Assembly: GCA_018384735.1 (NCBI GenBank)
Contig: JAHAXB010000034.1
Span: 19,659-83,658 of the forward strand
From: Eubacteriales bacterium
GTDB taxonomy: Bacteria; Bacillota; Clostridia; Christensenellales; UBA1242
Direction: 5' to 3'
Length of the DNA stretch: 64,000 nucleotides
The translations under genes and the position numbers were made by a program. The notes under the pieces are model-generated. The model was not told the origin of the DNA. It searched no databases and saw only the letters and a program-made list of their open reading frames with translations. Positions within the stretch are counted from its first letter, which is position 1. Each line of letters starts with the position of its first letter. This document shows, piece after piece, positions 1 to 64,000 of the stretch.

Positions 1-2224
1 ATTGTAATTTCTTGCTGCCAATAATCGCGGTCAAGCGTTCAATCAACTCTTTCAATTCTTTTAATTCTTGTTCCAGTTTCAAAACTTCGAGGTTGGTCAA
101 ACGCGCCAAACGCAAATCCAAGATGGCTTGGGCTTGTCGTTCGGACAAACTGAAGCGCTTTTGCAAACGTTCGCGGGCTTCACTGGTGTGTTTACTGGTC
201 TTAATAATTTTAATAACTTCATCGATGTTTTTAACCGCAATCAGCAAGCCTTCCAAAATGTGCGCGCGTGCTTTGGCTTGATCCAATTCAAAGACCGAAC
301 GTTTGTAAATAATTTGGCGTTGGTAGTTGACATAATATTCGATGATTTGCAACAAGCCCATTTGACGCGGTTTACCTTCCGCAATTGCAACCATGTTATA
401 GTTGAAGTTACAGCGTAATTGCGTGTATTTGTACAACTGCTCCACAATTTTGTAGGGGTCGGTATCCTTACGCAATTTAATCAAGATGCGCATACCATCG
501 CGGTTGGATTCGTCGCGAATTTCGGTAATGTTTTGCAAATCCCCTTTCTTATTTTCACGCAAGTCGGCAATGTTTTTTTGTAATTGCACCTTGTTGACTT
601 GGTAAGGTAATTCCGTAATAACAATGTTACGTTTGTCGCCTTCTACTTCGATGTGAACTTTACCCGACATAACGACTTTACCACGACCGGTTTCGTACGC
701 TTGAATCATATTATCATCAGCCACAACCCAGCCCGCGGTCGGGAAATCCGGACCTTTAATAATTTTCAAAACTTGTTTCAAAGTAATTTTCGGGTTATCA
801 ATGAAAGCAACGTGCGCGTCAATCAATTCGCCCAAGTTGTGCGGCGGAATGTTGGTAGCCAAACCAACCGCAATACCGCTGGTACCGTTGGTCAACAAGT
901 TCGGGAAGCGCGCCGGCAAAGTATCGGGTTCGGTGTTACGGTCATCATAAGTCAAAGAGTAAGTAACAGTTTCCTTATCAATATCACGGAGCATTTCCAA
1001 CGCTAACGGAGCCAATTTCGCTTCGGTATAACGCATCGCAGCCGCGGGGTCGCCATCATCCGAACCAAAGTTACCTTGTCCCGAAATTAACGGCATATTC
1101 ATGCTGAACGGTTGAGCCAAACGCACCATCGCGTCATAAACCGAAGTATCGCCATGCGGGTGGTATTTACCCAAACATTCACCGACAATCGCAGCCGATT
1201 TACGGAATGGTTTATCCGGCATCAACCCCATGTCGTTCATGGCAAACAAAATACGACGTTGAACTGGTTTCAAACCATCTTCAACGCGCGGTAAAGCACG
1301 GTCCAAAATAACGAACTCACTGTACGGAATCATACTTTCGTGCATGATGGTTGCAACAGATTTTTCAATGATACCATCGCCGCCTTCTCCGTTTTCGCCG
1401 TTACCATTATCGTTAGCACCAGCGTTTTCTTCCGCGGGGGCTTCCGTTTTTTTACTTTCTTTTTCCGCCAATAATTTTTGACGACGGTTCTCGCGTTCCA
1501 AAATTGGTTTCATAATTGCGGCTTGACGGGCGGCTTCGGCTTCATCTTGCAAGTCTTTTTCCGACATGGTTACCACAGCATCAATATTGGCAATATGAGC
1601 GTGACTGGCGGTTTCAACCACCTTGCTAACTTCTTGCGGTACATCGTCCAAAGTCAACGCGGTTGCTTCATTTACCGCGACCGCAGGTTCGGGTTCAACC
1701 GGAGTTTCCGTTTCGGCTTCCGCTGTTGCTTCGGCTTCCACAGGTGTTTCAACAGCTGGTGTTTCTTCCATGACTGGTTCTTCTTCGACAACTTCCTCTT
1801 CGACGGATTCTTCCTCAACGACCGGTTCCTCTTCAACTAATTCTTCCGCGACCGGTGCTTCTTCGACCGGCGCTTCGGCAACTGGTTCTTCCGCTTCAAC
1901 CGTTGCGGTTACTTCTGCCTCATCCTCGGCAACCACTTCTGGTTCCACAGTTGCTTCGGCTTCTTCGACAGTTTCCTCTTCCGCATTTGCGACATCATCC
2001 ACAAGCGCTTGGGTTGCTTCGTCAACCGTTTCCACCTCAGATTCGGATTCCACGTCAGATGTCGTATCCTCAACGACCTCTTCCGCCGTGGTTACTTCGT
2101 CCATGGTTACGTCCGTTTCCGCAGTTGTGTCAGCTTCCGCGACGGGTTCATCTTGCTGGGTGCTGACTGGTTCATCAAAATTGACGGAATTTTCGTCGTC
2201 AATCAAATCATCAAACTCACTCAT
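1..2224 (-). CDS. gyrA: Type IIA topoisomerase subunit A (GyrA/ParC family); 3' end cut by the window edge; long acidic N-terminal extension
   Basis: The minus frame is open from ATG 2224 (overlapping the gyrB stop, ATGAGTGA) to the window edge, so it is absent from the ORF track. Manual translation gives [47 protein letters not shown] and [11 protein letters not shown]. GyrA versus ParC cannot be resolved by eye. Confidence 0.85.
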
Positions 2225-4229
2225 TGGCACCTCCTAATTTACTCTTCACCGCTTTCGTGGCGGTATCGTCCTGCTTATTAAAGTTCGCATACTTGCTAAT
2301 GTAGTTGCGTCGGCTTTCGATATCATCACCCATCAAAGTGGTAATCAAGCGTTCCGCTTCCGCAGCATCATCCAAAGTGATACGGCACAATTTACGGGTC
2401 TTGGGGTTCATGGTTGTTTCCCACAGTTGTTCCGCGTTCATTTCACCCAAACCTTTGTAACGTTGGACGCTGGCGCCTTTAACCTTTTTCGTGACTTCTT
2501 TCAATTCGTTGTCATCGTAACAATAGTGACTGTAATCCTTTTTATAAACCTTGAATAACGGTGGCATACCCGTATAAACGTGACCTTGCGCAATTAAGTC
2601 TTTCATGTAACGGAAGAAGAAGGTCAACAGAATTGAACGAATGTGGCCACCATCTTGGTCAGCATCCGCCAAAATAATTACTTTGTGATAACGTAAATTA
2701 TCCAAGTTGAAATCTTCACCAATACCCGTACCTAATGCACCAATCAAAGTACGGAACTCTTCGTTTTCCAAAACTTGGTCAATACGTTTCTTTTCCGCAT
2801 TCAATGGTTTACCACGTAACGGCAAAATCGCTTGAATACTGCGGTCACGTCCCTGTTTTGCGGTACCACCCGCACTATCACCTTCAACGATGAAGATTTC
2901 GTTCATTTCCGGACGGCGACCACTGCAACTTGCCAACTTACCAATCAACACGCTGCCGTCAATACTGTTCTTACTACGGGCAATATCTTTGGCCTTACGC
3001 GCAGCTTCACGCACACGGGCGGCCGCTTTCGCTTTATTAATGATAATTTCTAGCAAACTTTTTTTGTCCGCTGATTTATCTGCATCCTTGAAATATTCCA
3101 ACAAACTGTTATAGGTAAAAGTTTCCACCGCAATTTTGGCTTCGGGGTTACCTAACTTAGTTTTGGTTTGTCCTTCAAACTGGACCTCTTGCATTTTAAT
3201 CGAAAGCACAGCGGTCATACCTTCACGGTAATCTTCCCCCTGTAAAGCGTTGTCTTTTTCTTTGAACAGACCGAACTGTTTACCTAATTGGTTAAAGGCA
3301 CGAGTAATCGCGCTCTTAAAACCGGTTTCGTGCGTACCACCTTCCGAAGTCGGAATGTTGTTGACGTACGAGAAAATACTTTCGACGAAACCATCGGTAT
3401 GTTGAATAGCGAAAGTAATCGGCATCTTGTCGGTTTGTCCAGCAATGACGAACGGTACTTTGTACAAAGTATTTTTACCTTCGTTCAGGTATGTAACGAA
3501 GTCCGCGACACCACCATCAAATTTATAAACACATTCGCGTGAAAATTCTGCATCATCAGGTTGAATGCGTTCATCAATCAAAGTAATTTCTGCACCCTTA
3601 TTCAGGAATGCCAATTCTTCCAAACGTTGTGAAATCACTTTGTAATCGAACTTAGCGTGATTGAACATTTCCTCGTCCGGCAAGAAATGCACGCGGGTAC
3701 CGTTCTTAATGGTGCGACCCACCACTTTTAATGGTGCATCCGCCACACCCCAGTGCATTTGTCCATCGTGTGGATCCATATGTGGCGAGAAACGCACATA
3801 GTGCTCTTTACCATCTTTATAGACGGTAACTTCGCAATAATCCGAAAGCGCGTTTACGACCGAAGCACCGACCCCGTGCAAACCACCCGAAAAACTGTAA
3901 TTGTTGTTATCAAATTTACCACCCGCGTGCAATTCGGTATAAACCATTTCGACACCGGAAATTTTTAATTCATGGTGAATATCAACCGGGATACCGCGCC
4001 CGTTATCTTCAACCGTAATGGAGTTATCGGAATGAATGATGACTAACAACTTATTACCGAAGCCGTTAGCGATTTCATCAATACCATTATCGACGATTTC
4101 CCACAACAAATGGTGCATACCCTTGGAACCCGTAGTACCAATGTACATACCGGGACGTTTACGTACTGCATCCAGCCCTTTTAATAATGTCAAATTACCA
4201 GCAGTATATGTCTGTTTTTCGTTTGCCAT
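2217..4229 (-). CDS. gyrB: Type IIA topoisomerase subunit B (GyrB/ParE family)
   Basis: Motifs [50 protein letters not shown] and [11 protein letters not shown] are present. Start chosen at ATG 4229 (MANEKQ), 7 nt after a TGgTATAAT box. The ORF-track start at 4253 lies upstream of that -10 box. Confidence 0.9.
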
Positions 4230-4236
4230 ACACGAT

Positions 4237-4264
4237 ATTATACCACTTTTCAAAAAACCATCAA
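4237..4264 (-). promoter_or_regulatory. gyrB promoter: TTGATG-N16-TGgTATAAT, with the -10 ending 7 nt before the ATG (leaderless configuration)
   Basis: Read directly on the minus strand: -35 at 4264-4259, -10 at 4242-4237, ATG at 4229. No Shine-Dalgarno can fit in the 7-nt gap. Confidence 0.6.
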
Positions 4265-4295
4265 AACAGTTATTTTATACAATATATTGTATATG

Positions 4296-4958
4296 TTATA
4301 CACCGGTAACCACTATATACAGAGCGTACTTTTTTAAACTTTCCGCCATTTGGCGAATTTCCGCGTCCGAATACGCCCCGACCGTGCGACACTGCTGAAT
4401 TTGCCAACAAGGAGCCCCCGCAATGATGGTTTGCCCCATATTTTGCAGGTCACCAACGGTTAAACGCGGGGACACCGTAGTGCGGAACAAGTAAGGAATG
4501 CGTTTTTGCGAGCGCAAGTACGCCGCCGTCATTAACACTTTATCAATCGGTAGCCCCGCAATGTCGCGGTACTTACTGGCAGGTGCTTTAATATCTAATG
4601 CAACGTAATCAACCAGCCCCGCTTCCACCACCGTGCGCACAATTTCGGGTCGCGTACCATTGGTATCCAATTTAATCAGCAATCCCAGCGAACGTAGTTG
4701 GCGTAAAATCGGCAATAACGTGGGAGATACGGTAGGTTCGCCTCCACTCACTACCACGGCATCCAGCCACGCGGTGCGCTTTTTCAATTCCGCCAAAACC
4801 ATGGCAAAGTCAAGACAATTTGCCCGTGTATCCAAGATGTGGTAGTTATGACAATAATGACAACGCATATTACACCCCGCCAAGAAAATTACCGCTGCCA
4901 TTTTACCAGGATAATCGATCAGGGATAACTTTTGCCAACCCGCAATTCGAATTGCCAT
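4296..4958 (-). CDS. nrdG: Anaerobic ribonucleoside-triphosphate reductase activating protein (radical SAM)
   Basis: Has the CNMRCHYCHN (CxxxCxxC) radical-SAM motif and lies immediately downstream of nrdD. Confidence 0.85.
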   Translation of the reverse strand: MAIRIAGWQKLSLIDYPGKMAAVIFLAGCNMRCHYCHNYHILDTRANCLDFAMVLAELKKRTAWLDAVVVSGGEPTVSPTLLPILRQLRSLGLLIKLDTNGTRPEIVRTVVEAGLVDYVALDIKAPASKYRDIAGLPIDKVLMTAAYLRSQKRIPYLFRTTVSPRLTVGDLQNMGQTIIAGAPCWQIQQCRTVGAYSDAEIRQMAESLKKYALYIVVTGV

Positions 4959-4961
4959 CGC

Positions 4962-6761
4962 CTACTCCGTTTTCATCAGGCGATACTTTTTTCGGTCTAA
5001 ATATTCCTGACGCTTACCAGCGTGGTAATTCGCCACCGGACGTAAAAACCCGACCACACGACTCCACACTTCGGTTTCGGCGCCACAATGCTGACAACGC
5101 CACTGCTCGCCCGGCAAATAACCGTGACTGGGACAAATTGAAAACGTGGGTGTAATTGATAAATATGGCAACCGATACCGCGCGAAAACCTTTTGTATTA
5201 AGCGTTTAACCGCCTCAATGTCGTCCAATTTTTCGCCCGTATAAAGGTGCACCACCGTGCCACCCGTATACAAACTTTGCAGTTCGTCCTGCAATTCAAT
5301 CATCCGAAAAATGTCGTCCGTATAACCAACTGGCAACTGGGTGCTGTTCGTGTAATACGGTGCCTGCTTAGTGCCTGCGGTAATAATTTGAGGATAAGCG
5401 GATTGGTCCAAACGCGCAAAACGACTGGCCACCGTTTCCGCCGGAGTAGCTTCCAAGTTATACACATGCCCTGTGCTTTCCTGATAGGTGCGCAGTTTAT
5501 CCCGCAAAAAATGCATGACCCGTACCGCAAATTGCTGTCCAACCACAGAATCCAAACCCACGCCTTTCAAATTCAGCAAGCATTCCTGCATACCGACAAT
5601 GCCAATAGTACTGAAATGATTATACCAATAATTTCCCGTGCGCTGTTTTACCCCCTGCAAATAATACGCACTGTACGGGTACAAGCCCGCCGCGGTTTGC
5701 GCTTCCACCAGCCGACGCTTAATTTCCAAACTATCCTTGGCCAAGTCCGCCAAATGTTCTAAGCGCACGAAAAAATCACTTTCGTCAACTGCTTGGTATC
5801 CCAAACGCGGTAAATTCAAGGTTACCACTCCGATGCTTCCGGTTAGCGGATTTGAACCAAATAAGCCACCACCCCGTTTACGCAGTTCACGCACATCCAA
5901 CCGTAACCGACAGCACATCGAAACGGCATCTTCGGGGCGCAAATCCGCGTTGATGTAATTAGCGAAATACGGGATTCCGTATTTAGCTGCCATGGCAGTA
6001 ATTTGCGTCATAACTGAACTTTGCCAATCCGTAGCACGCGTAATGTTAATGGTGGGAATGGGAAATGTAAACGCCCGCCCTTGACCATCCCCTGCCAGCA
6101 TGACACGACAAAAGGCCAAATCCAAGCGTTCGATTTCGGCTTGATAATCACCATAGGTAGTTTCCTGTAATGCGCCCCCGATAACAACCGGCGTTTCCCG
6201 CAATGGTACCGGACAGTGGACATCCAAAGTCAGATTGGAAAACGGACATTGGAAACCACTTCGTGTGGCAACATTTAAATTGAAAACGAATTCGCGCAAT
6301 AAAACTTCCAGTTCGTCGTCGCTTAACCCATCGTGGCGAACAAATGGTGCTAAGTAGGTATCAAACGAAGACCACGCTTGCGCGCCCGCTGTTTCACCCT
6401 GTAAGGTAAAAGTCGCATTCACAATTTGGTTCAAGGCCTCATGTAATGTACGCGCGGGTGGCGCGGAAACTTTCCCCGGCACCCCAGTAAATCCCAAGAT
6501 TAACAACTGGTGCAAATCCCAGCCGGCGCAATACGGCCCGAAAAAACCTAAATCGTGCAAATGTAAAGCACCACTCCGGTGCGCAGTCGCAATTTCCGCC
6601 GGATAAATTTGGGTCAAACAATATTCACGCGTGAACGCCTCGCGCAAATGCAAATTCAGCCCACCCACTGAGCGTGCCGTATTCGCATTATTTTTCACGG
6701 TTAAATCATCGTCCCGCAAATAACGGGCGAATAAATCGCTGACAAAATCTTGACTGTCCAT
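4962..6761 (-). CDS. nrdD: Anaerobic (class III) ribonucleoside-triphosphate reductase
   Basis: The C-terminus has a Cys-rich Zn-ribbon-like segment (CPSHG...CQHCG) followed by a glycyl-radical-type SRVVGFLRPV. It is paired with nrdG. Start taken at ATG 6761; the track start at 6764 is TTG. Confidence 0.85.
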   Translation of the reverse strand: MDSQDFVSDLFARYLRDDDLTVKNNANTARSVGGLNLHLREAFTREYCLTQIYPAEIATAHRSGALHLHDLGFFGPYCAGWDLHQLLILGFTGVPGKVSAPPARTLHEALNQIVNATFTLQGETAGAQAWSSFDTYLAPFVRHDGLSDDELEVLLREFVFNLNVATRSGFQCPFSNLTLDVHCPVPLRETPVVIGGALQETTYGDYQAEIERLDLAFCRVMLAGDGQGRAFTFPIPTINITRATDWQSSVMTQITAMAAKYGIPYFANYINADLRPEDAVSMCCRLRLDVRELRKRGGGLFGSNPLTGSIGVVTLNLPRLGYQAVDESDFFVRLEHLADLAKDSLEIKRRLVEAQTAAGLYPYSAYYLQGVKQRTGNYWYNHFSTIGIVGMQECLLNLKGVGLDSVVGQQFAVRVMHFLRDKLRTYQESTGHVYNLEATPAETVASRFARLDQSAYPQIITAGTKQAPYYTNSTQLPVGYTDDIFRMIELQDELQSLYTGGTVVHLYTGEKLDDIEAVKRLIQKVFARYRLPYLSITPTFSICPSHGYLPGEQWRCQHCGAETEVWSRVVGFLRPVANYHAGKRQEYLDRKKYRLMKTE

Positions 6762-6795
6762 CAATTCATCTTATTGGCGGACAATCAATTTGGTG

Positions 6796-7053
6796 TTATT
6801 TACTGGCTAATGCCTGCGTTAAGGCCTTGGCAAGTTGGTCGGGACAGCTGGTGCCACGGCCACGACAATCAATACCTTTTAATTTGGCAATCAACTGTTG
6901 CGCGTTTTGACCTTCCGCCAAAGTCGCAATCCCTACGGTGTTACCTGGGCAACCGCCAATAAATTCAACATTGTGTACCACATCGTCTTCATCCAACATG
7001 AAACGAATTTGCATGGAACAAACCCCTTTGGGTTGGTAATTAAACTGACGCAT
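6796..7053 (-). CDS. Small TSCPD-domain protein (TIGR03905-like), commonly found next to RNR genes
   Basis: 85 aa with GVCS...FIGGCPGN...GTSCPDQLAKAL, which includes the name-giving TSCPD motif. Confidence 0.7.
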   Translation of the reverse strand: MRQFNYQPKGVCSMQIRFMLDEDDVVHNVEFIGGCPGNTVGIATLAEGQNAQQLIAKLKGIDCRGRGTSCPDQLAKALTQALASK

Positions 7054-7618
7054 TATCGTGATCCTCCCCTTCCACTAAGTGGTTGTAAATAAATTCATAA
7101 ATTTCGGGCGCCATATCTTTCCAACGTGCAGCAGCCCGCATCGCGTCGGCACGTGATGGCACACGTAATTTCAACTCCATCAAATTATACGGACGACCGG
7201 TATAATCTTTAATCATAAAAACTGCCGTTTGGGTACCATCCGAATTTTTGAAATAATCGATGCGATACTCTTGGCTACGTTTCATGCGCAATTTATTTTC
7301 GTCGGTATATTTGATAATGCTTTCACGAATGGAAGCCGGAATTTTCGTCCAAAAATGAGCTAAACAGTCGCGACCATCTTTGGTCAAAGTATACATTAAA
7401 TCTCCCGCAGAAGTCTTCCCCACTACAAACTTTACGTCCACAATTTGCGCCAAAGCTTCGCGGTAATCCATGTAGGACATCAAGTCCGGATTGGACATGA
7501 TAATTTCGGACAAAGTATTTTCTGACAATGGAATATCCATCTTTTCAAAGATGAAAAGCAAAATTATTTTGCGAGTTATCTCATCAGCAACAAAATAAGT
7601 ACTACGATTAGTGTTCAC
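7040..7618 (-). CDS. DUF4364-like putative transcriptional regulator (recalled family, uncertain)
   Basis: 192-aa intact ORF whose ends overlap both valS and the TSCPD gene. The family assignment is from memory of Clostridial DUF4364 proteins only. Confidence 0.4.
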   Translation of the reverse strand: MNTNRSTYFVADEITRKIILLFIFEKMDIPLSENTLSEIIMSNPDLMSYMDYREALAQIVDVKFVVGKTSAGDLMYTLTKDGRDCLAHFWTKIPASIRESIIKYTDENKLRMKRSQEYRIDYFKNSDGTQTAVFMIKDYTGRPYNLMELKLRVPSRADAMRAAARWKDMAPEIYEFIYNHLVEGEDHDNASV

Positions 7619-9764
7619 CGGTCAAATTATATAATAGTTCCTGAAATCTGGCAAGTTTCTCTTGTTCTTCCTTAACTAAGGCCGCCGGTGCTTTGGCTAC
7701 AAAACCAGGGTTACCCAACATACGGGAAGAACGTGCAATTTCGGCGCGGTAATGCTCCACCAACGCCTTGGTGTCAACCGGTGCGGGGGCTACTGGTTCG
7801 GCTTTCGCTTTGGTTTGCGGTTTACATTCTTCGATGTACTTGTCGCAGAAATCCGTCCAGAACCATTGTTGTAATTCGTTTGCTGCAATGCCAAATTCGT
7901 ACTTTTCGTAACGGCGCGTAATGGTACGAATAATTTTATTCAAACTGGTTTGCATCCAATGTTTGGAACCCTTGACCGGAGTTGGGAATGGTTCAAACGC
8001 CAAATCAGTGTTGTGTCCTAATTCATGCCAAATTTGTTCGGTAATGTACGGTGCAATCGGGTGCAACATTTTAATGAAACTTTCCAAAGCATTGACCAAC
8101 AAAGCGTTATCCTTGTGCATTAAAACGAACTTGGTCGCATTCCAAATCTTGTTCATGAAATAACGTGCTTTGGTAATTTTTTCATCACCATAGTTCGGGT
8201 CACGGTCCAAGCTGGAGCCAAACAACAAGGAATAACGCAAAACGTCACAACCGTGTTGTTCGATGATGTCCAACGGGTCAATACCATTGCCCAAGGATTT
8301 ACTCATTTTGCGACCTTGACTGTCACGGACTAAGCCGTGCAGCAAAACCGTGTGGAATGGTAATTGTTTTGTATGGTATAAGCCCGAAAAGACCATGCGG
8401 ATAACCCAGAAGAAAATGATTTCGTAAGCCGTAACCAAAACATCGGTCGGATAGAAATAGTCATAATCAGCTTGGTTTTTGTTCAAAGTCACAAACGGCC
8501 ACAACGCGGACGAAAACCAAGTATCCAATACATCGGTTTCCCCCTCGATTGGGATGCGGTGTCCGGAAATTAACTGGCGCGAAATACACCAATCTTTTAT
8601 GTTATTCAACCAGTGTAAATAAATTTTTTGGAACTTCTTTGGTACGATGTTCAAACCATTGTTCAAAGCTTCAATCGCGGGTTGCGCCAAATCATGCATT
8701 TTCACAAACCATTGTTTAGAAATGGCGGGTTCAACCATTTGGTGGCAACGGTAGCATTGACCAATATTGGAAACATGTTCCTTGGTCGCCACCAGTAACC
8801 CCTGCGCTTGTAAATCTTTAACCACCGCAGCACGAGCTTCCGCTACGGTCATGCCGGCATACTTGCCAACATACGCGCCGAACAATTTGCCATTTTCGTC
8901 GATGACCTTAATATAGGATAGGTTATGGCGCTCCGCAACTTCGTAGTCGTGGTGATCGTGCGCAGGTGTAATTTTAACCGCACCAGTACCAAATTTCATA
9001 TCCACGGATTCGTCGGCGATGACCGGAATTTCGCGGTTACAAAGTGGCAATGGAATGGTTTTACCGATAATGTTTTGATAGCGTTTATCATTCGGGTTGA
9101 CCGCCACCGCGACATCACCGAACAAAGTTTCGGGACGCGTAGTAGCAACACGAATGGGTCCGTATTGAATCGTCCAAATTTGGCGTTTGACTTCATTGTA
9201 TTCAACCTCAATTTCGGACAAGGCGGTATGGCAGGTCGGACACCAGTTAATCATGCGTTCGCCTTGGTAAATGTAACCATCTTTGTACAAACGGTGGAAA
9301 GCTTTGTTGACCTCCTCCTTACAATGGTCATCCATAGTAAAGGTAAAACGGGTCCAGTCGCAAGACAAGCCCAAGCGTTTGAACTGGTTGCAAATAATGG
9401 CTTGATATTTATCATACCACTTTTGAATGCGTTCCATGAATTGTTCACGGGTCAAGTCGTTTTTGTTCAGTCCCTCTTTTTTTAATTCCTCCACCACTTT
9501 GGCTTCGGTCGCAATGGCAGCATGGTCGGCGCCGGGCAACATCAAAGTTTCGTAGCCCTGCATACGTTTGAAACGAATTAATGCATCGATAATGGTACAG
9601 TTAAAAGCGTGACCAATATGTAATTTACTGGTAATGTTCGGCGGTGGCATAATTACCGTGAAAGGTTTCTTATCACGATTGACATGGGCTTGGAAAACAT
9701 TTTCATCCACCCAATGTTGGTTATAGTAGGCCTCGCAGGCCTTAAAATCAAAAATTTTATCCAC
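7608..9764 (-). CDS. valS: Valyl-tRNA synthetase, unusually short (718 aa) with non-canonical order of anticodon-domain segments
   Basis: Motifs PPPNITSKLHIGH (HIGH), TRPETLFGDVAVAV, DTWFSSALWPF and KMSKSLGN (KMSKS) are present, plus a C-terminal coiled coil with GFVAKAP. GTG start lies 13 nt after the ftsK stop. Confidence 0.85.
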   Translation of the reverse strand: MDKIFDFKACEAYYNQHWVDENVFQAHVNRDKKPFTVIMPPPNITSKLHIGHAFNCTIIDALIRFKRMQGYETLMLPGADHAAIATEAKVVEELKKEGLNKNDLTREQFMERIQKWYDKYQAIICNQFKRLGLSCDWTRFTFTMDDHCKEEVNKAFHRLYKDGYIYQGERMINWCPTCHTALSEIEVEYNEVKRQIWTIQYGPIRVATTRPETLFGDVAVAVNPNDKRYQNIIGKTIPLPLCNREIPVIADESVDMKFGTGAVKITPAHDHHDYEVAERHNLSYIKVIDENGKLFGAYVGKYAGMTVAEARAAVVKDLQAQGLLVATKEHVSNIGQCYRCHQMVEPAISKQWFVKMHDLAQPAIEALNNGLNIVPKKFQKIYLHWLNNIKDWCISRQLISGHRIPIEGETDVLDTWFSSALWPFVTLNKNQADYDYFYPTDVLVTAYEIIFFWVIRMVFSGLYHTKQLPFHTVLLHGLVRDSQGRKMSKSLGNGIDPLDIIEQHGCDVLRYSLLFGSSLDRDPNYGDEKITKARYFMNKIWNATKFVLMHKDNALLVNALESFIKMLHPIAPYITEQIWHELGHNTDLAFEPFPTPVKGSKHWMQTSLNKIIRTITRRYEKYEFGIAANELQQWFWTDFCDKYIEECKPQTKAKAEPVAPAPVDTKALVEHYRAEIARSSRMLGNPGFVAKAPAALVKEEQEKLARFQELLYNLTGEH

Positions 9765-9777
9765 GAATTACAGTTTA

Positions 9778-12516
9778 CTATAAACCATACAGTTCTGCAA
9801 CCTGTTCCCTGGTTGCAATCACTTCACGCGCTTTGCCATTACCAAAATCAGCACCGACAAAACCCATTTGTTCCAACTGGTCCATAATACGACCCGCACG
9901 ACCAAAGCCAACCGCGAACTTACGTTGAATTTCCGAAATCGACAAAGTACGGCGGACATTGTTATCACGCACCGCATAACGCAATACCGCCACCAATTTC
10001 GGGTCTTGACCGCCCACATCGGGACCGTCGCCACCATCACTGAAACCGGCTGCTGCACCATCGGGAATACCATTTAAAATCAAATCTTCAATTTCCGCGT
10101 TGTATTCGGACGGGTTCTTTTCGCGGACGAAGTTGGTCACCTGACGTAATTCGTCGTTGGTCATGAAACAGCATTGAATACGGTCAATACCTTTGGCGGT
10201 CATAAACAACATATCACCACGACCCATCAAAGTTTCGGCGCCAATTTGATCCAAGATGGTACGACTATCCACACCGCTCAAAACACGGAACGCAATACGC
10301 GTACCAATATTCGCCTTAATAACACCACTGATGACATCGACACTGGGGCGTTGAGTTGCCAAAATAATGTGAATACCCGCAGCACGGGCTTTTTGCGCCA
10401 AACTTTGGATACAGTCTTCGACCTCTTTCTTGTTGCGCGACATCAAGTCCGCAGTTTCATCCACAACCATGACAATGTACGGCATAGCCGGGATTTGACC
10501 GCTCTTATACGCCGGCAAAGCTTGGTACAAAGCAATATTGTTGACGTGTTGACCTTGCAACAAATCGTAACGGTGGTCCATTTCACGAATTAACCATTTA
10601 AAAGCGTTGACCGCTTGCGTTGCGTTGGTAATACACCTTTCGACCAACATGTGTGGCAAGCCGTCGTACATACCAAGTTCGACACCACCCTTCATATCAA
10701 CCAAGACCAATTTCAAATCTTCCGGACTGGTCTTATAAATCAAACTGGTCAAAATCGTGTTGATACAAACCGATTTACCCGAACCGGTAGTACCAGCAAC
10801 CAACAAGTGTGGCATTTCGGCTAAGTCTGCGATAATCGGGTCGCCGTTAATGTTTTTACCAATACAGATTGCCAACGGACTTTTGTGAGCAATAAATTCG
10901 CGCGAACCCAACAAGTCCTTAATCGAAACCGTACCAATCGTGTGGTTAGGTACCTCAATACCAATCGCGTTCTTACCCTCAATCGGGCTTTCCATACGGG
11001 TATTATTCGTTTTCAAAACGAAGTTCATATCGTCACGCAAGTTTTCAATCTGCGCAACACGCGTTCCCAGTTCCGGCACAATTTCAAAACGCGTAACCGC
11101 GGGCGCCACATTGAAACTGTGCACACGCGCTCGGACATTGTATTGTTGGAACAACTCGTTTAACTTAACTTCTTTTTCACTGGCTTCCGCGTTAAATTGG
11201 CTTAAATCCATACTCTGGGTGTGGATTAAATCCAATGTCGGTTTAATGTAACGAACATTTTTGTAGGTATCCCCCGCCGGTTCTTTTTTCTCGCTGGGAA
11301 TATCCAAAGTCAATGACGTTTGGTTGTTCAAATTTTGGATGACCGAAGAACTACTGCGACGGCGACTGGAAGTCGGACTGGCTGGCGTTGCGTCCGGACT
11401 GGCCGGTGGCGTCCAGTTATTGCTACCGCCCTGCCATTGCATACCACTGTTTTGTCCCCAACCCGTGTTAGTTTGATCCCACGGCGTACTGGGTTGCGTT
11501 GGTGTTGGTTGCACGGGGGTTACCGGTTGTTGCGGAATACCATTCGACAACGGCATGGTTGCGGACGGCATATACGGATAGGCGGGCGCGCCCATGGTAG
11601 GCATTTGTGGCATAATTGGACTGGGCGTTGGTGCCGTTGGCGTGGACCAACTGGAACTATCCAAGCCCTGCCACGGAATAGCAACCCCATCGTTATACAT
11701 TCTTAAACCACCGGTTTGGGCATTAGCTGCATTAATGGACGCTTGGTTAATGGCTTCGGGTGAACTTAAATTTTGCAAGTTAATTGGGCTGCCGGCAGTG
11801 GTTTTAGTGTTGCCGGTTTTGGGCAACGCCCCCAAGCCCAACAAACTTTTGTTGGCGTCAAAGTTACGGCGGTTTTCGCGCATGATTTCTTTATTGGCAA
11901 TTTGTAATTTTTCGTAAAGTTCGGCTGCGTTCTTCGCGTAATCATTACTGGTTTCCACAGCTTCGGGTTCTTTAGTTTCCAAAGTAACAATCCGTTGTTC
12001 ATGGTTCTTGGTAATAACACGGGAAATTACCAAAATCAAACCTGCCAAATAAAGCATACCCAACAGTAAGTAGGTGCCAACCGTGCCAGAAATTACCAAT
12101 AACAAATATGATGGCAAAGCGAACAAGACACCACCAGGGGTTAAATGTGAACTGGAAAAGCAATAACTTAAATAACCGCCGAGGTCGGTGTTTTTACCGC
12201 CGTTCACCACAGATTGGGTAAAGCCAACGTGCATTGCGGTAAAGAAAGCGAACAACATAATCAGCGAACCCCAAAGATACTGCGGATTGATTTTGATGCG
12301 CTTACCAGTACGCAGACAAATGCCAAAAACCGCCAGCACCACAAAAACACAAAAGATGTAAACTCCGCAAACGCCATACAAGAAATTACTAATGACACCA
12401 CCCAAACGGAACAACATTAAAAGTGCACCAATGCCTGATGCCCAAATAACAACATCACCCCACGGAAATGGGCGTTTGGCATTTTGTTTCTTTGTACGAT
12501 GGATAGTACCGTCCAT
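9778..12516 (-). CDS. ftsK: DNA translocase FtsK/SpoIIIE
   Basis: N-terminal TM helices, a P/Q/T-rich linker, Walker A VAGTTGSGKS, and a C-terminal winged-helix-like ISEIQRKFAVGFGRAGRIMDQLE. Start is either ATG 12516 (8 nt after TATAAT) or ATG 12522. Confidence 0.85.
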   Translation of the reverse strand: MDGTIHRTKKQNAKRPFPWGDVVIWASGIGALLMLFRLGGVISNFLYGVCGVYIFCVFVVLAVFGICLRTGKRIKINPQYLWGSLIMLFAFFTAMHVGFTQSVVNGGKNTDLGGYLSYCFSSSHLTPGGVLFALPSYLLLVISGTVGTYLLLGMLYLAGLILVISRVITKNHEQRIVTLETKEPEAVETSNDYAKNAAELYEKLQIANKEIMRENRRNFDANKSLLGLGALPKTGNTKTTAGSPINLQNLSSPEAINQASINAANAQTGGLRMYNDGVAIPWQGLDSSSWSTPTAPTPSPIMPQMPTMGAPAYPYMPSATMPLSNGIPQQPVTPVQPTPTQPSTPWDQTNTGWGQNSGMQWQGGSNNWTPPASPDATPASPTSSRRRSSSSVIQNLNNQTSLTLDIPSEKKEPAGDTYKNVRYIKPTLDLIHTQSMDLSQFNAEASEKEVKLNELFQQYNVRARVHSFNVAPAVTRFEIVPELGTRVAQIENLRDDMNFVLKTNNTRMESPIEGKNAIGIEVPNHTIGTVSIKDLLGSREFIAHKSPLAICIGKNINGDPIIADLAEMPHLLVAGTTGSGKSVCINTILTSLIYKTSPEDLKLVLVDMKGGVELGMYDGLPHMLVERCITNATQAVNAFKWLIREMDHRYDLLQGQHVNNIALYQALPAYKSGQIPAMPYIVMVVDETADLMSRNKKEVEDCIQSLAQKARAAGIHIILATQRPSVDVISGVIKANIGTRIAFRVLSGVDSRTILDQIGAETLMGRGDMLFMTAKGIDRIQCCFMTNDELRQVTNFVREKNPSEYNAEIEDLILNGIPDGAAAGFSDGGDGPDVGGQDPKLVAVLRYAVRDNNVRRTLSISEIQRKFAVGFGRAGRIMDQLEQMGFVGADFGNGKAREVIATREQVAELYGL

Positions 12517-12556
12517 TAACATAAATTATAAACAAAAATTCGCTTTTCGTAAAATA

Positions 12557-13792
12557 TTATTTACCGACAATCACCGTCAAAATTTTATCTTTCGACAGGT
12601 ACTTTTTCACAACCGCGTTTACATCCGCTACGGTCAAAGCGTCCACAATCTTTAACTCATCTTCAATGGGTGTAATTTGGTTGCGCGTGCTAATTTGGTC
12701 AACAATGCGGTTGTTGATGCGGGTGGTCACTTCACTATCGAACAAACGTTGTAAGTGCCATTGATTACGGAACTTAACCAACTCCTCTTCCTTAATACCA
12801 TCGCGCAAAACCAAGTCCAATTCGCGGTTCACGACCTCGATAACTTTTTGCGTATTTTTCGGTGTGCAAGAGAAAACAATGCCGAAGCTGCCACCAATAT
12901 CCGATAATTCCAAATTGGTCGAAATTGAATAAACTAAGCCCAACTTTTCACGCACACTGATGAACAAGCGGCTGCTCATGTCGCCACCGAACAACAAGCC
13001 AAACAAAGTCAAAGCGTAACGGTCTTCGCTGTATTGGTTGCAAACCGGAATGGTCAAGATGACGTGTTGTTGTTCCGTATCTTTTTTAACCTGCAACAAA
13101 GTCGGCGCTGGTTGAATCGCCGGCACATTTTCACGCTGTTTGGGTGTGGCAGGAACCGTACTCATGAATGGTAAGTAATACTTGGCGACCAACTCTTCTG
13201 CACGTGCCATGGTAATATCGCCCGCAAACGCCAAAATTGTATTGGGGGCAATGTAATGCTTTTTCACATAACGGTAAATATCGTCCGGTCGGTACGCTTT
13301 AATGTCTTTAGCATACCCCGCCACCGGATGTTCGTACTTGGTGCCCTTGTAAAACAAACTGTTCATGCGGTCGTACATAACCGAAACCGGATGGTCTTCG
13401 TGCATTGCAATTTCTTGCACAATAACATCGCCCTCTTTATCAAAATCGACTGGGTCAAATTTCAAATTAAAGTACATATCGGAAAACAAATCCAAACACG
13501 CGTCAATATTATCCGCCACGGCCTTAGTATGAAAGCAAGTCGCGCATTCGCTGGTCCAAGCGTTGTATTGCACACCCAGATAAGCGAACTCATCAATAAT
13601 TTGTTGTCCCGTACGTTTAGTTGTACCTTTGAACAACATATGTTCACAAAAATGGGATAAACCCTGTTCGGACTTAGTTTCGTCCCCACTGCCCGCCATA
13701 ATCAGCATACTAAACGCCACACTTTTGAAATTAGCCATCGGCGTTACCACCAAACGTAAACCATTAGGATAAGTTTTAATCATTGTCTTCAT
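12557..13792 (-). CDS. M16 (pitrilysin/insulinase) family zinc peptidase
   Basis: HFCEHMLFKGT matches the HxxEH inverted zinc motif. At 411 aa it is the size of the MlpA/YmxG type. Confidence 0.75.
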   Translation of the reverse strand: MKTMIKTYPNGLRLVVTPMANFKSVAFSMLIMAGSGDETKSEQGLSHFCEHMLFKGTTKRTGQQIIDEFAYLGVQYNAWTSECATCFHTKAVADNIDACLDLFSDMYFNLKFDPVDFDKEGDVIVQEIAMHEDHPVSVMYDRMNSLFYKGTKYEHPVAGYAKDIKAYRPDDIYRYVKKHYIAPNTILAFAGDITMARAEELVAKYYLPFMSTVPATPKQRENVPAIQPAPTLLQVKKDTEQQHVILTIPVCNQYSEDRYALTLFGLLFGGDMSSRLFISVREKLGLVYSISTNLELSDIGGSFGIVFSCTPKNTQKVIEVVNRELDLVLRDGIKEEELVKFRNQWHLQRLFDSEVTTRINNRIVDQISTRNQITPIEDELKIVDALTVADVNAVVKKYLSKDKILTVIVGK

Positions 13793-13846
13793 ACCATTAT
13801 ATTAGCCAAAAACATAAAATAACGCAAATCATAATATACATAAGCA

Positions 13847-14557
13847 ATGCCGAAACACCGCATTGTAATTACCAACACCATCATTTGCAGCGTCTTGTTG
13901 ATTTTGGGACTGCTGGTCAACACCATTAACATTGACAAAACTTACCTGACCGTGGCTGCTCCGCTCTCGTATGGTGACCGTAACGGTCAACAAGTCGGTT
14001 TAATGTTCATTATCGACGACCCACACATGGCCGAAAACATTCCGGAAGTTTTGGACACCTTATCCCGTTTTGAAGCCAGTGCGACTTTCTTTTTTACCGG
14101 TACCGCCGCCATCAACAACTTAGAAATTTTGCAGACCTTGGCCGACAATTACGAACTCGGTAACTACGGTTTTTCCAACCAGTCCTTGAACAGCGCGGAC
14201 AAAAACTTTATCGCCGAAGAAATCCGACTGGGCGACGCTTTAATCAGTTCACTGGTTCACAAGCCGATGAAAGTTTTTACGCCACCTACGGGTGCATTTA
14301 ACAAGCACACCTTAGCCATGGCGCAAAGTTTGGGTTACACCACTGTGCTACCCACCGCACGCAATGCTGTTATCGACTGGGACACCGCAGATAGTAATTT
14401 AGTTTTGTCTTACGCGACCTACCAAGTTAAGGCGGGCGACATCATTGCCCTAAAAATGACAACCGCCACTCGGCAATGTTTTGCGCAAGTGGCGGCTGAA
14501 TATTTATCACACGACTTAAAGATTACTTCGCTGGAGCGTCTTTTGCCGGTGTCGTAG
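13847..14557 (+). CDS. Polysaccharide deacetylase (NodB homology) family protein, catalytic motifs degenerate
   Basis: N-terminal TM helix. FIIDDP, ATFFFTG and VIDWDT resemble NodB motifs, but the HxxxH pair is replaced (GNYGFSN). The 3' end overlaps pnp by 35 nt in convergent orientation. Confidence 0.55.
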   Translation: MPKHRIVITNTIICSVLLILGLLVNTINIDKTYLTVAAPLSYGDRNGQQVGLMFIIDDPHMAENIPEVLDTLSRFEASATFFFTGTAAINNLEILQTLADNYELGNYGFSNQSLNSADKNFIAEEIRLGDALISSLVHKPMKVFTPPTGAFNKHTLAMAQSLGYTTVLPTARNAVIDWDTADSNLVLSYATYQVKAGDIIALKMTTATRQCFAQVAAEYLSHDLKITSLERLLPVS

Positions 14558-16631
14558 GCACGATACGTTGCAAATCAACGCGTCCCTTTTCGTCAATTTT
14601 GATGACTTTGACTTTAATCTTGTCACCAACTTTCACGACGTCTTCAACTTTATTGACACGTTCTTTGGCTAATTTTGAAATGTGTACCATACCTTCCAAG
14701 TTTTCGGTCAATTTTACGAAGCAACCGAAATCCAAGATACGAACCACAGTGCCTTCAAAAATTTGACCAACTTCGGGTTCCAACACGATGTCAGCGATGA
14801 TGGCTTTGGCTTTTTCCACCATAGCCGCTTCGGCGCCACCGATAAAGACTTTACCATCTTCTTCAATGTCAATCTTAACACCGGTTTGGTCGATAATTTT
14901 GTTAATGGTTTTACCACCACTACCGATGACATCTTTAATCTTTTCTGGATTGATTTTGAAAGTGATAATCTTGGGTGCGTACTTAGAAATTTCTTTAGCT
15001 GGCGCTTTGATTTCCGCGTTCATAATCTTCAAAATTTTCATACGACCTTCACGGGCTTGTTCCAAAGCGGTCGTAATAATTTCTTTATCAATACCCGCAA
15101 TCTTGATATCCATTTGGATGGCGGTAATACCTTTTTCCGTACCCGCAACTTTGAAGTCCATGTCGCCGTAGAAGTCTTCCACACCTTGAATATCGGTTAA
15201 GACTGCTACACGACGGCTGTTTTTATCTTTAATCAAGCCCATCGCGATACCCGCAACTGCGGCTTTAATCGGCACACCAGCATTCATCAAAGACATCGAG
15301 CTGCCGCAAACCGAAGCCATGGACGAACTACCGTTACTGGACAAAACTTCACTGACGGTACGGATGGCATACGGGAATTCTTCTTCACTCGGCAAAACTG
15401 GAATTAACGCACGTTCCGCCAAGGCACCATGACCAATTTCACGACGTCCCGGTGCTTTCAACGGACGGGCTTCTCCAGTGGCATAAGGTGGCATATTGTA
15501 TTGGTGCATGTAGCGTTTCGCTTCTTCGTCATCAATACCATCCAACTTTTGTGCATCGCTCAACATACCCAAAGTACAAACGTTCAAAACTTGGGTGTTA
15601 CCACGGGTAAAGACCGCAGAACCATGAGTACGCGGTAACAAGCCGGTCGTGACCCAAATTGGACGGATGTCCTTGGTACCACGTCCATCCGGACGAACAC
15701 CTTGGTTCAAAATCTTTTCACGAACAATTTCTTTTTTAATCTTGTTCATGACTTCAATAATGTCATTTTTGCTTTCATCCCAAATGTCGGCAAATTTATC
15801 CGCAACAATGGTTTCCACTTTGTCTTCTTCCACACGACGTTTAATCGTATCGGTTTCTTTCAAAGCACTTTCAATAAAGCTGGTTGCATAAGCGCGAACT
15901 TGTTCTTCCAAATTTGCATCAATCGTGTGCAAAGCGACTTTGCGTTTTTCTTTACCAACTTTTTTGGCAATACCAACTTGGAATTCGCACAATTTTTTAA
16001 TTTCTTCGTGCGCGAACATAATTGCATCAATCATGTCAGCTTCGGAAACTTGGTTTGCACCGGCCTCCACCATCAAGACGGCTTCACTGGTACCGCTAAC
16101 GGTTAAGTGCAGGTCGCTATGTTCTTGCTCATTCGCGGTTGGGTTGCAAATGAATTTACCATCTACGCGCGCCACTTGTACTGCACCGGTTGGTCCGTTC
16201 CACGGAATATCACTGATTGTCAATGCTACTGACGAAGCCAACATACCCAATGGTTCGGGGGCAACATCAGGGTCAACCGACAAAGTCGTAACCACGACCG
16301 CCACATCATTGTGTAAGTTCTTATCAAACAAAGGACGCAAAGGACGGTCGATTAAGCGACTGGTCAAAATAGCCTTGTCACCACCGCGTCCTTCACGCCT
16401 TGTAAATCCGCCAGGAATTTTACCTACTGAATATAATTTTTCTTGGAAATCAACGCCCAACGGGAAAAAGTCAATCCCGTCACGTGGCTGATCTGCCATA
16501 GTTACGTTGGCCATAATTACGGTTTCCCCGCAACTGACCAAGCAGGTACCATGCGCCAAACCACACAAGGCGCCGGTTTCCACTGTTACTGTACGATTAC
16601 CAATCGTAGTTGTCCATTTCTTATTTTCCAT
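14523..16631 (-). CDS. pnp: Polyribonucleotide nucleotidyltransferase (PNPase)
   Basis: 702 aa with two RNase PH-like halves, a KH domain (GSGGKTINKIIDQTGVKIDIEEDG) and an S1 domain (GQIFEGTVVRILDFGCFVKL). Confidence 0.92.
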   Translation of the reverse strand: MENKKWTTTIGNRTVTVETGALCGLAHGTCLVSCGETVIMANVTMADQPRDGIDFFPLGVDFQEKLYSVGKIPGGFTRREGRGGDKAILTSRLIDRPLRPLFDKNLHNDVAVVVTTLSVDPDVAPEPLGMLASSVALTISDIPWNGPTGAVQVARVDGKFICNPTANEQEHSDLHLTVSGTSEAVLMVEAGANQVSEADMIDAIMFAHEEIKKLCEFQVGIAKKVGKEKRKVALHTIDANLEEQVRAYATSFIESALKETDTIKRRVEEDKVETIVADKFADIWDESKNDIIEVMNKIKKEIVREKILNQGVRPDGRGTKDIRPIWVTTGLLPRTHGSAVFTRGNTQVLNVCTLGMLSDAQKLDGIDDEEAKRYMHQYNMPPYATGEARPLKAPGRREIGHGALAERALIPVLPSEEEFPYAIRTVSEVLSSNGSSSMASVCGSSMSLMNAGVPIKAAVAGIAMGLIKDKNSRRVAVLTDIQGVEDFYGDMDFKVAGTEKGITAIQMDIKIAGIDKEIITTALEQAREGRMKILKIMNAEIKAPAKEISKYAPKIITFKINPEKIKDVIGSGGKTINKIIDQTGVKIDIEEDGKVFIGGAEAAMVEKAKAIIADIVLEPEVGQIFEGTVVRILDFGCFVKLTENLEGMVHISKLAKERVNKVEDVVKVGDKIKVKVIKIDEKGRVDLQRIVPTTPAKDAPAK

Positions 16632-16638
16632 AAGGGCT

Positions 16639-16667
16639 ATTTTAGCATAAGTTTAGGACTTGTGCAA
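16639..16667 (-). promoter_or_regulatory. pnp promoter: TTGCAC-N17-TGcTAAAAT, with the -10 ending 7 nt before the ATG
   Basis: Read on the minus strand: -35 at 16667-16662, -10 at 16644-16639, ATG at 16631, no SD. Confidence 0.55.
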
Positions 16668-16671
16668 TTTT

Positions 16672-16842
16672 TTATTCGGTCTTTTCGGCTTCTGGCTGAT
16701 TTTCCGGTTGTTCCGTTTCGTTAGCACCAGCCGCTTCCCTTTGGCCCGTACGAATGTAACCCAAGTATGGTACGCAGCAAAGAAAGATCCGCACTAAAAT
16801 TGTCCACAGTTTCTTGAAAAACATTTTGAGATATGTTTTCAA
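16672..16842 (-). CDS. Hypothetical small protein (56 aa) with a hydrophobic N-terminus
   Basis: TTG start 9 nt after an AGGAGG that overlaps the stop of the upstream ORF. Manual translation: MKTYLKMFFKKLWTILVRIFLCCVPYLGYIRTGQREAAGANETEQPENQPEAEKTE. Too short for the ORF track. Confidence 0.3.
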   Translation of the reverse strand: MKTYLKMFFKKLWTILVRIFLCCVPYLGYIRTGQREAAGANETEQPENQPEAEKTE

Positions 16843-16848
16843 AAGTGA

Positions 16849-17703
16849 TTACCTCCTTTTTCCGTAACCGACAACGGCCGCCAAATCCGACACAACGGCT
16901 TGACTATCCGGTAACGATAACCGCAGTTGAAACTGGTCACCATTCAAATTGACTTTAATTTTTTGAATTTTGTTTGCGGCTTTAATTAAAACATTACGCT
17001 GTGTACGGTTGGAGGTCACTGTCAAAATAATGTTAGCGCTTGTTTTCAAGAAGATTTCGCGTAGTGTTTGCGTATCCGTCGCATACCCCAAACTAAACCA
17101 GTCACTTTCCCAATAACTACCTTCGGTCAACGCCAGATTAGCTTTTAACACTTCACTGTCGTCATCCAAATGTTCCAAAACAAGGTGGCGGTTAATTGTC
17201 ATCAGACCATTAGCACAAACGACTAATAGTTTGCCTTGGTAGTAGCGAATGTCCAAGCAAGTACCATAATTGGCGGGCAAGTAAATAAAGCCCTCCAAAA
17301 AGTGTCCCACGCTCCATTCGCCTTTCAAATCAACCGAGTACACAATGCGTTCTTGGGTTTGGGAAATTAAGAACAGGCGGTCCCCCACGACTGCCATTTT
17401 GCGGGGATAGACGGCGGCTTCCAAGGATTGGAAATCAAGGTTGTTATCCCGTGCGTGGTACAAACCACGGGTATCATCCGCCACAAAAATTTCGTGTCCC
17501 CACTTAGCAACATGAGTAAAACCATAAGTCGGCTCCGGCTCACCCAAAACCGTTAATTGATTTTTGGTACCTTTCAAGCCAACTAAAGATTTGGTGTAGA
17601 TACTGTTTTTCTTCTTTTTGACAACCACGGGCAAGGCGAAGTTGTCGAGACTAAAACGGACGCTGCGGTAGTTAGTGAACTGGCATAATGCGGGATTTAC
17701 CAT
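16849..17703 (-). CDS. Phage-module protein of unknown function (284 aa)
   Basis: Intact ORF. Start chosen at ATG 17703 (MVNPALCQF), overlapping the end of the upstream ORF. No motif recognised. Confidence 0.5.
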   Translation of the reverse strand: MVNPALCQFTNYRSVRFSLDNFALPVVVKKKKNSIYTKSLVGLKGTKNQLTVLGEPEPTYGFTHVAKWGHEIFVADDTRGLYHARDNNLDFQSLEAAVYPRKMAVVGDRLFLISQTQERIVYSVDLKGEWSVGHFLEGFIYLPANYGTCLDIRYYQGKLLVVCANGLMTINRHLVLEHLDDDSEVLKANLALTEGSYWESDWFSLGYATDTQTLREIFLKTSANIILTVTSNRTQRNVLIKAANKIQKIKVNLNGDQFQLRLSLPDSQAVVSDLAAVVGYGKRR

Positions 17704-18004
17704 GCTGCGCCTTAAATAATCCTGCGTTGTATTTTGCTTGCCAAACTTTCCATTCGTTAAACATACCGGCGACGAAAGCATATTCCGCCAAAACGCCATA
17801 CACCAAGGTCGCTTTATTCAATCCGTAGTCTTCTGGATTTAAGCGTGTTGAATCCGACATAATCCAGTTGCCCGCCAATGAATTTAGCACCAAGCGCGCA
17901 CAGGCGAAAAGCTGGTTGTAATTGTCGTCATGCGCGGTATTTTGCCAATCAATGGGTAACCCCAAAATGTCATTGGCATTACTAATTAAATCTCTCAAAA
18001 TCAT
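17672..18004 (-). CDS. Phage-module small protein (110 aa; possible head-completion or adaptor protein)
   Basis: Intact ORF overlapping both neighbours, downstream of the capsid gene. The function is inferred from position only. Confidence 0.45.
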   Translation of the reverse strand: MILRDLISNANDILGLPIDWQNTAHDDNYNQLFACARLVLNSLAGNWIMSDSTRLNPEDYGLNKATLVYGVLAEYAFVAGMFNEWKVWQAKYNAGLFKAQHGKSRIMPVH

Positions 18005-18305
18005 ATTTTACATAATCCTTTATTTGAGCTTTTAGGTTTTCGACTTTTTTTGCTTGTGCTTGAAAGATTGCGGCGTTACCTTCATCGATTTCCCGTTCGA
18101 TTTCATCCGCGTTTTCGCGGCGGGTCCGTTGGGTATAAACCAAAGTGCGGACATCCAAAGTTTCGAACGGGACGACAAAAGCCAATTTACCATGCCAGAA
18201 CACTTCGAACCGTTCCTTTTCCCCGTGCCAATAAATTTTGTAAGCGGGGTCAATTTGTAAGATACGTTCGGCGATGTGAAACAGGTCGTGGTAAATTCTT
18301 TGCAT
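17982..18305 (-). CDS. Phage-module small protein (107 aa)
   Basis: Intact ORF starting 6 nt after the capsid stop, with a charged coiled-coil-like C-terminal half. Confidence 0.45.
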   Translation of the reverse strand: MQRIYHDLFHIAERILQIDPAYKIYWHGEKERFEVFWHGKLAFVVPFETLDVRTLVYTQRTRRENADEIEREIDEGNAAIFQAQAKKVENLKAQIKDYVKYDFERFN

Positions 18306-18310
18306 ATTCC

Positions 18311-19522
18311 TTACTCCGCCTTAGCTTTCAAAGCCGAGAAACCACTACAACGACCTTGCAAGAATGGTTTATCGCAAATCATATCAGCATACTTAACCAA
18401 GGTTGCCATGTAGGTGGCTTTACCCGGTAATTGTTTTAAGATGCTGCCGTCTTCGTTTGACAACCAAGTCCAATCACATAATTGATGCATCGCAAAGGAT
18501 TTGCTGTTCAAAGCGTACAGGTTACCCGCTTTACATTTCACATCACTATACATCGGGATGCCATTAAAGGTGATACCGTGGAAACCGCCCGCCAATTCTG
18601 TTGGAGCAATGTTAGAACGAGTATTCCTTAAAGATTCAAAGATGGCTTTTTTAACACGTGGATGGGTCAACAAAATGTCGGCTGGCATGCTTTGGCAATG
18701 TTCTTCGTATTTTTCCAAGAATTCCAAAGCTGCGTCTTCGTCCAAGACACGTAACTCTGCCCCACGGTCAATGTAATTGCATGGAACAACTTCACGGTTT
18801 TGGTTAAGACTAAGTCCATAAAGACTGGTGTTGAAAACTGAGTCAATACCGTTCATGTTGGTGCCATCGTCTTCTGCAAGATAGATGTAATAACGGTCAG
18901 CTTTATCTTCCGACAACGCATCACTTAATGTCAAGATGCCACCAATCGGGTCAAAGTCTGTAACCAAGTTGTCATCAACTGGGTCAGTAATTTCTTCACC
19001 GGCACCGTTGCAAATGCTAATGTGCATACCGTCAGCCAAATTTTGCGCATAACGCGTGTCAATATCAATGACTTTACGGTCATTAGCGTGAATTGCGCTG
19101 GCGTCGAAAACCGCCAACAATTTTTTACCATTACCATATAACATGGAGGTCAAATTATTTTGTGCAGCCGCCACCAAGTTTTGCATTTCGCCACCCAACA
19201 AGGAAGCAAAAGCATTGGGATCCAAAGACGCCGCTTTCAAAGCTTTGTCGCTAATTTGAAAGGTACCGTACAAGTTTTTCAAAGGTACCGAAATTTCGAC
19301 CGACTTTTCGCTGTTGCCAACTGGTAAGTCGCCAGTTTCCGTACCAGCACCAACCGCCGCTTGTCCGCAACGAATGTTGACGGTCGCGTTCTTGCCGCTG
19401 GCGATACGAGTATTTTCTTCAATCATCGTTAAGAATGGGTTAGTTTTTTTGTTAATGTCGTTAATGACAGTATCCAAATAGATATTCTTTAACGCATTTT
19501 CCGCTGTTGCAGTTGTAATCAT
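18311..19522 (-). CDS. Putative phage major capsid protein
   Basis: 403 aa, placed directly after the scaffold-like ORF (ATGA overlap) in the TerL-portal-scaffold-capsid order. Its overall look resembles Firmicute phage capsid proteins. The fold was not verified. Confidence 0.6.
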   Translation of the reverse strand: MITTATAENALKNIYLDTVINDINKKTNPFLTMIEENTRIASGKNATVNIRCGQAAVGAGTETGDLPVGNSEKSVEISVPLKNLYGTFQISDKALKAASLDPNAFASLLGGEMQNLVAAAQNNLTSMLYGNGKKLLAVFDASAIHANDRKVIDIDTRYAQNLADGMHISICNGAGEEITDPVDDNLVTDFDPIGGILTLSDALSEDKADRYYIYLAEDDGTNMNGIDSVFNTSLYGLSLNQNREVVPCNYIDRGAELRVLDEDAALEFLEKYEEHCQSMPADILLTHPRVKKAIFESLRNTRSNIAPTELAGGFHGITFNGIPMYSDVKCKAGNLYALNSKSFAMHQLCDWTWLSNEDGSILKQLPGKATYMATLVKYADMICDKPFLQGRCSGFSALKAKAE

Positions 19523-19848
19523 TTTGAAACTCCTTTTTTGAAATATTCACAAGCCAAACGATCCGCTTGCGCTAAATTGGTTGGCTTCTTTTCTTTGGCG
19601 AAATCGAAAGCTGATGAAGAACTGGTCAACACGACGGGCGCCTGTGTCTTGTTGTTGGCTAATAAATACTCCCGAATGATATCCTCCCGGCTGGGCATGG
19701 AGTTTATTTTCTGTTCCAGTTCTTTATAAGCTTGCGCCTTTTTCGTGAACGCGCTTTGCAATTCACTATAAGATTTTTGGAGTGCCTCGATGTCCACAGT
19801 GGGTTGTATCTCCGCTTGTTCCAAAGTTTTGTTTGATTCAGTTTCCAT
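19519..19848 (-). CDS. Putative scaffolding protein
   Basis: 109 aa, helical and charged (EALQKSYSELQSAFTKKAQAYKELEQK), located between the portal and capsid genes. Confidence 0.45.
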   Translation of the reverse strand: METESNKTLEQAEIQPTVDIEALQKSYSELQSAFTKKAQAYKELEQKINSMPSREDIIREYLLANNKTQAPVVLTSSSSAFDFAKEKKPTNLAQADRLACEYFKKGVSK

Positions 19849-20899
19849 GTTCTACTCCTAATAAATTTAAAATTTTGTCACCGACCTGTTCGTAGACGTC
19901 TTCAATACTCTGTATCGGACGACGCAGTTGGCGTTTGACTTGTTCGCTATAAATGTTCAAAGTTCCTTGACCGACCGTGGCACGTTGCGCCATCAGCGAC
20001 AATAAATCGCCGCCATAACTGATAGTGTTAAATTCGTTCAACAGGCGGTCTTCCTCTTTGGTTAATTCGTCCGGAATGCTACCGGCTTCCATGAATTTAG
20101 GTTCGCGGTAACCTTGTCCATAGACAATGATTTTACCTGGACACAAGCCGTCGACTTCCAAACTGTCCAAGTCCACACTGCCATCTTCAACCGCGACGAC
20201 ACCGCAGGCCATACGACTCATAAATTCGGCACGGCGGTTTTTAATCGCGTTGTAAGCGCGTTGCACCGGAATTACACGGTCGACCACGGACTTACCAAAG
20301 AACTGTCCCGCGACCAACTCACTGGTTCCGCGTACGAACGGAAACGGATAAGGTAATTCGCCATCATAAACCAAAGTTTGATTGCGAATAATGGTCAGAT
20401 GTTCCCGCGTCCACTTTTCAATCACCAATTCGTCATCCACTTTTTTGGCATGAATGATCGAAGAGATTTCGTCCATGTTGGATACGTCCAGTTTATTGGG
20501 GTAAATTTCAAAGGGCGAACAAACGGTAATGGCAGGTTGTCCATCTTTCTTGGTGACTTTGTAAAACACCGAACCGGTAACCTCCTGCCAAAAATTACCC
20601 TCCTCTACCAAACGTTTAAAGCGTAATTTATCAAACACGGCACGCACCAATTCATCTTTCACCTCAGGTTCGACTTCGGCTAAAATCGCCAAACGGCTTT
20701 CCACCAAGGGCCCGATGTGGTTGAAACTTTCGGTTGCTTGCCAGTAATACTGCTTGCTGTAACCGACATATTGTTCGCCATTGTAAAAGTTCAGATTGTT
20801 TTTCCATTTGTTTTCCAGACCGATGCGCGCATTTTTACGGGCTTCGTAATCATTGATTACCGCATCGACCAGTTGCTTTTTACTTTGTTTAGTTTGCAT
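19838..20899 (-). CDS. Putative phage portal protein
   Basis: 353 aa. ATG 20899 is preceded by AGGAGG. It lies immediately downstream of TerL, and the N-terminal region (NNLNFYNGEQYV) is portal-like. Confidence 0.55.
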   Translation of the reverse strand: MQTKQSKKQLVDAVINDYEARKNARIGLENKWKNNLNFYNGEQYVGYSKQYYWQATESFNHIGPLVESRLAILAEVEPEVKDELVRAVFDKLRFKRLVEEGNFWQEVTGSVFYKVTKKDGQPAITVCSPFEIYPNKLDVSNMDEISSIIHAKKVDDELVIEKWTREHLTIIRNQTLVYDGELPYPFPFVRGTSELVAGQFFGKSVVDRVIPVQRAYNAIKNRRAEFMSRMACGVVAVEDGSVDLDSLEVDGLCPGKIIVYGQGYREPKFMEAGSIPDELTKEEDRLLNEFNTISYGGDLLSLMAQRATVGQGTLNIYSEQVKRQLRRPIQSIEDVYEQVGDKILNLLGVEHGN

Positions 20900-20933
20900 G
20901 TATCCTCCTGCCAGCATTAAAGCACAGATTTTT

Positions 20934-22400
20934 TTAACCGAAGCGTTTTCCTGCCAGTGATTTAATCAAATGTTTTTTGGCTTGCCCCAAAGTATTTAAC
21001 GGTGCCGATGGAGTGTGACAACTGCGTTCCCAATCCATTACGATATACCGCAAAGCATCAATCGTGTGGTCATTAACCTTTTGCGGTTGTTCACCGTCAC
21101 CCCAATAATAACCGCGCAATTCGCCCAGCAAATGCACGCAGTTTTTGAAAACAAATAAATTACGTCGTCCGTCCGCACTGCTGAAGCGCGCTTTCATCGC
21201 TAATAATCCTTGCGCCAAATTTTTGTTGACATTGGTATCGACCGCGACCCCGTGTTGTCGGTACTGTGTCGCAGTGGAAACTTCACACGCCGAAGTTTTC
21301 TGGTTGGCCGCGCTGTCAATCAAGATTTTGACTTGTTTCAAGTTCCAGCCCAAATTTTTGGTGCGTTCCAAAATCGCCCGACAATGGTCGGCTACGGTTA
21401 AGCCGGCGACTTCGTAGTCGCTGATGACGTACAAATTTTCTCCAACCGACACCGCCCAAACTACCGCGGTCGGATTGCGATAGCCGGGGTCAATGCCGAT
21501 GTAATACGCGTCCGGCTGTGGTAACATGACGGGTTCCAAAATGTTATCCGCGGTAAAGTTCGGAAAGACCAACCCCTCACTGGCAACAAAGTGTCCATGC
21601 TGACGACTTTCCAAAACATCGGGTGGTAAGTTGGCAATTAAAAATTGTTTTTCGGCTGGGGATAAATACGGGTTATCGTCCCAACTCATCCAAAAGCACG
21701 CTAAATCTGGTTGCTGTTCTTGGCGCAAATAAATGCGGTCGTAAACCCAACTGCGCCCTTTCAAAGGCGTCATGGTTACCCAATGCACACCACCCCGATC
21801 CAACAAACGCAACAAGCACTCGTCGTAAATATCTGCGGGTGGTTCTTCGTCGAACCAAACATAATCCAACGATACGCCCTGAAACCGTTCGCGTCCCTGT
21901 TCACAGTTACGGAAGCCAATCTTACTGACGGTACCAAAAACATTGCGTACCAAAATAAAGTCAATGACACCGTGCGCCGGTGCAAACGAACTGCCCGAAA
22001 CCATCACGGTTTTGACAATCCATTCGGGTGGTAAGTATTGTAAGATTTTGGCTTGCGCGACATCGCGTTGAACCTGTCGTGTTAAACTGACCACCCAACC
22101 ATCCATCGCATGGTCAATTTTAACAAACGGGTGCAAGCCGGTTGCATACCAAATAGTTTCGATAGCACCGCAAACGCTTTTCCCCGTCCGGTTACCGCCA
22201 AACACAAATCGACTTTTGGCTAACGATTGATGAAATTGTAATTGCTTTTTGTGTAACCGTGGTGGCGCGTCTGGGCGCAATGCTTTGGCTTCCACAGTTG
22301 GTCGCACCCGTGGTTTAACCGTTAGATGTGGCCAGTCGTTGTATTTTAACAGCGGCGCATCGGCCGACAAACTTTGCAGGTTAATGACATCATTTTCCAT
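20934..22400 (-). CDS. Phage terminase large subunit
   Basis: Walker A FGGNRTGKS, Walker B-like LDYVWFDEEP, and nuclease-domain acidic motifs IGIDPGYRNPTAVVWA and DHTIDALRY. Start chosen at ATG 22400 after AAGGGGAG. Confidence 0.85.
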   Translation of the reverse strand: MENDVINLQSLSADAPLLKYNDWPHLTVKPRVRPTVEAKALRPDAPPRLHKKQLQFHQSLAKSRFVFGGNRTGKSVCGAIETIWYATGLHPFVKIDHAMDGWVVSLTRQVQRDVAQAKILQYLPPEWIVKTVMVSGSSFAPAHGVIDFILVRNVFGTVSKIGFRNCEQGRERFQGVSLDYVWFDEEPPADIYDECLLRLLDRGGVHWVTMTPLKGRSWVYDRIYLRQEQQPDLACFWMSWDDNPYLSPAEKQFLIANLPPDVLESRQHGHFVASEGLVFPNFTADNILEPVMLPQPDAYYIGIDPGYRNPTAVVWAVSVGENLYVISDYEVAGLTVADHCRAILERTKNLGWNLKQVKILIDSAANQKTSACEVSTATQYRQHGVAVDTNVNKNLAQGLLAMKARFSSADGRRNLFVFKNCVHLLGELRGYYWGDGEQPQKVNDHTIDALRYIVMDWERSCHTPSAPLNTLGQAKKHLIKSLAGKRFG

Positions 22401-22433
22401 AATTCTCCCCTTGGTACCATTTATCATGGCAGC

Positions 22434-22652
22434 ATGTATCCGTTGTATTTCTTCATCTGCTTAATGTTTTCGGTGGGAATGTTGGTCGGTTTAATCCTGC
22501 TGGCAATATTTCCGGTTGATTTACCTTTGGTTACCAAAACAGTGAAACCGCCCCGCCCCGCAGTTCATCATCGCAAAGCCCGCAGTCCAACCAAACATTT
22601 TGCCAGTGGCTATTGGGACCCGCCTTGGGAAGACGATGACGAGGACCTTTAA
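22434..22652 (+). CDS. Hypothetical small membrane protein (72 aa)
   Basis: One predicted TM helix (FFICLMFSVGMLVGLILLAIF) followed by a basic then acidic tail (WEDDDEDL). It lies on the opposite strand between sigK and terL and may not be real. Confidence 0.3.
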   Translation: MYPLYFFICLMFSVGMLVGLILLAIFPVDLPLVTKTVKPPRPAVHHRKARSPTKHFASGYWDPPWEDDDEDL

Positions 22653-22661
22653 CCATAGCAT

Positions 22662-22691
22662 AGAAAAAGGCAGTCACCACAGGTAACTGCC
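22662..22691 (-). terminator. Rho-independent terminator of sigK
   Basis: On the minus strand, GGCAGU-N11-ACUGCC is followed by UUUUU, 19 nt after the sigK stop. Confidence 0.6.
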
Positions 22692-22709
22692 ACTCAATTA
22701 AAAACTAAT

Positions 22710-23420
22710 TTAACGGAAGTCTTTGAAGTCCGGCTCATGCACAATTTGTTGCACAATTTCCAAAGCGTGTTTCTCGATACGGGAAATGTAACTGCGACTG
22801 ATGTTTAACTGTTTCGCCACTTCGCGTTGCGGTAAGGCCACATGGTCATTCAAACCGTAACGCAAACTGATGATTTTAAATTCGCGTTCATTCAAGCGTG
22901 CGCGCATGGCGGTAACCAATTTTTGCATTAGCTGTTTGTGCATGGCCTCATCAATATCACTCTGCTCGCGGTCATCGGTAATTATGTCCACCAAACAAAT
23001 TTCGTTACCGTCATGGTCATCGCCCAAACTTTCGTTCAAAGAGCCGACCTGCTGGTGTTTTTTGGAAACCCGCAAAAACATTAAGACTTCATTTTCGATG
23101 CAGCGCGAAGCATAAGTTGAAATTTGGGTGCCTTTGTCGGCTTTGAAAGAATTGATGGCTTTAATCAAACCGATGGTACCGCACGAAATTAAATCGTCGG
23201 CTTCGGCGGCTCCGTTGTATTTTTTGACCACATGAGCAACTAAGCGCAGGTTATGGCGGATTAAAATGTCTTTGGCTTGCATGTCGCCTTGCCAAAATTT
23301 TTGAAAATATGCTAACTCGTCTTTTTTGGATAAAGGTTTAGGAAAAGATTTTTTATCGTTAACCAATCCGGAAAAGAACAGTACTTTGCTTAAAAAAGTA
23401 ATGAAATTTTCAAAAATCAT
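22710..23420 (-). CDS. sigK: Sporulation sigma factor, SigK-like (uninterrupted)
   Basis: SFPKPLSKKDE pro-sequence junction, NLRLVAHVVKKY, DLISCGTIGLIKAINSF, TYASRCIENEVLMFLR, DHDGNEICLVDI and ISRSYISRIEKHAL. It resembles SigK more than SigE from recalled sequences. Confidence 0.7.
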   Translation of the reverse strand: MIFENFITFLSKVLFFSGLVNDKKSFPKPLSKKDELAYFQKFWQGDMQAKDILIRHNLRLVAHVVKKYNGAAEADDLISCGTIGLIKAINSFKADKGTQISTYASRCIENEVLMFLRVSKKHQQVGSLNESLGDDHDGNEICLVDIITDDREQSDIDEAMHKQLMQKLVTAMRARLNEREFKIISLRYGLNDHVALPQREVAKQLNISRSYISRIEKHALEIVQQIVHEPDFKDFR

Positions 23421-23456
23421 ATCACACTCTATATGCAGGCGCGGCGCAAAGTGTGA
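23421..23456 (-). promoter_or_regulatory. spoIVA-sigK intergenic hairpin enclosing a CATA-type -10 (GCATATAGA) that ends 7 nt before the sigK ATG
   Basis: The 7-bp inverted repeat UCACACU (23456-23450) and AGUGUGA (23428-23422) has a 21-nt loop containing TATAGA (23433-23428). Confidence 0.45.
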
Positions 23457-24926
23457 TTAAAGTAAGATACAAATAATGCCGCCTTTACCGTTATTAACCA
23501 CTTTACCGATGGTGCGTTTCATTTGCTTCATCGCATTCGCAGGCATGTTGGCGATTTTAGCGCCCACCCCTTCCTGCATGATTTCGTCCAAAGACTTACC
23601 GAAAATTGGGGTTTGCCAAACGGCCTCTTTGTTGGTTTCGTATTCACGTTTCAAAAATTCCAACATTTCTTTGGATTGTTCTTGCGTACCAATGGTCGGG
23701 GTCACTTCACTGCCGACATCAACTTTAATGATGTGTAAACTGGGGGCGGTCGCGCGTAATTTCAAACCGTAGTTTTTGCCGTGCTTATACAAGCGCGGTG
23801 TATCTAATTTGTAACTATCTAAGGTTGGCACCACGACACCATAACCTTTGGTTTCGGCCGCATCAATCGCGTCTTTCAACTTGTCATACTCTTTGGCTTT
23901 GCCCGCTACTTTTTGAATGTAAGCCATCAGGTGTTGTTCGTTTTGAATGTTCAAGCCACTTTCGGCAGAAATCAAATTAAAATACAAATCGTTCTTGGGT
24001 ACTAAGTTATACACAATCGTGCCGGTCGCTACATCAATCTCGCTGGTTTCGATGGCACTAAAATAAGGGCTGTCAGCGCAAACATGGTCGGGATGATTAT
24101 CCGCAATGCGACGTACGGTTTTGGTATAACGGCGCAAACGTTCAATCGCATCACCAATTACCGGATGGTTGGTAGGCATAACTTGCAACCAAGCTGGCAT
24201 ATTGACCTTGAAACCGGTTACCGGAAACTCCGCCAAGACACCGTCAAAAATTGCACTGATGTTATCCAAATTCAAGTTTTCCAAATCCATGCCCAAAACT
24301 TGGACATTGAACTTTTCGCGCAGTTCTTGACAAACTTGGGTGCAGGTTTGGTCATTGGGGCGTTTACTGTTGACCACGACGACAAAGGGCTTGCCGTATT
24401 GTTTCAATTCAAAAATTACTTTGGTTTCCGCAGTGACATAGTTGGTGCGCGGTAAATCGGTAATGGTACCATCGGTTGTAACCACCACGGCGATGGTACT
24501 ATGGTCGACAATGACTTTGCGCGTACCAATTTCCGCCGCTTGGTCAAAAGGCATTTCCACATCGCTCCACGGCGTTTTCACATTACGAATATGACCACCC
24601 TCTTCCAAGCCACTGACTCCGTCAATCATGTAGCCGACGCAATCAATCATGCGCACCCGCATGGCAGCATCACCAATTTTAATACTGACCGCACGGTTCG
24701 GCACAAATTTCGGTTGGGTTGTCATAACCGCGGTACCGTCAGCCGACTGCGGTAATTCGTCAATCACGCGTTGTTGTTCGTAGCTATCCTCAATGTGTGG
24801 AATCGCTAACTGCTGCATGAATTTGGTAATAAAGGTCGACTTACCACAGCGGACCGGTCCAACTACCCCCAAATAAATATCCCCGTTTGTACGCGTTGCG
24901 ATGTTTTCAAAAACCTGATTGTTCAT
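23457..24926 (-). CDS. spoIVA: Stage IV sporulation protein A (spore coat basement-layer ATPase)
   Basis: TNGDIYLGVVGPVRCGKSTFITKFM matches the SpoIVA N-terminal Walker A region, and the length is about 490 aa. Start taken at the second ATG, 24926, 7 nt after CATAAT; ATG 24932 is also possible. Confidence 0.88.
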   Translation of the reverse strand: MNNQVFENIATRTNGDIYLGVVGPVRCGKSTFITKFMQQLAIPHIEDSYEQQRVIDELPQSADGTAVMTTQPKFVPNRAVSIKIGDAAMRVRMIDCVGYMIDGVSGLEEGGHIRNVKTPWSDVEMPFDQAAEIGTRKVIVDHSTIAVVVTTDGTITDLPRTNYVTAETKVIFELKQYGKPFVVVVNSKRPNDQTCTQVCQELREKFNVQVLGMDLENLNLDNISAIFDGVLAEFPVTGFKVNMPAWLQVMPTNHPVIGDAIERLRRYTKTVRRIADNHPDHVCADSPYFSAIETSEIDVATGTIVYNLVPKNDLYFNLISAESGLNIQNEQHLMAYIQKVAGKAKEYDKLKDAIDAAETKGYGVVVPTLDSYKLDTPRLYKHGKNYGLKLRATAPSLHIIKVDVGSEVTPTIGTQEQSKEMLEFLKREYETNKEAVWQTPIFGKSLDEIMQEGVGAKIANMPANAMKQMKRTIGKVVNNGKGGIICILL

Positions 24927-24975
24927 AGCCATGATTATGAAACACGTTTTCAGGTTATAACTTAAAATTTAGGTT

Positions 24976-25683
24976 TTATTTTTTGACGATTTCAGTCGAA
25001 TTACCCGCGTTAATGTCGTCCGCGTTGACGGCGTTCACCGGTTGTTCTTTTTTCTTCAAAATAAATTTGTTTTCCTTACCAGTAAACAGACGCACAATAT
25101 TTTTACGGTGCGAATAAACAATTAAGCCGACACAGACCAAATAAAGCACAATTACCACGGGAGTTTTCGGGGCTTCAATACACAAGGACAAGATGGCCCA
25201 AGTTATCACACCCAATAGCGTGGACAAAGACATAATGTGGGTAATGGCTAACAACGGAATGTAAATGGCGGCCACAACCAACATCACAAGCGGGTTCAAC
25301 ACAAACGCTAAGCCCATCCAAGTTGCCAACCCTTTACCACCTTTGAAGCGGTACCAAACCGGAAAAATTGAACCGAAGATAGCGCTGATACCCATGGCCA
25401 ACATGACAATGTAGTGACTTTGCGTGTACCAAGTAAATTTACCCGTGTAAAGACTGACGAACAAATAACCTATACTGGAAATGCTGGCGCACTTAAAGCA
25501 CTCTAACAAAGTAACCAACAAAAACCATTTGAACCCCATCGCGCGACCAACGTTGGTTGCACCCGCGTTTCCCGAACCGACACGCGATAAATCCACGTGG
25601 CGAATTTTGGTCACTGTTTTTGCGACATTAAAGCCACCAATTAAATAAGCTAACGGACATAATAAAAATAACCACCAAAACAT
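24976..25683 (-). CDS. plsY: Glycerol-3-phosphate acyltransferase PlsY
   Basis: Polytopic membrane protein with GSGNAGATNVGRA. Its start overlaps the der stop (TAATG). Confidence 0.8.
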   Translation of the reverse strand: MFWWLFLLCPLAYLIGGFNVAKTVTKIRHVDLSRVGSGNAGATNVGRAMGFKWFLLVTLLECFKCASISSIGYLFVSLYTGKFTWYTQSHYIVMLAMGISAIFGSIFPVWYRFKGGKGLATWMGLAFVLNPLVMLVVAAIYIPLLAITHIMSLSTLLGVITWAILSLCIEAPKTPVVIVLYLVCVGLIVYSHRKNIVRLFTGKENKFILKKKEQPVNAVNADDINAGNSTEIVKK

Positions 25684-27014
25684 TATTCTTTCTCCCGATT
25701 TCTTAAAAGTAATTTAATCGGCGTACCGGAAAAGTCCACCGATTTACGCAAGGTATTTTCCAAGTAACGCAAATAAGTTCGACCAACCAAATTTTTGTTG
25801 TTAACAAACAAAGCAAAAGTCGGTGGCGCTACCGTAACTTGGGTTGCGTACAAAAACTTGGGACGACCAGCCGCCTTGAACGGAGGTGGCGTCATCGCCA
25901 CAGCATCCAAAATTAAATCGTTTAATTGACCAGTGGTAATGCGGCGTTCGGTATTAGCCAAAACTTTTTCAACTGTGGTCATGACTTCGCCAATGCGTTG
26001 CCCCGTCAAAGCCGAAATGTAGATCGCTTGGAAATACGGCATGAAAGCCAAATCCACCGCCAACTTTTTGTTAAACTCTAATTGGGTGTAACTGTCTTTT
26101 TCCACGATATCCCATTTGTTAATGACAATCACGGAAGGTTTGCCCGCTTCGTGAATGTAACCTGTCAAACGGACGTCTTGTTCGGTTAAACCTTGGGTTG
26201 CATCCACCACCAACAAAACCACATCACTATTTTTAATACTGTGAATTGCACGCAAGACACTGTAATATTCCACAGTTTCCACTTCGACACTGCGCTTGCG
26301 ACGAATTCCCGCAGTATCGGTTAAAATGTAAGGTTTGCCACAATAGTTAAACGGACTGTCAATCGCGTCACGCGTAGTCCCCGCAATGTCGCTAACCATA
26401 ACACGTTTTTCCCCGAGCAAGGCATTGACCAACGAACTTTTGCCCGCATTCGGACGACCAATGATGGCAATGCGTTTGACGTTTTCCGGTGGTTGAGCGC
26501 GTAACAAATTTTTGGCGCGCAGTTTTTGCACTACGGAGTCTAACAAATCACCCAAACCAGTTTTTTGTGCACAAGAAACTGGCAACGGGTCACCAATGCC
26601 CAACTTGTAAAATTCGGCTAAGGTATTATCACGTAAAGTTTGGTTATCCAATTTATTGACACACAAAACAATGGGTTTGTTAAAAGCGCGTAACAGCTTA
26701 ACCACTTTCATGTCATCACCGGTCACCCCGACCATACCATCAACCACAAAGACGACAACATCCGCAATGCCAACGGCGATTTCAACCTGCTCTTTGATGT
26801 GCGCGTTGAAAACACCTTCTTCAAAAGAGACACCGCCAGTATCAACCAAAGAAAAATTGTTTCCGCACCATTCACAATCAGCATAAATGCGGTCACGGGT
26901 TACCCCAGGTTGGTCATCAACAATACTTTGTCCATTTTCGGAAATCGTATTAAACAAAGTGGACTTGCCAACATTGGGGCGTCCCACCAAAGCAACTACC
27001 GGAACCTTAGCCAA
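25683..27014 (-). CDS. der: Ribosome-associated GTPase Der (EngA)
   Basis: Two tandem GTPase domains (GRPNVGKSTLFN and GRPNAGKSSLVN) plus a KH-like C-terminus. TTG start preceded by GGTGGT. Confidence 0.88.
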   Translation of the reverse strand: MAKVPVVALVGRPNVGKSTLFNTISENGQSIVDDQPGVTRDRIYADCEWCGNNFSLVDTGGVSFEEGVFNAHIKEQVEIAVGIADVVVFVVDGMVGVTGDDMKVVKLLRAFNKPIVLCVNKLDNQTLRDNTLAEFYKLGIGDPLPVSCAQKTGLGDLLDSVVQKLRAKNLLRAQPPENVKRIAIIGRPNAGKSSLVNALLGEKRVMVSDIAGTTRDAIDSPFNYCGKPYILTDTAGIRRKRSVEVETVEYYSVLRAIHSIKNSDVVLLVVDATQGLTEQDVRLTGYIHEAGKPSVIVINKWDIVEKDSYTQLEFNKKLAVDLAFMPYFQAIYISALTGQRIGEVMTTVEKVLANTERRITTGQLNDLILDAVAMTPPPFKAAGRPKFLYATQVTVAPPTFALFVNNKNLVGRTYLRYLENTLRKSVDFSGTPIKLLLRNREKE

Positions 27015-27432
27015 TTTGCACCACCTTTAAGCCCGCATACTTGGCGATGGCTTCGCTATATTTGTCAGGATAGCCCTTTTTGTAATAAACAGTATCAATG
27101 CCGACTACGGCTAAATTCTTCATACAAATTAAGCACGGTTTGTGCGTACAGTACACAGTAGCACCTTTCAAAGCAATACCATCGCGAGCAGCTTCACAAA
27201 CACAACGCGTTTCCGCACAAACTGCATTACAAAATCCCGCTCGTGTACCGCTGGGGATATGGTTAATTTCACGTAAGCACCCCCCAATGGCAGCGCAATT
27301 TGGAGCGCCCTCCACTTGCCCATTAACGCCGGAAACCAAAACCTTGCCATCACGAACGATGACACAACCGACATGGTTACGTCCACAACGCGAGGTTTGC
27401 GCCAGCTCTTCTGCCATCTGCATATAATCCAT
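27007..27432 (-). CDS. Cytidine/deoxycytidylate deaminase family protein (dCMP deaminase/ComEB-like)
   Basis: VCAETRCV (C/H-A-E zinc motif) and HKPCLICMKNL (PCxxC). Start chosen at ATG 27432 (MDYMQMAEEL), 7 nt after TATACT. Confidence 0.65.
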   Translation of the reverse strand: MDYMQMAEELAQTSRCGRNHVGCVIVRDGKVLVSGVNGQVEGAPNCAAIGGCLREINHIPSGTRAGFCNAVCAETRCVCEAARDGIALKGATVYCTHKPCLICMKNLAVVGIDTVYYKKGYPDKYSEAIAKYAGLKVVQIG

Positions 27433-27516
27433 CAATCTCAGTATAACCAAAAACTGGGTGGCAGTAAAACGATTGTTTCGCAACTTTCCGTGTTATGGTG
27501 ACGCCAAGGAGGAAAA

Positions 27517-27774
27517 ATGAAAATCAAACCACTATTTGACCGGATTCTTTGCAAGCCGGTCACCGAACAAACCAGTGCGGGCGGAATTTATATTCCCACC
27601 ACCAATGCGGAACGCCACCAAATTATGACGGTGGTCGAGGTTGGTGCGGGTGCGCCCGTAGCCATCGGCGACAAAATCATCATCAACAAATACGCCGGCG
27701 CGGAAGTCGCCGCAAACAACGAAAAATTATACTTGGTGCAAAACTTTGACATCATCGGGGTGATTTATGAATAA
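27517..27774 (+). CDS. groES: Co-chaperonin GroES (short, 85 aa)
   Basis: [15 protein letters not shown]...GGIYIP; strong SD AAGGAGG; overlaps the groEL start by 8 nt. Confidence 0.85.
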
Positions 27775-29173
27775 AGCCCAAAAAGCCCTGTTCCGCGGGG
27801 TCAACCGTCTAAACGATTTAGTCAAAATTACCATTGGTCCCAACGGACGCAACGTGATTATCGACCGCGCCAACGGCAGTCCCCTCATCACTAACGATGG
27901 CGTAACCATCGCCAAACAATTCAAATTAACCAATCAGCAGGAAAACTTAGGTGCGGATGTCATCAAACAAGCCAGTCTAAAAACCAATACAGAAGCTGGC
28001 GACGGTACCACTTCGGCGATCGTTTTGGCGACCGCCATCATGAACCAAGCCAAACGAGCTTTGCGGAGAGGTTACCAACCCATGCAGTTAAAAGAAGCGT
28101 TATTAGCCGCCGCACGCAAGGCGCTGGAATTATTACCGCAATATGTCCGCCAAATTCATAAATATGAAGATTTGTTACACGTTGCCACCAACAGCTGTGC
28201 CAATGCGGAAGACGGTGCCATGGTTGCCAAGGCCTTGTCCAAAGTTGGAGTCGAGGGGTTGATTTCGTTAGAAATGAATCAGTTAGGCACCACCCAGTTA
28301 TCCTTTACCAACGGCGTAAAGTTGGCAGCCCAAATCGCCTCACCATACTTAAAAGTCAATACTATGCACAACGCCAAAGTTTTAGTCACGACCGGCAGTA
28401 TCAACACCATGCAGGAAATTTTACCAATTTTGGAAGACGCGGTACAAAACAAAACGCCACTGCTTTTGGTAGCGGAAGATTACGCCCCCGCGGTGATTAA
28501 CGCTTTGGTTTTAAACCGTGCCAAAGCTGGACTGCAAGTAGTGGCGGTAACATCCAGCGCATTGACCGACTGTGCAGTTGTGACAAATGCGACTTTAATT
28601 GCGCCCGAAAACGATTTAACCTTGGCACGCGCTACGGCTAAACATCTGGGTCACGCCAACCAAGTGGTATTTGAAAACGGACAAATCGTAATTTTAAGTG
28701 ACGAAAAAAGCCCGACGTTTGCACAGCACATCGACCTAATCAAGGACGAATTAAACGCAGCAACCGACGATTATCACCGCACACGCTTGAAAGAACGCTT
28801 AGCCAATTTAACCGCGACCGCGGGTCTAATCAGTGTGGGTTGTCCCACCGAAGCCGAAACCATGGAAAAACGTTTGCGCATTGAAGATGCGGTGGCAGCT
28901 ACCACTAATGCCATGCGCGATGGTGTGGTTACCGGTGGCGGGTTGACGTACTTAAAAATTGCGCAACATTTAAACCCACACGATATCGGCGAACGAATTT
29001 TACGCCACGCCCTACCCGCGATTTACCGTCAGATTAACCGCAATTATCACTTCGACGCCCAGACCTGCACCGCGATTGACGCTGCTACTGTAATCAAAAG
29101 CGTAATTCAAAATGCCACTTCGGCAGCCGCTATTTTGATTACCACCGGCGCCATTATTTCGAACGCGATTTAA
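27767..29173 (+). CDS. groEL: Chaperonin GroEL homolog, truncated and divergent (468 aa, no GGM tail)
   Basis: [48 protein letters not shown] and [21 protein letters not shown] align with canonical GroEL blocks. The N-terminus, part of the apical region and the C-terminus are shortened. Confidence 0.75.
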
Positions 29174-29507
29174 ACAACATTCCAATCATTAAACCCGAAA
29201 CAATGGCGACCGCAATGCCCGCCGACATGGCGGTCAAACCACCCGTAAAAATACCAATGAAACCATACTTGTCAATGTTTTCAAAAGTACCTTTCACTAA
29301 GCCGGCGCCAAAACCAGTAATTGGTGTGGTCACTCCGGCTCCGGCAAATTTTTTCAACGGTTCAAACACCGTGCAAACTTGCAAGATGGCACCCAGCACA
29401 ACGAAGGAAACCAAAATGCGTGCGGGGGTCCAATTAGTTTTTAAAATTAACAACTGTCCCAGCGCACAAATTAAACCGCCAATTAAAAACGCCCACAAAA
29501 ATATCAT
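29154..29507 (-). CDS. spoVAE: Stage V sporulation protein AE (SpoVAEB-type)
   Basis: 117-aa polytopic membrane protein (MIFLWAFLIGGLICALGQLL), last gene of the spoVAC-AD-AE order. Confidence 0.75.
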   Translation of the reverse strand: MIFLWAFLIGGLICALGQLLILKTNWTPARILVSFVVLGAILQVCTVFEPLKKFAGAGVTTPITGFGAGLVKGTFENIDKYGFIGIFTGGLTAMSAGIAVAIVSGLMIGMLFKSRSK

Positions 29508-30493
29508 TCCGCGACCTCCTCAATTACGACTGCGTTGGCAATGCCGGGGGTACTTTCCCCCTGAAAGGTGGTGGTTGGCGACAACAAAGCTCCGGTTGCC
29601 ATAAACAAGACTTTATGAAATTCGCCTTTTTGGAACTTATCCAAAATAAAGCCATTCAAGGTTACCGCGCTACAACCACAACCCGAACCGCCCATGTCAA
29701 CTTTTTGTTTGGCGGAATAAATCAACTTACCACAATCATAGTAGTTTTCGCCTAAATCATACCCTTGGTCTTTTAACAGGTCGCGCAAGGCCTCTTCGCC
29801 AATTTGTCCCAAGTCGCCCGAAAAGATGGCATCGTAGTCTGACGGTTTGGTCTTGGTATTTTGGAAATGGCGCACCAAAGTATCGGCGGCGGCTGGCGCC
29901 ATGGCTGCACCCATGTTGTTGACGTCTTTGACACCGTAGTCCACTACCCGTCCAATCGTGCCACAAGTCACGGCAATCCGTGACTTTTTCTTGTTCGACA
30001 AAAAGGTCGCTCCCGCTCCTGTTACTGTCCATTGCGCCGTGGGTGGGCGTTGGTTACCAAATTCCAACGGCGTACGATACTGGCGTTCCGCAGTGGCAAA
30101 GTGCGAACCCGCGGCCGCTACCGCGTGGTTAATGACACCGGCATCAACAAAGGTTGCCGCGACCAACAAGGATAATGCCATCGTGGAACACGCACCATAC
30201 ACGCCCACATAAGGCAACCCGATTTCCCGCATCGCAAAGGAAGACGAAACAATTTGGTTTAACAAGTCCCCCGCAAAAACAATGTCGGGCTGAATTTTGG
30301 CTTTTTGCATAGCGCCTTGAATGGCGGTAATGAAGAATTTACGCTCGGCACCTTCGTGGGTTTTTTCGCCGAAATATTCGTCCTTTTCGACTTGGGAAAA
30401 GGTGGCACCCAACGGTCCCTCGCTTTCCTTTTTTCCCGCAACCGAATACCAACCAATAATGCGCGGTTGGTTTTTGAAAATAATTGTACTCAT
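29504..30493 (-). CDS. spoVAD: Stage V sporulation protein AD
   Basis: Thiolase-like fold protein, 329 aa from ATG 30493 (MSTIIFKNQPRIIGWYSVAGKKESEGPL). ATGA overlap with the spoVAC stop. The track start at 30592 is an upstream extension. Confidence 0.8.
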   Translation of the reverse strand: MSTIIFKNQPRIIGWYSVAGKKESEGPLGATFSQVEKDEYFGEKTHEGAERKFFITAIQGAMQKAKIQPDIVFAGDLLNQIVSSSFAMREIGLPYVGVYGACSTMALSLLVAATFVDAGVINHAVAAAGSHFATAERQYRTPLEFGNQRPPTAQWTVTGAGATFLSNKKKSRIAVTCGTIGRVVDYGVKDVNNMGAAMAPAAADTLVRHFQNTKTKPSDYDAIFSGDLGQIGEEALRDLLKDQGYDLGENYYDCGKLIYSAKQKVDMGGSGCGCSAVTLNGFILDKFQKGEFHKVLFMATGALLSPTTTFQGESTPGIANAVVIEEVAE

Positions 30494-30936
30494 AAAAACA
30501 ACCCCACAATAAAGTATCCTAAGCCACACAGCATCGCGATGGCAGTACCAACTACAATTACCGGCCCCGCGATTTTGAACATATTGGCACAAGTACCAAA
30601 GATAATTCCCTCTTTACGAAACTCCATCGCCGCACTGGTAATACTGTTGGAAAAGCCAGTAATCGGCACAATGGAACCACCGCCGGCGAAGTAGCCAATC
30701 TTATCGTAAACACCTAAGCCGGTTAGGACCGATGCCAAAAAGATTAAGGTCGAAGATACCAAGGCGCCAATCTGGGTTTGGTCATAGTTCGGTAGCCACA
30801 TTTTATACAACGCGTTCAACCCCTCACCCAATAAACAAATTAAACCACCCACAATAAAGGCGCGCAGTAACGAACACCAGACTTTACTTTTGGGCGTAAT
30901 CTTTTTGATATACGCCGCATATTCCGCTTTGTCCAT
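30490..30936 (-). CDS. spoVAC: Stage V sporulation protein AC
   Basis: 148 aa from ATG 30936 (MDKAEYAAYIKKITPKS...), a membrane protein. The track start at 31065 overlaps the PBP gene and is unlikely. Confidence 0.75.
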   Translation of the reverse strand: MDKAEYAAYIKKITPKSKVWCSLLRAFIVGGLICLLGEGLNALYKMWLPNYDQTQIGALVSSTLIFLASVLTGLGVYDKIGYFAGGGSIVPITGFSNSITSAAMEFRKEGIIFGTCANMFKIAGPVIVVGTAIAMLCGLGYFIVGLFL

Positions 30937-30955
30937 GTCCCAATTATTGCCTAAT

Positions 30956-32845
30956 TTAAGTAAACAATACGACCGGTTCGCCTTTTTTAACCATAGTTTC
31001 CTGCACGGGGAAAGAGCCAGTAACTTGTTCGCCTTCGCCGTCAACCTCAACAAACAGCCCCGCACTTTCCAGCGTTTTTACCGCGTCCATCACATTCAAA
31101 TCTTTAACTTTGGGAACCGCCACCAAAGCACTACCCGTGCCGTTTTCAAATTCAGTATCAAACGGAAACTTTTTGTAAGCGGTAATTTGTCGAAAGATTT
31201 CCCCGACACAGGGCGCAGCCACCAAACTGCCGTAATAAACGCCAGTGCTGGGTTCGTCGACGTACAAATAGCACGCATAGCGCGGTGTTCCTTGTACCGA
31301 CAAAAAGCCCCAGAATGAAGAAACATATTTGCCCGCTGCAATGTGACCGTCCACATATTTTTGCGCCGTACCAGTTTTACCACCAACTTGGTATCCTGGC
31401 ACCGCGGCCTTTTTACCACTGCCTTGACTGACGACTCCGCACAGTAACTGGCGCAAGGTAGTACTGGTTTGTGCGGAAACAATGCGACCTTTGACATTGG
31501 AATCTAACGGATAATCCCCCACCTGTTTCACAAAATGTGGCGTGCGTAAAATGCCATCACCAACCAAGGCGCTGACCGTGGCAATGAATTGAATGGGTGA
31601 AACCGCAATCGCTTGCCCAAATCCGATACGCGCCAAGTCTACATCGCGTACACGGTCTTTGTTCAAAAGTAAGCCCGACGGTTCGCCATAAAAATCTACC
31701 CCGGACTTTTGTCCAATGCCGAACTTTTCTAAATATTGATAATAGCGTTCCACCCCCAGCCGTAAAGCTAAATCCATGAACACGCAGTTACAGGAATTGT
31801 TCACCCCTTCCGCCAAAGTTTGTGTGCCGTGACCTTTGGTTTTCCAACACTTAATGCGTTCGCCCGCGATGGTTCGACTGCCGGAACAAGTAAATTTGTT
31901 GTCCAAACTAACTACGCCCGCTTCCAAGGCCGCCGCCAAAGTGATGGTCTTGAAAGTTGAACCTGGTTCCAAAACGTTAATCATCGGCGAGTTTTTAATC
32001 TGCGCTAGTAACTTTGCGACATCATCGCGCGGTTGTTCGTTCAAGTCATAATATGGCGCACTGCCCGAAGCCACGACCCCACCGGTTTGAATATCATAAA
32101 CGATGGCAGCCACGGATTTGGCTTGGTGTTCGTGATACGCTTGGTTAATGACATTTTGCACAATATTTTGAATACCGGCGTCCAAGTTTAATTGCAAGTC
32201 TTGTCCCGCTACGGATGGCACATAGTATTCCAAGCCGTCTTTAACTTTAATTCCGCGTAAATCACTTTGCGTGGCAATGCGTCCATCCAAACCGCGTAAC
32301 GCTTCATCGTAATAGGCCTCCAACCCCTCCTGTCCGTGGTTATCGACACTGACAATGCCCAGCACCTGTGCTCCCACACTGCCCAAAGGATAATTGCGCT
32401 GGTAAGTTTGGCTGAGATAAACACCGTCCAAGTTAGCCGCCACCAAGCGCATCGCGGTCGCTTTGTCCACCTGCATTTTAATCAGCCATTCACTGACCGT
32501 CTTACTGCTGACTTTTTGTAGCACCCGTTCGTACGACATGCCCAAAATTTCGGACAAGGTTCGTGCGGTGGCTTCCTGATTTTTTACGGCGACCGGACGC
32601 AAATAAACGCTATAAGTCAAACCCGAAGTTGCTAAGACCAAACCATTGGTGTCATAAATCGTGCCACGCTCCGCCATCAAAGGTAGGTCACGGTACCATT
32701 GGTCGGCTGCCCGCACTTTTAACGCTTGCCCAGTCAGCATTTGCAACCAAATTAAACGCCCACTTAACACCACAACAATGGTCAACGCCACAGCAAAAAA
32801 AGCGGTCAAACGCCGCTTTTCACTGGTCACTGTGTAAAGTCGCAT
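30956..32845 (-). CDS. Class B penicillin-binding transpeptidase (FtsI/SpoVD family) with C-terminal PASTA domain
   Basis: N-terminal TM anchor, GSTFK (SxxK), GKTGTA (KTG), and a PASTA-like C-terminus (VPKVKDLNVMDAVKTLESAGLFVEVDG). Follows rsmH and the ftsL-like gene. Confidence 0.8.
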   Translation of the reverse strand: MRLYTVTSEKRRLTAFFAVALTIVVVLSGRLIWLQMLTGQALKVRAADQWYRDLPLMAERGTIYDTNGLVLATSGLTYSVYLRPVAVKNQEATARTLSEILGMSYERVLQKVSSKTVSEWLIKMQVDKATAMRLVAANLDGVYLSQTYQRNYPLGSVGAQVLGIVSVDNHGQEGLEAYYDEALRGLDGRIATQSDLRGIKVKDGLEYYVPSVAGQDLQLNLDAGIQNIVQNVINQAYHEHQAKSVAAIVYDIQTGGVVASGSAPYYDLNEQPRDDVAKLLAQIKNSPMINVLEPGSTFKTITLAAALEAGVVSLDNKFTCSGSRTIAGERIKCWKTKGHGTQTLAEGVNNSCNCVFMDLALRLGVERYYQYLEKFGIGQKSGVDFYGEPSGLLLNKDRVRDVDLARIGFGQAIAVSPIQFIATVSALVGDGILRTPHFVKQVGDYPLDSNVKGRIVSAQTSTTLRQLLCGVVSQGSGKKAAVPGYQVGGKTGTAQKYVDGHIAAGKYVSSFWGFLSVQGTPRYACYLYVDEPSTGVYYGSLVAAPCVGEIFRQITAYKKFPFDTEFENGTGSALVAVPKVKDLNVMDAVKTLESAGLFVEVDGEGEQVTGSFPVQETMVKKGEPVVLFT

Positions 32846-32865
32846 ACCTATCTCTATGACAACGC

Positions 32866-33633
32866 TCAATTAAATAGACGACTTAATGAATGGCACAGCC
32901 AATCAAAGAACGAGCTGTCGACACCAACACTGGCAGATTCCGCCGCACCGCTTTCGGTTTTGACGACATACTGAACATTTTGTGCCGCACCGCCGTTCGC
33001 ACTTGCCGTTTTGCGTGCTTCTTCCAGACTGGCTTGACTTTCAGTTAAAGATTTTTCCAAGGCGGTCGATTCTTGCACCAAAGCGTTAACTTCGGCCGAC
33101 ATGGTCACCAAACTGACGATGTTCACAATGAACAACACCGCCATCAAAAGGAAAATTGAAGCCGCCACCGAAATGGCTGCAATCGTTGATTTCTGAAACT
33201 TAACCACATACTGGGTGCCTTCTTCTAACTCGCGATCCAAAGGACTTTCCACCACAGTGACCGTTTGCGGAGCTGCAACCGCGGTCGCAGCCGGTGCTTG
33301 AACCTCAACCGTCGCGGGAGCAACCGGCGAAGTCAGGTATTCGGTACTGTCAATGTACGGACGCACAACTTGGGGTTGGGCTTCGGCCGCCACTTCTTCG
33401 TAGGTTTCGTACGGACGCAAAGCCGTGGTATCAACAACCTTAGGACGGGTGGGCATAGTTGCTGGTTCATGATAATGAGCAAAAGACGGACGCAACGGTT
33501 CGTGCTTTTCAATCACTTGTTCGGGGGCTGGCGCAGTCATGGTTGGAACTGCTTGTGGTTCACGGGCAAACAAAATCGCTGCTGCCTCTTCTTTGGCAGA
33601 AACGATTCCCGGACTCTCAACTGCTGTTGCCAT
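32866..33633 (-). CDS. FtsL-like division protein with a long P/A/V-rich N-terminal extension
   Basis: Single TM helix (IAAISVAASIFLLMAVLFIVNIV) followed by a coiled coil, in the position between rsmH and the PBP. ATG 33633 is preceded by GGAGG. Confidence 0.5.
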   Translation of the reverse strand: MATAVESPGIVSAKEEAAAILFAREPQAVPTMTAPAPEQVIEKHEPLRPSFAHYHEPATMPTRPKVVDTTALRPYETYEEVAAEAQPQVVRPYIDSTEYLTSPVAPATVEVQAPAATAVAAPQTVTVVESPLDRELEEGTQYVVKFQKSTIAAISVAASIFLLMAVLFIVNIVSLVTMSAEVNALVQESTALEKSLTESQASLEEARKTASANGGAAQNVQYVVKTESGAAESASVGVDSSFFDWLCHSLSRLFN

Positions 33634-33640
33634 TTTCCTC

Positions 33641-34597
33641 CTATAATTTGGAAACCACACGCAACTTAGCGGAGGCGCTGCGTGGGTTAGACTCTGTCTC
33701 TTCTATTGTCGGACAAATCGGTTTCTTTGTCAACAATTTTACACTGGCACGGTGCCCACAAATACACTGCGGAATTTTGGGTGGACACAGACAATCCGTG
33801 GCTTCGCGTTTGAAGGTTTGCTTCACAATCCGGTCTTCCAAACTGTGAAAACTGATGACCGCCAAACGACCGTTGGGCTTCAACATTTGAATTGCACCGT
33901 TCAAAAACTTTTCGATACTTTCCAGTTCTTGGTTGACCTCAATGCGGATGGCTTGGAAAGTACGTTTAGCAGGATGACCTCCAGTTTTACCATAACCCGC
34001 AGGTACGGCCTTTTTAATCACATCGACCAAATGTCCGGTACTGCGAATTGGACGCGCCGCCACAATCGCCGACGCAATTTTACGCGCGTAACGCTCTTCC
34101 CCATACTGCCAAATGATGTCTGCCAACTTGCCTTCGGGATAACCATTGACTACGGTGTCCGCAGTTTTGGTCGCATCGGTATCCATGCGCATATCCAATG
34201 GCGCATCTTGGGTGTACGAAAAGCCACGTTCCGGCGTATCAATCTGGTACGAAGAAACTCCGAAGTCGGCTAAGATGGCATCCACATGTTCAATGCCCAA
34301 ACTGGGTAAGACGTCCGCAATGTCACGGAAATTACATTTAACCAAACGTACCTCGACCGGTGCGTCCGCTAAAACTTTGGCACTAAACTGCAAAGCGGTA
34401 GTATCCCGATCTAAACCGACCAAGGTACCACCGCTAATGCGTTTTGCAATTTCACGACTGTGACCCGCACCACCCAAAGTGGCATCGACCACAACCATAT
34501 TTTTTTTGAGATTTAAAGCCGTCAAACATTCGTTAAGCAAGACGGGAATGTGCTGGAAATTAAGCGTGCCTGGATCAATCATATCCCCATTTATCAT
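33641..34597 (-). CDS. rsmH: 16S rRNA (cytosine1402-N4)-methyltransferase RsmH
   Basis: HIPVLLNE, DATLGGAGHS, DFGVSSYQID and SFHSLEDRIVK. Confidence 0.9.
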   Translation of the reverse strand: MINGDMIDPGTLNFQHIPVLLNECLTALNLKKNMVVVDATLGGAGHSREIAKRISGGTLVGLDRDTTALQFSAKVLADAPVEVRLVKCNFRDIADVLPSLGIEHVDAILADFGVSSYQIDTPERGFSYTQDAPLDMRMDTDATKTADTVVNGYPEGKLADIIWQYGEERYARKIASAIVAARPIRSTGHLVDVIKKAVPAGYGKTGGHPAKRTFQAIRIEVNQELESIEKFLNGAIQMLKPNGRLAVISFHSLEDRIVKQTFKREATDCLCPPKIPQCICGHRASVKLLTKKPICPTIEETESNPRSASAKLRVVSKL

Positions 34598-34620
34598 TGA
34601 CCCAAGCCCCCCTTAATGCC

Positions 34621-35760
34621 TTAATTGTATACCTTGCTACGATATGACGCAACTTTTTTGTAACTATCCGCACGAATATCGGTATCCAAAGCTGCCAACA
34701 ACTGTGCGGTGCGTTTGTCCACGGTTTTGGGCATTTCGACGAAAATCTTGACGATCAAATCACCTGTACCCAAAGCGCGTAAGCGTTTGACACCCTTACC
34801 ACGGATGCGACGTAATGTGCCGCTTTGCGTGTTCGGGGGGATTTCCAAATCCATGTAGCCACCAACCACCGGAATTTTAACCTTAGTTCCCAAAATGGCT
34901 TGGGTGAAGGTAATCGGCAACTCCATGTACAAATCGAAGTCTTCACGCATTAAAATTGGGTGTTTCGCGACATGGATACGAATTTGCAAATCACCGGAGA
35001 TACCGGCGGCACCTTCTGCCATGTTACCTTCCCCGCTGATGGTTAATGTTTGACCATCGTCAATGCCAGCCGGAATATTGATGGTCGACGAAACTTGTTT
35101 TTTGAAACTGCCTTTGCCACCACAGGTACGGCATTTATCCGTAATGATTTTACCAGTACCGTGACAAACCGGACAAGTCGCCGTATTTTCAATCACGATT
35201 CCGCCCAAGCGTTGCGCTTGTTTAACCTGACCAGCGCCGTGACAGTAACTGCAAGTTTGTAAACTACTGTCGTCTTTGGCACCCGTACCGTGACAGTCTG
35301 GGCAGCGTTCGCTACGGTTGAAAACGATGTTTTTGGTGGTACCGTTGCAACTCTCTTCAAAAGTGATGTCGCAATCAATGACAATGTCACTGCCACGGCT
35401 GGCACGCGAACGGGAACGACGTCCAAAGATACCGTCCAGTCCACCTTGGTCAAAAATATTTTCAAAGATGTCGCCGAAGCCACCAAAGCCACTGAAATCA
35501 AAGCCACCAAAACCGGCACCACCAGCCCCACCACCAAAGCTGGGACCATCTGCCGAACCGAAGCGGTCGAAGTTCGCTTTCTTTTGCGGGTCACTTAAAA
35601 TTTCGTAAGCCGCATTAATTTCCTTAAACTTTTCTTCCGCTTCCTTGTTGTTCGGGTTTGCGTCAGGGTGATATTTTTTCGCCAAACGACGATATGCCGA
35701 CTTAATTTCGTCGGCACTCGCGTTCTTGCTGACACCTAATGATTCGTATGGATTAGTCAT
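34621..35760 (-). CDS. dnaJ: Molecular chaperone DnaJ
   Basis: J domain with KKYHPD, a G/F-rich region, and four CxxCxGxG motifs (CPDCHGTG, CSYCHGAG, CPVCHGTG, CRTCGGKG). Confidence 0.92.
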   Translation of the reverse strand: MTNPYESLGVSKNASADEIKSAYRRLAKKYHPDANPNNKEAEEKFKEINAAYEILSDPQKKANFDRFGSADGPSFGGGAGGAGFGGFDFSGFGGFGDIFENIFDQGGLDGIFGRRSRSRASRGSDIVIDCDITFEESCNGTTKNIVFNRSERCPDCHGTGAKDDSSLQTCSYCHGAGQVKQAQRLGGIVIENTATCPVCHGTGKIITDKCRTCGGKGSFKKQVSSTINIPAGIDDGQTLTISGEGNMAEGAAGISGDLQIRIHVAKHPILMREDFDLYMELPITFTQAILGTKVKIPVVGGYMDLEIPPNTQSGTLRRIRGKGVKRLRALGTGDLIVKIFVEMPKTVDKRTAQLLAALDTDIRADSYKKVASYRSKVYN

Positions 35761-37571
35761 TATTTGTTATCTTGCGCTGCGCCAGAATCTGCGTTTGCTG
35801 CTCCTTCTGTGTTTGCACCTTGATTTTGTTGGTACAATTTCATTACAACTGCCTGAGTTGCTTGGGTAAACTCACCCATTTTCTTTTTAATGCTGTCGGC
35901 ATCGTTATCGTCGGCGATGTCTTTCTTGAATTTTTCGGTTGCGTCGGTCAAAACCTTCTTGTCGTCTTCGGACAATTTTTCGCCGTTTTCACGCACCAAT
36001 TTTTCAATACCCAAAATCGCACCGTCCGCCATGTTCTTCGCATCCACAACTTCCTTACGTTTTTGGTCTTCCGCAGCGTTGGCTTCGGCTTCTTTAATCG
36101 CCTTGTCAATATCTTCCTTGCTCATGTTCGTGCTGCTGGTAATCGTAATTGATTGTGATTTGTTCGTACCTAAATCTTTCGCAGAAACCGAAACAATACC
36201 GTTCGCATCAATATCAAAGGTAACTTCAATTTGTGGTACGCCACGTGGTGCCGGTGGAATATCGGTCAACATAAAGCGTCCCAAAGTTTTGTTATCCGCG
36301 GCAAATTCACGTTCACCTTGCAAGACATGAATGTCAACGCCCGGTTGGTTATCCGCAGCGGTCGAGAAGATTTGGCTCTTTTTGGTTGGAATCGTTGTAT
36401 TACGTTCAATCAATTTGGTGCAGACACCACCCAAGGTTTCAATACCCAAGGACAATGGTGTAACATCCAACAACAAGACGTCTTTGACATTACCGGTCAA
36501 GACACCACCCTGAATTGCGGCACCAATCGCCACGCATTCATCGGGGTTAACGCCCTTAAACGGTTCTTTACCAGTCTTTTGTTTCAAAGCAGCAACCACG
36601 GCTGGGATACGGGTTGAACCACCAACCAAGATGACTTTCGCGATATCGTTAAAGGTCAACTTCGCATCTTTCATACAAGCATCAACACATTTCATTGAAC
36701 GGTCAATCAAATCTTTGGTCATGTCATCAAATTTGGCACGGCTCAAATCAAATTCCAAATGTTTCGGGCCATTCGCATCCGCGGTAATGTACGCTTCGCT
36801 GATGGTCGTTTTGGTCATACCACTCAAATCGATTTTGGCTTTTTCCGCGGCTTGTTTCAAACGTTGCATTGCCATTTTGTCTTTACTCAAATCAATGCCG
36901 TTCTTGGCTTTGAAATCTTCTACCAACAAGTCGATAATGCGTTGATCGAAGTCATCACCACCCAAGTGGGTATCACCGTTGGTTGCTAAAACTTCAAAGA
37001 CACCGTCGGCCAAATCCAAGATGGAGACATCAAAGGTACCACCACCCAAATCGTAAACCAAGATTTTTTCACTCTTGGAGCCGTCTTTATCCAAACCATA
37101 AGCCAAGGCCGCAGCGGTTGGTTCGTTAATAATACGCATAACTTCCAAACCAGCAATTTTACCCGCATCCTTGGTAGCTTGACGTTGGCTGTCGTTAAAG
37201 TATGCTGGAACCGTAATAACGGCTTTGGTAACCTTCGCGCCTAAGTACGCTTCGGCATCAGTTTTCAATTTGGTTAAAATCATTGCGGAAATTTCTTGTG
37301 GTGTGTATTTTTTACCACCCATGGTAACTTTTTCCGCGGTACCCATTTTACGTTTAATGGAGATAATCGTATCTTCCGCGTTAGAAACGGCTTGACGTTT
37401 TGCCACTTGACCGACAATACGTTCGCCGGCTTTGGTCACACCGACCACTGATGGAGTGGTACGTCCGCCTTCGCTGTTGGCAATGACCACTGGTTCACTG
37501 CCCTCAATGACCGAGACACAACTGTTGGTTGTTCCCAAGTCAATACCGATAATTTTGTTTGTTGTTTGCAT
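35760..37571 (-). CDS. dnaK: Molecular chaperone DnaK (Hsp70)
   Basis: [30 protein letters not shown]; SD AAGGAG upstream. Confidence 0.95.
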
Positions 37572-37633
37572 TTTTTTACTCCTTTTTATGTTTATGTTTT
37601 GTTAGTAATTGATAATCAAATTTTGCTTAGCGG

Positions 37634-38155
37634 CTATGCTCCGGATACTTTGACCATAGCGGGTCGCAAAACATGACCGTGGAAAGTGAAACCTTTTTGC
37701 CATTCTTCCAAGATTTGGTCGGCTGGCACACCGTCCACCTTTTCCACCGCGACTGCGTTATGCAATTTGGGGTCAAAAGGTTGGTCTTTGGTTTGAATCG
37801 GCTCGATACCTAATTTTTCAAACAGGTCGTCCAGTTTCTTGCGAATGATTTCAAACCCTGCCAAGTCGGCGGGATCGGCAATCTTCTTACCGGCCTCCAC
37901 CACGCCGTCGTAAATTGGTAACAACAAATTGACGACATAAGTTTGACCATCTTGGAACGAAGCAGCAACCGCATTTTGATTACGACGTTTGTAGTTTTCA
38001 AATTCGGCCTTCTGGTATTTAGCTAAGTCCAAGTTGGCTTTGGCCTTGGCTTCCAAATCAGCAATCAATTTTTCGGTTGTGGATAATTGATCTTCTGCTT
38101 TGGTCGTTTGCTCTGCGGCAGTTGTTTGCGCCTTAGCATTATTTTTTTCCTTCAT
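37634..38155 (-). CDS. grpE: Nucleotide exchange factor GrpE
   Basis: Coiled-coil N-terminus, YKRRNQ, C-terminal GHVLRPAMVKV, and its position in the hrcA-grpE-dnaK-dnaJ operon. Confidence 0.85.
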   Translation of the reverse strand: MKEKNNAKAQTTAAEQTTKAEDQLSTTEKLIADLEAKAKANLDLAKYQKAEFENYKRRNQNAVAASFQDGQTYVVNLLLPIYDGVVEAGKKIADPADLAGFEIIRKKLDDLFEKLGIEPIQTKDQPFDPKLHNAVAVEKVDGVPADQILEEWQKGFTFHGHVLRPAMVKVSGA

Positions 38156-39176
38156 CTTGCTTACCTCCTATCAACAATCGTTGTTCTTTGGTTTGCGACA
38201 ACAACGCATACAAGGCAATGATTAGTTGTTTGTAATCAATGCGGTCCGGACCAACCAAGCCGATGCTAGCAACGTTTTCGCCACAGATATTGTAGTTGAA
38301 CTTGATGATGGAACTGTCCGCCAACATTTTGTCGTCAATTTCTGCACCAATCACTACGGTATCGTCGGCGTCCAAAGCTTTGCTCATGGTGGCGTCGTCG
38401 CTGACCGCCTTACTGATTTGACGGACACGGTCAATGTTGTTGTATTCAGGAATCTCCAACAATTTAATCGTGTTCAAGTTGCGGTCAATGTTGGTATCAA
38501 TAAATTTTTCCAGTTGTTTACTGATACCTTGGCACAGTTCATCAAAGAACGCCAATTCTTGGCTGATGTTTTTGGCAATGCTGGTTAAGTTTTCCAACAT
38601 TTCGCGCAAAGTCATACCACGCACTTTGGTGTTCAACGCCGCACTGGCATCTTCGGCTTGTTTATCCGATAATGGTTGACTGGTATGTAAAGTACCGTTC
38701 AAGCTGCCTGCACTGGTTTTAATCAAAATCATGGTATCGCCTTCAAGCAACGGAACCAAGGTGACATTGACAATGTGCAAACCCGCAAACTTGGTCTTGA
38801 CCACAACCGGAAAGTTAAATGTTTCCGAAATCTTAGCGGTCAAGTCTTCCACAATCTTCGGCAAACTTTGCACACGTTCGGAAACATTATTGGCTGCGAA
38901 AGACAACTCGCCCGCCTTAATGTTCATCTCGCCCAAAATCCGGTTGACGTAGGCGCGATAACCCATGGTCGTTGGCACGCGTCCCCCACTGGTATGTACC
39001 TGACGCAAGTAGCCCATTTGTTCCAAAGTCTTCAAGTCGTTACGAATGGTTGCGGATGATTTCGCGAAGTCGCCACGGCTGGCCAAAGTACCCGACGCAA
39101 TCGGAGTTGCGTTGCGGATATATTCTTCCACACTAATCATCAGCAAGTTTTCTAACCTTTCCGACAATTTCGCCAT
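38139..39176 (-). CDS. hrcA: Heat-inducible transcription repressor HrcA
   Basis: 345 aa at the head of the dnaK operon. The N-terminal winged-helix region is ATIRNDLKTLEQMGYLRQVHTSGGRVPT. CIRCE-like operators lie upstream. Confidence 0.85.
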   Translation of the reverse strand: MAKLSERLENLLMISVEEYIRNATPIASGTLASRGDFAKSSATIRNDLKTLEQMGYLRQVHTSGGRVPTTMGYRAYVNRILGEMNIKAGELSFAANNVSERVQSLPKIVEDLTAKISETFNFPVVVKTKFAGLHIVNVTLVPLLEGDTMILIKTSAGSLNGTLHTSQPLSDKQAEDASAALNTKVRGMTLREMLENLTSIAKNISQELAFFDELCQGISKQLEKFIDTNIDRNLNTIKLLEIPEYNNIDRVRQISKAVSDDATMSKALDADDTVVIGAEIDDKMLADSSIIKFNYNICGENVASIGLVGPDRIDYKQLIIALYALLSQTKEQRLLIGGKQDEGKK

Positions 39177-39180
39177 ATTG

Positions 39181-39249
39181 CTAGCACTTACCTCCTTGTA
39201 CTGCTAATATTATATGCAAAAATTAGCATTGTCAACCCTTTTTTGCTAA
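39181..39249 (-). promoter_or_regulatory. hrcA promoter (TTGACA-N17-TAATAT) interleaved with two CIRCE-like operators
   Basis: Four half-sites (CTAGCA 39181-86, TGCTAA 39202-07, TTAGCA 39223-28, TGCTAA 39244-49) are each spaced by exactly 15 nt. This is the TTAGCA-N15-TGCTAA geometry of CIRCE (TTAGCACTC-N9-GAGTGCTAA). Confidence 0.6.
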
Positions 39250-39255
39250 TTTTTT

Positions 39256-40050
39256 TTAGTACAAGCCCCATTCGGCTAATTTTTCAAAACCGCCAATCTT
39301 TTGGATGTAAGCGCGGGCGACTTCCACGATTTCCGCGTAAGGTTTGCCGTCGACCGTGGCATCACCAATCGCGCAAGACAATTCCACCGGCTTACCGGTT
39401 TTTTGTGCTTGCAAGAAAGCATAAATATTGATACTGACGTCAGCTTTGGAAAGGTCCTTGCCCTGTAAGCCACCCCCTGTCACACTGTGTCCCATATCAC
39501 TACCCAACTTACGATTGGTAGCGCCGGTATCCACATCGGTACCGCCCGTCCAATCACCCAAGGGATTGACCACGACTTGGTAGCCCGCTTTTTCATAAGT
39601 GGCGCGCAATTTCGCACTGTCGGCATTGCTTTGGCAAATTACCAATTTCTTGCCGTCTAAAACATATTTACCGTCATAAGGATATTCCGCATAAATTTCG
39701 CGCGCAATCTTGGACAAGGTTTTTTCTTCCTTGGTCAAAGGTACGCCTTTGAAAATACCGTTATCGCCACAACGTAAACCTTCACTTTGGTTTTGTGCCA
39801 AGTAAGTGTCCTGTGGCACAACATTCAATTTGACTTTCAAATCGCCCGCAATGCGACGCACGATTTTTACCACATCTTTACGGCGGAATTTTACACTGGT
39901 TTCCGCAATAATGGTACACAGTCCGTGTCCCGCTAAAACTTCGACCGCAATGCGCGGGTCAGCTTGCTGTTGGTACGCTAAATCGACCAACGCCCCCGCA
40001 ATACAATCAGCAACTTTGTCCGGATGAGCCGGATTAACTTTTTCAATCAT
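39256..40050 (-). CDS. Miniaturised MetK-like protein (putative S-adenosylmethionine synthetase homolog, 264 aa)
   Basis: AHPDKVADCIAGALVD (cf. GHPDKICDQISD), CGDNGIFKG (cf. GAGDQG), and NPLGDWTGGTDVDTGATNRKLGSDMGHSVTGGGLQGKDLSKAD (cf. NPTGRFVIGGPxGDxGLTGRKIIVDTYGG..HGGGAFSGKDPSKVD). Confidence 0.6.
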   Translation of the reverse strand: MIEKVNPAHPDKVADCIAGALVDLAYQQQADPRIAVEVLAGHGLCTIIAETSVKFRRKDVVKIVRRIAGDLKVKLNVVPQDTYLAQNQSEGLRCGDNGIFKGVPLTKEEKTLSKIAREIYAEYPYDGKYVLDGKKLVICQSNADSAKLRATYEKAGYQVVVNPLGDWTGGTDVDTGATNRKLGSDMGHSVTGGGLQGKDLSKADVSINIYAFLQAQKTGKPVELSCAIGDATVDGKPYAEIVEVARAYIQKIGGFEKLAEWGLY

Positions 40051-40094
40051 TTGTGATCAATCCTTTTAATTCGGGATTTGAAATCAACCCTTAA

Positions 40095-40169
40095 TGGTCG
40101 GGGTGGCGGGAATTGAACCCACTGCCTCTTGCACCCGAAACAAGCGCGATACCGATTCGCTACACCCCG
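40095..40169 (-). tRNA. tRNA-Pro (anticodon CGG), CCA encoded
   Basis: Manual cloverleaf: CGGGGTG/CACCCCG acceptor stem, GCGA/TCGC D stem, anticodon loop TTCGGGT, GTGGG-TTCAATT-CCCGC T arm, then ACCA. 75 nt. Confidence 0.85.
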
Positions 40170-40261
40170 GTAACTATACCTTACCACAAATCGATTGACG
40201 AAGCAATAACTTTATGAAAAACTGGAAATAATTTCAATTTTGACTTGGGGGAAAATCACGA

Positions 40262-41164
40262 ATGAAACACTGGTGGAAAACTTTGGTCACCGCTTTGGTT
40301 TGCGGTTTAAGTGCAACAATTTTTGCGGCTTGCGGTAAGCAATTAAACGCTGCAACCTTGGAGAACACCATCCCACCACAACAAATTGATGAGGTTGAAA
40401 CGCCGGAAACTCCTGTCATCGATACACCGACGGAAGATACCCGACCGGACACAACCGTTTGCACACACGACCACCACGAATTGGACGAGTTAATTGAAAG
40501 CGAACCTGCCAAATGCACCCAAGATGGCTATAATGTTTACCGTTGTCATGATTGTGGTGAAACTTACCAAGTACCGAATGGCGAAAAGGCCTTAAACCAT
40601 GACCCCGTAACATTCAACACCGCAACTGCCACCGAGGGTGGTAAATTAACGACAATTTGTCAACGTTGCCGTGAAATTTTATCCGAAGAAGACTCCGCCC
40701 CATTAGGTCATAACGATGACGACGAACCCACGACGGATGACCCAACGATCGACGAACTGACAATGGATGAACCCGCAACGCCGGTTTCGCCTTTGGAAAA
40801 TTTGGACGACACTTATTGGGCAGTCGGAAAGTGCGCCATTAAGTTTGTAGGTTTTACACTAACTTCCCAAAACGATCAACAAGCTATCTACACCGGTACC
40901 TATACCAGTTTCAGATACGAAAATGGTAAAGTTTCCCAAAAACTATCCATATATAAAGGCAGTTATACCTTAACGATTCGTTACGGCACGAATACCGCTT
41001 ATTATCTGTCATTTACCGACGACAACGACGAAAACAACGCTAACAATAATTTAACTTACAAGCCTGCTACCACAGCGGGTAAAATTGTCCACCAATTCGA
41101 AGGCGACTTATTATTTAAATATAACAATTGCACTTTAATTTTTATTGAAGATGAGGTACAATAA
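40262..41164 (+). CDS. Lipoprotein of unknown function with Cys-rich zinc-ribbon-like segment
   Basis: Signal peptide with lipobox (LSATIFAAC), plus CTHDHHE...CTQDGYNVYRCHDCGETY...ICQRCREI. Confidence 0.6.
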   Translation: MKHWWKTLVTALVCGLSATIFAACGKQLNAATLENTIPPQQIDEVETPETPVIDTPTEDTRPDTTVCTHDHHELDELIESEPAKCTQDGYNVYRCHDCGETYQVPNGEKALNHDPVTFNTATATEGGKLTTICQRCREILSEEDSAPLGHNDDDEPTTDDPTIDELTMDEPATPVSPLENLDDTYWAVGKCAIKFVGFTLTSQNDQQAIYTGTYTSFRYENGKVSQKLSIYKGSYTLTIRYGTNTAYYLSFTDDNDENNANNNLTYKPATTAGKIVHQFEGDLLFKYNNCTLIFIEDEVQ

Positions 41165-41168
41165 GGTG

Positions 41169-42800
41169 ATGAACTTAAAACAAGTCTTAGAACAACAACT
41201 CCAAAAGATTGAGCCAACCGCAAATTTATCGGTCAGCGAAAAAGCGGATTTTCAGTGCAATACGGCTTTTACCTTAGCCAAACAGCAACACCAAAATCCG
41301 ATTGCGTTGGCAAACCAAATTGTCGAACAATGGAACCAACAAGCGGGTAACTTGGCCACCGCGACCGCAGTGAATGGCTTTATTAACTTTAATTTAACCG
41401 ATCAACAGTTACAAACTGTGGCGGAATACGTGACCAGTAAAAACTTGCTACCGCTGGCAACACAAAAACCGCGTACCGTATTTTTCGACTACGGCGGTGC
41501 GAATGTTGCCAAGGAATTGCACATTGGACATTTACGCTCCCCCATTATCGGCGAAGCGTTAAAACGTGTTTTTCAGGCCTTTGGACACAGCACAATTTCC
41601 GGCGCGTACTTAGGCGACTGGGGTTTACAAATGGGTTTGGTTATCGCCTCCATTATTGAACAAGGCATTGATGTACATGACGTAACCTTAGCTATGCTCG
41701 GCGAAATTTACCCCGCGGCTTCCAAACGTAAAAATGTTGACCAAGAATTTTATAACCGCGCCGCCACCATTACCGCTAAATTACAAAACATGGAAGAGCC
41801 CTATTACGGCATGTGGCAAGTTTTGCGCAACTTATCGGTCAACCAAATCAAAAAGAATTATGACAAATTGAATTGCACCTTTGATATTTACGATGGCGAA
41901 AGTTCTTACCAACCGAATGTCGACAAGATACTGAAAATTTTGCAGGACAAAAAACTGGTGGAAGCATCACAAGGTGCGTTAATTGTGAATGTGGCCAAAC
42001 CTGAAGACCAAAAACCCATGCCACCCGTAATTGTCAAAAAACAAAATGGTGGCGATTTATACGCAACCTCGGATATTGCTGCAATCTATACCCGTTATCA
42101 AAAATACCACCCCGACCAATTTATTTACTTTACGGACGCGCGCCAAAAATTACACTTTGAGCAAATTTTCCGCGTAGCCCATATGGCAGGCTTGGTTTCC
42201 GACAGTACGGAGCTGACCCATGTCGGTTACGGTACCATTAACGGCAAGGACGGTAAACCATTCAAAACTCGTGATGGTGGTACCATCAAGTTGGAAGACA
42301 TTATGGACACGGTGGCGGCCGCGACAACCGAATTTGCCGTAGGTTTGTCCGCGTTAAAATTCGCCGACCTAATCAACCAAGTTCACAAAGACTACATTTT
42401 CGATTTACAAAAATGCGTTTCCTTTGAAGGTAAAACCGGACCGTACATTTTATACACCATTGTGCGTATCAACGCGATTTTCGCGAAAGCCGGCACTTTC
42501 CACTGCAACTTTGCCAATTTGTCCCAATACATGACGGACAATATCCGCAAGGTCATTGTCAGTGTGGTTAAATTAGCCGAAGCGTACAACGTGGCATTAA
42601 ACACTTTGTCTTTGAACGCAATCACAGACGCAATTTACAATTTAGCCAACGCCTTCACCGCTTTTTATACCGAAACCAACATTATCCACGAAACCAATCC
42701 CGACAAAAAGGAATTGTATTTGTCGGTCGCCCAATTAACCAAAACAGCCCTGGAAATCGGGCTGCATACTTTGGCGATTGATACGGTCGAAAAAATGTAA
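41169..42800 (+). CDS. argS: Arginyl-tRNA synthetase
   Basis: ANVAKELHIGHLRS (HIGH), a DALR-type C-terminal domain, and a terminal ...EKM. Start taken at ATG 41169 after AAGGTG; the track start at 41145 overlaps the upstream gene. Confidence 0.85.
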   Translation: MNLKQVLEQQLQKIEPTANLSVSEKADFQCNTAFTLAKQQHQNPIALANQIVEQWNQQAGNLATATAVNGFINFNLTDQQLQTVAEYVTSKNLLPLATQKPRTVFFDYGGANVAKELHIGHLRSPIIGEALKRVFQAFGHSTISGAYLGDWGLQMGLVIASIIEQGIDVHDVTLAMLGEIYPAASKRKNVDQEFYNRAATITAKLQNMEEPYYGMWQVLRNLSVNQIKKNYDKLNCTFDIYDGESSYQPNVDKILKILQDKKLVEASQGALIVNVAKPEDQKPMPPVIVKKQNGGDLYATSDIAAIYTRYQKYHPDQFIYFTDARQKLHFEQIFRVAHMAGLVSDSTELTHVGYGTINGKDGKPFKTRDGGTIKLEDIMDTVAAATTEFAVGLSALKFADLINQVHKDYIFDLQKCVSFEGKTGPYILYTIVRINAIFAKAGTFHCNFANLSQYMTDNIRKVIVSVVKLAEAYNVALNTLSLNAITDAIYNLANAFTAFYTETNIIHETNPDKKELYLSVAQLTKTALEIGLHTLAIDTVEKM

Positions 42801-44675
42801 TTATTTTTTCAAGAAATCTTTGAATTCGCTTTTAATAATGCTAACTTGGTGGCCGGCTTTGTATTCTTTCAATTTAAGTTCACGGTACTCTGAATAGTCA
42901 CGCGCGCAAACATTATCAACAATAGTATTAAACCTAGTACGTTTACCGTACGATGTCAAGGTTGCAAACAAGGTTTTGTCATAGTTTTGGTCGACACCGG
43001 ATGCTGCGGTAAAGATGAAATCGCTGACATCACGGGTATACATGATAATGTGCAAGCCATATTCCGACCAAGTTTTATCAATCGCACCTTTGCCGTTCAC
43101 ACCATTGTTTTTTAATTTCAAACTGGTTTTGGTAAATGACTCCACCATGGTGTTATTGCTTTCGGTCGTGCTCATTAAATATTCGAATTGCGGTTTGCTG
43201 GTCGAAGAGTTCAATTGATCCAAGTTCTGCATACCCGGGTCAGTGTTATACTTGTTAATGTATTGACGGAAAATTTGATATTTTTCTTCCACAGTATTCG
43301 CATGATCCAACGCAGTTTTTACCTCACCGTAAATATTGGCGGCGGATACCCCGTTGCTGCTAACTTCGGCATAAAGTTTGTTCAATTCGTTTTCGGCGTT
43401 ATAGGATGGATCCTTTTCCGCACGTTTTTGAATCTTTTGATACTGGGTTTTCTGCTCTTCGGTAAAGCCAACCAAAATGTGACTGACCGTAAACAAGTTA
43501 TTGGCGACGTTTTGTGGAATGTAGTAAGCATCCGCCAAACCCGAACTAATTAGGCTGGATTCCAGGTTGCTGTTCGGGAATAAATCATACTGCTTAATCG
43601 CTTCTTTCACCAAAGACTTGTAATTTTCAATCGCCTTTTTAGCCATATTGGTGGCGATATCACGACCACAACCAAAGTATTGGCAATCGGCGTGTTCCGC
43701 CTGGTTAATGCCGTTAATCTTTTCACACCAAGCGTCAAAATTTTCGCCACGTCGTAAATAATCTTTCCACGCTTGTTGATAAGCTTGTGCCAAAGTGTCA
43801 GGGTCACTGATACCCAAAGTAAAGAAGCCCAAGTTATAAGCCACATTCAAACGATTAACCAAAATTGAAGTGCGGTTGGCTTTCACCATACGGTCAATTT
43901 CACGGTTCAAAACCGCACGTTCGGATGACGACAAAAATTTGAAATAATCACTCTGTTTTTCGCCATCTTGTAAATAGTCGCGCGCAGGTGTCTTTAGTTT
44001 GGTAAAGCCGCTTTCAATGGCTTGTAAGTTGCGGATAATTTTGGAAATGGCTTGACGCACATTTTTGGGCGAAGCGACACCCGGAATATTTTTCGGACTA
44101 TAATAACTGTAATCCTGAATGCGTAAAGCATAGTTATTGTCACTATCTTCGTAACTGGTCAAATTCAAAGTATAAACGCGTTCATCCCCTTCCGTGGTAA
44201 CCAAAACATTGGGAGTGTAAGGTTGGTCAACTTTATCTTCGTCACTGGCTTCTTCGGTCTCGGTTTCGGCATTATCTTCCATGCCCAAAGCTTCAAAAAT
44301 GTAAGCACGAATGGTTTTATCCATGGAAGCATATGCCTGTTTCAAAGCCAATGCTTCTTCAATGTCATCCAAAGCACCAAACTGTTCGATGGAGCGCTGT
44401 TCCATAATTTTATCGTTCAATAATGCTTCGGAAATAAATTCCAACAACTTACCACTGTCTTCAAATGAACTGGCGTATTGATAACCCCATTGGGCGTAAG
44501 CGTGATATAGTTCAGACCGTGAAACCGACAAATCCGAATTTGCCGTGGTCAAAACTTTGGTATCCGCACTATATTTCTTATCTAAATCAAGGGTAAACAA
44601 AGAGCAAGCCGAAAAACTGACCGCTACCACTAATATAAATGCAATTGCTACTAATCTCGTTCCAATTCTACGCAT
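42801..44675 (-). CDS. Lipoprotein with parvulin-type PPIase-like region (PrsA/SurA-like foldase)
   Basis: Lipobox VSFSAC and an FTVSHILVGF parvulin-like signature. 624 aa. Its stop abuts the argS stop with zero gap. Confidence 0.5.
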   Translation of the reverse strand: MRRIGTRLVAIAFILVVAVSFSACSLFTLDLDKKYSADTKVLTTANSDLSVSRSELYHAYAQWGYQYASSFEDSGKLLEFISEALLNDKIMEQRSIEQFGALDDIEEALALKQAYASMDKTIRAYIFEALGMEDNAETETEEASDEDKVDQPYTPNVLVTTEGDERVYTLNLTSYEDSDNNYALRIQDYSYYSPKNIPGVASPKNVRQAISKIIRNLQAIESGFTKLKTPARDYLQDGEKQSDYFKFLSSSERAVLNREIDRMVKANRTSILVNRLNVAYNLGFFTLGISDPDTLAQAYQQAWKDYLRRGENFDAWCEKINGINQAEHADCQYFGCGRDIATNMAKKAIENYKSLVKEAIKQYDLFPNSNLESSLISSGLADAYYIPQNVANNLFTVSHILVGFTEEQKTQYQKIQKRAEKDPSYNAENELNKLYAEVSSNGVSAANIYGEVKTALDHANTVEEKYQIFRQYINKYNTDPGMQNLDQLNSSTSKPQFEYLMSTTESNNTMVESFTKTSLKLKNNGVNGKGAIDKTWSEYGLHIIMYTRDVSDFIFTAASGVDQNYDKTLFATLTSYGKRTRFNTIVDNVCARDYSEYRELKLKEYKAGHQVSIIKSEFKDFLKK

Positions 44676-44724
44676 AAGTATTTATAATTATAAACCATAT
44701 CTGACAAAAGTTACAATCTAATTT

Positions 44725-46875
44725 TTAATTACTAGAAGTCCTTCCTATATCTTGGGCGGCAGCTTGGCGTTGGGCTTCGGCGTTTTGTTTTACAGTTTCA
44801 CGATCCGCCTGGGCAGCTTGTTCTTGCAAGAATTGTTGATATTGCGACCTCATTGCATTTTGCTGTAAATCGTTTACGACAAATTGCTCTACCAAATGCA
44901 TGGCGGTTAAAGCCATTTCATTGACATCACGCCCATTGGGGTTCGACAAGTCATGATCCATGCGACCCACAGATTGTTGATTAAAGAAACGGTCGGTCAT
45001 ACCATCTAGATCACGACCTGAAATTTTACCCGTTTGAACCAAACTATCCAGGTTAAAGAATTGGGTGGCTACAGCATGTTTCACTGCTTCTTTTTCTCCC
45101 ACGACACCCTCTTTTGCTGCTTCATTGAAAATGAAGATTGAATCCGCCATATAGTCATTCGCTTGTTTAGTTTTGTCAGCGCGAATGTTGCCGATAATCA
45201 ATTTATTGCTTTGGTTGTCTTGTTCCGCCAAGATATATTCTTCCAAGCGCGCGAAATATGCTGGGTCATTATATTGCGGTGATTGCGGATCCGGCATTTT
45301 GGTCGCTAAGACATTTTCGCCACGCATGATACGCTTTTGGAGGTAGGCCTTATATTCACGGAAATATTTTTGTCGTTCAGTTTCCTCTTCGCCATCTTGC
45401 ACTTGTTGTTCGGGAAGCGTCGTCACGGTAACCTTATCGCTTAAAATACGCGCTTTGGTTTTAGCATAAAAATCACGCGCCACATTTTCCGCTTGCACCG
45501 TATGCAGGTCCGGAATTTCTTCTTCGTTAAAATCGATTTGCACCGGATTTGCAATGGTGGATTCTTCTTCCGTAGTTTGCTTTACATCTTCCGGAGTAAA
45601 CGAATAACCCGTTTCCTTTTCAATAATACTTTGGGTTAAACCCACTGCCTGAATATCACCAAAGATACTACCCTTGCCCGAATCTAAGAAATTAACGATA
45701 CGATCGTACAAAGCCTTGTAACCACGCCACGGACCTTTTTTACCACTCTTTAAACCTTTAATTATATCATGTTCAATTACAGCACCGGTGCCAGTTTTTT
45801 CTTTAATGTGCTTACGACCTTGTTCACCAAGCACGCTGCCAATTTTATTTTCTTTTTTGGATTCGAAAAAATCAGGGTTCCTATCTTCTTGAATTTGCTG
45901 TTCGGCTGAACGCGTTTGAAAGAAAGTTACAATTTGCGTTTTTTCATTACCCGCAACGGACAAAATATCACCCAAGGTTAATTTGGTTTCCAAATCCTCA
46001 TGATTAGCAACTGGTATCCTCGCGATTTCGCAACGTTTTTTGCAGAATGCTAAACTGTCTTTTAATAAACCATCATTCGCGCGAATTTGTTGCCACAAGT
46101 TGGTGTTTTGTTTCACGCCATCGTTTAAATGGTTAGCAAGACCATATTGTTGTGCCCAAGCACGAATTTGCTCTTGTAAGCGGTATAAACGGAAATCTTC
46201 ATAGTACATACCATAGGCTTGTTTTTTATCTTTCTTCCAAGCGTCAAACTCTGCTTCATCATATTGATTACCCAGTTCACGTTGTAAGAATTGCTTAAAA
46301 TTGGCATACAAAACTTCGCCCCACATCTCATTGGCAACGGTTTTATCAGCCACACTGATTTTTTGTTCCGGCACACCTTTCATAACCGCAGTGATGACTT
46401 CATCAACAACGTTATCCAACAAAAATCCCGTGTCAATCTTGGCGTTATTACCGGAGTTCAGCAAAGGAAGGTTTCCATTCGTATCGACGCCGGCAGCGGT
46501 TAAAGCACGCAACGCCGCGTCACTACGCCTCTCATCAACGCCCAAGTTTAACAAAAGTTGTTTTACCGTTTGACGGTCTAATGCCGTGTGGCGTTGGATA
46601 TAATGATCAGCTTCTGGCGACTCGTCTGGATTATGAGGCTGCATACTTGCATCATAAGAATACTGATATACAATAGCGGCTTTAATCAAGTCGCGCAATT
46701 TACTTGCTGATAACTGCGAATTATTAAGCAATTGTTCAATTTCTTCCTCTTTCATTTCGGTGAAACTCGCTTGGTTGCCAGCAATAACTCTCTGTTCGTG
46801 ACGCACCCCGAGACTCTTCAATGCATGAACAAAATATTCTTTTACATTTACCGATTGAAAGGTTAAGTTTTCCAT
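44725..46875 (-). CDS. Large hypothetical protein (716 aa), no recognisable domain
   Basis: Intact ORF, hydrophilic, Q/E/K/N-rich, with no TM helix or signal peptide. Promoter TTGCTA-N17-TGaTATAAT ends 6 nt before the ATG. Confidence 0.6.
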   Translation of the reverse strand: MENLTFQSVNVKEYFVHALKSLGVRHEQRVIAGNQASFTEMKEEEIEQLLNNSQLSASKLRDLIKAAIVYQYSYDASMQPHNPDESPEADHYIQRHTALDRQTVKQLLLNLGVDERRSDAALRALTAAGVDTNGNLPLLNSGNNAKIDTGFLLDNVVDEVITAVMKGVPEQKISVADKTVANEMWGEVLYANFKQFLQRELGNQYDEAEFDAWKKDKKQAYGMYYEDFRLYRLQEQIRAWAQQYGLANHLNDGVKQNTNLWQQIRANDGLLKDSLAFCKKRCEIARIPVANHEDLETKLTLGDILSVAGNEKTQIVTFFQTRSAEQQIQEDRNPDFFESKKENKIGSVLGEQGRKHIKEKTGTGAVIEHDIIKGLKSGKKGPWRGYKALYDRIVNFLDSGKGSIFGDIQAVGLTQSIIEKETGYSFTPEDVKQTTEEESTIANPVQIDFNEEEIPDLHTVQAENVARDFYAKTKARILSDKVTVTTLPEQQVQDGEEETERQKYFREYKAYLQKRIMRGENVLATKMPDPQSPQYNDPAYFARLEEYILAEQDNQSNKLIIGNIRADKTKQANDYMADSIFIFNEAAKEGVVGEKEAVKHAVATQFFNLDSLVQTGKISGRDLDGMTDRFFNQQSVGRMDHDLSNPNGRDVNEMALTAMHLVEQFVVNDLQQNAMRSQYQQFLQEQAAQADRETVKQNAEAQRQAAAQDIGRTSSN

Positions 46876-46881
46876 ATTTCA

Positions 46882-46947
46882 ATTATATCAAGCACACATA
46901 ATTTTAGCAATATCAATTTGACTTTTTTGGCACAAAAATCGCATACT
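46882..46947. promoter_or_regulatory. Divergent back-to-back promoters for the 716-aa gene (minus) and dxs (plus), both in leaderless geometry
   Basis: Minus strand: TATAAT at 46887-46882, ATG 46875. Plus strand: TTGACT at 46917-46922, N18, CATACT at 46942-46947, ATG 46953. Neither has an SD. Confidence 0.5.
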
Positions 46948-46952
46948 GAATT

Positions 46953-48689
46953 ATGTTAAATAAAATCAAAAATCCTAAGGATTTGAAAAAAATTTCCGTA
47001 GCTGAATTACCCGCGCTTTGTGCGGAAATCCGCCAAGCTTTGATTCAAAAAATCAGTACTAACGGCGGGCACTTAGCCCCCAATTTAGGCGTAGTTGAAT
47101 TGACCACCGCACTACACTATGTTTTCAACGCACCGGTCGACCAAATTGTTTTCGATGTTTCACACCAAACTTATGTCCATAAAATGTTAACCGGACGCGC
47201 TACAGCTTTTACTGACCCGAAACATTACCAAGATGTGAACGGTTTTGCCAACCCCGCCGAAAGTCCGTACGACTTGTTTACTTTGGGTCACACTTCGACC
47301 GCGTTATCGCTCGCGTGTGGTTTAGCCAAAGCCCGCGACTTGCAAAAGCAAAAACACCATGTGATAACTATCATCGGCGATGGTTCACTTTCCGGCGGTC
47401 AAGCTTACGAAGCGTTGAACAACATTGCCGAACAAGGTGGCAACAACATCATCATTGTCAACGACAACGAAATGTCAATTGCGGAAAATCATGGTGGCTA
47501 TTACCGCAATTTGGAACTGTTGCGCACAACCAACGGTCAGAGTGAAAACAACTTCTTCCGCGCTTTGGGCTTGGATTATGTTTACGAGCCGAACGGCAAT
47601 GATGTGGCAAGTTTAATTAAAACCCTTAACCAAGTGAAAGATTGCACCGCGCCCACCGTGGTTCATGTCCATACCCTTAAAGGCTGTGGTTACCAACCGG
47701 CAGAAAACAATCCGGAAATGTTTCACTATACCGCACCATTTGACATAAACACCGGTAAACACTCAACTACGGGCGACAATGACAACTACACTGACATTAC
47801 TTATCAATACCTTGCCGAACGCATGCAATCCGACCGCAAACTAGTGACCATTACTTCGGCGACCCCGAACCCGACTGGTTTTAACGCGGAACGCCGTAAA
47901 CAAGCGGGACAACAGTTTGTCGATGTGGGCATCGCTGAAGAACACGCGGTGGCTTACGCGGCAGGCTTGGCAAAAGGTGGCGCGCATCCCGTTTACGAAG
48001 TACAAGGTTCGTTCTTGCAACGCAGTTTCGACCAACTGCACCAAGATTTAGCCCTGGATAACAACCCCGCCACACTGTTAGTTTTCGGCGACCACATTCA
48101 CGGCATGGGCGGTTCAACCCACAACGGTTTTTACGACATTATTCAATTAGGCAACATTCCTAACTTGTTATATTTGGCACCCATCAGCAAACAAAGTTAT
48201 TTACAAATGTTGGATTGGGCGCTCGAACAAACGACACACAGTGTTGCCATCCGCGTTCCCGACGCAGTAATTGACGACCCGTTAAAGGTAAAAAAGTTCA
48301 CACTTCAAGCCCGCACCATCAACAAAGGCGAAAAGGTTGCCATCATCGCCGTGGGTTCCGCTTTCCCGTTGGCAACTAAAGTCATGCATAATTTACAAGC
48401 CAAAGGCCTGAACCCGACCTTGATTGACCCCGTTTGTGTTTCCACATTAGATGAAAAAATCTTGGACAGTTTAACCAAGAACCACGAATTAGTCGTAACA
48501 CTGGAGGAAGGCGCTTTGGCAGGTGGTTTTGGTCAAAAAGTCGCCGCTTACTACGGCGACAAAAATGTCAAAGTACATAACTTCGGTTTCAGCCAAGGAT
48601 TAACCCAAGACTTTGAACCTGCAAGTTTCTTACGTCAAAATGGTTTTACTGCCGCAAACATTACCAAGTACATTTTAACGCACTGTTAA
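46953..48689 (+). CDS. dxs: 1-deoxy-D-xylulose-5-phosphate synthase
   Basis: GGHLAPNLGVVELTTALHYVF, DVSHQTYVHKMLTGR, GDGSLSGGQAYEALNN and a transketolase-like C-terminal half. 578 aa. Confidence 0.82.
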   Translation: MLNKIKNPKDLKKISVAELPALCAEIRQALIQKISTNGGHLAPNLGVVELTTALHYVFNAPVDQIVFDVSHQTYVHKMLTGRATAFTDPKHYQDVNGFANPAESPYDLFTLGHTSTALSLACGLAKARDLQKQKHHVITIIGDGSLSGGQAYEALNNIAEQGGNNIIIVNDNEMSIAENHGGYYRNLELLRTTNGQSENNFFRALGLDYVYEPNGNDVASLIKTLNQVKDCTAPTVVHVHTLKGCGYQPAENNPEMFHYTAPFDINTGKHSTTGDNDNYTDITYQYLAERMQSDRKLVTITSATPNPTGFNAERRKQAGQQFVDVGIAEEHAVAYAAGLAKGGAHPVYEVQGSFLQRSFDQLHQDLALDNNPATLLVFGDHIHGMGGSTHNGFYDIIQLGNIPNLLYLAPISKQSYLQMLDWALEQTTHSVAIRVPDAVIDDPLKVKKFTLQARTINKGEKVAIIAVGSAFPLATKVMHNLQAKGLNPTLIDPVCVSTLDEKILDSLTKNHELVVTLEEGALAGGFGQKVAAYYGDKNVKVHNFGFSQGLTQDFEPASFLRQNGFTAANITKYILTHC

Positions 48690-49315
48690 AGGTTATCGCG
48701 ACCGCCAAGGTTTTCCTTGATGGAAATACGCTCAACCGTACATTTGCGCACGCGTTGATCATGTTCCACGCGTGGCGTATGGTCAATGACTTGTGCGACC
48801 AAGGCCTCTTGTTTATTTTCTGAATCATGCATCTGATTATAAATTTGGTAATCACCATTACCCCAAGTCGGCGTAATTCCGTGGGACTCCAAAATCTTTA
48901 CCGCGTCTAATTTCGTGACACCCAACTCTGCCAATGATGTTGCTTTTTTCGCTTGGGCAATTTCGTGTTTTTTGTCCGTGATTTTTTGTTTAATGTGGCT
49001 GTCGTTAATCATCTGTTCGGATTTAACTTCCGCAACAACCAAGCGGTTATTCAATTCCGCTTCTTTTTTAGCCCCGTCTTGCAGGGTTGCCAAGTTAGCC
49101 CGGTAGGCTAAATACTCCTTACGTTTAGTAAAGCGTTCCCAAAACGAATGTTTGGTACTACGGTAATTTTCCACATCCTTGCGAGCATAACGCAAGACAT
49201 TTAATTGGCCAGTAATGGCATTAACTTCGTCAAACATGCTGGCATATTCCATTTCTAATTGTTCTAATTCTCGTTTTAATTCAGCAATTTTTAAGCACCG
49301 GAGCTCTTCAACCAT
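48686..49315 (-). CDS. Hypothetical coiled-coil protein; N-terminal-only paralog of the 508-aa protein at 49535-51061
   Basis: Shared blocks: FWERFTKRKEYLAYRANLATL vs IFSAKTRKAYKKYQAALAEL, and LAELGVTKLDAVKILESHGITP vs LGELNLSPAEAIKLLENHDITP. The track start at 49327 is a GTG inside the -10 box, so ATG 49315 was used. Confidence 0.5.
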   Translation of the reverse strand: MVEELRCLKIAELKRELEQLEMEYASMFDEVNAITGQLNVLRYARKDVENYRSTKHSFWERFTKRKEYLAYRANLATLQDGAKKEAELNNRLVVAEVKSEQMINDSHIKQKITDKKHEIAQAKKATSLAELGVTKLDAVKILESHGITPTWGNGDYQIYNQMHDSENKQEALVAQVIDHTPRVEHDQRVRKCTVERISIKENLGGRDNL

Positions 49316-49534
49316 AATAGTGACCACTATAACACACTTATTTCGCTTTGTAAACAGGGCGAATTATCGCGTGTATCCTTGCTCCTTATTTTGGGTTTGT
49401 AAAGCACAATCAATCATAACTTTACGCACATAATCATTCATGTTTAAGTTCTCGCGTACTTCACGCACATTTAAGGAAGTGATAACATAATGCGGGCATT
49501 ATCAACAACCCGGTTGCCGTGTAAATATTTAAAA

Positions 49535-51061
49535 TTACAACGTACGGTCGGCTTCCATGGTGCGGGCGCGCAAGACACTATTGGCAAGCACTTGTGCCGC
49601 ATATTCACAGGGAGATACACCAAGCACATCCGCAGCTTTAGATTCCCCGTAATGGTCAATTATGTGTTGTAAATTGGCTTGGTTAGTATTGGATAACGGA
49701 ATACCGGCGCGTTGCATCTTTGCTGCCAAAACTTCAAGATTACGTCGGTTTCCGACAATAGCACACGGCGCAATCGGACGACTCTTTGAACTGAAACTTG
49801 TTTGTGCAAAAATTTTGCCGACCATGTCATTAAAATCGACGGTCTTTAATTGCGGAGCCAAACGCTCCAAATCAGATGCGGATTGAATTAAATGATTGTC
49901 AACCAGCATTTTCACAATGGCAATGGCTTTGTTGATACCAATGTTAAAATCTTCATCTTCATAGTCGGTCGAATCGGTATGTTGCACAACATCAAGTTTT
50001 TCGCGTTCGGCAATTTGATAAAATTGTTGTTCGCTTTCGTGGTCATCCCACCCCCACATACCAACTTTTTCCGCGCGATAGCCCAACTGCGACAAAAATG
50101 GTGCCGCCAAACCTTTGGCATTTTCACTTTTGTAGCCCATAACATTCACACCGGGGTTAAGTTCCTTGACGGTTTCCACTTCGGCAGCAGGACACAAAAT
50201 CCAAGCATTTTGGGTTAAATCCACGCCCCCACGGGTGTAAGTATCGTTCGGTTCCAACGAACCAATCTTGTCGCTGGGAATTTCGGCCATGGGTTGCAAA
50301 ATACAATAATGGCAATGATCCCAGTTGCCCCAATTATGCGAAGATACTTCATCGTTCATGGATAAATGTACGGTGTCGCGTTCCAATAAATAACTGTATT
50401 CGTACTCCTTGCCGTCAATTTGGATTTTTTCGTTTTGTATTACCCCAGCTTCTTTAATGGTGCTAATCCGATTGTTTTCCGGCATAATGTCCATTTTATG
50501 CACCGCGCATAAAGCCGCTTTACCTTTGGTTGCGTATTCGCGCGGTCGTTCAAAAGTAGCATAGTCACTTTCGTCCAAAACTGGTGTAATGTCATGATTC
50601 TCTAGTAACTTGATGGCCTCGGCAGGACTAAGATTTAATTCGCCCAAACATTGCGCCATATCTTTGTGATAATAGTCGTATTCAGCTGCTTCAATTTTTT
50701 GTAAGATTCCACTAGCATTAATTTGTAAATCAACTTGTTTTTCTGCAATTTCCATCTCACTGGTTAATTTAGAAATTCTATCAGGTAAAGTTTTTAGTTC
50801 AGCTAATGCAGCCTGATATTTTTTATAAGCTTTACGCGTTTTAGCACTAAAGATACGCTTCAATACCGAAATATTTTGATTACGAAATTCTCCAGTTTTA
50901 TGTTTCTCATTTAATTGCAAAGTTTCTAATTTTCTTTCATAATCCCATATTTTATCGCGCAACACAACAACATCAGCACGCATTGATTCTTTTTCAGCCT
51001 TCAGCGCTTGCAATTTGGCTTCGGCCTCTGCCAACATTAATTTTTGCACATCCTTAAACAT
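49535..51061 (-). CDS. Hypothetical protein (508 aa): coiled-coil N-terminus plus unknown globular C-terminal region
   Basis: Intact ORF. TGcTATTTT ends 7 nt before the ATG. A His/Trp-rich block SSHNWGNWDHCHYCILQP is present. No family recognised. Confidence 0.6.
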   Translation of the reverse strand: MFKDVQKLMLAEAEAKLQALKAEKESMRADVVVLRDKIWDYERKLETLQLNEKHKTGEFRNQNISVLKRIFSAKTRKAYKKYQAALAELKTLPDRISKLTSEMEIAEKQVDLQINASGILQKIEAAEYDYYHKDMAQCLGELNLSPAEAIKLLENHDITPVLDESDYATFERPREYATKGKAALCAVHKMDIMPENNRISTIKEAGVIQNEKIQIDGKEYEYSYLLERDTVHLSMNDEVSSHNWGNWDHCHYCILQPMAEIPSDKIGSLEPNDTYTRGGVDLTQNAWILCPAAEVETVKELNPGVNVMGYKSENAKGLAAPFLSQLGYRAEKVGMWGWDDHESEQQFYQIAEREKLDVVQHTDSTDYEDEDFNIGINKAIAIVKMLVDNHLIQSASDLERLAPQLKTVDFNDMVGKIFAQTSFSSKSRPIAPCAIVGNRRNLEVLAAKMQRAGIPLSNTNQANLQHIIDHYGESKAADVLGVSPCEYAAQVLANSVLRARTMEADRTL

Positions 51062-51105
51062 TTAATTAAAAATAGCAAATTTTTTCCTCTATGTAAAGAT
51101 TAAAT

Positions 51106-51182
51106 TGGTGCGTCGTGAGGGAGTCGAACCCCCAACCGTTTGGTTCGAAGCCAAATACTCTATCCAGTTGAGCTAACGACGC
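51106..51182 (-). tRNA. tRNA-Arg (anticodon UCG), CCA encoded
   Basis: Manual cloverleaf: GCGTCGT/ACGACGC acceptor stem, GCTC-AACTGGATA-GAGT D arm, TTTGG-CTTCGAA-CCAAA anticodon arm, GGGGG-TTCGACT-CCCTC T arm, then ACCA. 77 nt. Confidence 0.88.
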
Positions 51183-51260
51183 ATGAACCATTGCTAGCAT
51201 AACAAAAAAAGCCCGCACTTGGCAAGGCTTTCCCTGTGACAATTTTTGTCGAAACGCGCT

Positions 51261-51497
51261 TTACGCCGCTTTAACTTTTTTGGTTTTCATAATGACGCGG
51301 GCAATGACGGTCGCCAACAAAAGCAACGCCGCCGAACCGATGATGGCATAAATAATGCGCCCCACCATACTGAGTTTGGCACCAAAGATTAACTCCATCA
51401 CATCTACGCCAAACACGCCGTAGATAAAAAAGTTCAATCCGCCCAGTAGCAAAATCATAAATGCAACCACGTCCACAATTTTCATTACTTTGTTCAT
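51261..51497 (-). CDS. DUF378-like small membrane protein
   Basis: 78 aa from ATG 51497 (SD AGGGGTG): MNKVMKIVDVVAFMILLLGGLNFFIYGVFGVDVMELIFG.... Two TM helices are typical of DUF378/YuzA. The track start at 51665 overlaps uvrC. Confidence 0.6.
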   Translation of the reverse strand: MNKVMKIVDVVAFMILLLGGLNFFIYGVFGVDVMELIFGAKLSMVGRIIYAIIGSAALLLLATVIARVIMKTKKVKAA

Positions 51498-51543
51498 ATT
51501 TTCACCCCTGAACATAGCGTGTGTGGTTTGCCGGATTTTATAC

Positions 51544-52668
51544 TCACAAACGAATTTTGTCGCGCAAACTTTTGTGGTAAGTAATCGCAAACCGGTGTGC
51601 TTCATCGCGAATACGTTGTAACAAGCGCAAAGCATAACTATGATGCGACAAGACAATAGGTTCATCTTGCGTGGTGGTAAACACTAATTCAAACCGTTTG
51701 GCTAGTGAGATATAGGTAATGCCGTCCGCCTTTGGTACCGCGCCCAGTTGTCCCTTACCGCCATCAATTACGATAATATCTGGATACGCCCATTCCTTAT
51801 GTTTCAAACGGCGGGTCAAAGTTTCCTGCATCGACAAAAAGTCGTTATTGCCTAAACCGTGTTTCATGCGGAAGCGCCGATACTGGCTTTTGTCCGCCAC
51901 CCCGTCCACAAAAACCACCATGGACGCCACCACATACTCGCCCGCGGTGTGCGAAATATCATAACATTCAATCCGGCGCGGGGTCTTCGGCAAGTTTAAC
52001 ACTTCGCCCAATTCACGGCAGGCACCCAAAGTAAACGCGTTCGCATCTTCGGCGGTGGTTTGCACGCGGGCGCGGGTTTTCAGCCGGTTGACCATTTGCA
52101 AAACATTGCGGTAAGCAATCGCCAATTCAAATTGTTGCATGGAACTGGCTTCCTGCATGCGCTTGGTCATGACCGCCTCGACCTCGTCGTAGCGTTTGCC
52201 GGATAAAAACTCGGCCGCTTGTACGGGGTCGTCATGGTAAATGCTGCGGATAATGTCCATCAAATACTTCACGTAAATGCCGTTAAAATAGGGACCAAAG
52301 ATTTGACCTGCCCCGCTGTTAGTGCGGATAACCCCGATTTTACCGTCCGGCGTAATTTGGATATAGGGGAACTTTTTATCGTCTTTCAAAAGAATATTAT
52401 ATTTGGGTTGGTGTTTGTGAATTAAGTTGGCTTCCAAAAACAATGCGTCGTTTTCCGTATTCACCACAAACCACTCTAAATCAGCAATGTGTGCCACCAT
52501 CGCGGTAGCTTTGGCATCGTGCGCACCAATGAAATATGACGACACCCGGTTTTTCAAATTCTTGGCTTTTCCAATATAAATTATTGTGCCAGCGGAATCT
52601 TTCATAACGTAAACACCGGGGTCTTTCGGCAATGTTTTTAACTTTTGCTTAATATTTATCATTGTCAT
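51544..52668 (-). CDS. uvrC: UvrC-like excinuclease subunit, shortened (374 aa), lacking the C-terminal (HhH)2 domain
   Basis: GIY-YIG domain (PGVYVMKDSAGTIIYIGKAKNLKNRVSSYF), UVR-like helix (FELAIAYRNVLQMV), endonuclease domain (RIECYDISHTAGE...PDIIVIDGGKGQL...RIRDEAHRFAI). The ORF then ends. Confidence 0.7.
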   Translation of the reverse strand: MTMINIKQKLKTLPKDPGVYVMKDSAGTIIYIGKAKNLKNRVSSYFIGAHDAKATAMVAHIADLEWFVVNTENDALFLEANLIHKHQPKYNILLKDDKKFPYIQITPDGKIGVIRTNSGAGQIFGPYFNGIYVKYLMDIIRSIYHDDPVQAAEFLSGKRYDEVEAVMTKRMQEASSMQQFELAIAYRNVLQMVNRLKTRARVQTTAEDANAFTLGACRELGEVLNLPKTPRRIECYDISHTAGEYVVASMVVFVDGVADKSQYRRFRMKHGLGNNDFLSMQETLTRRLKHKEWAYPDIIVIDGGKGQLGAVPKADGITYISLAKRFELVFTTTQDEPIVLSHHSYALRLLQRIRDEAHRFAITYHKSLRDKIRL

Positions 52669-52697
52669 TTGGCTATAAATAGTATATCCTATTATTT

Positions 52698-55040
52698 ATG
52701 AATAACCAACAACCTAAAAAAAAGAAATTTAATTGGTGGTGGCTGGTCATTGGTATCATCGCCATCTTTTTATTAGTCACTTTAACTACTCCATCGTCCA
52801 AACTGAAATCCATCAGTTTGACTCAGTTGCGTAACGACGCAGCGGTCGAATACAAAGACGGCGAATATGTTAAAAGAACCGACGCAGAAAATAAAATCTA
52901 TGGCGCCTATAAAATGGACAACAATTACTACATTATTTATTTATCCACGATAAATGGCACCAACCAACAACACCTTTTGAAAGCCGACGACATTAACAAT
53001 ATTACTAATAACCCGGCCAACATTAAATATTATGCGGACGCGGTGGTTTACGACAGCACGGGTACCGCAATGCGCATCTTAATGACCAACCCCGACATCG
53101 TAGTTGACTCTGGGGCAACCCCAGGCAGTTGGACGGATTGGATTTTACCGGTCATCTACATTTTAATGTTCTTGGGTGTGATTTTCATTTTGTGGCGCAG
53201 CATGGCAGGTCGTAGTGGTTTAGCTTCCATGACCCAAAACCGCGCTACCGTAGTTTTCAACGGACCAACCCGTTTCAGCGATGTCGCAGGTATCGACGAA
53301 GAAAAAGAGCAAGTTGCCGAAATCGTGGACTTCTTACGTAACCCACGCAAATATGTGGAAATGGGCGCACGTATTCCCAAGGGTGTTTTACTGGTCGGTC
53401 AACCAGGTACGGGTAAAACCCTATTAGCCAAAGCCATTGCGGGCGAAGCGGGCGTACCGTTCTTCTCGCTTTCGGGCAGTGATTTTTCCGAAATGTTGGT
53501 CGGCGTAGGTCCCGCCCGTATGCGCGACTTGTTCGAACAAGCCAAAGCCCATGCACCGGCGATTATCTTCCTTGACGAATTAGATTCGATTGCCCGCATG
53601 CGCGGAGTTGGTGCTTCGGGTGTCGCGGAAGAAAACGAACAAACTTTGAACCAATTATTGGTTCAAATGGACGGTTTCTCCAAATCCGAAGGTGTCATTG
53701 TGTTGGCAGCTACCAACCGCCCCGACGTTTTGGATCCGGCAATTTTGCGTCCGGGTCGTTTCGACCGTCAAATCATTGTGCAAGTTCCTGACGTTGATGG
53801 TCGTGAAAAAATCTTGAAAGTTCATGCTCGTAACAAACCATTGGGCGATGTTGATTTGAAACGTGTAGCCCAAATTACCAGCGGTTTCACTGGTGCGGAC
53901 TTGGAAAACCTATTGAACGAAAGTGCGATTATCGCCGCCAAAGATAACCGCAAAAAAATCTCCATGCAAGACATCACCGAAGGTATCAACAAAGTTTTGA
54001 TTGGACCCCAAAAGAAATCACGCATCATTACCGAAGAAGATAAACGCATTACGGCTTACCACGAATCTGGTCATGCGATTATTTCCAAAGTCTTGATGCC
54101 GGAACAAACTGTACAGGAAGTTTCGATCATTCCCAGAGGCATGGCGGCTGGTTACACCCTCACCAATAACCAAAACGACGAACACAACCACCAAAGTCTG
54201 ACCATGTTAAAAAACCGTTTGGCCATGTTGTTGGGTGGTCGCTCCGCCGAACAGATTTTCATCGGCGACATTTGCACGGGTGCCTCCAACGACATCAAAG
54301 TAGCAACCGAGTTAGCCGAAAACATGGTGACCAAATGGGGTATGAGCAGCAAGTTGGGACCACTCTACTACGGCAAAGAAAGCGAAGTTGCATTACGCCT
54401 TTATAACCAAAAGAATTTGAGCGAATCCGTACAAGCCACCATTGATAACGAAATCAAAGACTTAATCATGGAAGCGCAAACCCGTTGCCAAAAAGTTTTG
54501 CACGACAACGCTGCCAAAGTTAAAGTGATGGCGGAATTGTTGCTTGATAACGAAACCATCTATTTGGAAGATATTAACATGGTCATGGAAGGCAAATCTG
54601 CCAAGGAAATTAACCAAGCCATGGTCACACGCCGTGAACAACAAAAACAAAGCGCGAATGACGAACGCATTAACGACATGATTAACCAAATTGAACCATT
54701 GTTAAAACGCTCAGTGGAAATTGCGGAATTACACTTAGCCGAAGGCTTGGTCACCGAAGAACACATGACCAAATTGCGCCAAAACTGCGAATTAGCGCGC
54801 GATTACATCCGCCGTACCGGCAAGGTACCACCGATTCCCACCATCGATTTTGAATCTTTGGACAACTACCCCAGTTTGGTTGCCATCAAGGACGAACCCA
54901 AGGTTGAAACCAAAGTAGCGGAAAAAACCACGGCTCCGGTCAAAAAGACTGCGGCTAAGAAAACTACAACCGCCAAGAAAACCACCACAACTAAAAAGAC
55001 AACAAAGGAAACCAAAGATGGAAACGGAGACGGTCAGTAA
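52698..55040 (+). CDS. ftsH: ATP-dependent zinc metalloprotease FtsH with extended extracytoplasmic region and K/T-rich C-terminal tail
   Basis: GQPGTGKT Walker A, IIFLDELD Walker B, the AAA second region of homology, and the AYHESGHAI zinc motif. 780 aa. Confidence 0.92.
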   Translation: MNNQQPKKKKFNWWWLVIGIIAIFLLVTLTTPSSKLKSISLTQLRNDAAVEYKDGEYVKRTDAENKIYGAYKMDNNYYIIYLSTINGTNQQHLLKADDINNITNNPANIKYYADAVVYDSTGTAMRILMTNPDIVVDSGATPGSWTDWILPVIYILMFLGVIFILWRSMAGRSGLASMTQNRATVVFNGPTRFSDVAGIDEEKEQVAEIVDFLRNPRKYVEMGARIPKGVLLVGQPGTGKTLLAKAIAGEAGVPFFSLSGSDFSEMLVGVGPARMRDLFEQAKAHAPAIIFLDELDSIARMRGVGASGVAEENEQTLNQLLVQMDGFSKSEGVIVLAATNRPDVLDPAILRPGRFDRQIIVQVPDVDGREKILKVHARNKPLGDVDLKRVAQITSGFTGADLENLLNESAIIAAKDNRKKISMQDITEGINKVLIGPQKKSRIITEEDKRITAYHESGHAIISKVLMPEQTVQEVSIIPRGMAAGYTLTNNQNDEHNHQSLTMLKNRLAMLLGGRSAEQIFIGDICTGASNDIKVATELAENMVTKWGMSSKLGPLYYGKESEVALRLYNQKNLSESVQATIDNEIKDLIMEAQTRCQKVLHDNAAKVKVMAELLLDNETIYLEDINMVMEGKSAKEINQAMVTRREQQKQSANDERINDMINQIEPLLKRSVEIAELHLAEGLVTEEHMTKLRQNCELARDYIRRTGKVPPIPTIDFESLDNYPSLVAIKDEPKVETKVAEKTTAPVKKTAAKKTTTAKKTTTTKKTTKETKDGNGDGQ

Positions 55041-55377
55041 GCGTTTCACGAAAAATGACGCAGGCTTTGTTTGTGCGCACTGCGGCAAACAAGTTCCCCC
55101 GCTGTTTTCGTCTTCGCGCGACCACTGCACCAAATGTTTGTATTCGTTACACGTTGATGTCAACCCCGGCGACCGCGCCAACACTTGTCACGGTTTGTTG
55201 GTACCGATTGGCATTACCATGAACAGCAAAAAAGGCACCATCATCAATTATCACTGTGACACTTGCGGGGCTTACCATAACAACAAAGCCGCGCCAGATG
55301 ACGACTTTGACGCCATTTTGGAATTGTCCCGTAACCCATTGAAATACCTTTACGGTTTGAAAGACGACAACAATTAA
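55018..55377 (+). CDS. RNHCP-domain zinc-ribbon protein
   Basis: FVCAHCGK...SSRDHCTKCLYSLHVD...CHGLL...HCDTCG matches my recollection of the RNHCP domain pattern. The start overlaps the ftsH 3' end. Confidence 0.55.
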   Translation: METETVSKRFTKNDAGFVCAHCGKQVPPLFSSSRDHCTKCLYSLHVDVNPGDRANTCHGLLVPIGITMNSKKGTIINYHCDTCGAYHNNKAAPDDDFDAILELSRNPLKYLYGLKDDNN

Positions 55378-55459
55378 CAAAGTTTGGACACCACTTCCCG
55401 CCTATCTTGACTTTTTGGCGTTAATTTGGTATACTGGGTGATTATTTTCAGAGGAAATC

Positions 55460-56221
55460 ATGCAAGAACTAAACAAAAAAGATTACGCGCGAATTAAAAA
55501 AGTCAACCAAACTTATCACCACTTAGGTATCACTTGGGTTCCCGGGATTGAAGAAAAATTGGGTCAAGCTTATGGCAAAGCTTTTCAGGCGTTTGTTGAA
55601 CGTTGCCAAAATAACGCAGAATGGCGCAATGCTTATTTGTTCATGCAAAACTATAAAGATGTTGTTAATTTTGACATGGATTCCCATTTCGAAATTACCT
55701 TGGGCGATAGCGAATACAAATTGAAAGTTTTTAACGCAAACATCAAAAATGAATACATTGACAGCCACGAAAATTTGGACAAATACCGTCGCCAAACCAA
55801 CGAAAAAATCAACGCGTTAAATCAAAAGCGTTTTGCTTTGTGTCGTAAGTTCCGCATTGAACAATTAAAACAAAAATTCCAAAATATTGAAAACGAAGCC
55901 AACCTGTATGCTTATTGGCAAAGGAAAGACGCATTGAAAAATGACTACTTACAAAACCAAACCGAAAAATACCACGCAGTTCACGCGAAATTTGAACAAA
56001 TTGAAGCCAATGCTGCCCGTACCGTTGCCATCGAAGCATTAAAGCACAAATCGGTTTTAACTTACCGCGACATAGACACCGTATTAACCAGCAATTTTGA
56101 GGTTGACGGTAACACATACACAATCAACAGCAAAGCATTGAATGCCGCTTTGAGTGAATTAAGACACGAAATCATGGACGAAAAAGCCACCACAACCGAA
56201 AACGAATTATCACGCAATTAA
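55460..56221 (+). CDS. Hypothetical protein (253 aa)
   Basis: Intact ORF with promoter TTGACT-N17-TATACT and SD-like AGAGGA. Helical, N/K/E/Q-rich. No family recognised. Confidence 0.55.
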   Translation: MQELNKKDYARIKKVNQTYHHLGITWVPGIEEKLGQAYGKAFQAFVERCQNNAEWRNAYLFMQNYKDVVNFDMDSHFEITLGDSEYKLKVFNANIKNEYIDSHENLDKYRRQTNEKINALNQKRFALCRKFRIEQLKQKFQNIENEANLYAYWQRKDALKNDYLQNQTEKYHAVHAKFEQIEANAARTVAIEALKHKSVLTYRDIDTVLTSNFEVDGNTYTINSKALNAALSELRHEIMDEKATTTENELSRN

Positions 56222-56222
56222 G

Positions 56223-56253
56223 AAAAAAACCTAGCCACTCGGCTAGGTTTTTT
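56223..56253. terminator. Bidirectional rho-independent terminator between the 253-aa gene and gap
   Basis: A7-CCTAGCC-ACTC-GGCTAGG-T6: a perfect 7-bp stem flanked by A and T runs. Confidence 0.8.
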
Positions 56254-56261
56254 ACTTTACA

Positions 56262-57266
56262 TTATTTGCAAATGTGAACCGCCAGGTCAACGGTTTTTAC
56301 ACTGTAACCCCATTCGTTATCATACCAAGCCATTAATTTGACAAATTTATCGGTTAAGAAAATACTGGCTTCCGCATCAAAAACACAAGTGTGTGGGTCG
56401 CCTTTAATATCACTAGAAACCACCGGAACATCGGTATAGGCCAAAATCCCTTTCATTTCGTGTTCACTGGCATTTTTAATTGCCGCGCAAATTGCTTCTT
56501 TCGTGGCTGGCTTGCGTAAATTACAATCCAAAGATACGACCGAAACATTGGCTACCGGCACGCGTAAACTGGAGCCCGTTAATTTGCCTTGTAATTCTGG
56601 AATGACCAATCCTACCGCTTTGGCGGCACCCGTGGTCGAAGGAATCATGTTATCATAGGCCGCACGACCCAAACGCCAATTTTTCACACTGCTACCATCC
56701 ACAGTGTTTTGCGTCGCAGTGACCGCGTGGACGGTCAACATTAAGCCATTCTCAATTCCAAATTGGTCGTTGATGACTTTACACAATGGTGCCAAACAGT
56801 TGGTGGTACAAGAAGCGTTGGACACAATGCGTTGACTTGGTTGATATTGGTCTTCATTAACCCCCATCACATAGGTCGGAGTTTCCTTGTCTTTGGCTGG
56901 CGCGGTAATCACAACCTTGCCTGCCCCCGCATCCAAGTGGGCTTGGCACTTTTCAGTTGTGGTAAAGACGCCACTGGCTTCACAAACTACATCCACACGG
57001 TTTTTACCCCACGGAATGTTAATCGGTTCCTTTTCGGTGTAGAACTTAATCGTTTGACCGTTAATGATTAACGCGCTGTTTTCGTTATCGACTTTAATGT
57101 CCGCGTTTAATTTACCGTGTACCGTATCATAGGTCAAAAGATACGCGGCGTAATCCAAAGTCATGCCCGGATTGTTAATCGCCACTACGGTAGCGTCCTT
57201 ACGCTGTAATGTGTTGCGTAAAATTAAGCGACCAATACGACCAAATCCATTGATACCAATTCTCAT
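56262..57266 (-). CDS. gap: Glyceraldehyde-3-phosphate dehydrogenase (type I)
   Basis: INGFGRIGR and SNASCTTNCLAPL (catalytic Cys); 334 aa; SD AAGGAG. Confidence 0.93.
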   Translation of the reverse strand: MRIGINGFGRIGRLILRNTLQRKDATVVAINNPGMTLDYAAYLLTYDTVHGKLNADIKVDNENSALIINGQTIKFYTEKEPINIPWGKNRVDVVCEASGVFTTTEKCQAHLDAGAGKVVITAPAKDKETPTYVMGVNEDQYQPSQRIVSNASCTTNCLAPLCKVINDQFGIENGLMLTVHAVTATQNTVDGSSVKNWRLGRAAYDNMIPSTTGAAKAVGLVIPELQGKLTGSSLRVPVANVSVVSLDCNLRKPATKEAICAAIKNASEHEMKGILAYTDVPVVSSDIKGDPHTCVFDAEASIFLTDKFVKLMAWYDNEWGYSVKTVDLAVHICK

Positions 57267-57288
57267 ATTTTTTTCTCCTTTTTAATGA

Positions 57289-58227
57289 TTAACGATTTAA
57301 GATTGATTTAATCTCGTAAACAATTTCCCCGTCGTGATATTTAACCTTACCGATATGTGCCAGCAACAGCGTACGCATAAAGGACATTACGGCCAACACT
57401 ATGCCGGCGAAGCCCAAAGTAAATAAAATCCATAAAACTACTGGATGTGCGGTAGCAACGGTGCCAATTCCAATCCCAAAGGCCACAGCTGATAACATCA
57501 AAAATAACAAGCCCCACCAAGTTGAAACCGAACTGACATGACCAGTTTTGTGGTAACTGGTATTACCACGACCGCGACGGCGTAGTTGTTCCAGTTTGGC
57601 TTTGGCTTCGGTGTCGGTATATTCGCTGGCATACCAAAATTCCTTGGTTTCCCAACCAACCCAGTTATTCATCGTACGCATATATTTAGTTTTGGACGGA
57701 TTGTCGCGCAAAACAGCAACCACATCTGCGGTATACAATTCTGCGTTCACGATACCATTGAAGTACCCATCCAAGACAAATAATTTGCACGCCAAGCGGG
57801 TCAAACGGTCGGTGATTAAGGCATTACGACGGCGCCAACCGGTAAATTGACGGTAACCATAAATAATTGGTACCCCGCTTTGTAAATGTTCGTTCAACAA
57901 ACTTTCTAAGAAACCCATCGGGTTCTGAATATCAATTTCCGCAATCATGACGATGTCACCATTGGCCACACTCAACCCCGCGGTAACCGCTGTATGTTTA
58001 CCTGAGCGTTCCGCCAAAGTTACGATACGGAAATTTTGGTGTTTACGCGCGAACTCCAACATCATCAAGCGTGATTCGTCCGTGCTACAATCATCGACCG
58101 CGATAATTTCCCATTGGTACTGCTTTTTCAAACGGATGTTTTCCAAGTCGGCAATGTACTGTGCCAAAACTTCTTTCAAAACAACTTGCTCATTGTAAAC
58201 TGGTAGCACTAACGAAATTTTCCCCAT
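57289..58227 (-). CDS. Family 2 glycosyltransferase with C-terminal TM helices (polyprenyl-phosphate glycosyltransferase-like)
   Basis: ISLVLPVYNE, AVDDCSTDES, and two C-terminal TM segments. TTGCCT-N17-TATCAT ends 6 nt before the ATG. Confidence 0.7.
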   Translation of the reverse strand: MGKISLVLPVYNEQVVLKEVLAQYIADLENIRLKKQYQWEIIAVDDCSTDESRLMMLEFARKHQNFRIVTLAERSGKHTAVTAGLSVANGDIVMIAEIDIQNPMGFLESLLNEHLQSGVPIIYGYRQFTGWRRRNALITDRLTRLACKLFVLDGYFNGIVNAELYTADVVAVLRDNPSKTKYMRTMNNWVGWETKEFWYASEYTDTEAKAKLEQLRRRGRGNTSYHKTGHVSSVSTWWGLLFLMLSAVAFGIGIGTVATAHPVVLWILFTLGFAGIVLAVMSFMRTLLLAHIGKVKYHDGEIVYEIKSILNR

Positions 58228-58321
58228 GCTTATATGATACCCATAAGACCATTTTAAGGCAAATAATTTTTCACTTAGTAATGCCTTGCCGAACTAAAAC
58301 GAAAGTATTATACTGGGCACA

Positions 58322-58573
58322 ATGATCAATGTTTGGGCAAAAATTGTCATCGACCACAAAGTTAAACAAAGTGTGGTTTTGCCGGTCGACCCCGATAATT
58401 TTTACGACGGAGTGACACAAATCGCGGCCGCATTAAAAATTCCAACGCCCGTCATTACGCAAACCCAAATTGACCACTTTTGGGAGTTTAACCTCCTGAA
58501 ACTAAAACAGCGCGACTTTATCGAAAGTATCCCCTTTGATATTTTGGAATTTAATGCTATGATTGAGAAATGA
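58322..58573 (+). CDS. Hypothetical protein (83 aa) translationally coupled to mnmE
   Basis: TTGCCG-N17-TATACT ends 7 nt before ATG 58322. The stop overlaps the mnmE start (ATGA). No family recognised. Confidence 0.45.
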   Translation: MINVWAKIVIDHKVKQSVVLPVDPDNFYDGVTQIAAALKIPTPVITQTQIDHFWEFNLLKLKQRDFIESIPFDILEFNAMIEK

Positions 58574-59847
58574 AAACGATTGTCGGAATTGGAACTCCTG
58601 TCGGTTTTGGTGGTATTGGCATTGTACGTCTTTCGGGCGCACAAGCGTTAGCCATTGTCAAAAAAATGTTTGATAAACCTTTACAGCCCCGCCACGCGAC
58701 CTTAGGTAACATTCATGGCGATAACTTTACCGACAACGCGATTGTAATTTATTTCCCCGCCCCGCACAGTTTTACCGGCGAAGATGTGGTGGAAATTCAA
58801 GCCCACGGTGGTTGGCACTTGGTCAACCGCATCATGCAAACGACCATCCAATACGGTGCCGTACCCGCCGAACCCGGCGAGTTTACCCGCCTGGCGGTCA
58901 TGAATAACAAAATGACACTCAGCCAAGCCGAAAGCACTTTGGATTTAATTAACGCCGAATCCGACGCCGAATTACAAAATGCCGCGCGTTTAATGGCGGG
59001 CGAACTGCAAAATCTACTTAGTCAAGTCGAATCTGACCTGGTGGCGGCGCGCGCCCAAATTGATGCGTACTTAGACTACCCCGAAGATTTGGAATCGCCC
59101 GACTTACCTTTGAACCAAATCAATCAAGCAAAGCATACCATCGCTAATTTGCTGTCCACGGCACAACACGGTCAAATCATTAAAAACGGCATTAACGTCT
59201 GCATTATTGGTTGTCCGAACGCCGGCAAAAGCAGTTTGTTTAACGCGCTGGTTGGCGATAACCGCAGTATTGTCACTGACATCGCGGGTACCACAACCGA
59301 TGTAATTACCGAAAAAATTACTTACCAAGGTATTAAAATCAATTTGATTGATACCGCAGGCATTCGGGATAACGCGGCAACTGCGATTGAAGTCCAAGGG
59401 ATTGCCCGTGCCAAATCCACATTACAAAACGCGGATATTTTATTGGTGGTTGTCGACGCCACTACCCGCCAAATGTTAGACTTCCCGCATAACAAAAAGC
59501 ATTTAATCATTTACAACAAATGCGACCTTTGCCCCGATACTCCGGCCGACGGCATTGCGGCTTCCGCGAAGACGGGCAAAAACATCAACTTAGTTTTGTC
59601 GACCTTAATTGATATGGTGACCAAAACCGCACCCGCAGGTAACACGGTAAATTTAACTAACGAACGCCAAGCCAACTTGTTACGCCAAGCCCAAACCTTG
59701 TTAAATGAAATTAACCCGCAAGAACCACTGGACAAAATTTCGGCGAACATCACTTTGGCACTGAGTTACATTGGCAAAATTACCGGTACCGATGTTGACA
59801 AACGAACTTTGGATGAGATCTTTTCCAAGTTCTGTTTGGGAAAATAA
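58570..59847 (+). CDS. mnmE: tRNA modification GTPase MnmE
   Basis: N-terminal GIGIVRLSG, G domain GCPNAGKSSLFN...DTAG, and the C-terminal FCLGK signature. Confidence 0.9.
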   Translation: MKTIVGIGTPVGFGGIGIVRLSGAQALAIVKKMFDKPLQPRHATLGNIHGDNFTDNAIVIYFPAPHSFTGEDVVEIQAHGGWHLVNRIMQTTIQYGAVPAEPGEFTRLAVMNNKMTLSQAESTLDLINAESDAELQNAARLMAGELQNLLSQVESDLVAARAQIDAYLDYPEDLESPDLPLNQINQAKHTIANLLSTAQHGQIIKNGINVCIIGCPNAGKSSLFNALVGDNRSIVTDIAGTTTDVITEKITYQGIKINLIDTAGIRDNAATAIEVQGIARAKSTLQNADILLVVVDATTRQMLDFPHNKKHLIIYNKCDLCPDTPADGIAASAKTGKNINLVLSTLIDMVTKTAPAGNTVNLTNERQANLLRQAQTLLNEINPQEPLDKISANITLALSYIGKITGTDVDKRTLDEIFSKFCLGK

Positions 59848-59858
59848 GAGGAGCAAAA

Positions 59859-61628
59859 ATGACAAAAGATTTTGATGTAGTTGTAGTGGGTGCTGGTCAC
59901 GCAGGTTGCGAAGCCGCGGTGGCCGCCGCCCGTTTAGGAAAAAAAGTTTTGCTAACCACATTACACGAACGCAGCATTGGGATGTTACCCTGCAACCCGT
60001 CCATTGGTGGTACCGCCAAAGGTCATTTGGTTTGCGAAATTGATGCCTTAGGTGGTATCATGGGCATTTTGGCGGACAAAGCCGCCATCCAAATCAAAAT
60101 GCTGAACGCTGCCAAGGGTCCCGCCGTCCGCAGTTTACGCGCCCAAATTGATAAAGCCCGCTACCACGAAGCCATGGTAGATTTGTTAAAACACACACCC
60201 AATTTGACTTTGGCGATTGGCGAAGTCAACGGCTTAATTTGGCAAGACCAAAAAATTACCGGTGTGGTTTTTAACGGCGAGAAAATCAACTGCCGTGCCG
60301 TGGTGGTTGCAACCGGAACTTATTTGCAAAGTAAAACTTTCGTGGGTTCGGTGGTTAAATTTGAAGGTCCCACCGGCTTACCAAATTCAACCACTTTGGA
60401 ACAATCATTCATCGACATGGGCATCGAAATCCGCCGTTTCAAAACTGGTACGCCCGCACGTGTGGATATTGATTCGATTGATTACAGCCAGACTGAAATT
60501 CAAAACGGCGACGATAACATCCGTGCCTTTTCCTTCTTAGCCACGCACCCGATTAAAAACATTTGCCCGTGCTATTTAGCTTACACCAACGAAACCACGC
60601 ACCAAATCATTCGGGAACACATTAAAGAATCCGCCATGTACAGTGGCTTAATTCACGGCGTGGGACCGCGCTACTGCCCCAGCATTGAAGATAAGATTAC
60701 CCGTTTTGCGGACCGTACCCGCCACCAAACTTTCTTGGAACGCGAAAGTATGTCCAGTCGCGAAATTTACCTGCAAGGTTTGTCGTCGTCCTTACCGGCC
60801 GAAGTACAAAGCCAATTCATTCACAGTATTAAAGGTTTGGAAAATTGCCAAATCATTCGTTCGGGTTACGCCATCGAGTATACCTGCATTAACCCGTTAG
60901 AACTGTTGGCATCTTTACGCCACAAAAAATACCAAGGTTTATATTGCGCGGGTCAAATTAACGGTACCAGCGGTTACGAGGAAGCTGCGGCGCAAGGTTT
61001 GGTTGCTGGTATCAACGCATCGCGCGAAATTGACCAGTTACCACCCATGGTGTTGTCGCGTACCAACGCTTATATTGGGGTTTTGATTGATGACTTGACC
61101 ACGGAAGGCACCTTGGAACCGTACCGTATGTTTACCGCCCGTGCCGAATACCGTTTATCATTACGTCAAGATAACGCGGACGAACGCTTGACCCCCATTG
61201 GTCGCGAGGTTGGCTTGGTCGATGATACTCGCTTTGCCGCATTCACGAAGAAGCAAGCACACTTACAAAAAATCCGCGACATGGTTACCCCGAAAATCCG
61301 TCAAGAAGTTGCCAAACAGGAACACACCTTGGCGGACTTTATCAAGGACGAACCCGCGGATTTGCTCGACCAAATCACCACCGAAATCAAATACGCCGGC
61401 TACATCGCCCGTGAACAATCTGCAATTGCCGAAATCTGTCGCCAAGAAGCCACCGCTCTGTCGCCCGACATGAACTATGATGACGTCAAGGGTTTACGCC
61501 GTGAATCGCAAATTAAACTCAATCAAATTAAGCCGTTAAGCATCGGTCAAGCCGCCCGCATTTCGGGTGTCACCCCCGCCGACATTACCGTGCTGTTAAT
61601 TCATTTGCGCAAACAGCAAGAAAAGTAA
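59859..61628 (+). CDS. mnmG: tRNA uridine-5-carboxymethylaminomethyl synthesis enzyme MnmG (GidA)
   Basis: DVVVVGAGHAGCEAA FAD motif, GPRYCPSIEDK and GQINGTSGYEEAAAQG. 589 aa. Confidence 0.92.
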   Translation: MTKDFDVVVVGAGHAGCEAAVAAARLGKKVLLTTLHERSIGMLPCNPSIGGTAKGHLVCEIDALGGIMGILADKAAIQIKMLNAAKGPAVRSLRAQIDKARYHEAMVDLLKHTPNLTLAIGEVNGLIWQDQKITGVVFNGEKINCRAVVVATGTYLQSKTFVGSVVKFEGPTGLPNSTTLEQSFIDMGIEIRRFKTGTPARVDIDSIDYSQTEIQNGDDNIRAFSFLATHPIKNICPCYLAYTNETTHQIIREHIKESAMYSGLIHGVGPRYCPSIEDKITRFADRTRHQTFLERESMSSREIYLQGLSSSLPAEVQSQFIHSIKGLENCQIIRSGYAIEYTCINPLELLASLRHKKYQGLYCAGQINGTSGYEEAAAQGLVAGINASREIDQLPPMVLSRTNAYIGVLIDDLTTEGTLEPYRMFTARAEYRLSLRQDNADERLTPIGREVGLVDDTRFAAFTKKQAHLQKIRDMVTPKIRQEVAKQEHTLADFIKDEPADLLDQITTEIKYAGYIAREQSAIAEICRQEATALSPDMNYDDVKGLRRESQIKLNQIKPLSIGQAARISGVTPADITVLLIHLRKQQEK

Positions 61629-61686
61629 CAGTCAATTTGCTTCATGCTTTAATCTGTGCTAGACTGAGCCAAACAAGGAGAAAAAC

Positions 61687-63249
61687 ATGAAAGCAATACA
61701 AAAAGACAAACAAATCATTACGGAAAAAATTCATTCTGCTGATTATATTAAGTTGGACTACCACTCCACCTGGAAAAAGATGGCAGCACTTTTACAAAAA
61801 ATGGAAAGCTTGTTAATGGAATTAAAGCCATATCTTTCTGCCACTCAATTTATTGATTTGATGCGCGAAGAAAGTATTCCTACCGAACTTTGTGTTAAGA
61901 TTGAAAAAATCGTACCCAAACTTTATCGTGAGAATTCCGAAGCCGGTCGCAAAGCATTGGAATTGTATATTTTCTTGGACGAAATCGTGGTGCCAGACTT
62001 TTGTGGCGCTTGGGAATTGGAAGATTTCAGTTACACTCTGCACGCGTTGAAAAACCCGATTTTAAAAGAAGCCACCCAAAAATGCACCGCCGAAGTCCAA
62101 GCGAAGAACTACCTAAAAATTACCAAAGGCACTACCCCAGAACAAACCTTACACAACGAAGAAGTTGCCATTAACCAAAAGATTGACGAATTAAAAACAG
62201 CCTTAAAACCCGCTCTGCCCAATCGAGTTTATACCGACTTAGCCAAAGCAAGTCCGGAAGGAGCCATGGAAATTTTGGGTTGCGTAATTCCCGAATTATA
62301 CGCAGATAACAAAACCACTGCTTTCAACACCGCGATTGAGTTGCGCACGGTCATTGACTGTTTATACTACAGGCTGGTTGATAAAATTAGAGAAGAAATC
62401 GACAAAGTCGAAGAAAGCGATATTGAAGATTTATTTATTAACGAAGATTGCTGTCAACACAAATGCGATTGTTGTCATACCGAAGATTCAGACGATGAAA
62501 TTGAAATGGACGAAGAAAAGATTGCCAACCGCGAAAATTATGCTAAGGAACAAGCACTATATGACAGTTATGTTAAGGACTACACTTCTGCTGGCGAACT
62601 TTTCGATTTTGAAGATTATGAGCCATATCAAGATGTGGAAGAAAAAACTTACCAAAAGTTCTGTAAACAATTCCAACGCGAAAGCAAGCAATTACCAACA
62701 GACTGGGAAGAACGCCGTCAAGCGATTCAAGACGAAGTCAACCGATTGAAAGCAGATATCAAGCCATACTTGACCACAGCAGGCTATAAAAAATTATTAG
62801 CCACCAACAGTCCTTTTGATATCCAGTTCCTGTTACAGGAATTAGGTACGCGCCTTTTGTTATGTGGAAAAACCGATTGCGTGGTACCAATGGCTAAATT
62901 ACATGCTTACGCACAGACCATTGTCGATGATTTTGCCATGCATGATTTACCATTTGACGAATGCGAAAGTAAAGTTTTGGCGGAAGATTATTTAGGCACT
63001 TACGACAGTTATAACGATGCAGTTTATCAAAAAATGCATGAACTAAAGACCGCCCTCAAACCGTACATGGAACCAAAAAAACATCGCGAGTTTTTATTAG
63101 CTGACCCATTGAACACTTTATTAACCGTTAGTGGTTTGATTAACGAACTTTATTATGACAAACACGATAAAGCGGCAACAACGATTGCGATTGAATTAAG
63201 AAAACTGGTGCAATGTCGTGTCGTGGAATGTTACCGTTATGATTTCTAA
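61687..63249 (+). CDS. Hypothetical protein (520 aa) built from four ~75-aa helical repeats with a central acidic/Cys-rich linker
   Basis: The repeat signature ELK(T/A)xLKPY...ELY.D....(T/A)AIELR..V.C is seen four times. The linker contains DCCQHKCDCCH. SD AAGGAG. Confidence 0.6.
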   Translation: MKAIQKDKQIITEKIHSADYIKLDYHSTWKKMAALLQKMESLLMELKPYLSATQFIDLMREESIPTELCVKIEKIVPKLYRENSEAGRKALELYIFLDEIVVPDFCGAWELEDFSYTLHALKNPILKEATQKCTAEVQAKNYLKITKGTTPEQTLHNEEVAINQKIDELKTALKPALPNRVYTDLAKASPEGAMEILGCVIPELYADNKTTAFNTAIELRTVIDCLYYRLVDKIREEIDKVEESDIEDLFINEDCCQHKCDCCHTEDSDDEIEMDEEKIANRENYAKEQALYDSYVKDYTSAGELFDFEDYEPYQDVEEKTYQKFCKQFQRESKQLPTDWEERRQAIQDEVNRLKADIKPYLTTAGYKKLLATNSPFDIQFLLQELGTRLLLCGKTDCVVPMAKLHAYAQTIVDDFAMHDLPFDECESKVLAEDYLGTYDSYNDAVYQKMHELKTALKPYMEPKKHREFLLADPLNTLLTVSGLINELYYDKHDKAATTIAIELRKLVQCRVVECYRYDF

Positions 63250-63251
63250 AT

Positions 63252-63371
63252 AAAAAAACACGAGTTGCCCCGTGCTTTTCAAGCGCATACTTATGAGGCT
63301 ATGCGTTACCTAATTATTTAAGTGCTCAATATGGCTGTGCATCGCCGGTTTTTACGACTTTTCCTTGTCGT
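63252..63371 (-). ncRNA. Candidate sRNA 1 (~120 nt), family unknown
   Basis: Promoter TTGACT (63405-63400)-N16-TGgTATAAT (63383-63378). The transcript would start ACGACAAGGAAAAGUCGU and end at hairpin AGCACG-N8-CGUGUU plus U7, which also serves the convergent CDS. No credible ORF. Confidence 0.5.
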
Positions 63372-63410
63372 GCTAGTATTATACCACATACAATTTCAAA
63401 GTCAACACTA

Positions 63411-63737
63411 GAAAAAGAAATAAGCCCCCCGTCACACATGGAGGGAGGGCTAATCGTTAACCTGTGGTATTTTAACCGCCACATGCGGTAATTGTTTATT
63501 GGTCCACTGCGGCAGGACCTCTCCACTTCTTCGTAATCGTCCACTAAGGCAGGACCTCTCCAAACGTTTTTGGTAGAGCGGATTTGCGCTTTACCCAACT
63601 CTACTGGTGCACCGCGGCAGAACCTGATGTGTGTGATCTCACTTCTGCCCTCACACTGGCAGGGCTAACGCCTTGGAAGTTAGGCTACCTACCGTTCTTT
63701 CAGACTTCCGACAGGTTTTAACGACTATCCTTGTCGT
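63411..63737 (-). ncRNA. Candidate structured RNA 2 (~327 nt), family unknown
   Basis: Promoter TTGACA (63772-63767)-N18-TGtTATTTT (63748-63743). It has a 5'/3' closing helix and multiple internal helices. The terminator is AGCCCUCCCUCC...GACGGGGGGCU followed by a U-rich tail. Confidence 0.55.
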
Positions 63738-63779
63738 GTATTAAAATAACACATCACAATATATCTTGTCAACTACCAC

Positions 63780-63880
63780 AAAAAAGCAACCCCTTGCGGG
63801 ATTGCCCTATATTCACTGCTCCGTTAAAGGTCGTGCAACACCTAATTACAATCTTGCTTTTGTTAGGCCGCAAGAGCCTA
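63780..63880 (-). ncRNA. Candidate sRNA 3 (~100 nt), family unknown
   Basis: Promoter TTGACA (63913-63908)-N16-TGgTAATAT (63891-63886). Terminator is GCAAUCCC-GCAA-GGGGUUGC followed by U6 (63780-63805). Confidence 0.5.
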
Positions 63881-63915
63881 TGGCTATATTACCACAAATA
63901 ATTTTAATGTCAACA

Positions 63916-64000
63916 TTAAAGTTCTTTCAGGCGTTGGGTTAATAAATTTTTGGTCGTACCGGCTTTCATTTTAGAAACAAAGTCGAACAACAAAATGGTT
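63916..64000 (-). CDS. C-terminal end of an unidentified minus-strand CDS entering from the right edge
   Basis: This is the only frame open to the window edge. Manual translation ...TILLFDFVSKMKAGTTKNLLTQRLKEL, stop TAA at 63918-63916. Confidence 0.3.
   Translation of the reverse strand, partial: TILLFDFVSKMKAGTTKNLLTQRLKEL

Follow-up and report, generated by a model that had tools for sequence, protein, structure and literature searches.

Start-adjacent promoters and probable leaderless mRNAs in a lineage of endospore-forming gut Clostridia

The window analysed here, a 64,000-nt stretch of the Eubacteriales contig JAHAXB010000034.1, contains many promoters that end within a few nucleotides of a start codon. 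We consider it probable that these are genuine start-adjacent promoters, that the mRNAs made from them are leaderless or nearly so, and that the arrangement is a heritable lineage trait involving about 40% of genes. What is observed, in some 95 kb from a single organism and in orthologous loci, is the motifs themselves, where they lie, how well they are conserved and how specific they are to the lineage. The clade consists of uncultured endospore-forming Clostridia found in the guts of termites, ruminants and other herbivores. Leaderless initiation had been proposed earlier in a sequence-only reading; it is supported by a census, by conserved geometry and by recurrence in held-out sequence, with leaderlessness deduced from promoter position.

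A TANNNT hexamer lies 5-8 nt 5' of the ATG in 11-12 of the window's 28 operon-first genes (11 under an unbiased first-ATG rule), compared with 4.1±1.8 in 2000 dinucleotide shuffles (p≤0.0005), a count beyond what AT-rich composition yields. The positional peak is sharp, with 2, 4 and 6 of the 28 genes matching at 5, 6 and 7 nt, against a baseline of about 1.1 for each position from 13 to 39 nt and no matches in the 13-16 nt bin. The composite TTGNNN-N16-18-TANNNT-N5-8-ATG is matched by 17 of the 2075 ATGs in the window, 8 of them gene starts, and the only three promoter matches scoring ≥10/12 in positions 1-20000 all end 7-8 nt 5' of a start codon. The pattern could be imagined to arise by chance from A/T-rich intergenic sequence combined with hand-picked hexamers and start codons: loose hexamers had been accepted (TATAGA, TATTTT, CATACT), a second ATG had been chosen twice, and at a 9/12 threshold promoter-like matches show no excess (35 versus 34.1 in shuffles). 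Set against the first-ATG count and the positional peak, this origin is scarcely credible.

Among 52 window genes, 19 are leaderless-type (~37% with a start-adjacent promoter and no Shine-Dalgarno, SD), in 4 the -10 box lies 9-12 nt from the start (44% when this class is added), and 25 are SD-led. A -10 box is present in almost all SD-less genes. The SD-led genes are mostly operon-internal, together with the leadered first genes hrcA, groES, dnaK and gap; these four, and the portal, ftsL-like and 61687 genes also offered earlier as an SD-led contrast, are as described. The consensus of 24 sites is TTGaCa-17-TATAAT-6/7-ATG, with base counts of T21 T20 G12 A12 C16 A14 in the -35 and T23 A24 T17 A17 A14 T24 in the -10 hexamer, a 17-nt spacer in 15 sites, a 6-7 nt discriminator in 16 and an extended TGn in 6.

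The twelve hexamers of the sequence-only reading, with their spacings and start codons, are all present exactly as claimed, ten on the minus strand and two (dxs and an 83-aa gene) on the plus strand. Most were said to have a -35 element 16-18 nt upstream, and exact TTGNNN was found in seven and TTTAC(G/T/A) in three more. On the minus strand are gyrB (4227..4264, TTGATG-16-TGgTATAAT-7-ATG at 4229), which in relative L095 keeps TGaTATAAT and the 7-nt spacing with an entirely different discriminator; ftsK (12514..12553, TTTACG-17-TATAAT-8-ATG at 12516); an M16 peptidase (13790..13827, TTGCGT-17-TAATAT-6-ATG at 13792), with TAATAT or TATCAT at 6 nt in nine clade genomes and a -10-like hexamer at 6-8 nt in most termite-group loci; pnp (16629..16667, TTGCAC-17-TGcTAAAAT-7-ATG at 16631), its layout conserved in L005, L095, L096, L116 and L118; and a dCMP-deaminase-like gene (27430..27468, TTTACT-17-TATACT-7-ATG at 27432), with both hexamers kept in L116 and L118 and a spacing of 7 nt in L118 that reads 5 nt in L116. 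The same strand carries a 716-aa gene (46873..46910, TTGCTA-17-TGaTATAAT-6-ATG at 46875), with 5-6 nt retained in five genomes; a 508-aa gene directly downstream of a tRNA (51059..51097, TTTACA-17-TGcTATTTT-7-ATG at 51061); and a GT2 gene (58225..58262, TTGCCT-17-TATCAT-6-ATG at 58227). On the plus strand are dxs (46918..46955, TTGACT-18-CATACT-5-ATG at 46953) and the 83-aa gene (58286..58324, TTGCCG-17-TATACT-7-ATG at 58322).

Further sites of the same type precede a DUF4364 gene (7616..7654, minus, TTGCCA-17-TATAAT-7-GTG at 7618, inside the 3' end of valS), whose score of 11/12 is among the two best in the window; valS itself (9762..9800, minus, TTGCAG-17-TAAACT-7-GTG at 9764, overlapping the ftsK stop), which in relatives has ATG at 6 nt instead of GTG at 7 and for which a T-box leader was sought and not found; a small conserved gene of 57-72 aa divergent from terL (22422..22436, plus, TATCAT-6-ATG at 22434), called by Prodigal in L001, L116 and L118; argS (41134..41171, plus, TTTAAT-17-TACAAT-6-ATG at 41169, within the 3' end of the preceding gene), with TACAAT, TATCAT or TATTAT at 6-7 nt in five genomes; and mnmE (58536..58572, plus, TTGATA-16-TGcTATGAT-6-ATG at 58570, within the 3'-terminal part of the 83-aa gene). 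An overlapping divergent pair occupies 52662..52709 on both strands, where ftsH (plus, TTGTCA-17-TATCCT-7-ATG at 52698) and a uvrC-like gene (minus, TTGGTT-17-TATACT-12-ATG at 52668) are served back-to-back from a spacer that is exactly 29 nt and near-invariant in 5 genomes. For nrdD (6759..6773, minus) we found TAAGAT-6-ATG at 6761 without SD or clear -35, identical in L095; this site and ftsH, with its TATCCT, are weak.

Judged by spacing, the label "operon-first" given earlier to the twelve fails for ftsK, sigK and spoIVA; the promoters of these three, like those of valS, the DUF4364 gene, argS and mnmE, sit against or within the 3' end of the preceding gene. Several promoters are found 13-45 nt past a same-strand gene with no terminator between, and read-through transcripts may cross them, needing SD-independent internal initiation. 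Because ftsK, valS, argS and mnmE sit directly behind a same-strand gene, and the element is A/T-rich and at the position of a ribosome-binding site, it might be read as a non-SD translation signal of the Bacteroidota type (GeneMarkS-2 group B) in longer leadered transcripts. We judge this very unlikely, since most sites have a conserved TTGNNN or TTTACN -35 at 16-18 nt, a quarter have the extended TGn, and divergent gene pairs are separated by merely 29-94 nt, leaving no room for other promoters. Group B motifs, moreover, precede all genes, internal ones too (PMC6028130), unlike here, where internal genes lacking the element have AGGAG.

Conservation across orthologous loci follows the promoter: pairwise identity is 0.87 in the -10 hexamer, 0.67 in the -35 hexamer, 0.52 in the spacer and 0.50 in the discriminator, the length of which holds within ~5-8 nt between relatives while its sequence drifts. 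Where a promoter overlaps upstream coding sequence, synonymous sites are frozen. Identity at third codon positions reaches 93% over the final 45 nt of valS, which hold the DUF4364 promoter, versus 51% elsewhere in valS, and 79-86% versus 48-54% for the mnmE promoter region in the 83-aa gene.

The two sporulation genes of the earlier reading, sigK and spoIVA, have CATA-type -10 boxes spaced like the other sites, and so do spoVD-like, spoVA and gpr. Boxes of this kind are characteristic of sporulation-sigma promoters, and their consensus may point to particular sporulation sigma factors. In sigK (23418..23460, minus, CAC..-GCATATAGAG) the CATA of a sporulation-sigma-type -10 begins 15 nt before ATG 23420, a layout conserved in L095, L116, L117 and L118. 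The spoIVA site (24924..24961, minus) reads GTTATAAC-14-CATAAT-7-ATG (24926), and its CATA begins 13-14 nt 5' of the ATG in four genomes. In the spoVD-like penicillin-binding protein gene (32843..32858, minus, CATAGAGAT) CATA begins 13 nt before a probable start at 32845, a case that is less certain because the start was deduced from L116 and L118.

Start prediction in metagenome-assembled genomes is error-prone, and Prodigal calls disagree between orthologues; spoIVA is 489 aa by PGAP and 491 aa by Prodigal, and in L088 an additional ATG within the GT2 discriminator misleads Prodigal. True starts might thus lie downstream, behind internal SDs and ordinary short 5' UTRs, an explanation to which we give almost no credence. 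NCBIfam profile alignments start at residues 1-10 in gyrB, pnp, sigK, spoIVA, dxs and M16, which places the claimed ATGs in register with family N-termini. No SD-preceded in-frame start was found in the first 40 codons of the twelve genes except the 508-aa gene, nor in 17 of 18 genes checked over that distance. Conservation at the codon level starts from the proposed ATG, as in ftsK (ATGGACGG(T/G/A)AC(T/A), with synonymous changes only). The choice of the second ATG in ftsK and spoIVA also stood: the upstream ftsK ATG (12522) is missing in 6 of 8 genomes while TATAAT+8 is fixed across all 8, and that of spoIVA is missing in L116 while CATAAT+7 stays. Start-adjacent promoters lead standard gene callers to wrong starts.

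A short-leader class comprises a polysaccharide deacetylase gene (PDA; 13832..13849, plus, CATAAT/TAATAT 9-11 nt before ATG 13847), a 624-aa gene (44673..44716, minus, TTGTAA-18-TATAAT-11-ATG at 44675; 10-11 nt in 5 genomes), a 209-aa gene (49313..49354, minus, TTTACA-17-TGtTATAGT-10-ATG at 49315) and the uvrC-like gene. A -10 box at 9-12 nt implies leaders of 2-6 nt, not zero. These genes, or five with rpsT, are compatible with a rival in which the promoters are real, transcription starts a few bases 5' of the ATG, and leaders of 3-8 nt are read by SD-independent 30S initiation at an unstructured A/U-rich 5' end; the CATA of sigK, 1-2 nt beyond that of spoIVA, and the ±2 nt by which start-site choice can shift also favour it. 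We regard this as unlikely, though the least improbable of the alternatives. The modal spacing of 6-7 nt sets the A of ATG at canonical +1, the discriminators share no other conserved motif for ribosome binding, and 5' UTRs of 0-5 nt count as leaderless and act so. A cut-off of <8 nt was used in PMC10783764.

The pattern recurs outside the window. In the same organism, 3 of 7 held-out first genes have it outright (a 181-aa gene, lysS and a 142-aa gene) and 2 more loosely, gpr with CATAAT at 6 nt and rpsT with TATAAT at 9 nt among held-out sites, while held-out internal genes are SD-led in 4 of 4 cases. The trait is lineage-specific: pnp is leaderless-type in every clade genome examined and has an AGGAG SD instead in ~75 relatives at ≤65% identity, and dxs has AAGGAGA in outgroups (~60% dxs identity). 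In the census, leaderless-type genes make up 22-48% in the clade and its termite-gut sister group versus 7% of 970 genes of relatives, where a control spacing scores higher (12%); the first-ATG rule used is crude, giving only ~53% SD even in SD-rich relatives. Comparing the organism with relatives, the odds ratio is 5.0 for leaderless-type starts (Fisher, p=4e-4) and 0.25 for SD (p=0.003). The same analysis did not find the signal in ~1.4 Mb of related Clostridia, a result in favour of the earlier interpretation. The relatives at 7% are of similar GC, and with the cross-species conservation, a chance origin is effectively refuted by the shuffles, held-out sequence and relatives' census.

For the favoured reading of leaderless or near-leaderless mRNAs, the exact transcription start and mode of initiation are inferred from promoter position. 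Transcription would begin at, or a few nucleotides from, the A of the start codon, and RNA polymerase may start 1-3 nt either side of it. Most of these promoters would be of the housekeeping sigma-A type, with a sporulation subset of CATA-type -10. The resulting mRNAs could carry no SD, and so their translation would depend on direct recognition of the 5'-terminal AUG, as it does in Actinobacteria and Deinococcus, either by 70S ribosomes or by the 30S subunit together with IF2 and fMet-tRNA. About 40% of genes would have exchanged an SD-bearing leader for a start-adjacent promoter, with the others keeping ordinary AGGAG sites in a dual system.

Leaderless-rich bacterial genomes, a few Firmicutes included, have been described before; what is new is an unusually low-GC, spore-forming lineage within the known GeneMarkS-2 group C kind. 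Group C, described for M. tuberculosis with 6-8 nt between Pribnow box and start and an estimated 25-50% of operons leaderless, includes 36 of 1064 Firmicutes (3.4%; PMC6028130). The clade resembles group C (Mycobacterium tuberculosis, other Actinobacteria, Deinococcus-Thermus) in its Pribnow motif near the start of many first genes and its SD before internal and remaining first genes. Code-11 members of group C nearly all have high GC (10.1101/2022.07.25.500264), unlike these endospore-forming Clostridia with GC of 37-45%, and the actinobacterial and Deinococcus type has a bare TANNNT, not the full TATAAT and clear -35 seen here. Mycoplasma-type group C (code 4) shares low GC and promoter motifs alongside SD motifs, with 30-60% predicted leaderless (10.1101/2022.07.25.500264), but is wall-less and non-sporulating with reduced genomes, whereas here TGA is a stop codon and a sporulation programme (sigK, spoIVA, spoVA, gpr, gerA) is encoded. 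Zheng et al. (2011) took TANNNT ~10 bp before the translation start as the leaderless mark in 56 of 209 Firmicutes genomes, at 2.4-16.6% of genes (mean 4.2%; PMC3160421), below the ~37% (19/52) of this window, or 44% with the 9-12 nt class. Clostridioides difficile belongs to the same class and has the same sigma-A/sporulation sigma repertoire and AGGAG sites, yet its maps give 6-15 leaderless mRNAs among >1600 start sites and aGGAGg in ~90% of 5' UTRs (PMC7438776; 10.1101/2020.08.10.244764), unlike the ~37-44% of sampled genes here that have a start-adjacent promoter and no SD. These maps and the 3.4% of group C Firmicutes agree with the earlier statement that leaderless initiation is not the Bacillota norm, and start-adjacent promoters at ~40% of genes are rare within the phylum.

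The window, with a GC content of 45% and about 52 genes, carries start-adjacent promoters that probably give rise to leaderless or near-leaderless mRNAs, the 5' end being predicted, from the -10-to-ATG distance alone, to fall at the start codon or at most 5 nt upstream of it. The sequence-only reading had proposed leaderless expression from at least twelve genes with a -10 hexamer 5-8 nt before the ATG, and this proposal is supported by enrichment over chance, conservation among relatives, a contrast between lineages and sites in held-out sequence. All twelve of its combinations of hexamer, spacing and ATG were found in the window sequence exactly as listed. For an unbiased gene set we took the longest ORFs greedily and placed each start at the first ATG. 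Among the 28 operon-first genes the distance from TANNNT to the ATG peaked at 5, 6 and 7 nt (2, 4 and 6 genes), over a background of about 1.1 per position at 13-39 nt. A TANNNT lay at 5-8 nt in 11 of these genes by the first-ATG rule and in 12 by curated starts, and 2000 dinucleotide-preserving shuffles gave an expectation of 4.1±1.8 (p≤0.0005), so that AT-rich composition, which might have produced such hexamers by chance, does not account for their number. The 9-12 nt bin was also high, with nine genes, and the 13-16 nt bin was empty.

Of 2075 ATG triplets in the window, 17 fit the composite pattern TTGNNN-N16-18-TANNNT-N5-8-ATG, and eight of the 17 were gene starts. A generic sigma-70 scan of window positions 1-20000 found no overall excess at a threshold of 9/12, where the number of sites equaled the shuffle expectation and the scan is uninformative; sites scoring at least 10/12, which alone are of use, numbered only three, each ending 7-8 nt ahead of a start codon, those of gyrB, ftsK and the DUF4364 gene (a GTG). 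Another measure, a strong promoter followed by any ORF of at least 80 aa, gave 6/23 in the window, 50/885 in relatives, and 3/11 and 4/15 in two outgroup loci; it was discarded as noisy because it counted spurious ORFs and TTG or GTG starts.

Gene-by-gene classification of the 52 window genes showed that the sequence-only reading had undercounted, since 19 are leaderless-type, with the -10 box at 5-8 nt and essentially no SD, and four more have the box at 9-12 nt. The former are gyrB, nrdD, the DUF4364 gene, valS, ftsK, the M16 peptidase, pnp, a small gene at 22434 (added after comparison with relatives), sigK, spoIVA, the deaminase, argS, the 716-aa gene, dxs, the 508-aa gene, ftsH, GT2, the 83-aa gene and mnmE; the latter are the polysaccharide deacetylase, 624-aa, 209-aa and uvrC-like genes. 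AGGAG-type SDs precede 25 genes, mostly operon-internal but including hrcA, groES, dnaK, gap and g520, and four genes fall in no clear class. Of the 19 leaderless-type starts, 18 have no GGAG, GAGG or AGGA in the 4-18 nt before them, where the -10 box and discriminator fill the space of an SD; the exception is argS, with GAGG 12 nt upstream. Seventeen of the 19 start with ATG, while DUF4364 and valS have GTG in the window, the latter ATG in relatives. The promoters of DUF4364, valS, argS and mnmE are embedded in the 3' end of the gene before them, and there third-codon-position identity between species rises from about 50% elsewhere to 60-93%, as expected from overlapping non-coding constraint.

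Alignment of 24 sites (20 from the window and four from held-out sequence) indicated that these are canonical sigma-70/sigma-A housekeeping promoters by sequence, with a TTGACA-like -35, a spacer of 17±1 nt and a TATAAT-like -10. The counts were T21 T20 G12 A12 C16 A14 for the -35 box and T23 A24 T17 A17 A14 T24 for the -10 box, the spacer was 17 nt in 15 sites, the extended TGn occurred in six, and the discriminator was 6-7 nt in 16, a geometry in which the A of the start codon falls where +1 usually lies. Two competing registers were dropped for those conserved in relatives: a TATAAT 3 nt before the M16 gene gave way to TAATAT/TATCAT at 6 nt, and a TATAAT 2 nt before the first ftsK ATG to the TATAAT 8 nt before the second. 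A different explanation is that the motif is a non-SD ribosome binding site of the Group B (Bacteroidota) type, which would precede all genes, internal ones included, and involve no promoter. Internal genes that have no promoter of their own carry AGGAG instead, and the -35 box is conserved alongside the motif, so the motif is very unlikely to be of Group B type.

The start codons themselves appear secure. NCBIfam models support gyrB, ftsK, the M16 peptidase, pnp, sigK, spoIVA, the dCMP-deaminase-like protein and dxs, and the profile alignments begin at residues 1-10, so that the proposed ATGs agree with the N-termini of the families. Within 40 codons, no SD-preceded in-frame alternative start was found in any candidate gene except the 508-aa gene. 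The choice of a second ATG for ftsK and spoIVA also held up, the upstream ATG being missing from most ftsK orthologues and from the spoIVA orthologue of a clade relative (L116), with the geometry unchanged. Prodigal miscalled several starts in relatives, sometimes choosing an ATG inside the -10 box or discriminator, as for pnp of L118, GT2 of L088 and the 624-aa gene of L085 (miscalled positions L118 18270, L088 21334, L085 7639 and L118 7560); the L118 pnp was called as 705 aa with its start inside the -10 box. A further example comes from the spoIVA clusters, where the protein is 491 aa by Prodigal-type calls and 489 aa by NCBI PGAP. Start errors at leaderless-type genes probably recur systematically across the MAG catalogues of this lineage, where Prodigal-type callers mis-set starts.

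The same organism's sequence past both window ends (loci L113 and L114), outside what the sequence-only reading covered, provided seven further first genes. Three show the pattern outright: a 181-aa gene (TTGCAA-17-TATACT-8-ATG), class I lysS (L113 12798-14366, just past the window's right end; PF01921; leaderless-type promoter TTGCAT-17-TATATT-6-ATG) and a 142-aa gene (TAAAAT-6-ATG). Two more do so loosely, gpr with GGGCATAAT-6-ATG and rpsT (L114 8305-8346) with TTGCAA-17-TGtTATAAT-9-ATG; gerA falls in no clear class, and a MazG-like gene is clearly SD-led, as are all four operon-internal genes. Within its 9-nt discriminator, ACCTCCTAT, rpsT has CCTCC, the sequence of the anti-SD and not of an SD. 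Class I lysyl-tRNA synthetase is the less common type in bacteria.

PNPase sequences identical to that of the window were found on Logan and ENA metagenome contigs, and among GTDB representatives the nearest, "Clostridia bacterium RGIG7181" (94% PNPase identity), comes from water-buffalo cecum; its pnp has TGaTATAAT-7-ATG. The next relatives are Christensenellales-type MAGs at no more than 65% PNPase identity, and in essentially all of about 75 more distant relatives pnp is preceded by AGGAG at 6-9 nt from its start codon. Through dxs, M16 and spoIVA homologues we identified a clade with 69-92% protein identity and retained synteny, in which both promoter hexamers and their spacing to the start codon are kept for gyrB, ftsK (eight genomes), M16 (nine) and pnp (six), as well as for the 716-aa gene, dxs, GT2, the 83-aa gene, argS, the deaminase and the 508-aa gene. 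Among clade genomes the hexamers reach pairwise identities of 0.87 (-10) and 0.67 (-35), whereas the spacer (0.52) and the discriminator (0.50) drift. GC content differs considerably within the clade, loci L005, L085-L088 and L091-L097 having 36-43%, mostly below 40%, versus 45% in the window organism, although synteny is conserved.

A uniform crude census (first-ATG rule, genes of at least 100 aa, TANNNT at 5-8 nt without an SD as leaderless-type, SDs counted apart) set this lineage apart. Leaderless-type and SD-led genes made up 22% and 33% in the window, 35-48% and 15-39% in clade loci, and 31% and 13% in a termite-gut sister group (45-50% M16 identity), compared with 8% and 50% in outgroups at 60% dxs identity and 7% and 53% among 970 genes in 1.4 Mb of other relatives. 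The 7% represents no enrichment, because a control spacing of 25-28 nt gives 12% there. For first genes, Fisher tests of window versus relatives gave odds ratios of 5.0 for leaderless-type starts (p=4e-4) and 0.25 for SDs (p=0.003). A more distant neighbour, L050 (CANQYX010000011.1, Lapin-018 bin38; 63% PNPase identity), has an SD-led pnp and several convincing TTGNNN-17-TATAAT-6-ATG sites, suggesting that the trait may be graded among neighbouring lineages.

Sporulation genes share this placement, as had been proposed for sigK and spoIVA. The spoIVA promoter reads GTYATAA-14-CATAAnnAT, its upstream GTYATAA element being conserved, and in four genomes its CATA begins 13-14 nt before the ATG; in sigK a CAC...CATATAGAG is conserved, and CATA begins 15 nt upstream in five genomes; and the spoVD-like PBP, spoVAC and gpr have CATA- or CAATA-type boxes at 12-14 nt. 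These boxes resemble the consensus of sigma-E/K/F/G -10 boxes and are putative sites for such factors. If this is confirmed, alternative sporulation sigma factors can drive leaderless mRNAs too.

In the mechanism we propose, RNA polymerase holoenzyme would bind the start-adjacent promoters and initiate at the first base of the start codon, or 1-5 nt before it in the 9-12 nt class, and ribosomes would recognise the 5'-terminal AUG directly, without SD:anti-SD pairing. The anti-SD must stay functional because half of the genes use AGGAG. A corollary of such an architecture is very compact intergenic DNA with little 5'-UTR regulation. Divergent gene pairs are 29-94 nt apart, valS starts 13 nt past the ftsK stop codon, and the spacer between the uvrC-like gene and ftsH (52669-52697) is exactly 29 nt in five genomes and almost invariant, so that both promoters must overlap back-to-back, each with its -35 in the other gene's first codons. 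An Rfam scan of 95 kb (window, L113 and L114) that includes valS, argS, lysS, pnp and rpsT found two tRNAs only, and no T-box, riboswitch or ribosomal-protein leader; the lineage appears to forgo 5'-UTR control, with valS, argS and lysS lacking a T-box and pnp and rpsT a leader.

Several neighbouring genes have features of their own. The "UvrC" (51544-52668, minus strand) has 374 aa with GIY-YIG and UvrC_RNaseH domains only, a short form kept across the clade; canonical UvrC is far longer, at about 600 aa. A 264-aa protein (39256-40050, minus strand), conserved in the clade, matches S-adenosylmethionine synthetase in its N-terminal domain only (PF00438), and a tRNA gene (40098-40169) lies 47 nt upstream of its gene. 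A riboswitch was considered upstream of this metK-N-like gene and rejected, the conserved CACCCCGACCA being the 3' end of the tRNA. Between sigK and pnp lies a phage-like cluster (16849-22427, minus strand; L116 12510-18269; L118 12542-18121) of SD-led genes for a large terminase, a portal, a ~403-aa capsid-like protein, several proteins of ~107-110 aa and one of ~284 aa. The cluster keeps its synteny between species whose SpoIVA proteins are only 80-87% identical, and so looks more like a conserved element that has been domesticated (GTA-like or a phage-derived particle) than like a recent prophage remnant. Divergent from the terminase is the small gene at 22434-22652 (plus strand; 57-72 aa in relatives), which we had considered spurious until its conserved ATGTATCC start and its own leaderless-type promoter, TATCAT-6-ATG, came to light; it could encode a regulator of the cluster.

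We lean, by a small margin, toward a broader reading in which a deep uncultured lineage of endospore-forming Clostridia, including MAGs from ruminant and other herbivore guts (RGIG7181, GCA_024405525.1, GCA_964370495.1) and the termite-gut sister group, independently switched at least about 40% of its genes, and possibly at least half of its transcription units, to leaderless expression, spanning the essential gyrB, pnp, ftsK, ftsH, dxs, aminoacyl-tRNA synthetases and rpsT as well as the sporulation sigma regulons. If true, an Actinobacteria-like leaderless transcriptome would be seen for the first time in a low-GC, standard-code, spore-forming group, which appears to have lost leader-based regulation in the process (T-boxes, and the autoregulatory leaders of pnp and rpsT). 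It would offer a natural system for how and why a lineage abandons SD-led leaders, with SD-led sister groups at only ~60-65% protein identity. The switch from SD-led to leaderless-type architecture is sharp and phylogenetically datable in the same orthologues (pnp, dxs) inside Bacillota, regarded as the most SD-dependent phylum, making the lineage a comparative system for the drivers of such switches.

The nearest known counterpart is GeneMarkS-2 group C, in which a Pribnow box lies 6-8 nt from the start and 25-50% of operons are leaderless; membership reaches 90% in Actinobacteria and 97% in Deinococcus-Thermus, yet just 36 of 1064 Firmicutes belong (PMC6028130). Code-11 genomes of group C are almost all high-GC, the low-GC exceptions being code-4 Mycoplasma-like genomes (10.1101/2022.07.25.500264). 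Where any were detected in Firmicutes, Zheng et al. put leaderless genes at 2.4-16.6% (PMC3160421), and in the sporeformer C. difficile, TSS mapping counted 6-15 leaderless mRNAs, with aGGAGg in about 90% of 5' UTRs (10.1101/2020.08.10.244764; PMC7438776). The window lineage shares the group C architecture, with a TANNNT/-10 peak 5-7 nt upstream of first-gene starts, and with SDs before internal genes and the remaining leadered first genes in both the window and the held-out sequence. In the ~95 kb sampled, the predicted leaderless fraction falls within the group's range. The lineage differs from known members in its ~37-45% GC, standard genetic code and endospore formation, and is probably a new and atypical case of a kind already known.

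Follow-up and report, generated by a model that had tools for sequence, protein, structure and literature searches.

A tandem array of putative stand-alone type III antitoxin RNA genes without an adjacent toxin gene in a Clostridia genome

We identified three tandem noncoding RNA genes that are probably stand-alone type III antitoxin genes of the ToxI/antiQ class, which have no ToxN toxin gene behind them and would act in trans. They lie on the minus strand at positions 63252-63915 of the 64,000-nt stretch of an Eubacteriales genome analysed here (the window). Sequence comparison shows clear homology of units 2 and 3 to type III antitoxin RNAs located in front of ToxN/AbiQ toxin genes in other genomes, a result at odds with the initial annotation, which implied unclassifiable and possibly housekeeping-like RNAs.

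The region carries three sigma70-type promoters with TG-extended -10 boxes, each followed by a unit that ends in a terminator hairpin. In a consensus scan these are the top three promoter-like sites on the minus strand of positions 62000-64000. The implied RNAs are ~100 nt (unit 3), ~326 nt (unit 2) and ~120 nt (unit 1) long, in agreement with the ~100, 327 and 120 nt predicted by the initial annotation. Its description of three tightly packed minus-strand units also holds: the promoters are located where it placed them, RNA folding recovers terminal G+C hairpins with U-tracts, and only 5-10 nt separate each U-tract from the following -35. We found no credible open reading frame in 63252-63915, as had been claimed. 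The longest (90 aa, TTG start) extends over the terminator of unit 2 and the promoter of unit 1, and neither it nor the plus-strand frames of the region matched Pfam. The RNAs had been placed in no known family, and Rfam searches bear this out, with no family at the gathering threshold and only noise in the region at E<=10 (JA04, PK-IAV, U4atac, HCV CRE). Two repeat families had been overlooked, namely the 37-nt tandem repeats of unit 2 (family D1) and the paralogous promoters of units 1 and 3 (family D2; 79% identity over 34 nt). Tandem Repeats Finder reported no array at its thresholds in the region.

The three units are part of an accessory block (61616-63914) located between mnmG and a conserved gene for a 181-aa protein. 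The latter gene shares the strand of the RNA units and stops 3 nt short of the unit 3 -35. The block also contains a 520-aa gene (61687-63249, plus strand) that is convergent with the RNA units. Its flanks align to the relative L006, in which just 41 nt separate them, and in other relatives the slot holds unrelated cargo or is empty. The locus is not conserved, because the relatives L002-L016, recognized by synteny via the upstream 181-aa gene, lack the RNAs. The cluster is accessory DNA in a hypervariable slot, which close relatives have empty, rather than a conserved chromosomal RNA locus. No match to the region was found by blastn against phages and plasmids.

The established mechanism of type III toxin-antitoxin systems is that the toxin processes the precursor RNA at A-rich junctions and is then inhibited by the freed ~36-nt pseudoknot or hairpin repeats, which bind it and occlude the active site. 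In complete loci of both repeat families, homologous RNAs sit between a promoter and a terminator immediately ahead of a ToxN/AbiQ endoribonuclease gene. In the conjugative-element fragment L080 (TraG-type ATPase, integrase, T4SS pilin), for example, a ToxN-family gene (Pfam PF13958, 1.3e-31; PADLOC AbiQ, 3e-31; PDB 4ATO, 4.9e-16) is immediately preceded by a promoter, a unit 2 homolog and a terminator. The same fragment has two cassettes of promoter, unit 3 homolog and terminator upstream of a second ToxN gene (PF13958, 8.5e-31), and so carries one toxIN locus per family. A metagenome scan for the unit 2 repeat recovered 21 loci. In seven contigs (L103, L104, L106, L108, L109, L110, L112), promoter, repeats and terminator are followed within ~100 nt by a ToxN homolog with 47-59% identity to the L080 toxin; the arrays comprise 2-3 tandem repeats with a 37-38 nt period, apart from L104, which has just one. 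Homologs of the second L080 toxin led to L116, with a single repeat of the unit 3 type (type B), a terminator and ToxN, and to L117, with two tandem 36-nt type-B repeats, a terminator and ToxN. Other relatives have lost much or all of the toxin: in L085 the unit 2 homolog is followed by toxin codons 4-54 only, in L115 the C-terminal end alone remains, and L114 has no toxin. Single hairpins of the unit 2 type (type A) were also found in phage-like contigs beside tRNA genes. In the blastn comparison, identities are 87-95%.

Unit 2 is transcribed from a predicted promoter at 63743-63772 (TTGACA, 18 nt, TG-n-TATTTT; 10/12 in the consensus scan). Its RNA (63412-63737) comprises a 5' hairpin module, a conserved leader, four repeats (two degenerate and two canonical), an extra hairpin and a terminator. 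The promoter-proximal region and leader (63669-63751) are common to the antitoxin RNAs of L080 (87% identity to 1757-1835, blastn) and L085 (91% to 3348-3280). The two canonical type-A repeats that close the array (63490-63563; 37-nt period) have the form GGAGAGGUCCUGCC-nn-AGUGGAC plus an A-rich spacer, and read GGAGAGGUCCUGCCnnAGUGGAC plus spacer. An HMM of toxin-linked type-A repeats detects both (63563-63527, E 5e-9; 63526-63490, E 1.7e-8), and they share 88-91% blastn identity with the arrays of L103, L108 and L114. The two degenerate repeats (63606-63665) form the hairpins GCCC-UGCCAGUGUGA-GGGC (63647-63665) and GGUUC-UGCCGCGGU-GCACC (63606-63624) and include the third copy of family D1. 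They match the HMM at E 3.5 only, and we infer their membership of the array from motif spacings of 42 nt and then 68 nt, the latter made up of 36 nt and an inserted 32-nt hairpin (63573-63604). The type-A repeats support one hairpin; a second stem was not identified. The terminator (63412-63450), an imperfect G+C hairpin followed by UUAUUUCUUUUU, was recovered by RNA folding and missed by the pattern scan. The antitoxin model does not account for the leader and inserted hairpin of unit 2 (~170 nt) or for the 5' module. A group I intron or GIR1 ribozyme was considered for unit 2 and rejected, given that GIR1 matches are confined to RNA-virus-like contigs that share the 5' module, with none in the window.

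Unit 3 has a promoter at 63886-63913 (TTGACA, 16 nt, TG-n-TAATAT; 10/12), whose motif TTTGTGGTA is found again in the promoters of toxin-linked arrays. Its RNA (63779-63880) consists of a ~35-nt 5' leader, one ToxI-like repeat, as in the toxin-linked L116, and an intrinsic terminator (63783-63808) supported by both the pattern scan and RNA folding. This 36-nt type-B repeat (AGGUGUUGCACGACCUUUAACGGAGCAGUGAAUAU; 63807-63845) is detected at E 4.4e-12 by an HMM built solely from the toxin-linked repeats of L080, L116 and L117. Window positions 63843-63780 share 95% blastn identity with L116 (2408-2471) and L085 (3619-3682). Besides this repeat and the two canonical repeats of unit 2, the toxin-linked repeat HMMs matched nothing else in 80 kb. 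The pseudoknot stems GGU:ACC and UGC:GCA are retained in unit 3. Type-B repeats in general fit the ToxI pseudoknot of two interleaved 3-bp stems (pattern taken from PMC3401426), with 98.5% of cells paired and two pairs showing compensatory changes, located in the unit 1 repeats, in a set whose 11 sequences give limited power. Aligned directly to the canonical ToxI of Pectobacterium atrosepticum, unit 3 gave p~0.01, which is suggestive only, and units 1 and 2 were not significant.

Unit 1 has a promoter at 63378-63405 (TTGACT, 16 nt, TG-n-TATAAT; 11/12) and an RNA (63252-63372) made up of the 5' hairpin module, two diverged ToxI-like repeats and a terminator. Positions 63370-63337 are 97% identical to L085 2905-2938 (blastn). 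The two type-B-like repeats (63275-63348) are repeat a (63313-63348; GGCGAUGCACAGCC...GAGCAC) and repeat b (63275-63311; AGGUAACGCAUAGCC...AUGCGC), and in both the two pseudoknot stems are preserved via compensatory changes. Repeat a reaches E 0.28 after the L085 intermediate is added to the HMM, and repeat b was not detected by the sequence HMMs. These repeats may be diverged relatives of the unit 3 type; this is the weakest of the assignments, drawn mainly from structure and one intermediate sequence. The unit 1 terminator (63252-63275, by RNA folding) adjoins the stop codon of the 520-aa gene at 63249 and could work in both directions.

Units 1 and 2 both start with a 5' hairpin, which the initial annotation described as identical. 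The shared module stands as a structured motif with identical stems; the loop of unit 1 is 1 nt longer, the tail has one substitution, and the proposed consensus string does not fit unit 1. The unit 2 copy (63714-63737; ACGACAAGGAUAGUCGUUAAAACC) is ACGAC-AAGGAUA-GUCGU followed by UAAAACC and scores 36.4 bits against the covariance model R1 at 63710-63740; the unit 1 copy (63347-63371; ACGACAAGGAAAAGUCGUAAAAACC) is ACGAC-AAGGAAAA-GUCGU followed by AAAAACC and scores 39.1 bits at 63343-63374. The module (loop AAGGAWA(A), tail UAAAACC) has a covarying stem and was found in 45 viral contigs, in most cases within 5' UTRs. Its genetic surroundings vary (small phage proteins, winged-helix proteins, ncRNAs), and it is absent from canonical toxIN loci. 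The hairpin is a separate, portable RNA module at the transcript start. It had been read as a sign of paralogy between units 1 and 2, a reading that is not supported, as the two belong to different antitoxin repeat families and the same hairpin recurs in phage 5' UTRs. Its A-rich tail UAAAACC resembles the motifs cleaved by ToxN/AbiQ; a hairpin at the 5' terminus would also make the RNA more stable.

The module is apparently uncatalogued, apart from a weak resemblance to the GP20-b RNA motif (RF03003), a phage cis-regulatory candidate. The second GP20-b hairpin (GGUG-AAGGCAAC-CACC, then UAAAAAAGC) is similar to the module in its 4-5 bp stem, 8-nt AAGGnAAn loop and A-rich tail. The module relative L065 scores 22.8 bits against the GP20-b model, below the gathering threshold of 36.2 bits. 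On the other hand, the window copies give no match at E<=10 and lack the first GP20-b hairpin. No GP20-family gene was identified beside the motif, the lone nearby candidate (L068) having no Pfam match. Two further resemblances were considered: a preQ1-I-like riboswitch is possible but not supported, with no Rfam hit and mixed gene contexts, and the likeness to the tracrRNA nexus (AAGGCUAGUCCGUUAUCAAC) was dropped as superficial, as AAGG lies in the loop here rather than in the stem and the locus has no CRISPR surroundings. In the literature we found no relevant paper on the repeat or motif sequences. A covarying-stem motif that is widespread in the 5' UTRs of phages and mobile elements merits its own study.

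No ToxN gene or remnant was found at E<=10 in six-frame translations of the window and 16 kb beyond (L001; 80 kb in total). This search covered the ToxN family, with the two L080 toxins as tblastn queries and with an HMM built from 23 ToxN homologs. The same HMM detects the toxin remnants beside homologous RNAs in L085 and L115. Downstream of each unit is the next promoter or the convergent gene. Neither the 181-aa nor the 520-aa protein qualifies as a toxin, as both are without a ToxN HMM hit or Pfam match; the 181-aa protein has one weak, non-toxin PADLOC match (RT_UG13a, E 0.0054).

We compared the units with the criteria for type III loci of Blower et al. (2012; PMC3401426). Tandem short repeats (about 31-46 nt) number two canonical plus two degenerate in unit 2 and two diverged in unit 1, with one in unit 3. 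A palindromic terminator comes right after the repeats in all three units, and a promoter is present at the repeat start, with the 5' module or a leader between them in units 1 and 2. Immediately downstream, where a type III locus has its toxin gene of the ToxN/CptN/TenpN kind, the ToxN search of the window and L001 found none of the ToxN family. For the ToxI family, homology to ToxN-preceding repeats is present in units 2 and 3 and weak in unit 1, and the hairpin-type pseudoknot, whose two stems of 3-4 bp interleave, is present in the type-B repeats (unit 3, unit 1 a and b).

If the units are trans-acting antitoxins, each would be transcribed constitutively from its own strong promoter to its own terminator. 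The processed repeats (two canonical type-A from unit 2, one type-B from unit 3 and two diverged type-B-like from unit 1) would then serve as antidotes or decoys in trans. Cut sites are predicted at the A-rich junctions GAAGAA, AAUAAAC and GUGAA^UAU, and possibly at UAAAA^CC of the 5' module. The repeats would act on ToxN-family RNases that are encoded elsewhere or brought in by conjugative elements such as L080. ToxN-type systems function in phage defence and plasmid addiction, and the predicted outcome is that post-segregational killing or abortive infection is blunted.

It is possible, although on balance unlikely, that the units are instead non-functional relics of the dual toxIN module of a conjugative element, which has shed its two toxin genes and whose RNA cassettes have yet to decay. 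The truncated or missing toxins beside the homologs in L085, L115 and L114 make clear that decay, too, produces such cassettes, and the window copies may be recent relics; the slot is hypervariable, with cargo that changes fast. In unit 2, two of the four repeats are degenerate, and those of unit 1 are diverged, yet the latter retain both pseudoknot stems via compensatory changes. All three promoters are near consensus and all three terminators intact, and no toxin remnants lie between units packed so closely that each promoter begins 5-10 nt past the preceding U-tract, all of which speaks against decay. The high identity to toxin-linked copies could mean recent acquisition and not selection.

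A fuller version of the trans-antidote reading is a little more doubtful still. Here, the array would be a selected, free-standing immunity cassette whose two-family antidotes mirror an L080-like toxIN pair and disarm incoming ToxN (anti-addiction or anti-abortive-infection). The 5' hairpin with UAAAACC would be a new portable module, possibly a 5'-exonuclease-resistant mini-pseudoknot, a ToxN decoy or a processing signal, reused at 5' ends by phages, conjugative elements and even small RNA viruses.

It is improbable that the RNAs are independent regulatory sRNAs that reuse antitoxin-derived folds for base-pairing, ribosome binding or protein sequestration, as in a CsrA-type sponge acting via the AAGGA loop. 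The CsrA SELEX core is ACARGGA, which the hairpin loop ACAAGGA fits; the module adjoins ribosome-binding sites in many phage 5' UTRs, and unit 2 folds better than its shuffles (z -2.6). However, Csr/Rsm sponges have multiple GGA hairpins, and each window unit with the module has a single AAGGA loop, the other loops being UGCCnnAGU. The sponge was rejected on this count, and no Csr/Rsm family matched in the window. More generally, Rfam sRNA families gave no match, target complementarity was not identified, and the antitoxin repeats are the best-conserved parts of the RNAs.

Comparative data argue strongly against a service to the neighbouring genes, either as antisense or 3'-end regulators of the 520-aa gene, whose stop codon adjoins the unit 1 terminator, or as antitoxins of the upstream 181-aa protein, which is of ToxN-like size, ends next to the unit 3 promoter on the same strand and has a precedent in the one reported toxN-toxI locus of reversed order (PMC3401426); this reading is very improbable, as the 520-aa homologs (L017-L019) have no related RNA nearby and the 181-aa gene, with neither a Pfam family nor a ToxN HMM hit, is a conserved, syntenic gene of every relative without the RNAs.

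Because type III systems are defined and searched for via toxin genes, current surveys do not see antitoxin RNAs that lack a toxin. If active, chromosomal stand-alone ToxI-like cassettes would be RNA-level anti-addiction or anti-defence elements and would shape the ability of a gut Clostridia lineage to lose or tolerate particular plasmids, conjugative elements and phages. The two repeat families and their toxin partners are now open to direct testing.

Well-known ToxIN systems, which pair a ToxI RNA with the ToxN endoribonuclease, are those of Pectobacterium atrosepticum pECA1039, Bacillus thuringiensis pAW63 and E. coli. Each window unit resembles them in its sigma70 promoter, 36-37 nt repeats and intrinsic terminator. 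The unit 3 repeat has the AGGUG...ACCUUUAA...GCAG of the 36-nt ToxI repeat as well as its pseudoknot pattern of two interleaved stems, and homologous RNAs precede ToxN-family genes in L080, L116, L117 and L103-L112. The window differs in having no toxN behind any unit, few repeats, separate promoter-RNA-terminator cassettes for two concatenated families, the additional 5' hairpin module of units 1 and 2, and a ~70-nt leader in unit 2. Similarly, toxins linked to homologous RNAs match the model of AbiQ, the type III abortive infection toxin of Lactococcus lactis. Its antitoxin antiQ consists of 35-nt repeats and a terminator and is cleaved in an A-rich site (A^AAA) (PMC7781912); its repeat sequence is different, and the window lacks the toxin. 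A functional parallel to the proposed trans antidote role is phage PhiTE, which neutralizes ToxN with toxin-less pseudo-ToxI repeats (PMC3475682). Single ToxI repeats suffice to neutralize ToxN (PMC3401426, PMC3475682). Type III antitoxins reportedly act selectively on their own toxin (PMC5086642), and trans protection would therefore require a closely matching toxin. PhiTE is a phage escaping host defence, whereas the array described here has three separately promoted units of two families on a bacterial chromosome; if active, it would extend the phage pseudo-ToxI idea to bacterial chromosomes.

The minus strand of 63252-63915 is organized, on inspection of the sequence, as three units. The initial annotation had proposed that each is delimited by its own promoter and terminator, which a consensus scan (promoters) and RNA folding (terminators) now confirm. 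The top three sites of the scan are exactly the three promoters, each matching 10-11 of 12 positions and carrying a TG extension: in transcription order, unit 3 at 63913-63886 (TTGACA/16/TAATAT), unit 2 at 63772-63743 (TTGACA/18/TATTTT), and unit 1 at 63405-63378 (TTGACT/16/TATAAT), all on the minus strand. Folding gives every unit a terminal G+C hairpin and U-tract, that of unit 3 being the sole call of a terminator pattern scan. The implied RNAs are ~100 nt (unit 3), ~326 nt (unit 2), and ~120 nt (unit 1) long, and 5-10 nt separate each preceding U-tract from the next promoter. The claim that the region lacks a credible ORF also stands, as the sole sizeable one (90 aa, TTG start) crosses a terminator and a promoter and has no Pfam match. 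Rfam returned no family for the region at gathering thresholds and noise alone at E ≤ 10. Two features had been overlooked: unit 2 holds three copies of a 29-nt repeat, and the promoters of units 1 and 3 are paralogous.

The pattern of the AAGGA-loop hairpin found at the starts of units 1 and 2 matched 45 viral contigs, versus a few expected by chance, and also 22 genome contigs. Many of the latter are chance matches within coding regions, and two, L080 and L085, hold genuine homologs of the window RNAs. L080, a fragment from an uncultured Eubacteriales genome, encodes a TraG-type ATPase, an integrase, and a T4SS pilin and is therefore a conjugative element. Here, a unit 2 homolog with its promoter and terminator lies directly 5' of the gene for a 260-aa ToxN/AbiQ-family protein (Pfam PF13958, 1.3e-31; PADLOC AbiQ, 3e-31; PDB 4ATO, 4.9e-16). 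Some 250 nt past the stop of this first toxin, two successive cassettes of promoter, unit 3 homolog, and terminator precede a second ToxN-family gene (PF13958, 8.5e-31). In L085, a 4.3-kb contig, a unit 2 homolog is followed by toxin codons 4-54 alone, a unit 3-like RNA is fused to a unit 1-like RNA, and another unit 3-like cassette is present. The first ~70 nt of unit 2, comprising the 5' hairpin module and a GGAAGU...ACUUCC stem, are common only to L080 and L085 (87-91% identity, blastn).

In the toxin-linked loci, an 18-bp palindrome, TGTAAAGACATCTTTACA, borders almost all promoter-RNA-terminator cassettes (L080 1672-1690, 2724-2741, 2906-2923, and 3031-3047; L085 2777-2791, 3432-3449, and 3552-3566; L116 1938-1953 and 2349-2366; L117 2081-2098 and 2310-2327). 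This palindrome, a possible operator or recombination site, is absent from the window RNA cluster. L085 additionally has, interleaved with its antitoxin cassettes, two copies (2670-2790 and 3455-3560) of another promoter- and terminator-delimited small RNA, which reads ACUGGGAAUGGCAGUUAAMCCAUUCGUUUUCU... and has no Rfam match above noise.

The repeats of unit 2 represent one antitoxin family (type A), for which a metagenome scan with GAGAGGTCCTGCC-n(1,2)-AGTGGAC recovered 21 loci. The canonical type III order, from a TTGACA/TG-TATAAT promoter through repeats and terminator to a toxin gene, is found in L103, L104, L106, L108, L109, L110, and L112. These loci have two to three tandem repeats with a 37-38 nt period (one in L104), and the toxin gene, within ~100 nt past the terminator, encodes a protein 47-59% identical to the L080 toxin. 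In L114 the array has no toxin, and in L115 the toxin is reduced to its C-terminal end. An HMM trained on repeats outside the window alone, mostly from toxin-linked arrays, matches two stretches of the window, 63563-63527 (E 5e-9) and 63526-63490 (E 1.7e-8), with no other significant match in the searched sequence. These canonical repeats are 88-91% identical to type A arrays (blastn). On their 5' side, unit 2 has two more CUGCC hairpins, spaced 42 and 68 nt (the latter being 36 nt plus a 32-nt inserted hairpin), one of which preserves its stem by a U-A to C-G change; their sequence similarity to the family is weak, and tentatively both look like degenerate type A repeats.

Single type A hairpins (GGAGAGGUCCUGCCnnAGUGGAC) also occur in phage-like contigs (L096 945-966, L097 343-364, L098 279-300, L100 53-74, and IMG/VR contigs L020, L024, L026, and L094), often inside tRNA gene clusters (tRNA-Pro, Leu, Ser, Trp, and Lys). 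These contigs have no ToxN gene, and the hairpins are candidate phage-encoded pseudo-antitoxins.

Units 3 and 1 were compared with a second, ToxI-like family (type B), gathered as homologs of the second L080 toxin together with their upstream DNA. In L116 (toxin 65% identical), the toxin is preceded by a promoter, a single repeat, and a terminator, and L117 (58% identical) has two tandem 36-nt repeats. Unit 3 is 95% identical to the L116 RNA over 63843-63780 (blastn), and an HMM from toxin-linked repeats matches it at 63845-63807 (E 4.4e-12). The published Pectobacterium ToxI repeat, AGGTGATTTGCTACCTTTAAGTGCAGCTAGAAATTC (PMC4010927), has AGGUG, ACCUUUAA, and GCAG in common with this family, at only p~0.01 against shuffles for the alignment. 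The family also fits the ToxI pseudoknot template of Blower et al. (PMC3401426), with two interleaved stems (GGU:ACC and UGC:GCA) in which 98.5% of cells are paired across 11 repeats. Both stems are kept by compensatory changes (GGC:GCC; CGCAU:AUGCG) in two consecutive stretches of unit 1, of ~36 nt each (63313-63348 and 63275-63311, minus strand). Over 34 nt, the start of unit 1 shares 97% identity with the unit 1-like RNA of L085 (blastn), whose repeat matches the type B HMM weakly (E 0.013). Unit 1 as a type B antitoxin is the least secure of the assignments, because the match of its window repeats is weak (E 0.28).

The 5' hairpins of units 1 and 2 had been described as identical. They share one module and are not identical: the loop of unit 1 has 8 nt (AAGGAAAA) and that of unit 2 has 7 (AAGGAUA), and a single base distinguishes the tails. 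Across viral and bacterial copies, the module consists of a 3-6 bp stem, a AAGGAAAA-type loop, and a (U)UAAAACC tail. Its stems vary by copy (GAC/GUC, GUC/GAC, GGC/GCC, CUC/GAG, GAG/CUC). Compensatory changes affect four of five stem pairs and the score is reached by 0 of 500 shuffles, in a set whose extra copies were gathered with a filter of at least 3 paired bases. A mini-pseudoknot between the loop GG and the tail CC is possible, although both are invariant. Rfam resemblance is limited to the second hairpin of GP20-b, in one relative and below threshold (22.8 bits versus 36.2 required). Most copies lie a few to ~35 nt 3' of a sigma70-like -10 and directly 5' of a ribosome-binding site. Downstream genes encode small phage proteins, including a 35-38-residue family, or 115-132-aa proteins that resemble winged-helix DNA-binding domains in their C-terminal parts, in one case with a weak Pfam HTH match below threshold. 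The 35-38-residue family (KGYxVPNGYxGYIS...YxLFATEQDYLEYI) is conserved and encoded directly 3' of the module in IMG/VR contigs of 12-218 kb (L031, L034, L044, L047, L052, L056, L057, L059, L062, L063, and L071), with no Pfam match.

Searched with a covariance model of the module, the window yields exactly two copies and the canonical toxIN loci L102-L117 yield none. Thus, the module is independent of antitoxin function, and certain cassettes (those of window units 1 and 2, L080, and L085) have acquired it. Its hairpin, being 5'-terminal, would stabilize the RNA in Firmicutes. Since the module tail includes an A-run of the type cut by ToxN/AbiQ enzymes (AA^AU, A^AAAA, A^AAA; PMC7781912) and sits, in unit 1, before the first repeat where an inter-repeat junction would be, the module may supply a processing site.

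The module also heads noncoding stretches with several copies in L040, L065, and L081. L040, a 26-kb IMG/VR contig encoding family-B DNA polymerase-like and SSB-like proteins, has on its reverse strand (620-860) a promoter and then four to five heterogeneous modules, hairpins ending in (U)AAAACC, two with AAGGAAAA loops; there is no ORF for ~800 nt beyond, and this is an array-like noncoding RNA made of the 5' motif. The same motif also occurs in four IMG/VR contigs (L053 2153-2325, L070 534-706, L035 635-467, and L060 1984-1816) that resemble genomes of small RNA viruses and encode a tombus-like RdRp (GDD motif) and a capsid. In the intergenic region between these two ORFs, the GIR1 lariat-capping ribozyme model aligns over its full length, with scores of 50.6 bits (E 8e-9) and 25.8 bits that fall short of the gathering score of 100. 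The alignment begins within the 5' hairpin motif and takes in the branch-site-aligned region, 2-3 nt 5' of the capsid AUG. A capsid mRNA may thus be made or capped by a ribozyme that is lariat-capping-like or group-I-like; our literature search found no paper on this.

Upstream of the RNA units, on the same strand, are the class I lysyl-tRNA synthetase gene (lysK) and a 181-aa gene with no assigned function; downstream, a 520-aa gene (61687-63249, plus strand) converges on unit 1. Nearby GerA-type germination genes agree with a spore-forming Firmicute. The 520-aa protein, without a match in Pfam or PADLOC, contains several helical segments that repeat internally (ELKTALKP...), and its center is rich in Cys, Asp, and Glu. 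Its relatives are 745-789-aa proteins alone, ~35% identical and in variable contexts; in L017, an Mrr-like nuclease gene lies ~0.4 kb downstream of the relative. Genomes with a 67-93% identical 181-aa protein keep the order lysK, 181-aa gene, mnmG, with the slot before mnmG empty or filled by unrelated genes. Aligning the flanks with the empty site of L006 shows that 61616-63914, an accessory block of the 520-aa gene and three RNA units, stands in place of 41 nt. The mnmG/181-aa junction is an insertion hot spot (equivalent slot in L002 and L005-L016), which close relatives leave empty or fill with a histidine phosphatase, a zinc-ribbon protein together with a YbaK-like protein, or other small genes. 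Given this variable slot, and as no similarity to the RNA region was found in the relatives' 181-aa/mnmG loci or at distant 520-aa-homolog loci, the RNA cluster is accessory DNA in a hot spot.

No toxin accompanies it: tblastn with both L080 toxins found nothing in the window or in Logan contig L001, which matches the window and runs 16 kb further. An HMM of 23 ToxN homologs, which recovers the toxin remnants in L085 and L115, found nothing at E ≤ 10 in six-frame translations of both. The 181-aa gene was ruled out as a hidden toxin, being conserved in all RNA-less relatives and giving no ToxN signal.

In described type III systems, a promoter drives the repeats, and transcription of the toxin gene is limited by the terminator; cleavage of the precursor by the toxin releases single repeats, which bind the toxin and close it into an inactive assembly. 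Inhibition needs just single repeats, and toxin-less pseudo-ToxI repeats let one phage escape ToxIN (PMC3401426, PMC5772629, PMC3475682). Judged from its sequence, the window appears to carry three complete promoter-antitoxin-terminator cassettes of two families without a toxin. The best reading is that they are free-standing antitoxin RNAs, which would putatively neutralize matching ToxN RNases in trans. The main rival is that the cassettes are recent relics of a dual toxIN module. Decay is favored by the examples of L085, L114, and L115, where such loci have decayed, by the position in a hot spot, and by the degeneracy of some repeats; function is favored by promoters that are intact and near consensus, intact terminators, the absence of toxin debris between the units, and a divergence of unit 1 that preserves structure.

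As free-standing antitoxins, the window units would belong to an RNA class that is already known, and the 5' module is the more open question. No toxin-less, separately promoted, multi-family chromosomal cassette array is described in the type III literature consulted, which was not exhaustive (PMC3401426, PMC5086642, PMC12283969). The conjugative element L080 has both repeat families side by side with toxins, whereas the window has both without them.

Follow-up and report, generated by a model that had tools for sequence, protein, structure and literature searches.

A non-coding RNA with two orphan ToxI-type repeats in an Eubacteriales bacterium

Unit B, a 327-nt RNA on the minus strand (63411-63737) of the 64-kb stretch analyzed here (64,000 nucleotides from an Eubacteriales bacterium, hereafter the window), contains two modules that sequence comparison places in the ToxI family, the repeats that precede ToxN genes in toxIN/AbiQ type III toxin-antitoxin systems. 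Since the window holds no toxN, the repeats of unit B constitute an orphan antitoxin inside a longer RNA. Modules that are ToxI copies without a toxin gene make a stand-alone antitoxin or decoy the most likely explanation, rather than a new class of large RNA. In our view, the transcript of 327 nt is probably an orphan RNA antitoxin of type III, one that works in trans by supplying additional antitoxin, as a module against addiction or as a decoy.

Unit B is delimited by a promoter-like site at one end and a terminator at the other. The promoter matches the consensus at 10 of 12 positions, and its −10 element ends 5 nt before the 5' hairpin, which places the start of the hairpin at about +1. 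The terminator, a G+C-rich hairpin with a U-rich tail, is paired in the minimum-free-energy fold; CCCUCCCUCC is present at 63449 on the minus strand. The output of a simple terminator scan did not include it. Two open reading frames that overlap unit B (90 and 37 aa) were ruled out as coding, as the repeats fall in different frames: the period of 37 nt is not a multiple of 3, so that the nucleotide sequence is conserved and not a protein. The 90-aa frame also traverses the terminator plus the next promoter and has an in-frame stop in a copy on a phage contig (L029). Unit B thus looks like a genuine small-RNA gene, non-coding and with its own predicted promoter and terminator, which agrees with what had been proposed from the letters of the DNA. 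Its features are as follows.

63743..63772, minus strand: sigma-70-type promoter (TTGACA, 18-nt spacer, TATTTT, TG before the −10)
63714..63737, minus strand: 5' hairpin ACGAC-AAGGAUA-GUCGU with UAAAACC tail (model R2, 30.1 bits, E 7e-6)
63711..63715, minus strand: CCUGU, 5' strand of the closing helix, pair probability 0.55-1.0 with ACAGG
63576..63713, minus strand: 5' domain, with GGAAGU/ACUUCC, GUGUGA/UCACAC, GUAGAG/CUCUAC and the GGUGCACC palindrome; no detectable homolog
63562..63575, minus strand: A-rich leader ACCAAAAACGUUU, just upstream of repeat 1
63525..63561, minus strand: ToxI-type repeat 1 (37 nt), GGAGAGGUCCUGCCUUAGUGGAC + GAUUACGAAGAAGU
63489..63524, minus strand: ToxI-type repeat 2, GGAGAGGUCCUGCCGCAGUGGAC + CAAUAAACAAUUA
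63475..63489, minus strand: hairpin ACCGC-AUGUG-GCGGU, then UAAAAU; present in the constrained fold
63461..63465, minus strand: ACAGG, 3' strand of the closing helix, pairs with CCUGU
63411..63450, minus strand: terminator, stem GCCCUCCCUCC...GGGGGGC, then UUAUUUCUUUUUC

The repeats are the best defined part of the RNA. The sequence-only reading had described two 24-nt modules (plus-strand 63502-63525 and 63539-63562), and these were confirmed to be 22/24 identical with a period of 37 nt. The pattern GGAGAGGTCCTGCCNNAGTGGAC occurs twice in the 64-kb window, against 0.00 occurrences expected by chance. When the window was searched with model R1, whose seed consists of 16 repeats that are all toxN-linked, repeat 1 scored 41.3 bits (E 8e-6) and repeat 2 scored 36.0 bits (E 7e-5); besides these two, no match in the window was better than E 1.7. 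The repeat hairpin has a 4-bp stem and a 9-nt loop of the form U-R-C-N-N-N-A-G-U (UGCCNNAGU), giving UGCCGUAGU or UGCCUUAGU, and every invariant family position is kept in both repeats. That the modules fold as (G)GUCC-N9-GGAC hairpins had been suggested before and is supported by covariation. The module hairpin aligns without gaps with the three ToxI repeats of plasmid pAW63, in which the loop U, C and AGU are invariant while four of the four stem pairs are changed on both sides and 100% of the cells are paired.

The family assignment was reached from two directions. An RNA-first search with the pattern GAGAGGTCCTGCCNNAGTGGA yielded 23 metagenome loci. Eight loci (L158, L159, L160, L162, L164, L165, L168 and L169) have 1-3 repeat copies with a period of 34-41 nt, a promoter directly before the repeats, and a terminator followed by an open reading frame after them. 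The encoded protein is a ToxN/AbiQ toxin according to Pfam (PF13958, E 9.6e-36), PADLOC (AbiQ, 4.5e-33) and PDB matches (4ATO, 7D8O, 2XD0, 4GLK). A protein-first search found the same repeats upstream in every toxN-homolog locus that was retrieved by protein identity (L174, L175-177, L258, L259/260 and L261). Locus L174 is a complete toxIN locus with a period of 37 nt. It stems from a metagenome-assembled genome (MAG) that also contains L012 and belongs to a relative of the window organism, the 181-aa proteins of the two being 85% identical. Repeat 2 of unit B has the same 23-nt core as the L174 repeats (87% identity over 62 nt in blastn), and nhmmer aligns positions 163-252 of unit B with 2858-2948 of L174 (E 6.5e-12). 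The modules, for which no family had been recognized from the letters, are hence assigned to the ToxI repeats of toxIN/AbiQ type III systems. A pairing of the GGAGAGG motifs with the terminator, proposed at the same time, is not conserved, as the toxN-linked loci have unrelated terminator sequences.

The surroundings of the repeats can also be compared with canonical toxI loci. The leader ACCAAAAACGUUU is collinear with the CCAAAAUAAUU leader of these loci, and A-rich spacers flank each repeat on both sides (ACCAAAAACGUUU, GAAGAAGU, CAAUAAACAAUU). ToxN and AbiQ cut at A-rich sites (PMC5086642), and the leader of unit B is a candidate ToxN cleavage region. The ACCGC..GCGGU hairpin occupies the position of the canonical toxI terminator and is followed by UAAAAU without a U tract; a plausible terminator lies about 25 nt further on. 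From the comparison with canonical loci this hairpin is possibly a decayed toxI terminator.

The toxin gene itself was not detected. A tblastn search of the 64-kb window with two ToxN proteins gave no toxN, the best hit elsewhere in the window being unrelated (E 0.009), and the search for ToxN homologs returned no toxin labeled as from the window's own MAG. Measured by the definition of type III loci of Blower et al. 2012 (PMC3401426), unit B has a tandem array of short repeats with homology to repeats that precede toxN. A ToxN/AbiQ gene does not follow it, and its promoter is not at the start of the repeats, which is a preferred and not a strict feature (PMC3401426). The distance from promoter to repeat 1 is 176 nt, whereas in canonical loci the promoter abuts the repeats. 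Both the missing partner in the window and the remote promoter are observations that count against the orphan-antitoxin reading.

The 3' half of unit B is collinear with the antitoxin part of toxIN/AbiQ, comprising the A-rich leader, the two 37-nt repeats and a hairpin, and this part is set in a longer RNA that opens with the phage-type 5' hairpin, continues with unique sequence of about 145 nt and has its own terminator. If unit B acts as an orphan antitoxin, the following mechanism can be considered. Transcription of the RNA would be constitutive. An endoribonuclease of the ToxN family, whether from another site in the genome or brought in by a plasmid or prophage, could recognize the repeats and cut the A-rich spacers ACCAAAAACGUUU, GAAGAAGU and CAAUAAACAAUU. 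The toxin would then stay bound to the released units of about 37 nt in an inactive protein-RNA complex, as in ToxIN. The effect in trans would be an extra supply of antitoxin, an anti-addiction module or a decoy, following the same logic as pseudo-ToxI in phage escape from ToxIN abortive infection. The 5' hairpin and the closing helix may mainly stabilize the RNA.

Toxin-less copies of the repeats are found elsewhere. Two loci (L171 and L172) have repeat arrays plus a terminator and no toxN. Single repeats occur within larger non-coding stretches in L028-L030, L151, L152, L154-L156, L161, L163 and L170, and several of these loci are IMG/VR viral contigs in which the repeat is located beside tRNA arrays. 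In locus L151, where one encoded protein matches phage ParB-like families, there are tandem promoter-sRNA-terminator units like those of the window, and one of these units holds a single ToxI repeat. On phage contig L029 a ROOL RNA lies about 5.7 kb from the module copy. A relaxed module pattern gave extra matches that were attributable to chance only, in coding DNA, and an Rfam search of L042 and L043 at E up to 1 gave one noise hit only. Pseudo-ToxI of phages is an RNA mimic of ToxI that suppresses ToxN (PMC3475682). The wild-type pseudo-ToxI of phage PhiTE, with 1.5 repeats, did not suppress ToxN in an over-expression assay, and the phage escaped from ToxN only after expansion to 4.5-5.5 repeats (PMC3475682). 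That unit B has two repeats only, seen beside the inactive 1.5-repeat version of PhiTE, is a further observation against the orphan-antitoxin reading.

In its genomic setting unit B is the middle of three tandem small-RNA units, A, B and C. The units are contained in a block of about 2.3 kb that is an insertion, missing from the close relatives L003 and L004. In relatives, a terminator and mnmG are found where the block would be, and mnmG is directly convergent with the 181-aa gene. No copy of unit A, B or C was found in 22 genome loci around homologs of this upstream 181-aa gene, and homolog searches for unit A found none. Downstream of unit B follow unit C and a convergent open reading frame of 520 aa.

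63780..63913, minus strand: unit A (promoter TTGACA-16-TAATAT, RNA of ~100 nt, terminator 63808-63783)
63250..63405, minus strand: unit C (promoter TTGACT-16-TATAAT, RNA of ~120 nt, terminator)
61687..63249, plus strand: 520-aa ORF, repetitive and acidic, convergent with the RNA units and in the same strain-specific insertion

In its promoter and leader unit C shares 80% identity with the toxIN promoter of L174, and it carries the same 5' hairpin motif as unit B (63347-63371; R2 41.3 bits). The 520-aa protein has no Pfam, PHROGs or PADLOC match and only four distant homologs, which occur in other genomic contexts and in loci without a related RNA. The motif UAAUUAGGUnnnGCA, common to units A and C, led no further: its 80 viral matches are essentially all due to chance.

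These data allow an explanation in which unit B is the relic of a toxIN locus after toxin loss and rearrangement, perhaps still transcribed yet functionless, with repeats that are intact since the loss was recent. The absence of toxN downstream and in the window, the hairpin without U tract at the canonical terminator position and the strain-specific insertion would all be in line with such a history, and the resemblance of the unit C promoter and leader to a toxIN promoter suggests that pieces of toxIN have been reshuffled. However, no trace of a toxN pseudogene was found in the window, both repeats have retained all invariant family positions and their A-rich flanks, and the promoter, with its near-consensus elements and TG before the −10, and the terminator are still in place. 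Furthermore, comparable orphan copies are present in many phage and metagenome contexts that are unrelated to one another, and this speaks for selection on copies that lack the toxin. We therefore regard a functionless relic as rather unlikely and prefer the orphan antitoxin.

The 5' hairpin is not specific to this RNA. Judged from its homologous copies, it is a member of a widespread, as yet unnamed promoter-proximal motif of Firmicute phage transcripts, with 190 occurrences in 100 phage loci and no match in Rfam. The motif is defined by a covarying 5-bp stem, a loop AAGGAAAA and a tail (U/A)AAAACC, and is located at about +1 to +7 of the transcript; the loop of unit B, AAGGAUA, is one nt shorter. 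Among 93 unique copies 46 are located 5-14 nt after a strong −10, compared to 1.2% of random positions. Stem covariation is strong across 76 distinct homologous copies, which confirms the earlier view that this is a genuine RNA hairpin. Several other identities were considered. The hairpin followed by UAAAAC has what we take to be a resemblance to Cas13-type repeats, and a role as mimic of such repeats was not adopted, no arrays being seen. A CsrA site (ACARGGA) was not adopted either, as by a count by eye GGA is not over-represented in unit B. Mimicry of ToxI_Bt in the MG-B1/QCM11 arrays was abandoned because the real pAW63 ToxI_Bt sequence is unrelated to the motif. An identity with the pRNA of phi29-like phages was rejected on the position of the pRNA gene, which is at the left genome end in these phages (PMC6266182).

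The phage connection of the hairpin suggests another explanation, in which the three units, possibly with the 520-aa ORF, are a captured phage fragment. Unit B would then be a composite anti-defense RNA, a scaffolded decoy whose 5' domain contains further unrecognized decoy or regulatory modules. Such an origin could account for the fact that units B and C both begin with the promoter-proximal hairpin motif, for the similar tandem-unit layout with one ToxI repeat in locus L151, and for the insertion of the whole block relative to close relatives. Against this, no phage gene is found in or beside the insertion, the 520-aa ORF being without a PHROGs match, no integrase or att-like repeats were seen in a search that was not exhaustive, and apart from the hairpin no phage homologs were found for units A and C or for the 5' domain of unit B. 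A composite RNA of phage origin is accordingly improbable.

The folding of the RNA was the main subject of the sequence-only reading, which proposed an ornate, closed, multi-helix architecture. The segments on which it was based are all present on the minus strand where they had been described: GUCGUUAAAACCUGU (63725-63711) and ACAGGUUAACGA (63465-63454), which are complementary, the strands of the internal helices GGAAGU/ACUUCC, GUGUGA/UCACAC and GUAGAG/CUCUAC, the GGUGCACC palindrome at 63613, and the repeats. The full-length RNA has a minimum free energy of −110.4 kcal/mol (z = −2.7), and 1 of 100 shuffled sequences folds as well. The RNAfold ensemble gives a probability of about 0 to each of the three 6-bp internal helices, and likewise to the stems of the modules and to the 5' hairpin; only CCUGU/ACAGG is favored (p 0.55-1.0). 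Enforcing the comparatively supported elements, i.e. the 5' hairpin and the module stems, costs 9.2 kcal/mol. In this constrained fold the closing helix and GUGUGA/UCACAC are present, and GGAAGU/ACUUCC and GUAGAG/CUCUAC are absent. Of the proposed molecule-closing pairing CCUGU/ACAGG thus stands, occurring in both folds with support that is thermodynamic, and the remainder is not favored. Real features of the wider architecture are the repeats and the hairpins, both at the 5' end and in the modules. The multi-helix map is a possible reading that none of the results supports.

Homology is confined to the 5' hairpin and positions ~135-288. No homologs were found over positions 28-134, and the 5' ~145 nt had none in any collection searched: nhmmer on all loci gave matches only from about position 135, two 5'-domain segments used as exact patterns gave zero matches in viral contigs, and blastn against GenBank phages and plasmids gave no match. 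Consequently, neither conservation nor covariation stands behind the proposed internal helices. The orphan-antitoxin reading leaves the 5' ~145 nt unexplained, which is a further point against it. The 5' half of repeat 1 has partial complementarity to positions 45-71, with which repeat 1 is paired in the thermodynamic ensemble; the module hairpins there have a probability of about 0. The repeats might therefore be masked, which is also an observation against the orphan-antitoxin reading.

An independently functional large structured RNA, ribozyme-like or of the ROOL/OLE/raiA class and with structural or ligand-binding hairpins, is very improbable, since the length of 327 nt, the z-score, the robust closing helix (p up to 1.0) and the presence of ROOL and other non-coding RNAs on module-bearing phage contigs are outweighed by internal helices of near-zero probability, by Rfam searches that gave no match, whether with the gathering threshold or with E values up to 10, by the absence of full-length homologs in 22 related genomes, viral contigs, metagenomes, GenBank phages and plasmids, and by modules that are explained by a known family working as processed units of ~37 nt and not as a large fold. 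Two tRNAs alone passed the gathering threshold of Rfam 15 in the window, and what else appeared in or close to unit B with E values up to 10 was noise. Most of what would speak against the earlier suggestion has thus been found: modules of a known family, proposed helices in a domain without homologs in the collections searched, and a strain-specific insertion.

A more specific form of the orphan antitoxin can be put forward tentatively. Unit B may be a scaffolded trans-acting anti-toxin RNA in which two complete ToxI units are held in a closed, stabilized carrier. This carrier might consist of the phage-type 5' hairpin, the unique 5' domain that can mask repeat 1, and the closing helix. Conceivably, the island of three separately promoted RNAs is a means by which the bacterium, or else a cryptic mobile element, neutralizes ToxN/AbiQ toxins on their arrival. 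If this is true, then, taken together with the single ToxI repeats within tRNA and non-coding RNA regions of phages, type III antitoxin RNA mimicry, so far known mainly as the laboratory escape route of one phage, would be a common natural strategy of counter-defense and anti-addiction in gut and rumen Firmicutes and their phages.

Type III antitoxins are usually annotated only within toxin-linked arrays. Here the same repeats stand alone in two settings, a longer chromosomal small RNA and single copies in non-coding regions of phages. If active, these copies would be natural RNA decoys against ToxN/AbiQ abortive-infection toxins, and the single experimentally shown case, PhiTE pseudo-ToxI, would be extended to many uncultured gut and rumen phages and bacteria. 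Unit B and the ToxN of the related MAG form a concrete testable pair. The 5' hairpin motif, being widespread, covarying and outside Rfam, merits separate study. More generally, where short tandem hairpins recur every ~35-38 nt with A-rich spacers between them, a comparison with type III antitoxins should precede the proposal of a new structured-RNA class.

Among known systems, ROOL, GOLLD, OLE and raiA RNAs resemble unit B in being non-coding RNAs of a few hundred nt from Firmicutes, but unit B differs from them in having no covariance-model match, no full-length conservation and no multi-helix covariation. The toxIN/AbiQ systems are much closer. Their ToxI shares with unit B the tandem direct repeats of 34-38 nt, the (U)UGG before the repeats and the A-rich spacers between them, which are the cut sites of ToxN-family enzymes; identical repeats precede PF13958 genes in metagenomes and in a relative of the window organism. 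The structurally characterized relative is ToxI_Bt of Bacillus thuringiensis plasmid pAW63 (complex PDB 4ATO). It likewise has a 4-bp hairpin with a 9-nt loop, UACCGUAGU compared to UGCCGUAGU or UGCCUUAGU in unit B, with a period of 34 nt instead of 37 nt. Unlike toxIN, unit B is not followed by a toxin gene, 176 nt separate its promoter from the first repeat, and the repeats are part of a 327-nt RNA that also includes an additional 5' hairpin, a domain of ~145 nt found nowhere else in the searches, and a closing helix.

Pseudo-ToxI of the Pectobacterium phage PhiTE (PMC3475682) is similar in that toxin-less ToxI-like repeats are present in an intergenic non-coding locus, with a proposed neutralization of ToxN in trans. 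The orphan copies in the IMG/VR contigs L028-L030 closely fit the PhiTE pattern, whereas unit B is located on a bacterial chromosome, in a strain-specific insertion without phage genes. The wild-type PhiTE locus has 1.5 repeats in the DNA and less than one full unit in the RNA; unit B, in contrast, has two apparently complete units with A-rich flanks.

Positions 63915-63250 of the window carry, in minus orientation, three small-RNA units in tandem, and the 327-nt RNA (unit B) is the middle one. Every unit has its own sigma-70-type promoter and terminator. The window itself is a chromosomal contig from the MAG of an uncultured 'Eubacteriales bacterium'. The features are:

63913-63886, minus strand: promoter of unit A, with the terminator at 63808-63783
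63772-63743, minus strand: promoter of unit B, with the RNA at about 63737-63411
63405-63378, minus strand: promoter of unit C, with the terminator near 63275-63252
61687-63249, plus strand: 520-aa ORF, convergent with the RNA units on their downstream side

Upstream of the RNA units, on the same strand, lies a conserved 181-aa gene. The closest relatives, whose copies of the 181-aa protein are 92-94% identical, have a terminator after this gene and convergent mnmG immediately beyond it. The block with the 520-aa ORF and the three RNA units (about 61629-63915) is missing in the relatives' loci L003 (3540-3600) and L004 (3540-3610), where the shared terminator alone separates the 181-aa gene from mnmG; this makes the block an insertion of about 2.3 kb specific to the strain. 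It carries no obvious mobility gene. The 520-aa protein has no family match in Pfam, PHROGs or PADLOC and only four homologs, which are distant, 745-789 aa long and found in unrelated contexts. It is acidic, with a CCQHKCDCCH cluster and apparent internal repeats ELKxxLKPYL...ELY, noted by eye in the translation. Units A (63780-63880) and C (63250-63372) share the motif UAAUUAGGUnnnGCAnnnCC, whose pattern gave chance-like matches only in a scan of viral contigs.

The complementary segments and repeats named in the sequence-only reading are all present at their proposed positions. The two 24-nt repeats of unit B (22/24 identical, 37-nt period) represent a pattern found twice in the window against 0.00 expected by chance. 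The module hairpin proposed for them, (G)GUCC-N9-GGAC(C), is real: the window repeats align without gaps with the ToxI repeats of pAW63, an antitoxin of solved structure, AAAAUUGGUGUAACUCUACCGUAGUGAGUACCAA, with 4/4 stem pairs changed on both sides and 100% of cells paired, a level that neither shuffles nor slid registers approach. The 9-nt loops are nearly alike (UACCGUAGU versus UGCCGUAGU or UGCCUUAGU). The module is the hairpin conserved in a ToxI-family antitoxin.

The module was found in three viral contigs by an exact-pattern scan and at 23 loci by a metagenome scan. At eight loci (L158, L159, L160, L162, L164, L165, L168, L169), 1-3 tandem copies with a period of 34-41 nt start right after a promoter; a terminator hairpin comes next, and then an ORF beginning (M/V)xIVYIDSxYTDYL. 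The product is a toxin of the ToxN/AbiQ type (Pfam PF13958, E 9.6e-36; PADLOC AbiQ, 4.5e-33; PDB matches 4ATO (ToxN_Bt), 7D8O, 2XD0 (ToxN) and 4GLK (AbiQ)). The order promoter, RNA repeats, terminator and toxin defines a type III toxin-antitoxin locus (PMC3401426), and these eight loci show it. At L162 an extra ToxI-type repeat (869-906, 42.5 bits) lies downstream of toxN, besides three upstream copies. In the reverse direction, toxin homologs were collected by protein search and their contigs fetched by protein identity; all of these (L174, L175-177, L258, L259/260, L261) have the same repeats upstream, with compensatory stem variants such as GUCC/GGAC to UUCC/GGAA. A covariance model seeded only with 16 toxN-linked repeats (R1) gave exactly two matches in the 64-kb window, at 63525-63561 (41.3 bits) and 63489-63524 (36.0 bits). 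It is close to certain that the unit B modules are ToxI-type antitoxin repeats. Rfam has no match for the region, neither with the gathering threshold nor with E relaxed to 10. The duplicated modules are real hairpins, but of an already known family.

The full-length folding energy of unit B is -110.4 kcal/mol (z = -2.7). From the helix map drawn by hand, only the closing helix CCUGU/ACAGG is favoured in the ensemble; the three internal 6-bp helices have a probability of about 0, as do the 5' hairpin and the module stems. Enforcing the latter two costs 9.2 kcal/mol and retains the closing helix; GUGUGA/UCACAC then appears, and GGAAGU/ACUUCC and GUAGAG/CUCUAC are absent. Since the 5' hairpin and module stems have zero probability yet strong comparative support, neither the thermodynamic fold nor the hand-drawn map is a reliable guide. 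The minimum-free-energy structure joins positions 45-71 to the 5' half of repeat 1, a pairing that could reflect masking of the repeat or chance. Positions 28-134 of unit B have no homolog across all collections searched, so that covariation speaks neither for nor against the proposed closed, ornate architecture. Searches with units A, B and C by nhmmer in 22 loci of related genomes gave no match, and blastn against GenBank phages and plasmids gave none either.

A relative contains the complete locus. Contig L174, from MAG GCA_023666145, which also includes L012 with a 181-aa protein 85% identical to that of the window, shows in order a promoter, CCAAAAUAAUU as leader, a pair of 37-nt repeats, a terminator and the gene for a ToxN of 182 aa. 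The 23-nt core of its repeats equals that of window repeat 2, the repeat pairs of window and L174 are 87% identical over 62 nt (blastn), and positions 163-252 of unit B align with the locus (nhmmer, E 6.5e-12). The 3' half of unit B is thus collinear with canonical toxI: its A-rich leader precedes repeats 1 and 2, and a hairpin stands at the canonical terminator position. In unit C, the promoter together with the start of the transcript (63364-63409) is 80% identical to the toxIN promoter and leader of L174 (2811-2856), and this similarity suggests that the promoter cassettes of the small-RNA units derive from toxIN loci. L010, L012, L018 and L174, deposited under MAGs labelled 'Prevotella sp.', are probably mis-binned or mislabelled: with the 181-aa protein 67-87% identical, they are clear members of this Clostridia lineage.

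Unit B starts with ACGAC-AAGGAUA-GUCGU-UAAAACC (63714-63737), and unit C almost identically (63347-63371). This hairpin belongs to a motif very common in viral contigs, with a 5-bp covarying stem, the loop AAGGAAAA and the tail UAAAACC, which opens many phage transcripts just downstream of strong sigma-70-type promoters. Its covariance model (R2) found 190 copies in 100 sources (99 phage loci and the window), often several per phage (L031-L145, including L042 1395-1525 and L043 1497-2377); in the window only units B and C match. The proposed 5' hairpin is borne out by strong covariation of the stem: both sides change in 85 cells, compared with 29 in shuffles, and 0/500 shuffles attain the observed value. 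Nearly half of the unique copies (46/93) lie 5-14 nt after the -10 element of a strong promoter, a placement that 1.2% of random positions share, and 41/93 precede a GAAAGG-type Shine-Dalgarno sequence and start codon. Two phi29-like Bacillus phages, MG-B1 and QCM11, have the motif in tandem, along with a second hairpin and spacers of UAAAA, within a gap that lacks annotation on the upstream side of the SSB gene; this region is not the pRNA, whose gene lies at the left genome end (PMC6266182). The motif has no Rfam match. We take it for a leader or stabiliser element close to the promoter in transcripts of Firmicute phages, and its presence in units B and C supports a phage or mobile origin of their promoter cassettes. 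On viral contig L031 it stands upstream of a 22-aa hydrophobic ORF, and a type-P5 twister ribozyme is also present (7390-7465; Rfam, 49.8 bits).

Unit B looks like a genuine RNA gene, and an orphan ToxI-type antitoxin or decoy RNA is its best explanation; that it acts as an antitoxin in trans we hold to be somewhat favoured. The chief competing explanation is that it is left over from a toxIN locus and has no function. There is no toxN gene within the 64-kb window, and compared with canonical toxIN the promoter lies 176 nt upstream of the repeats instead of at their start, and the repeats are embedded in a larger RNA. A-rich sequence flanks each repeat on both sides (ACCAAAAACGUUU, GAAGAAGU, CAAUAAACAAUU), and ToxN-family enzymes cut such sites (AA/AU, A/AAAA, A/AAA; PMC5086642), so cutting there could release two complete units.

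Toxin-less copies also occur elsewhere. L171 and L172 consist of arrays and a terminator with no toxin, and single repeats occur within longer non-coding stretches (L028, L029/L030, L151, L152, L154-L156, L161, L163, L170). The large phage contig L029/L030 has its single ToxI-like repeat flanked by a tmRNA-like element on one side and a tRNA array on the other, with a ROOL RNA about 5.7 kb off in the same L029 stretch (L029 75-721; L030 3925-4004, 5005-5076). Its tmRNA-like element is a tRNA-like domain of ~80 nt that lacks the mRNA portion (Rfam tmRNA, 51.4 bits), and one tRNA, with anticodon UUA, is labelled tRNA-Stop by ARAGORN. On L151, which also codes for a ParB-like protein of phage type, promoter-sRNA-terminator units stand in tandem just as they do in the window. 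A precedent for toxin-less ToxI copies is the pseudo-ToxI of phage PhiTE, where RNA mimicry suppresses ToxN once there are enough complete repeats (PMC3475682).
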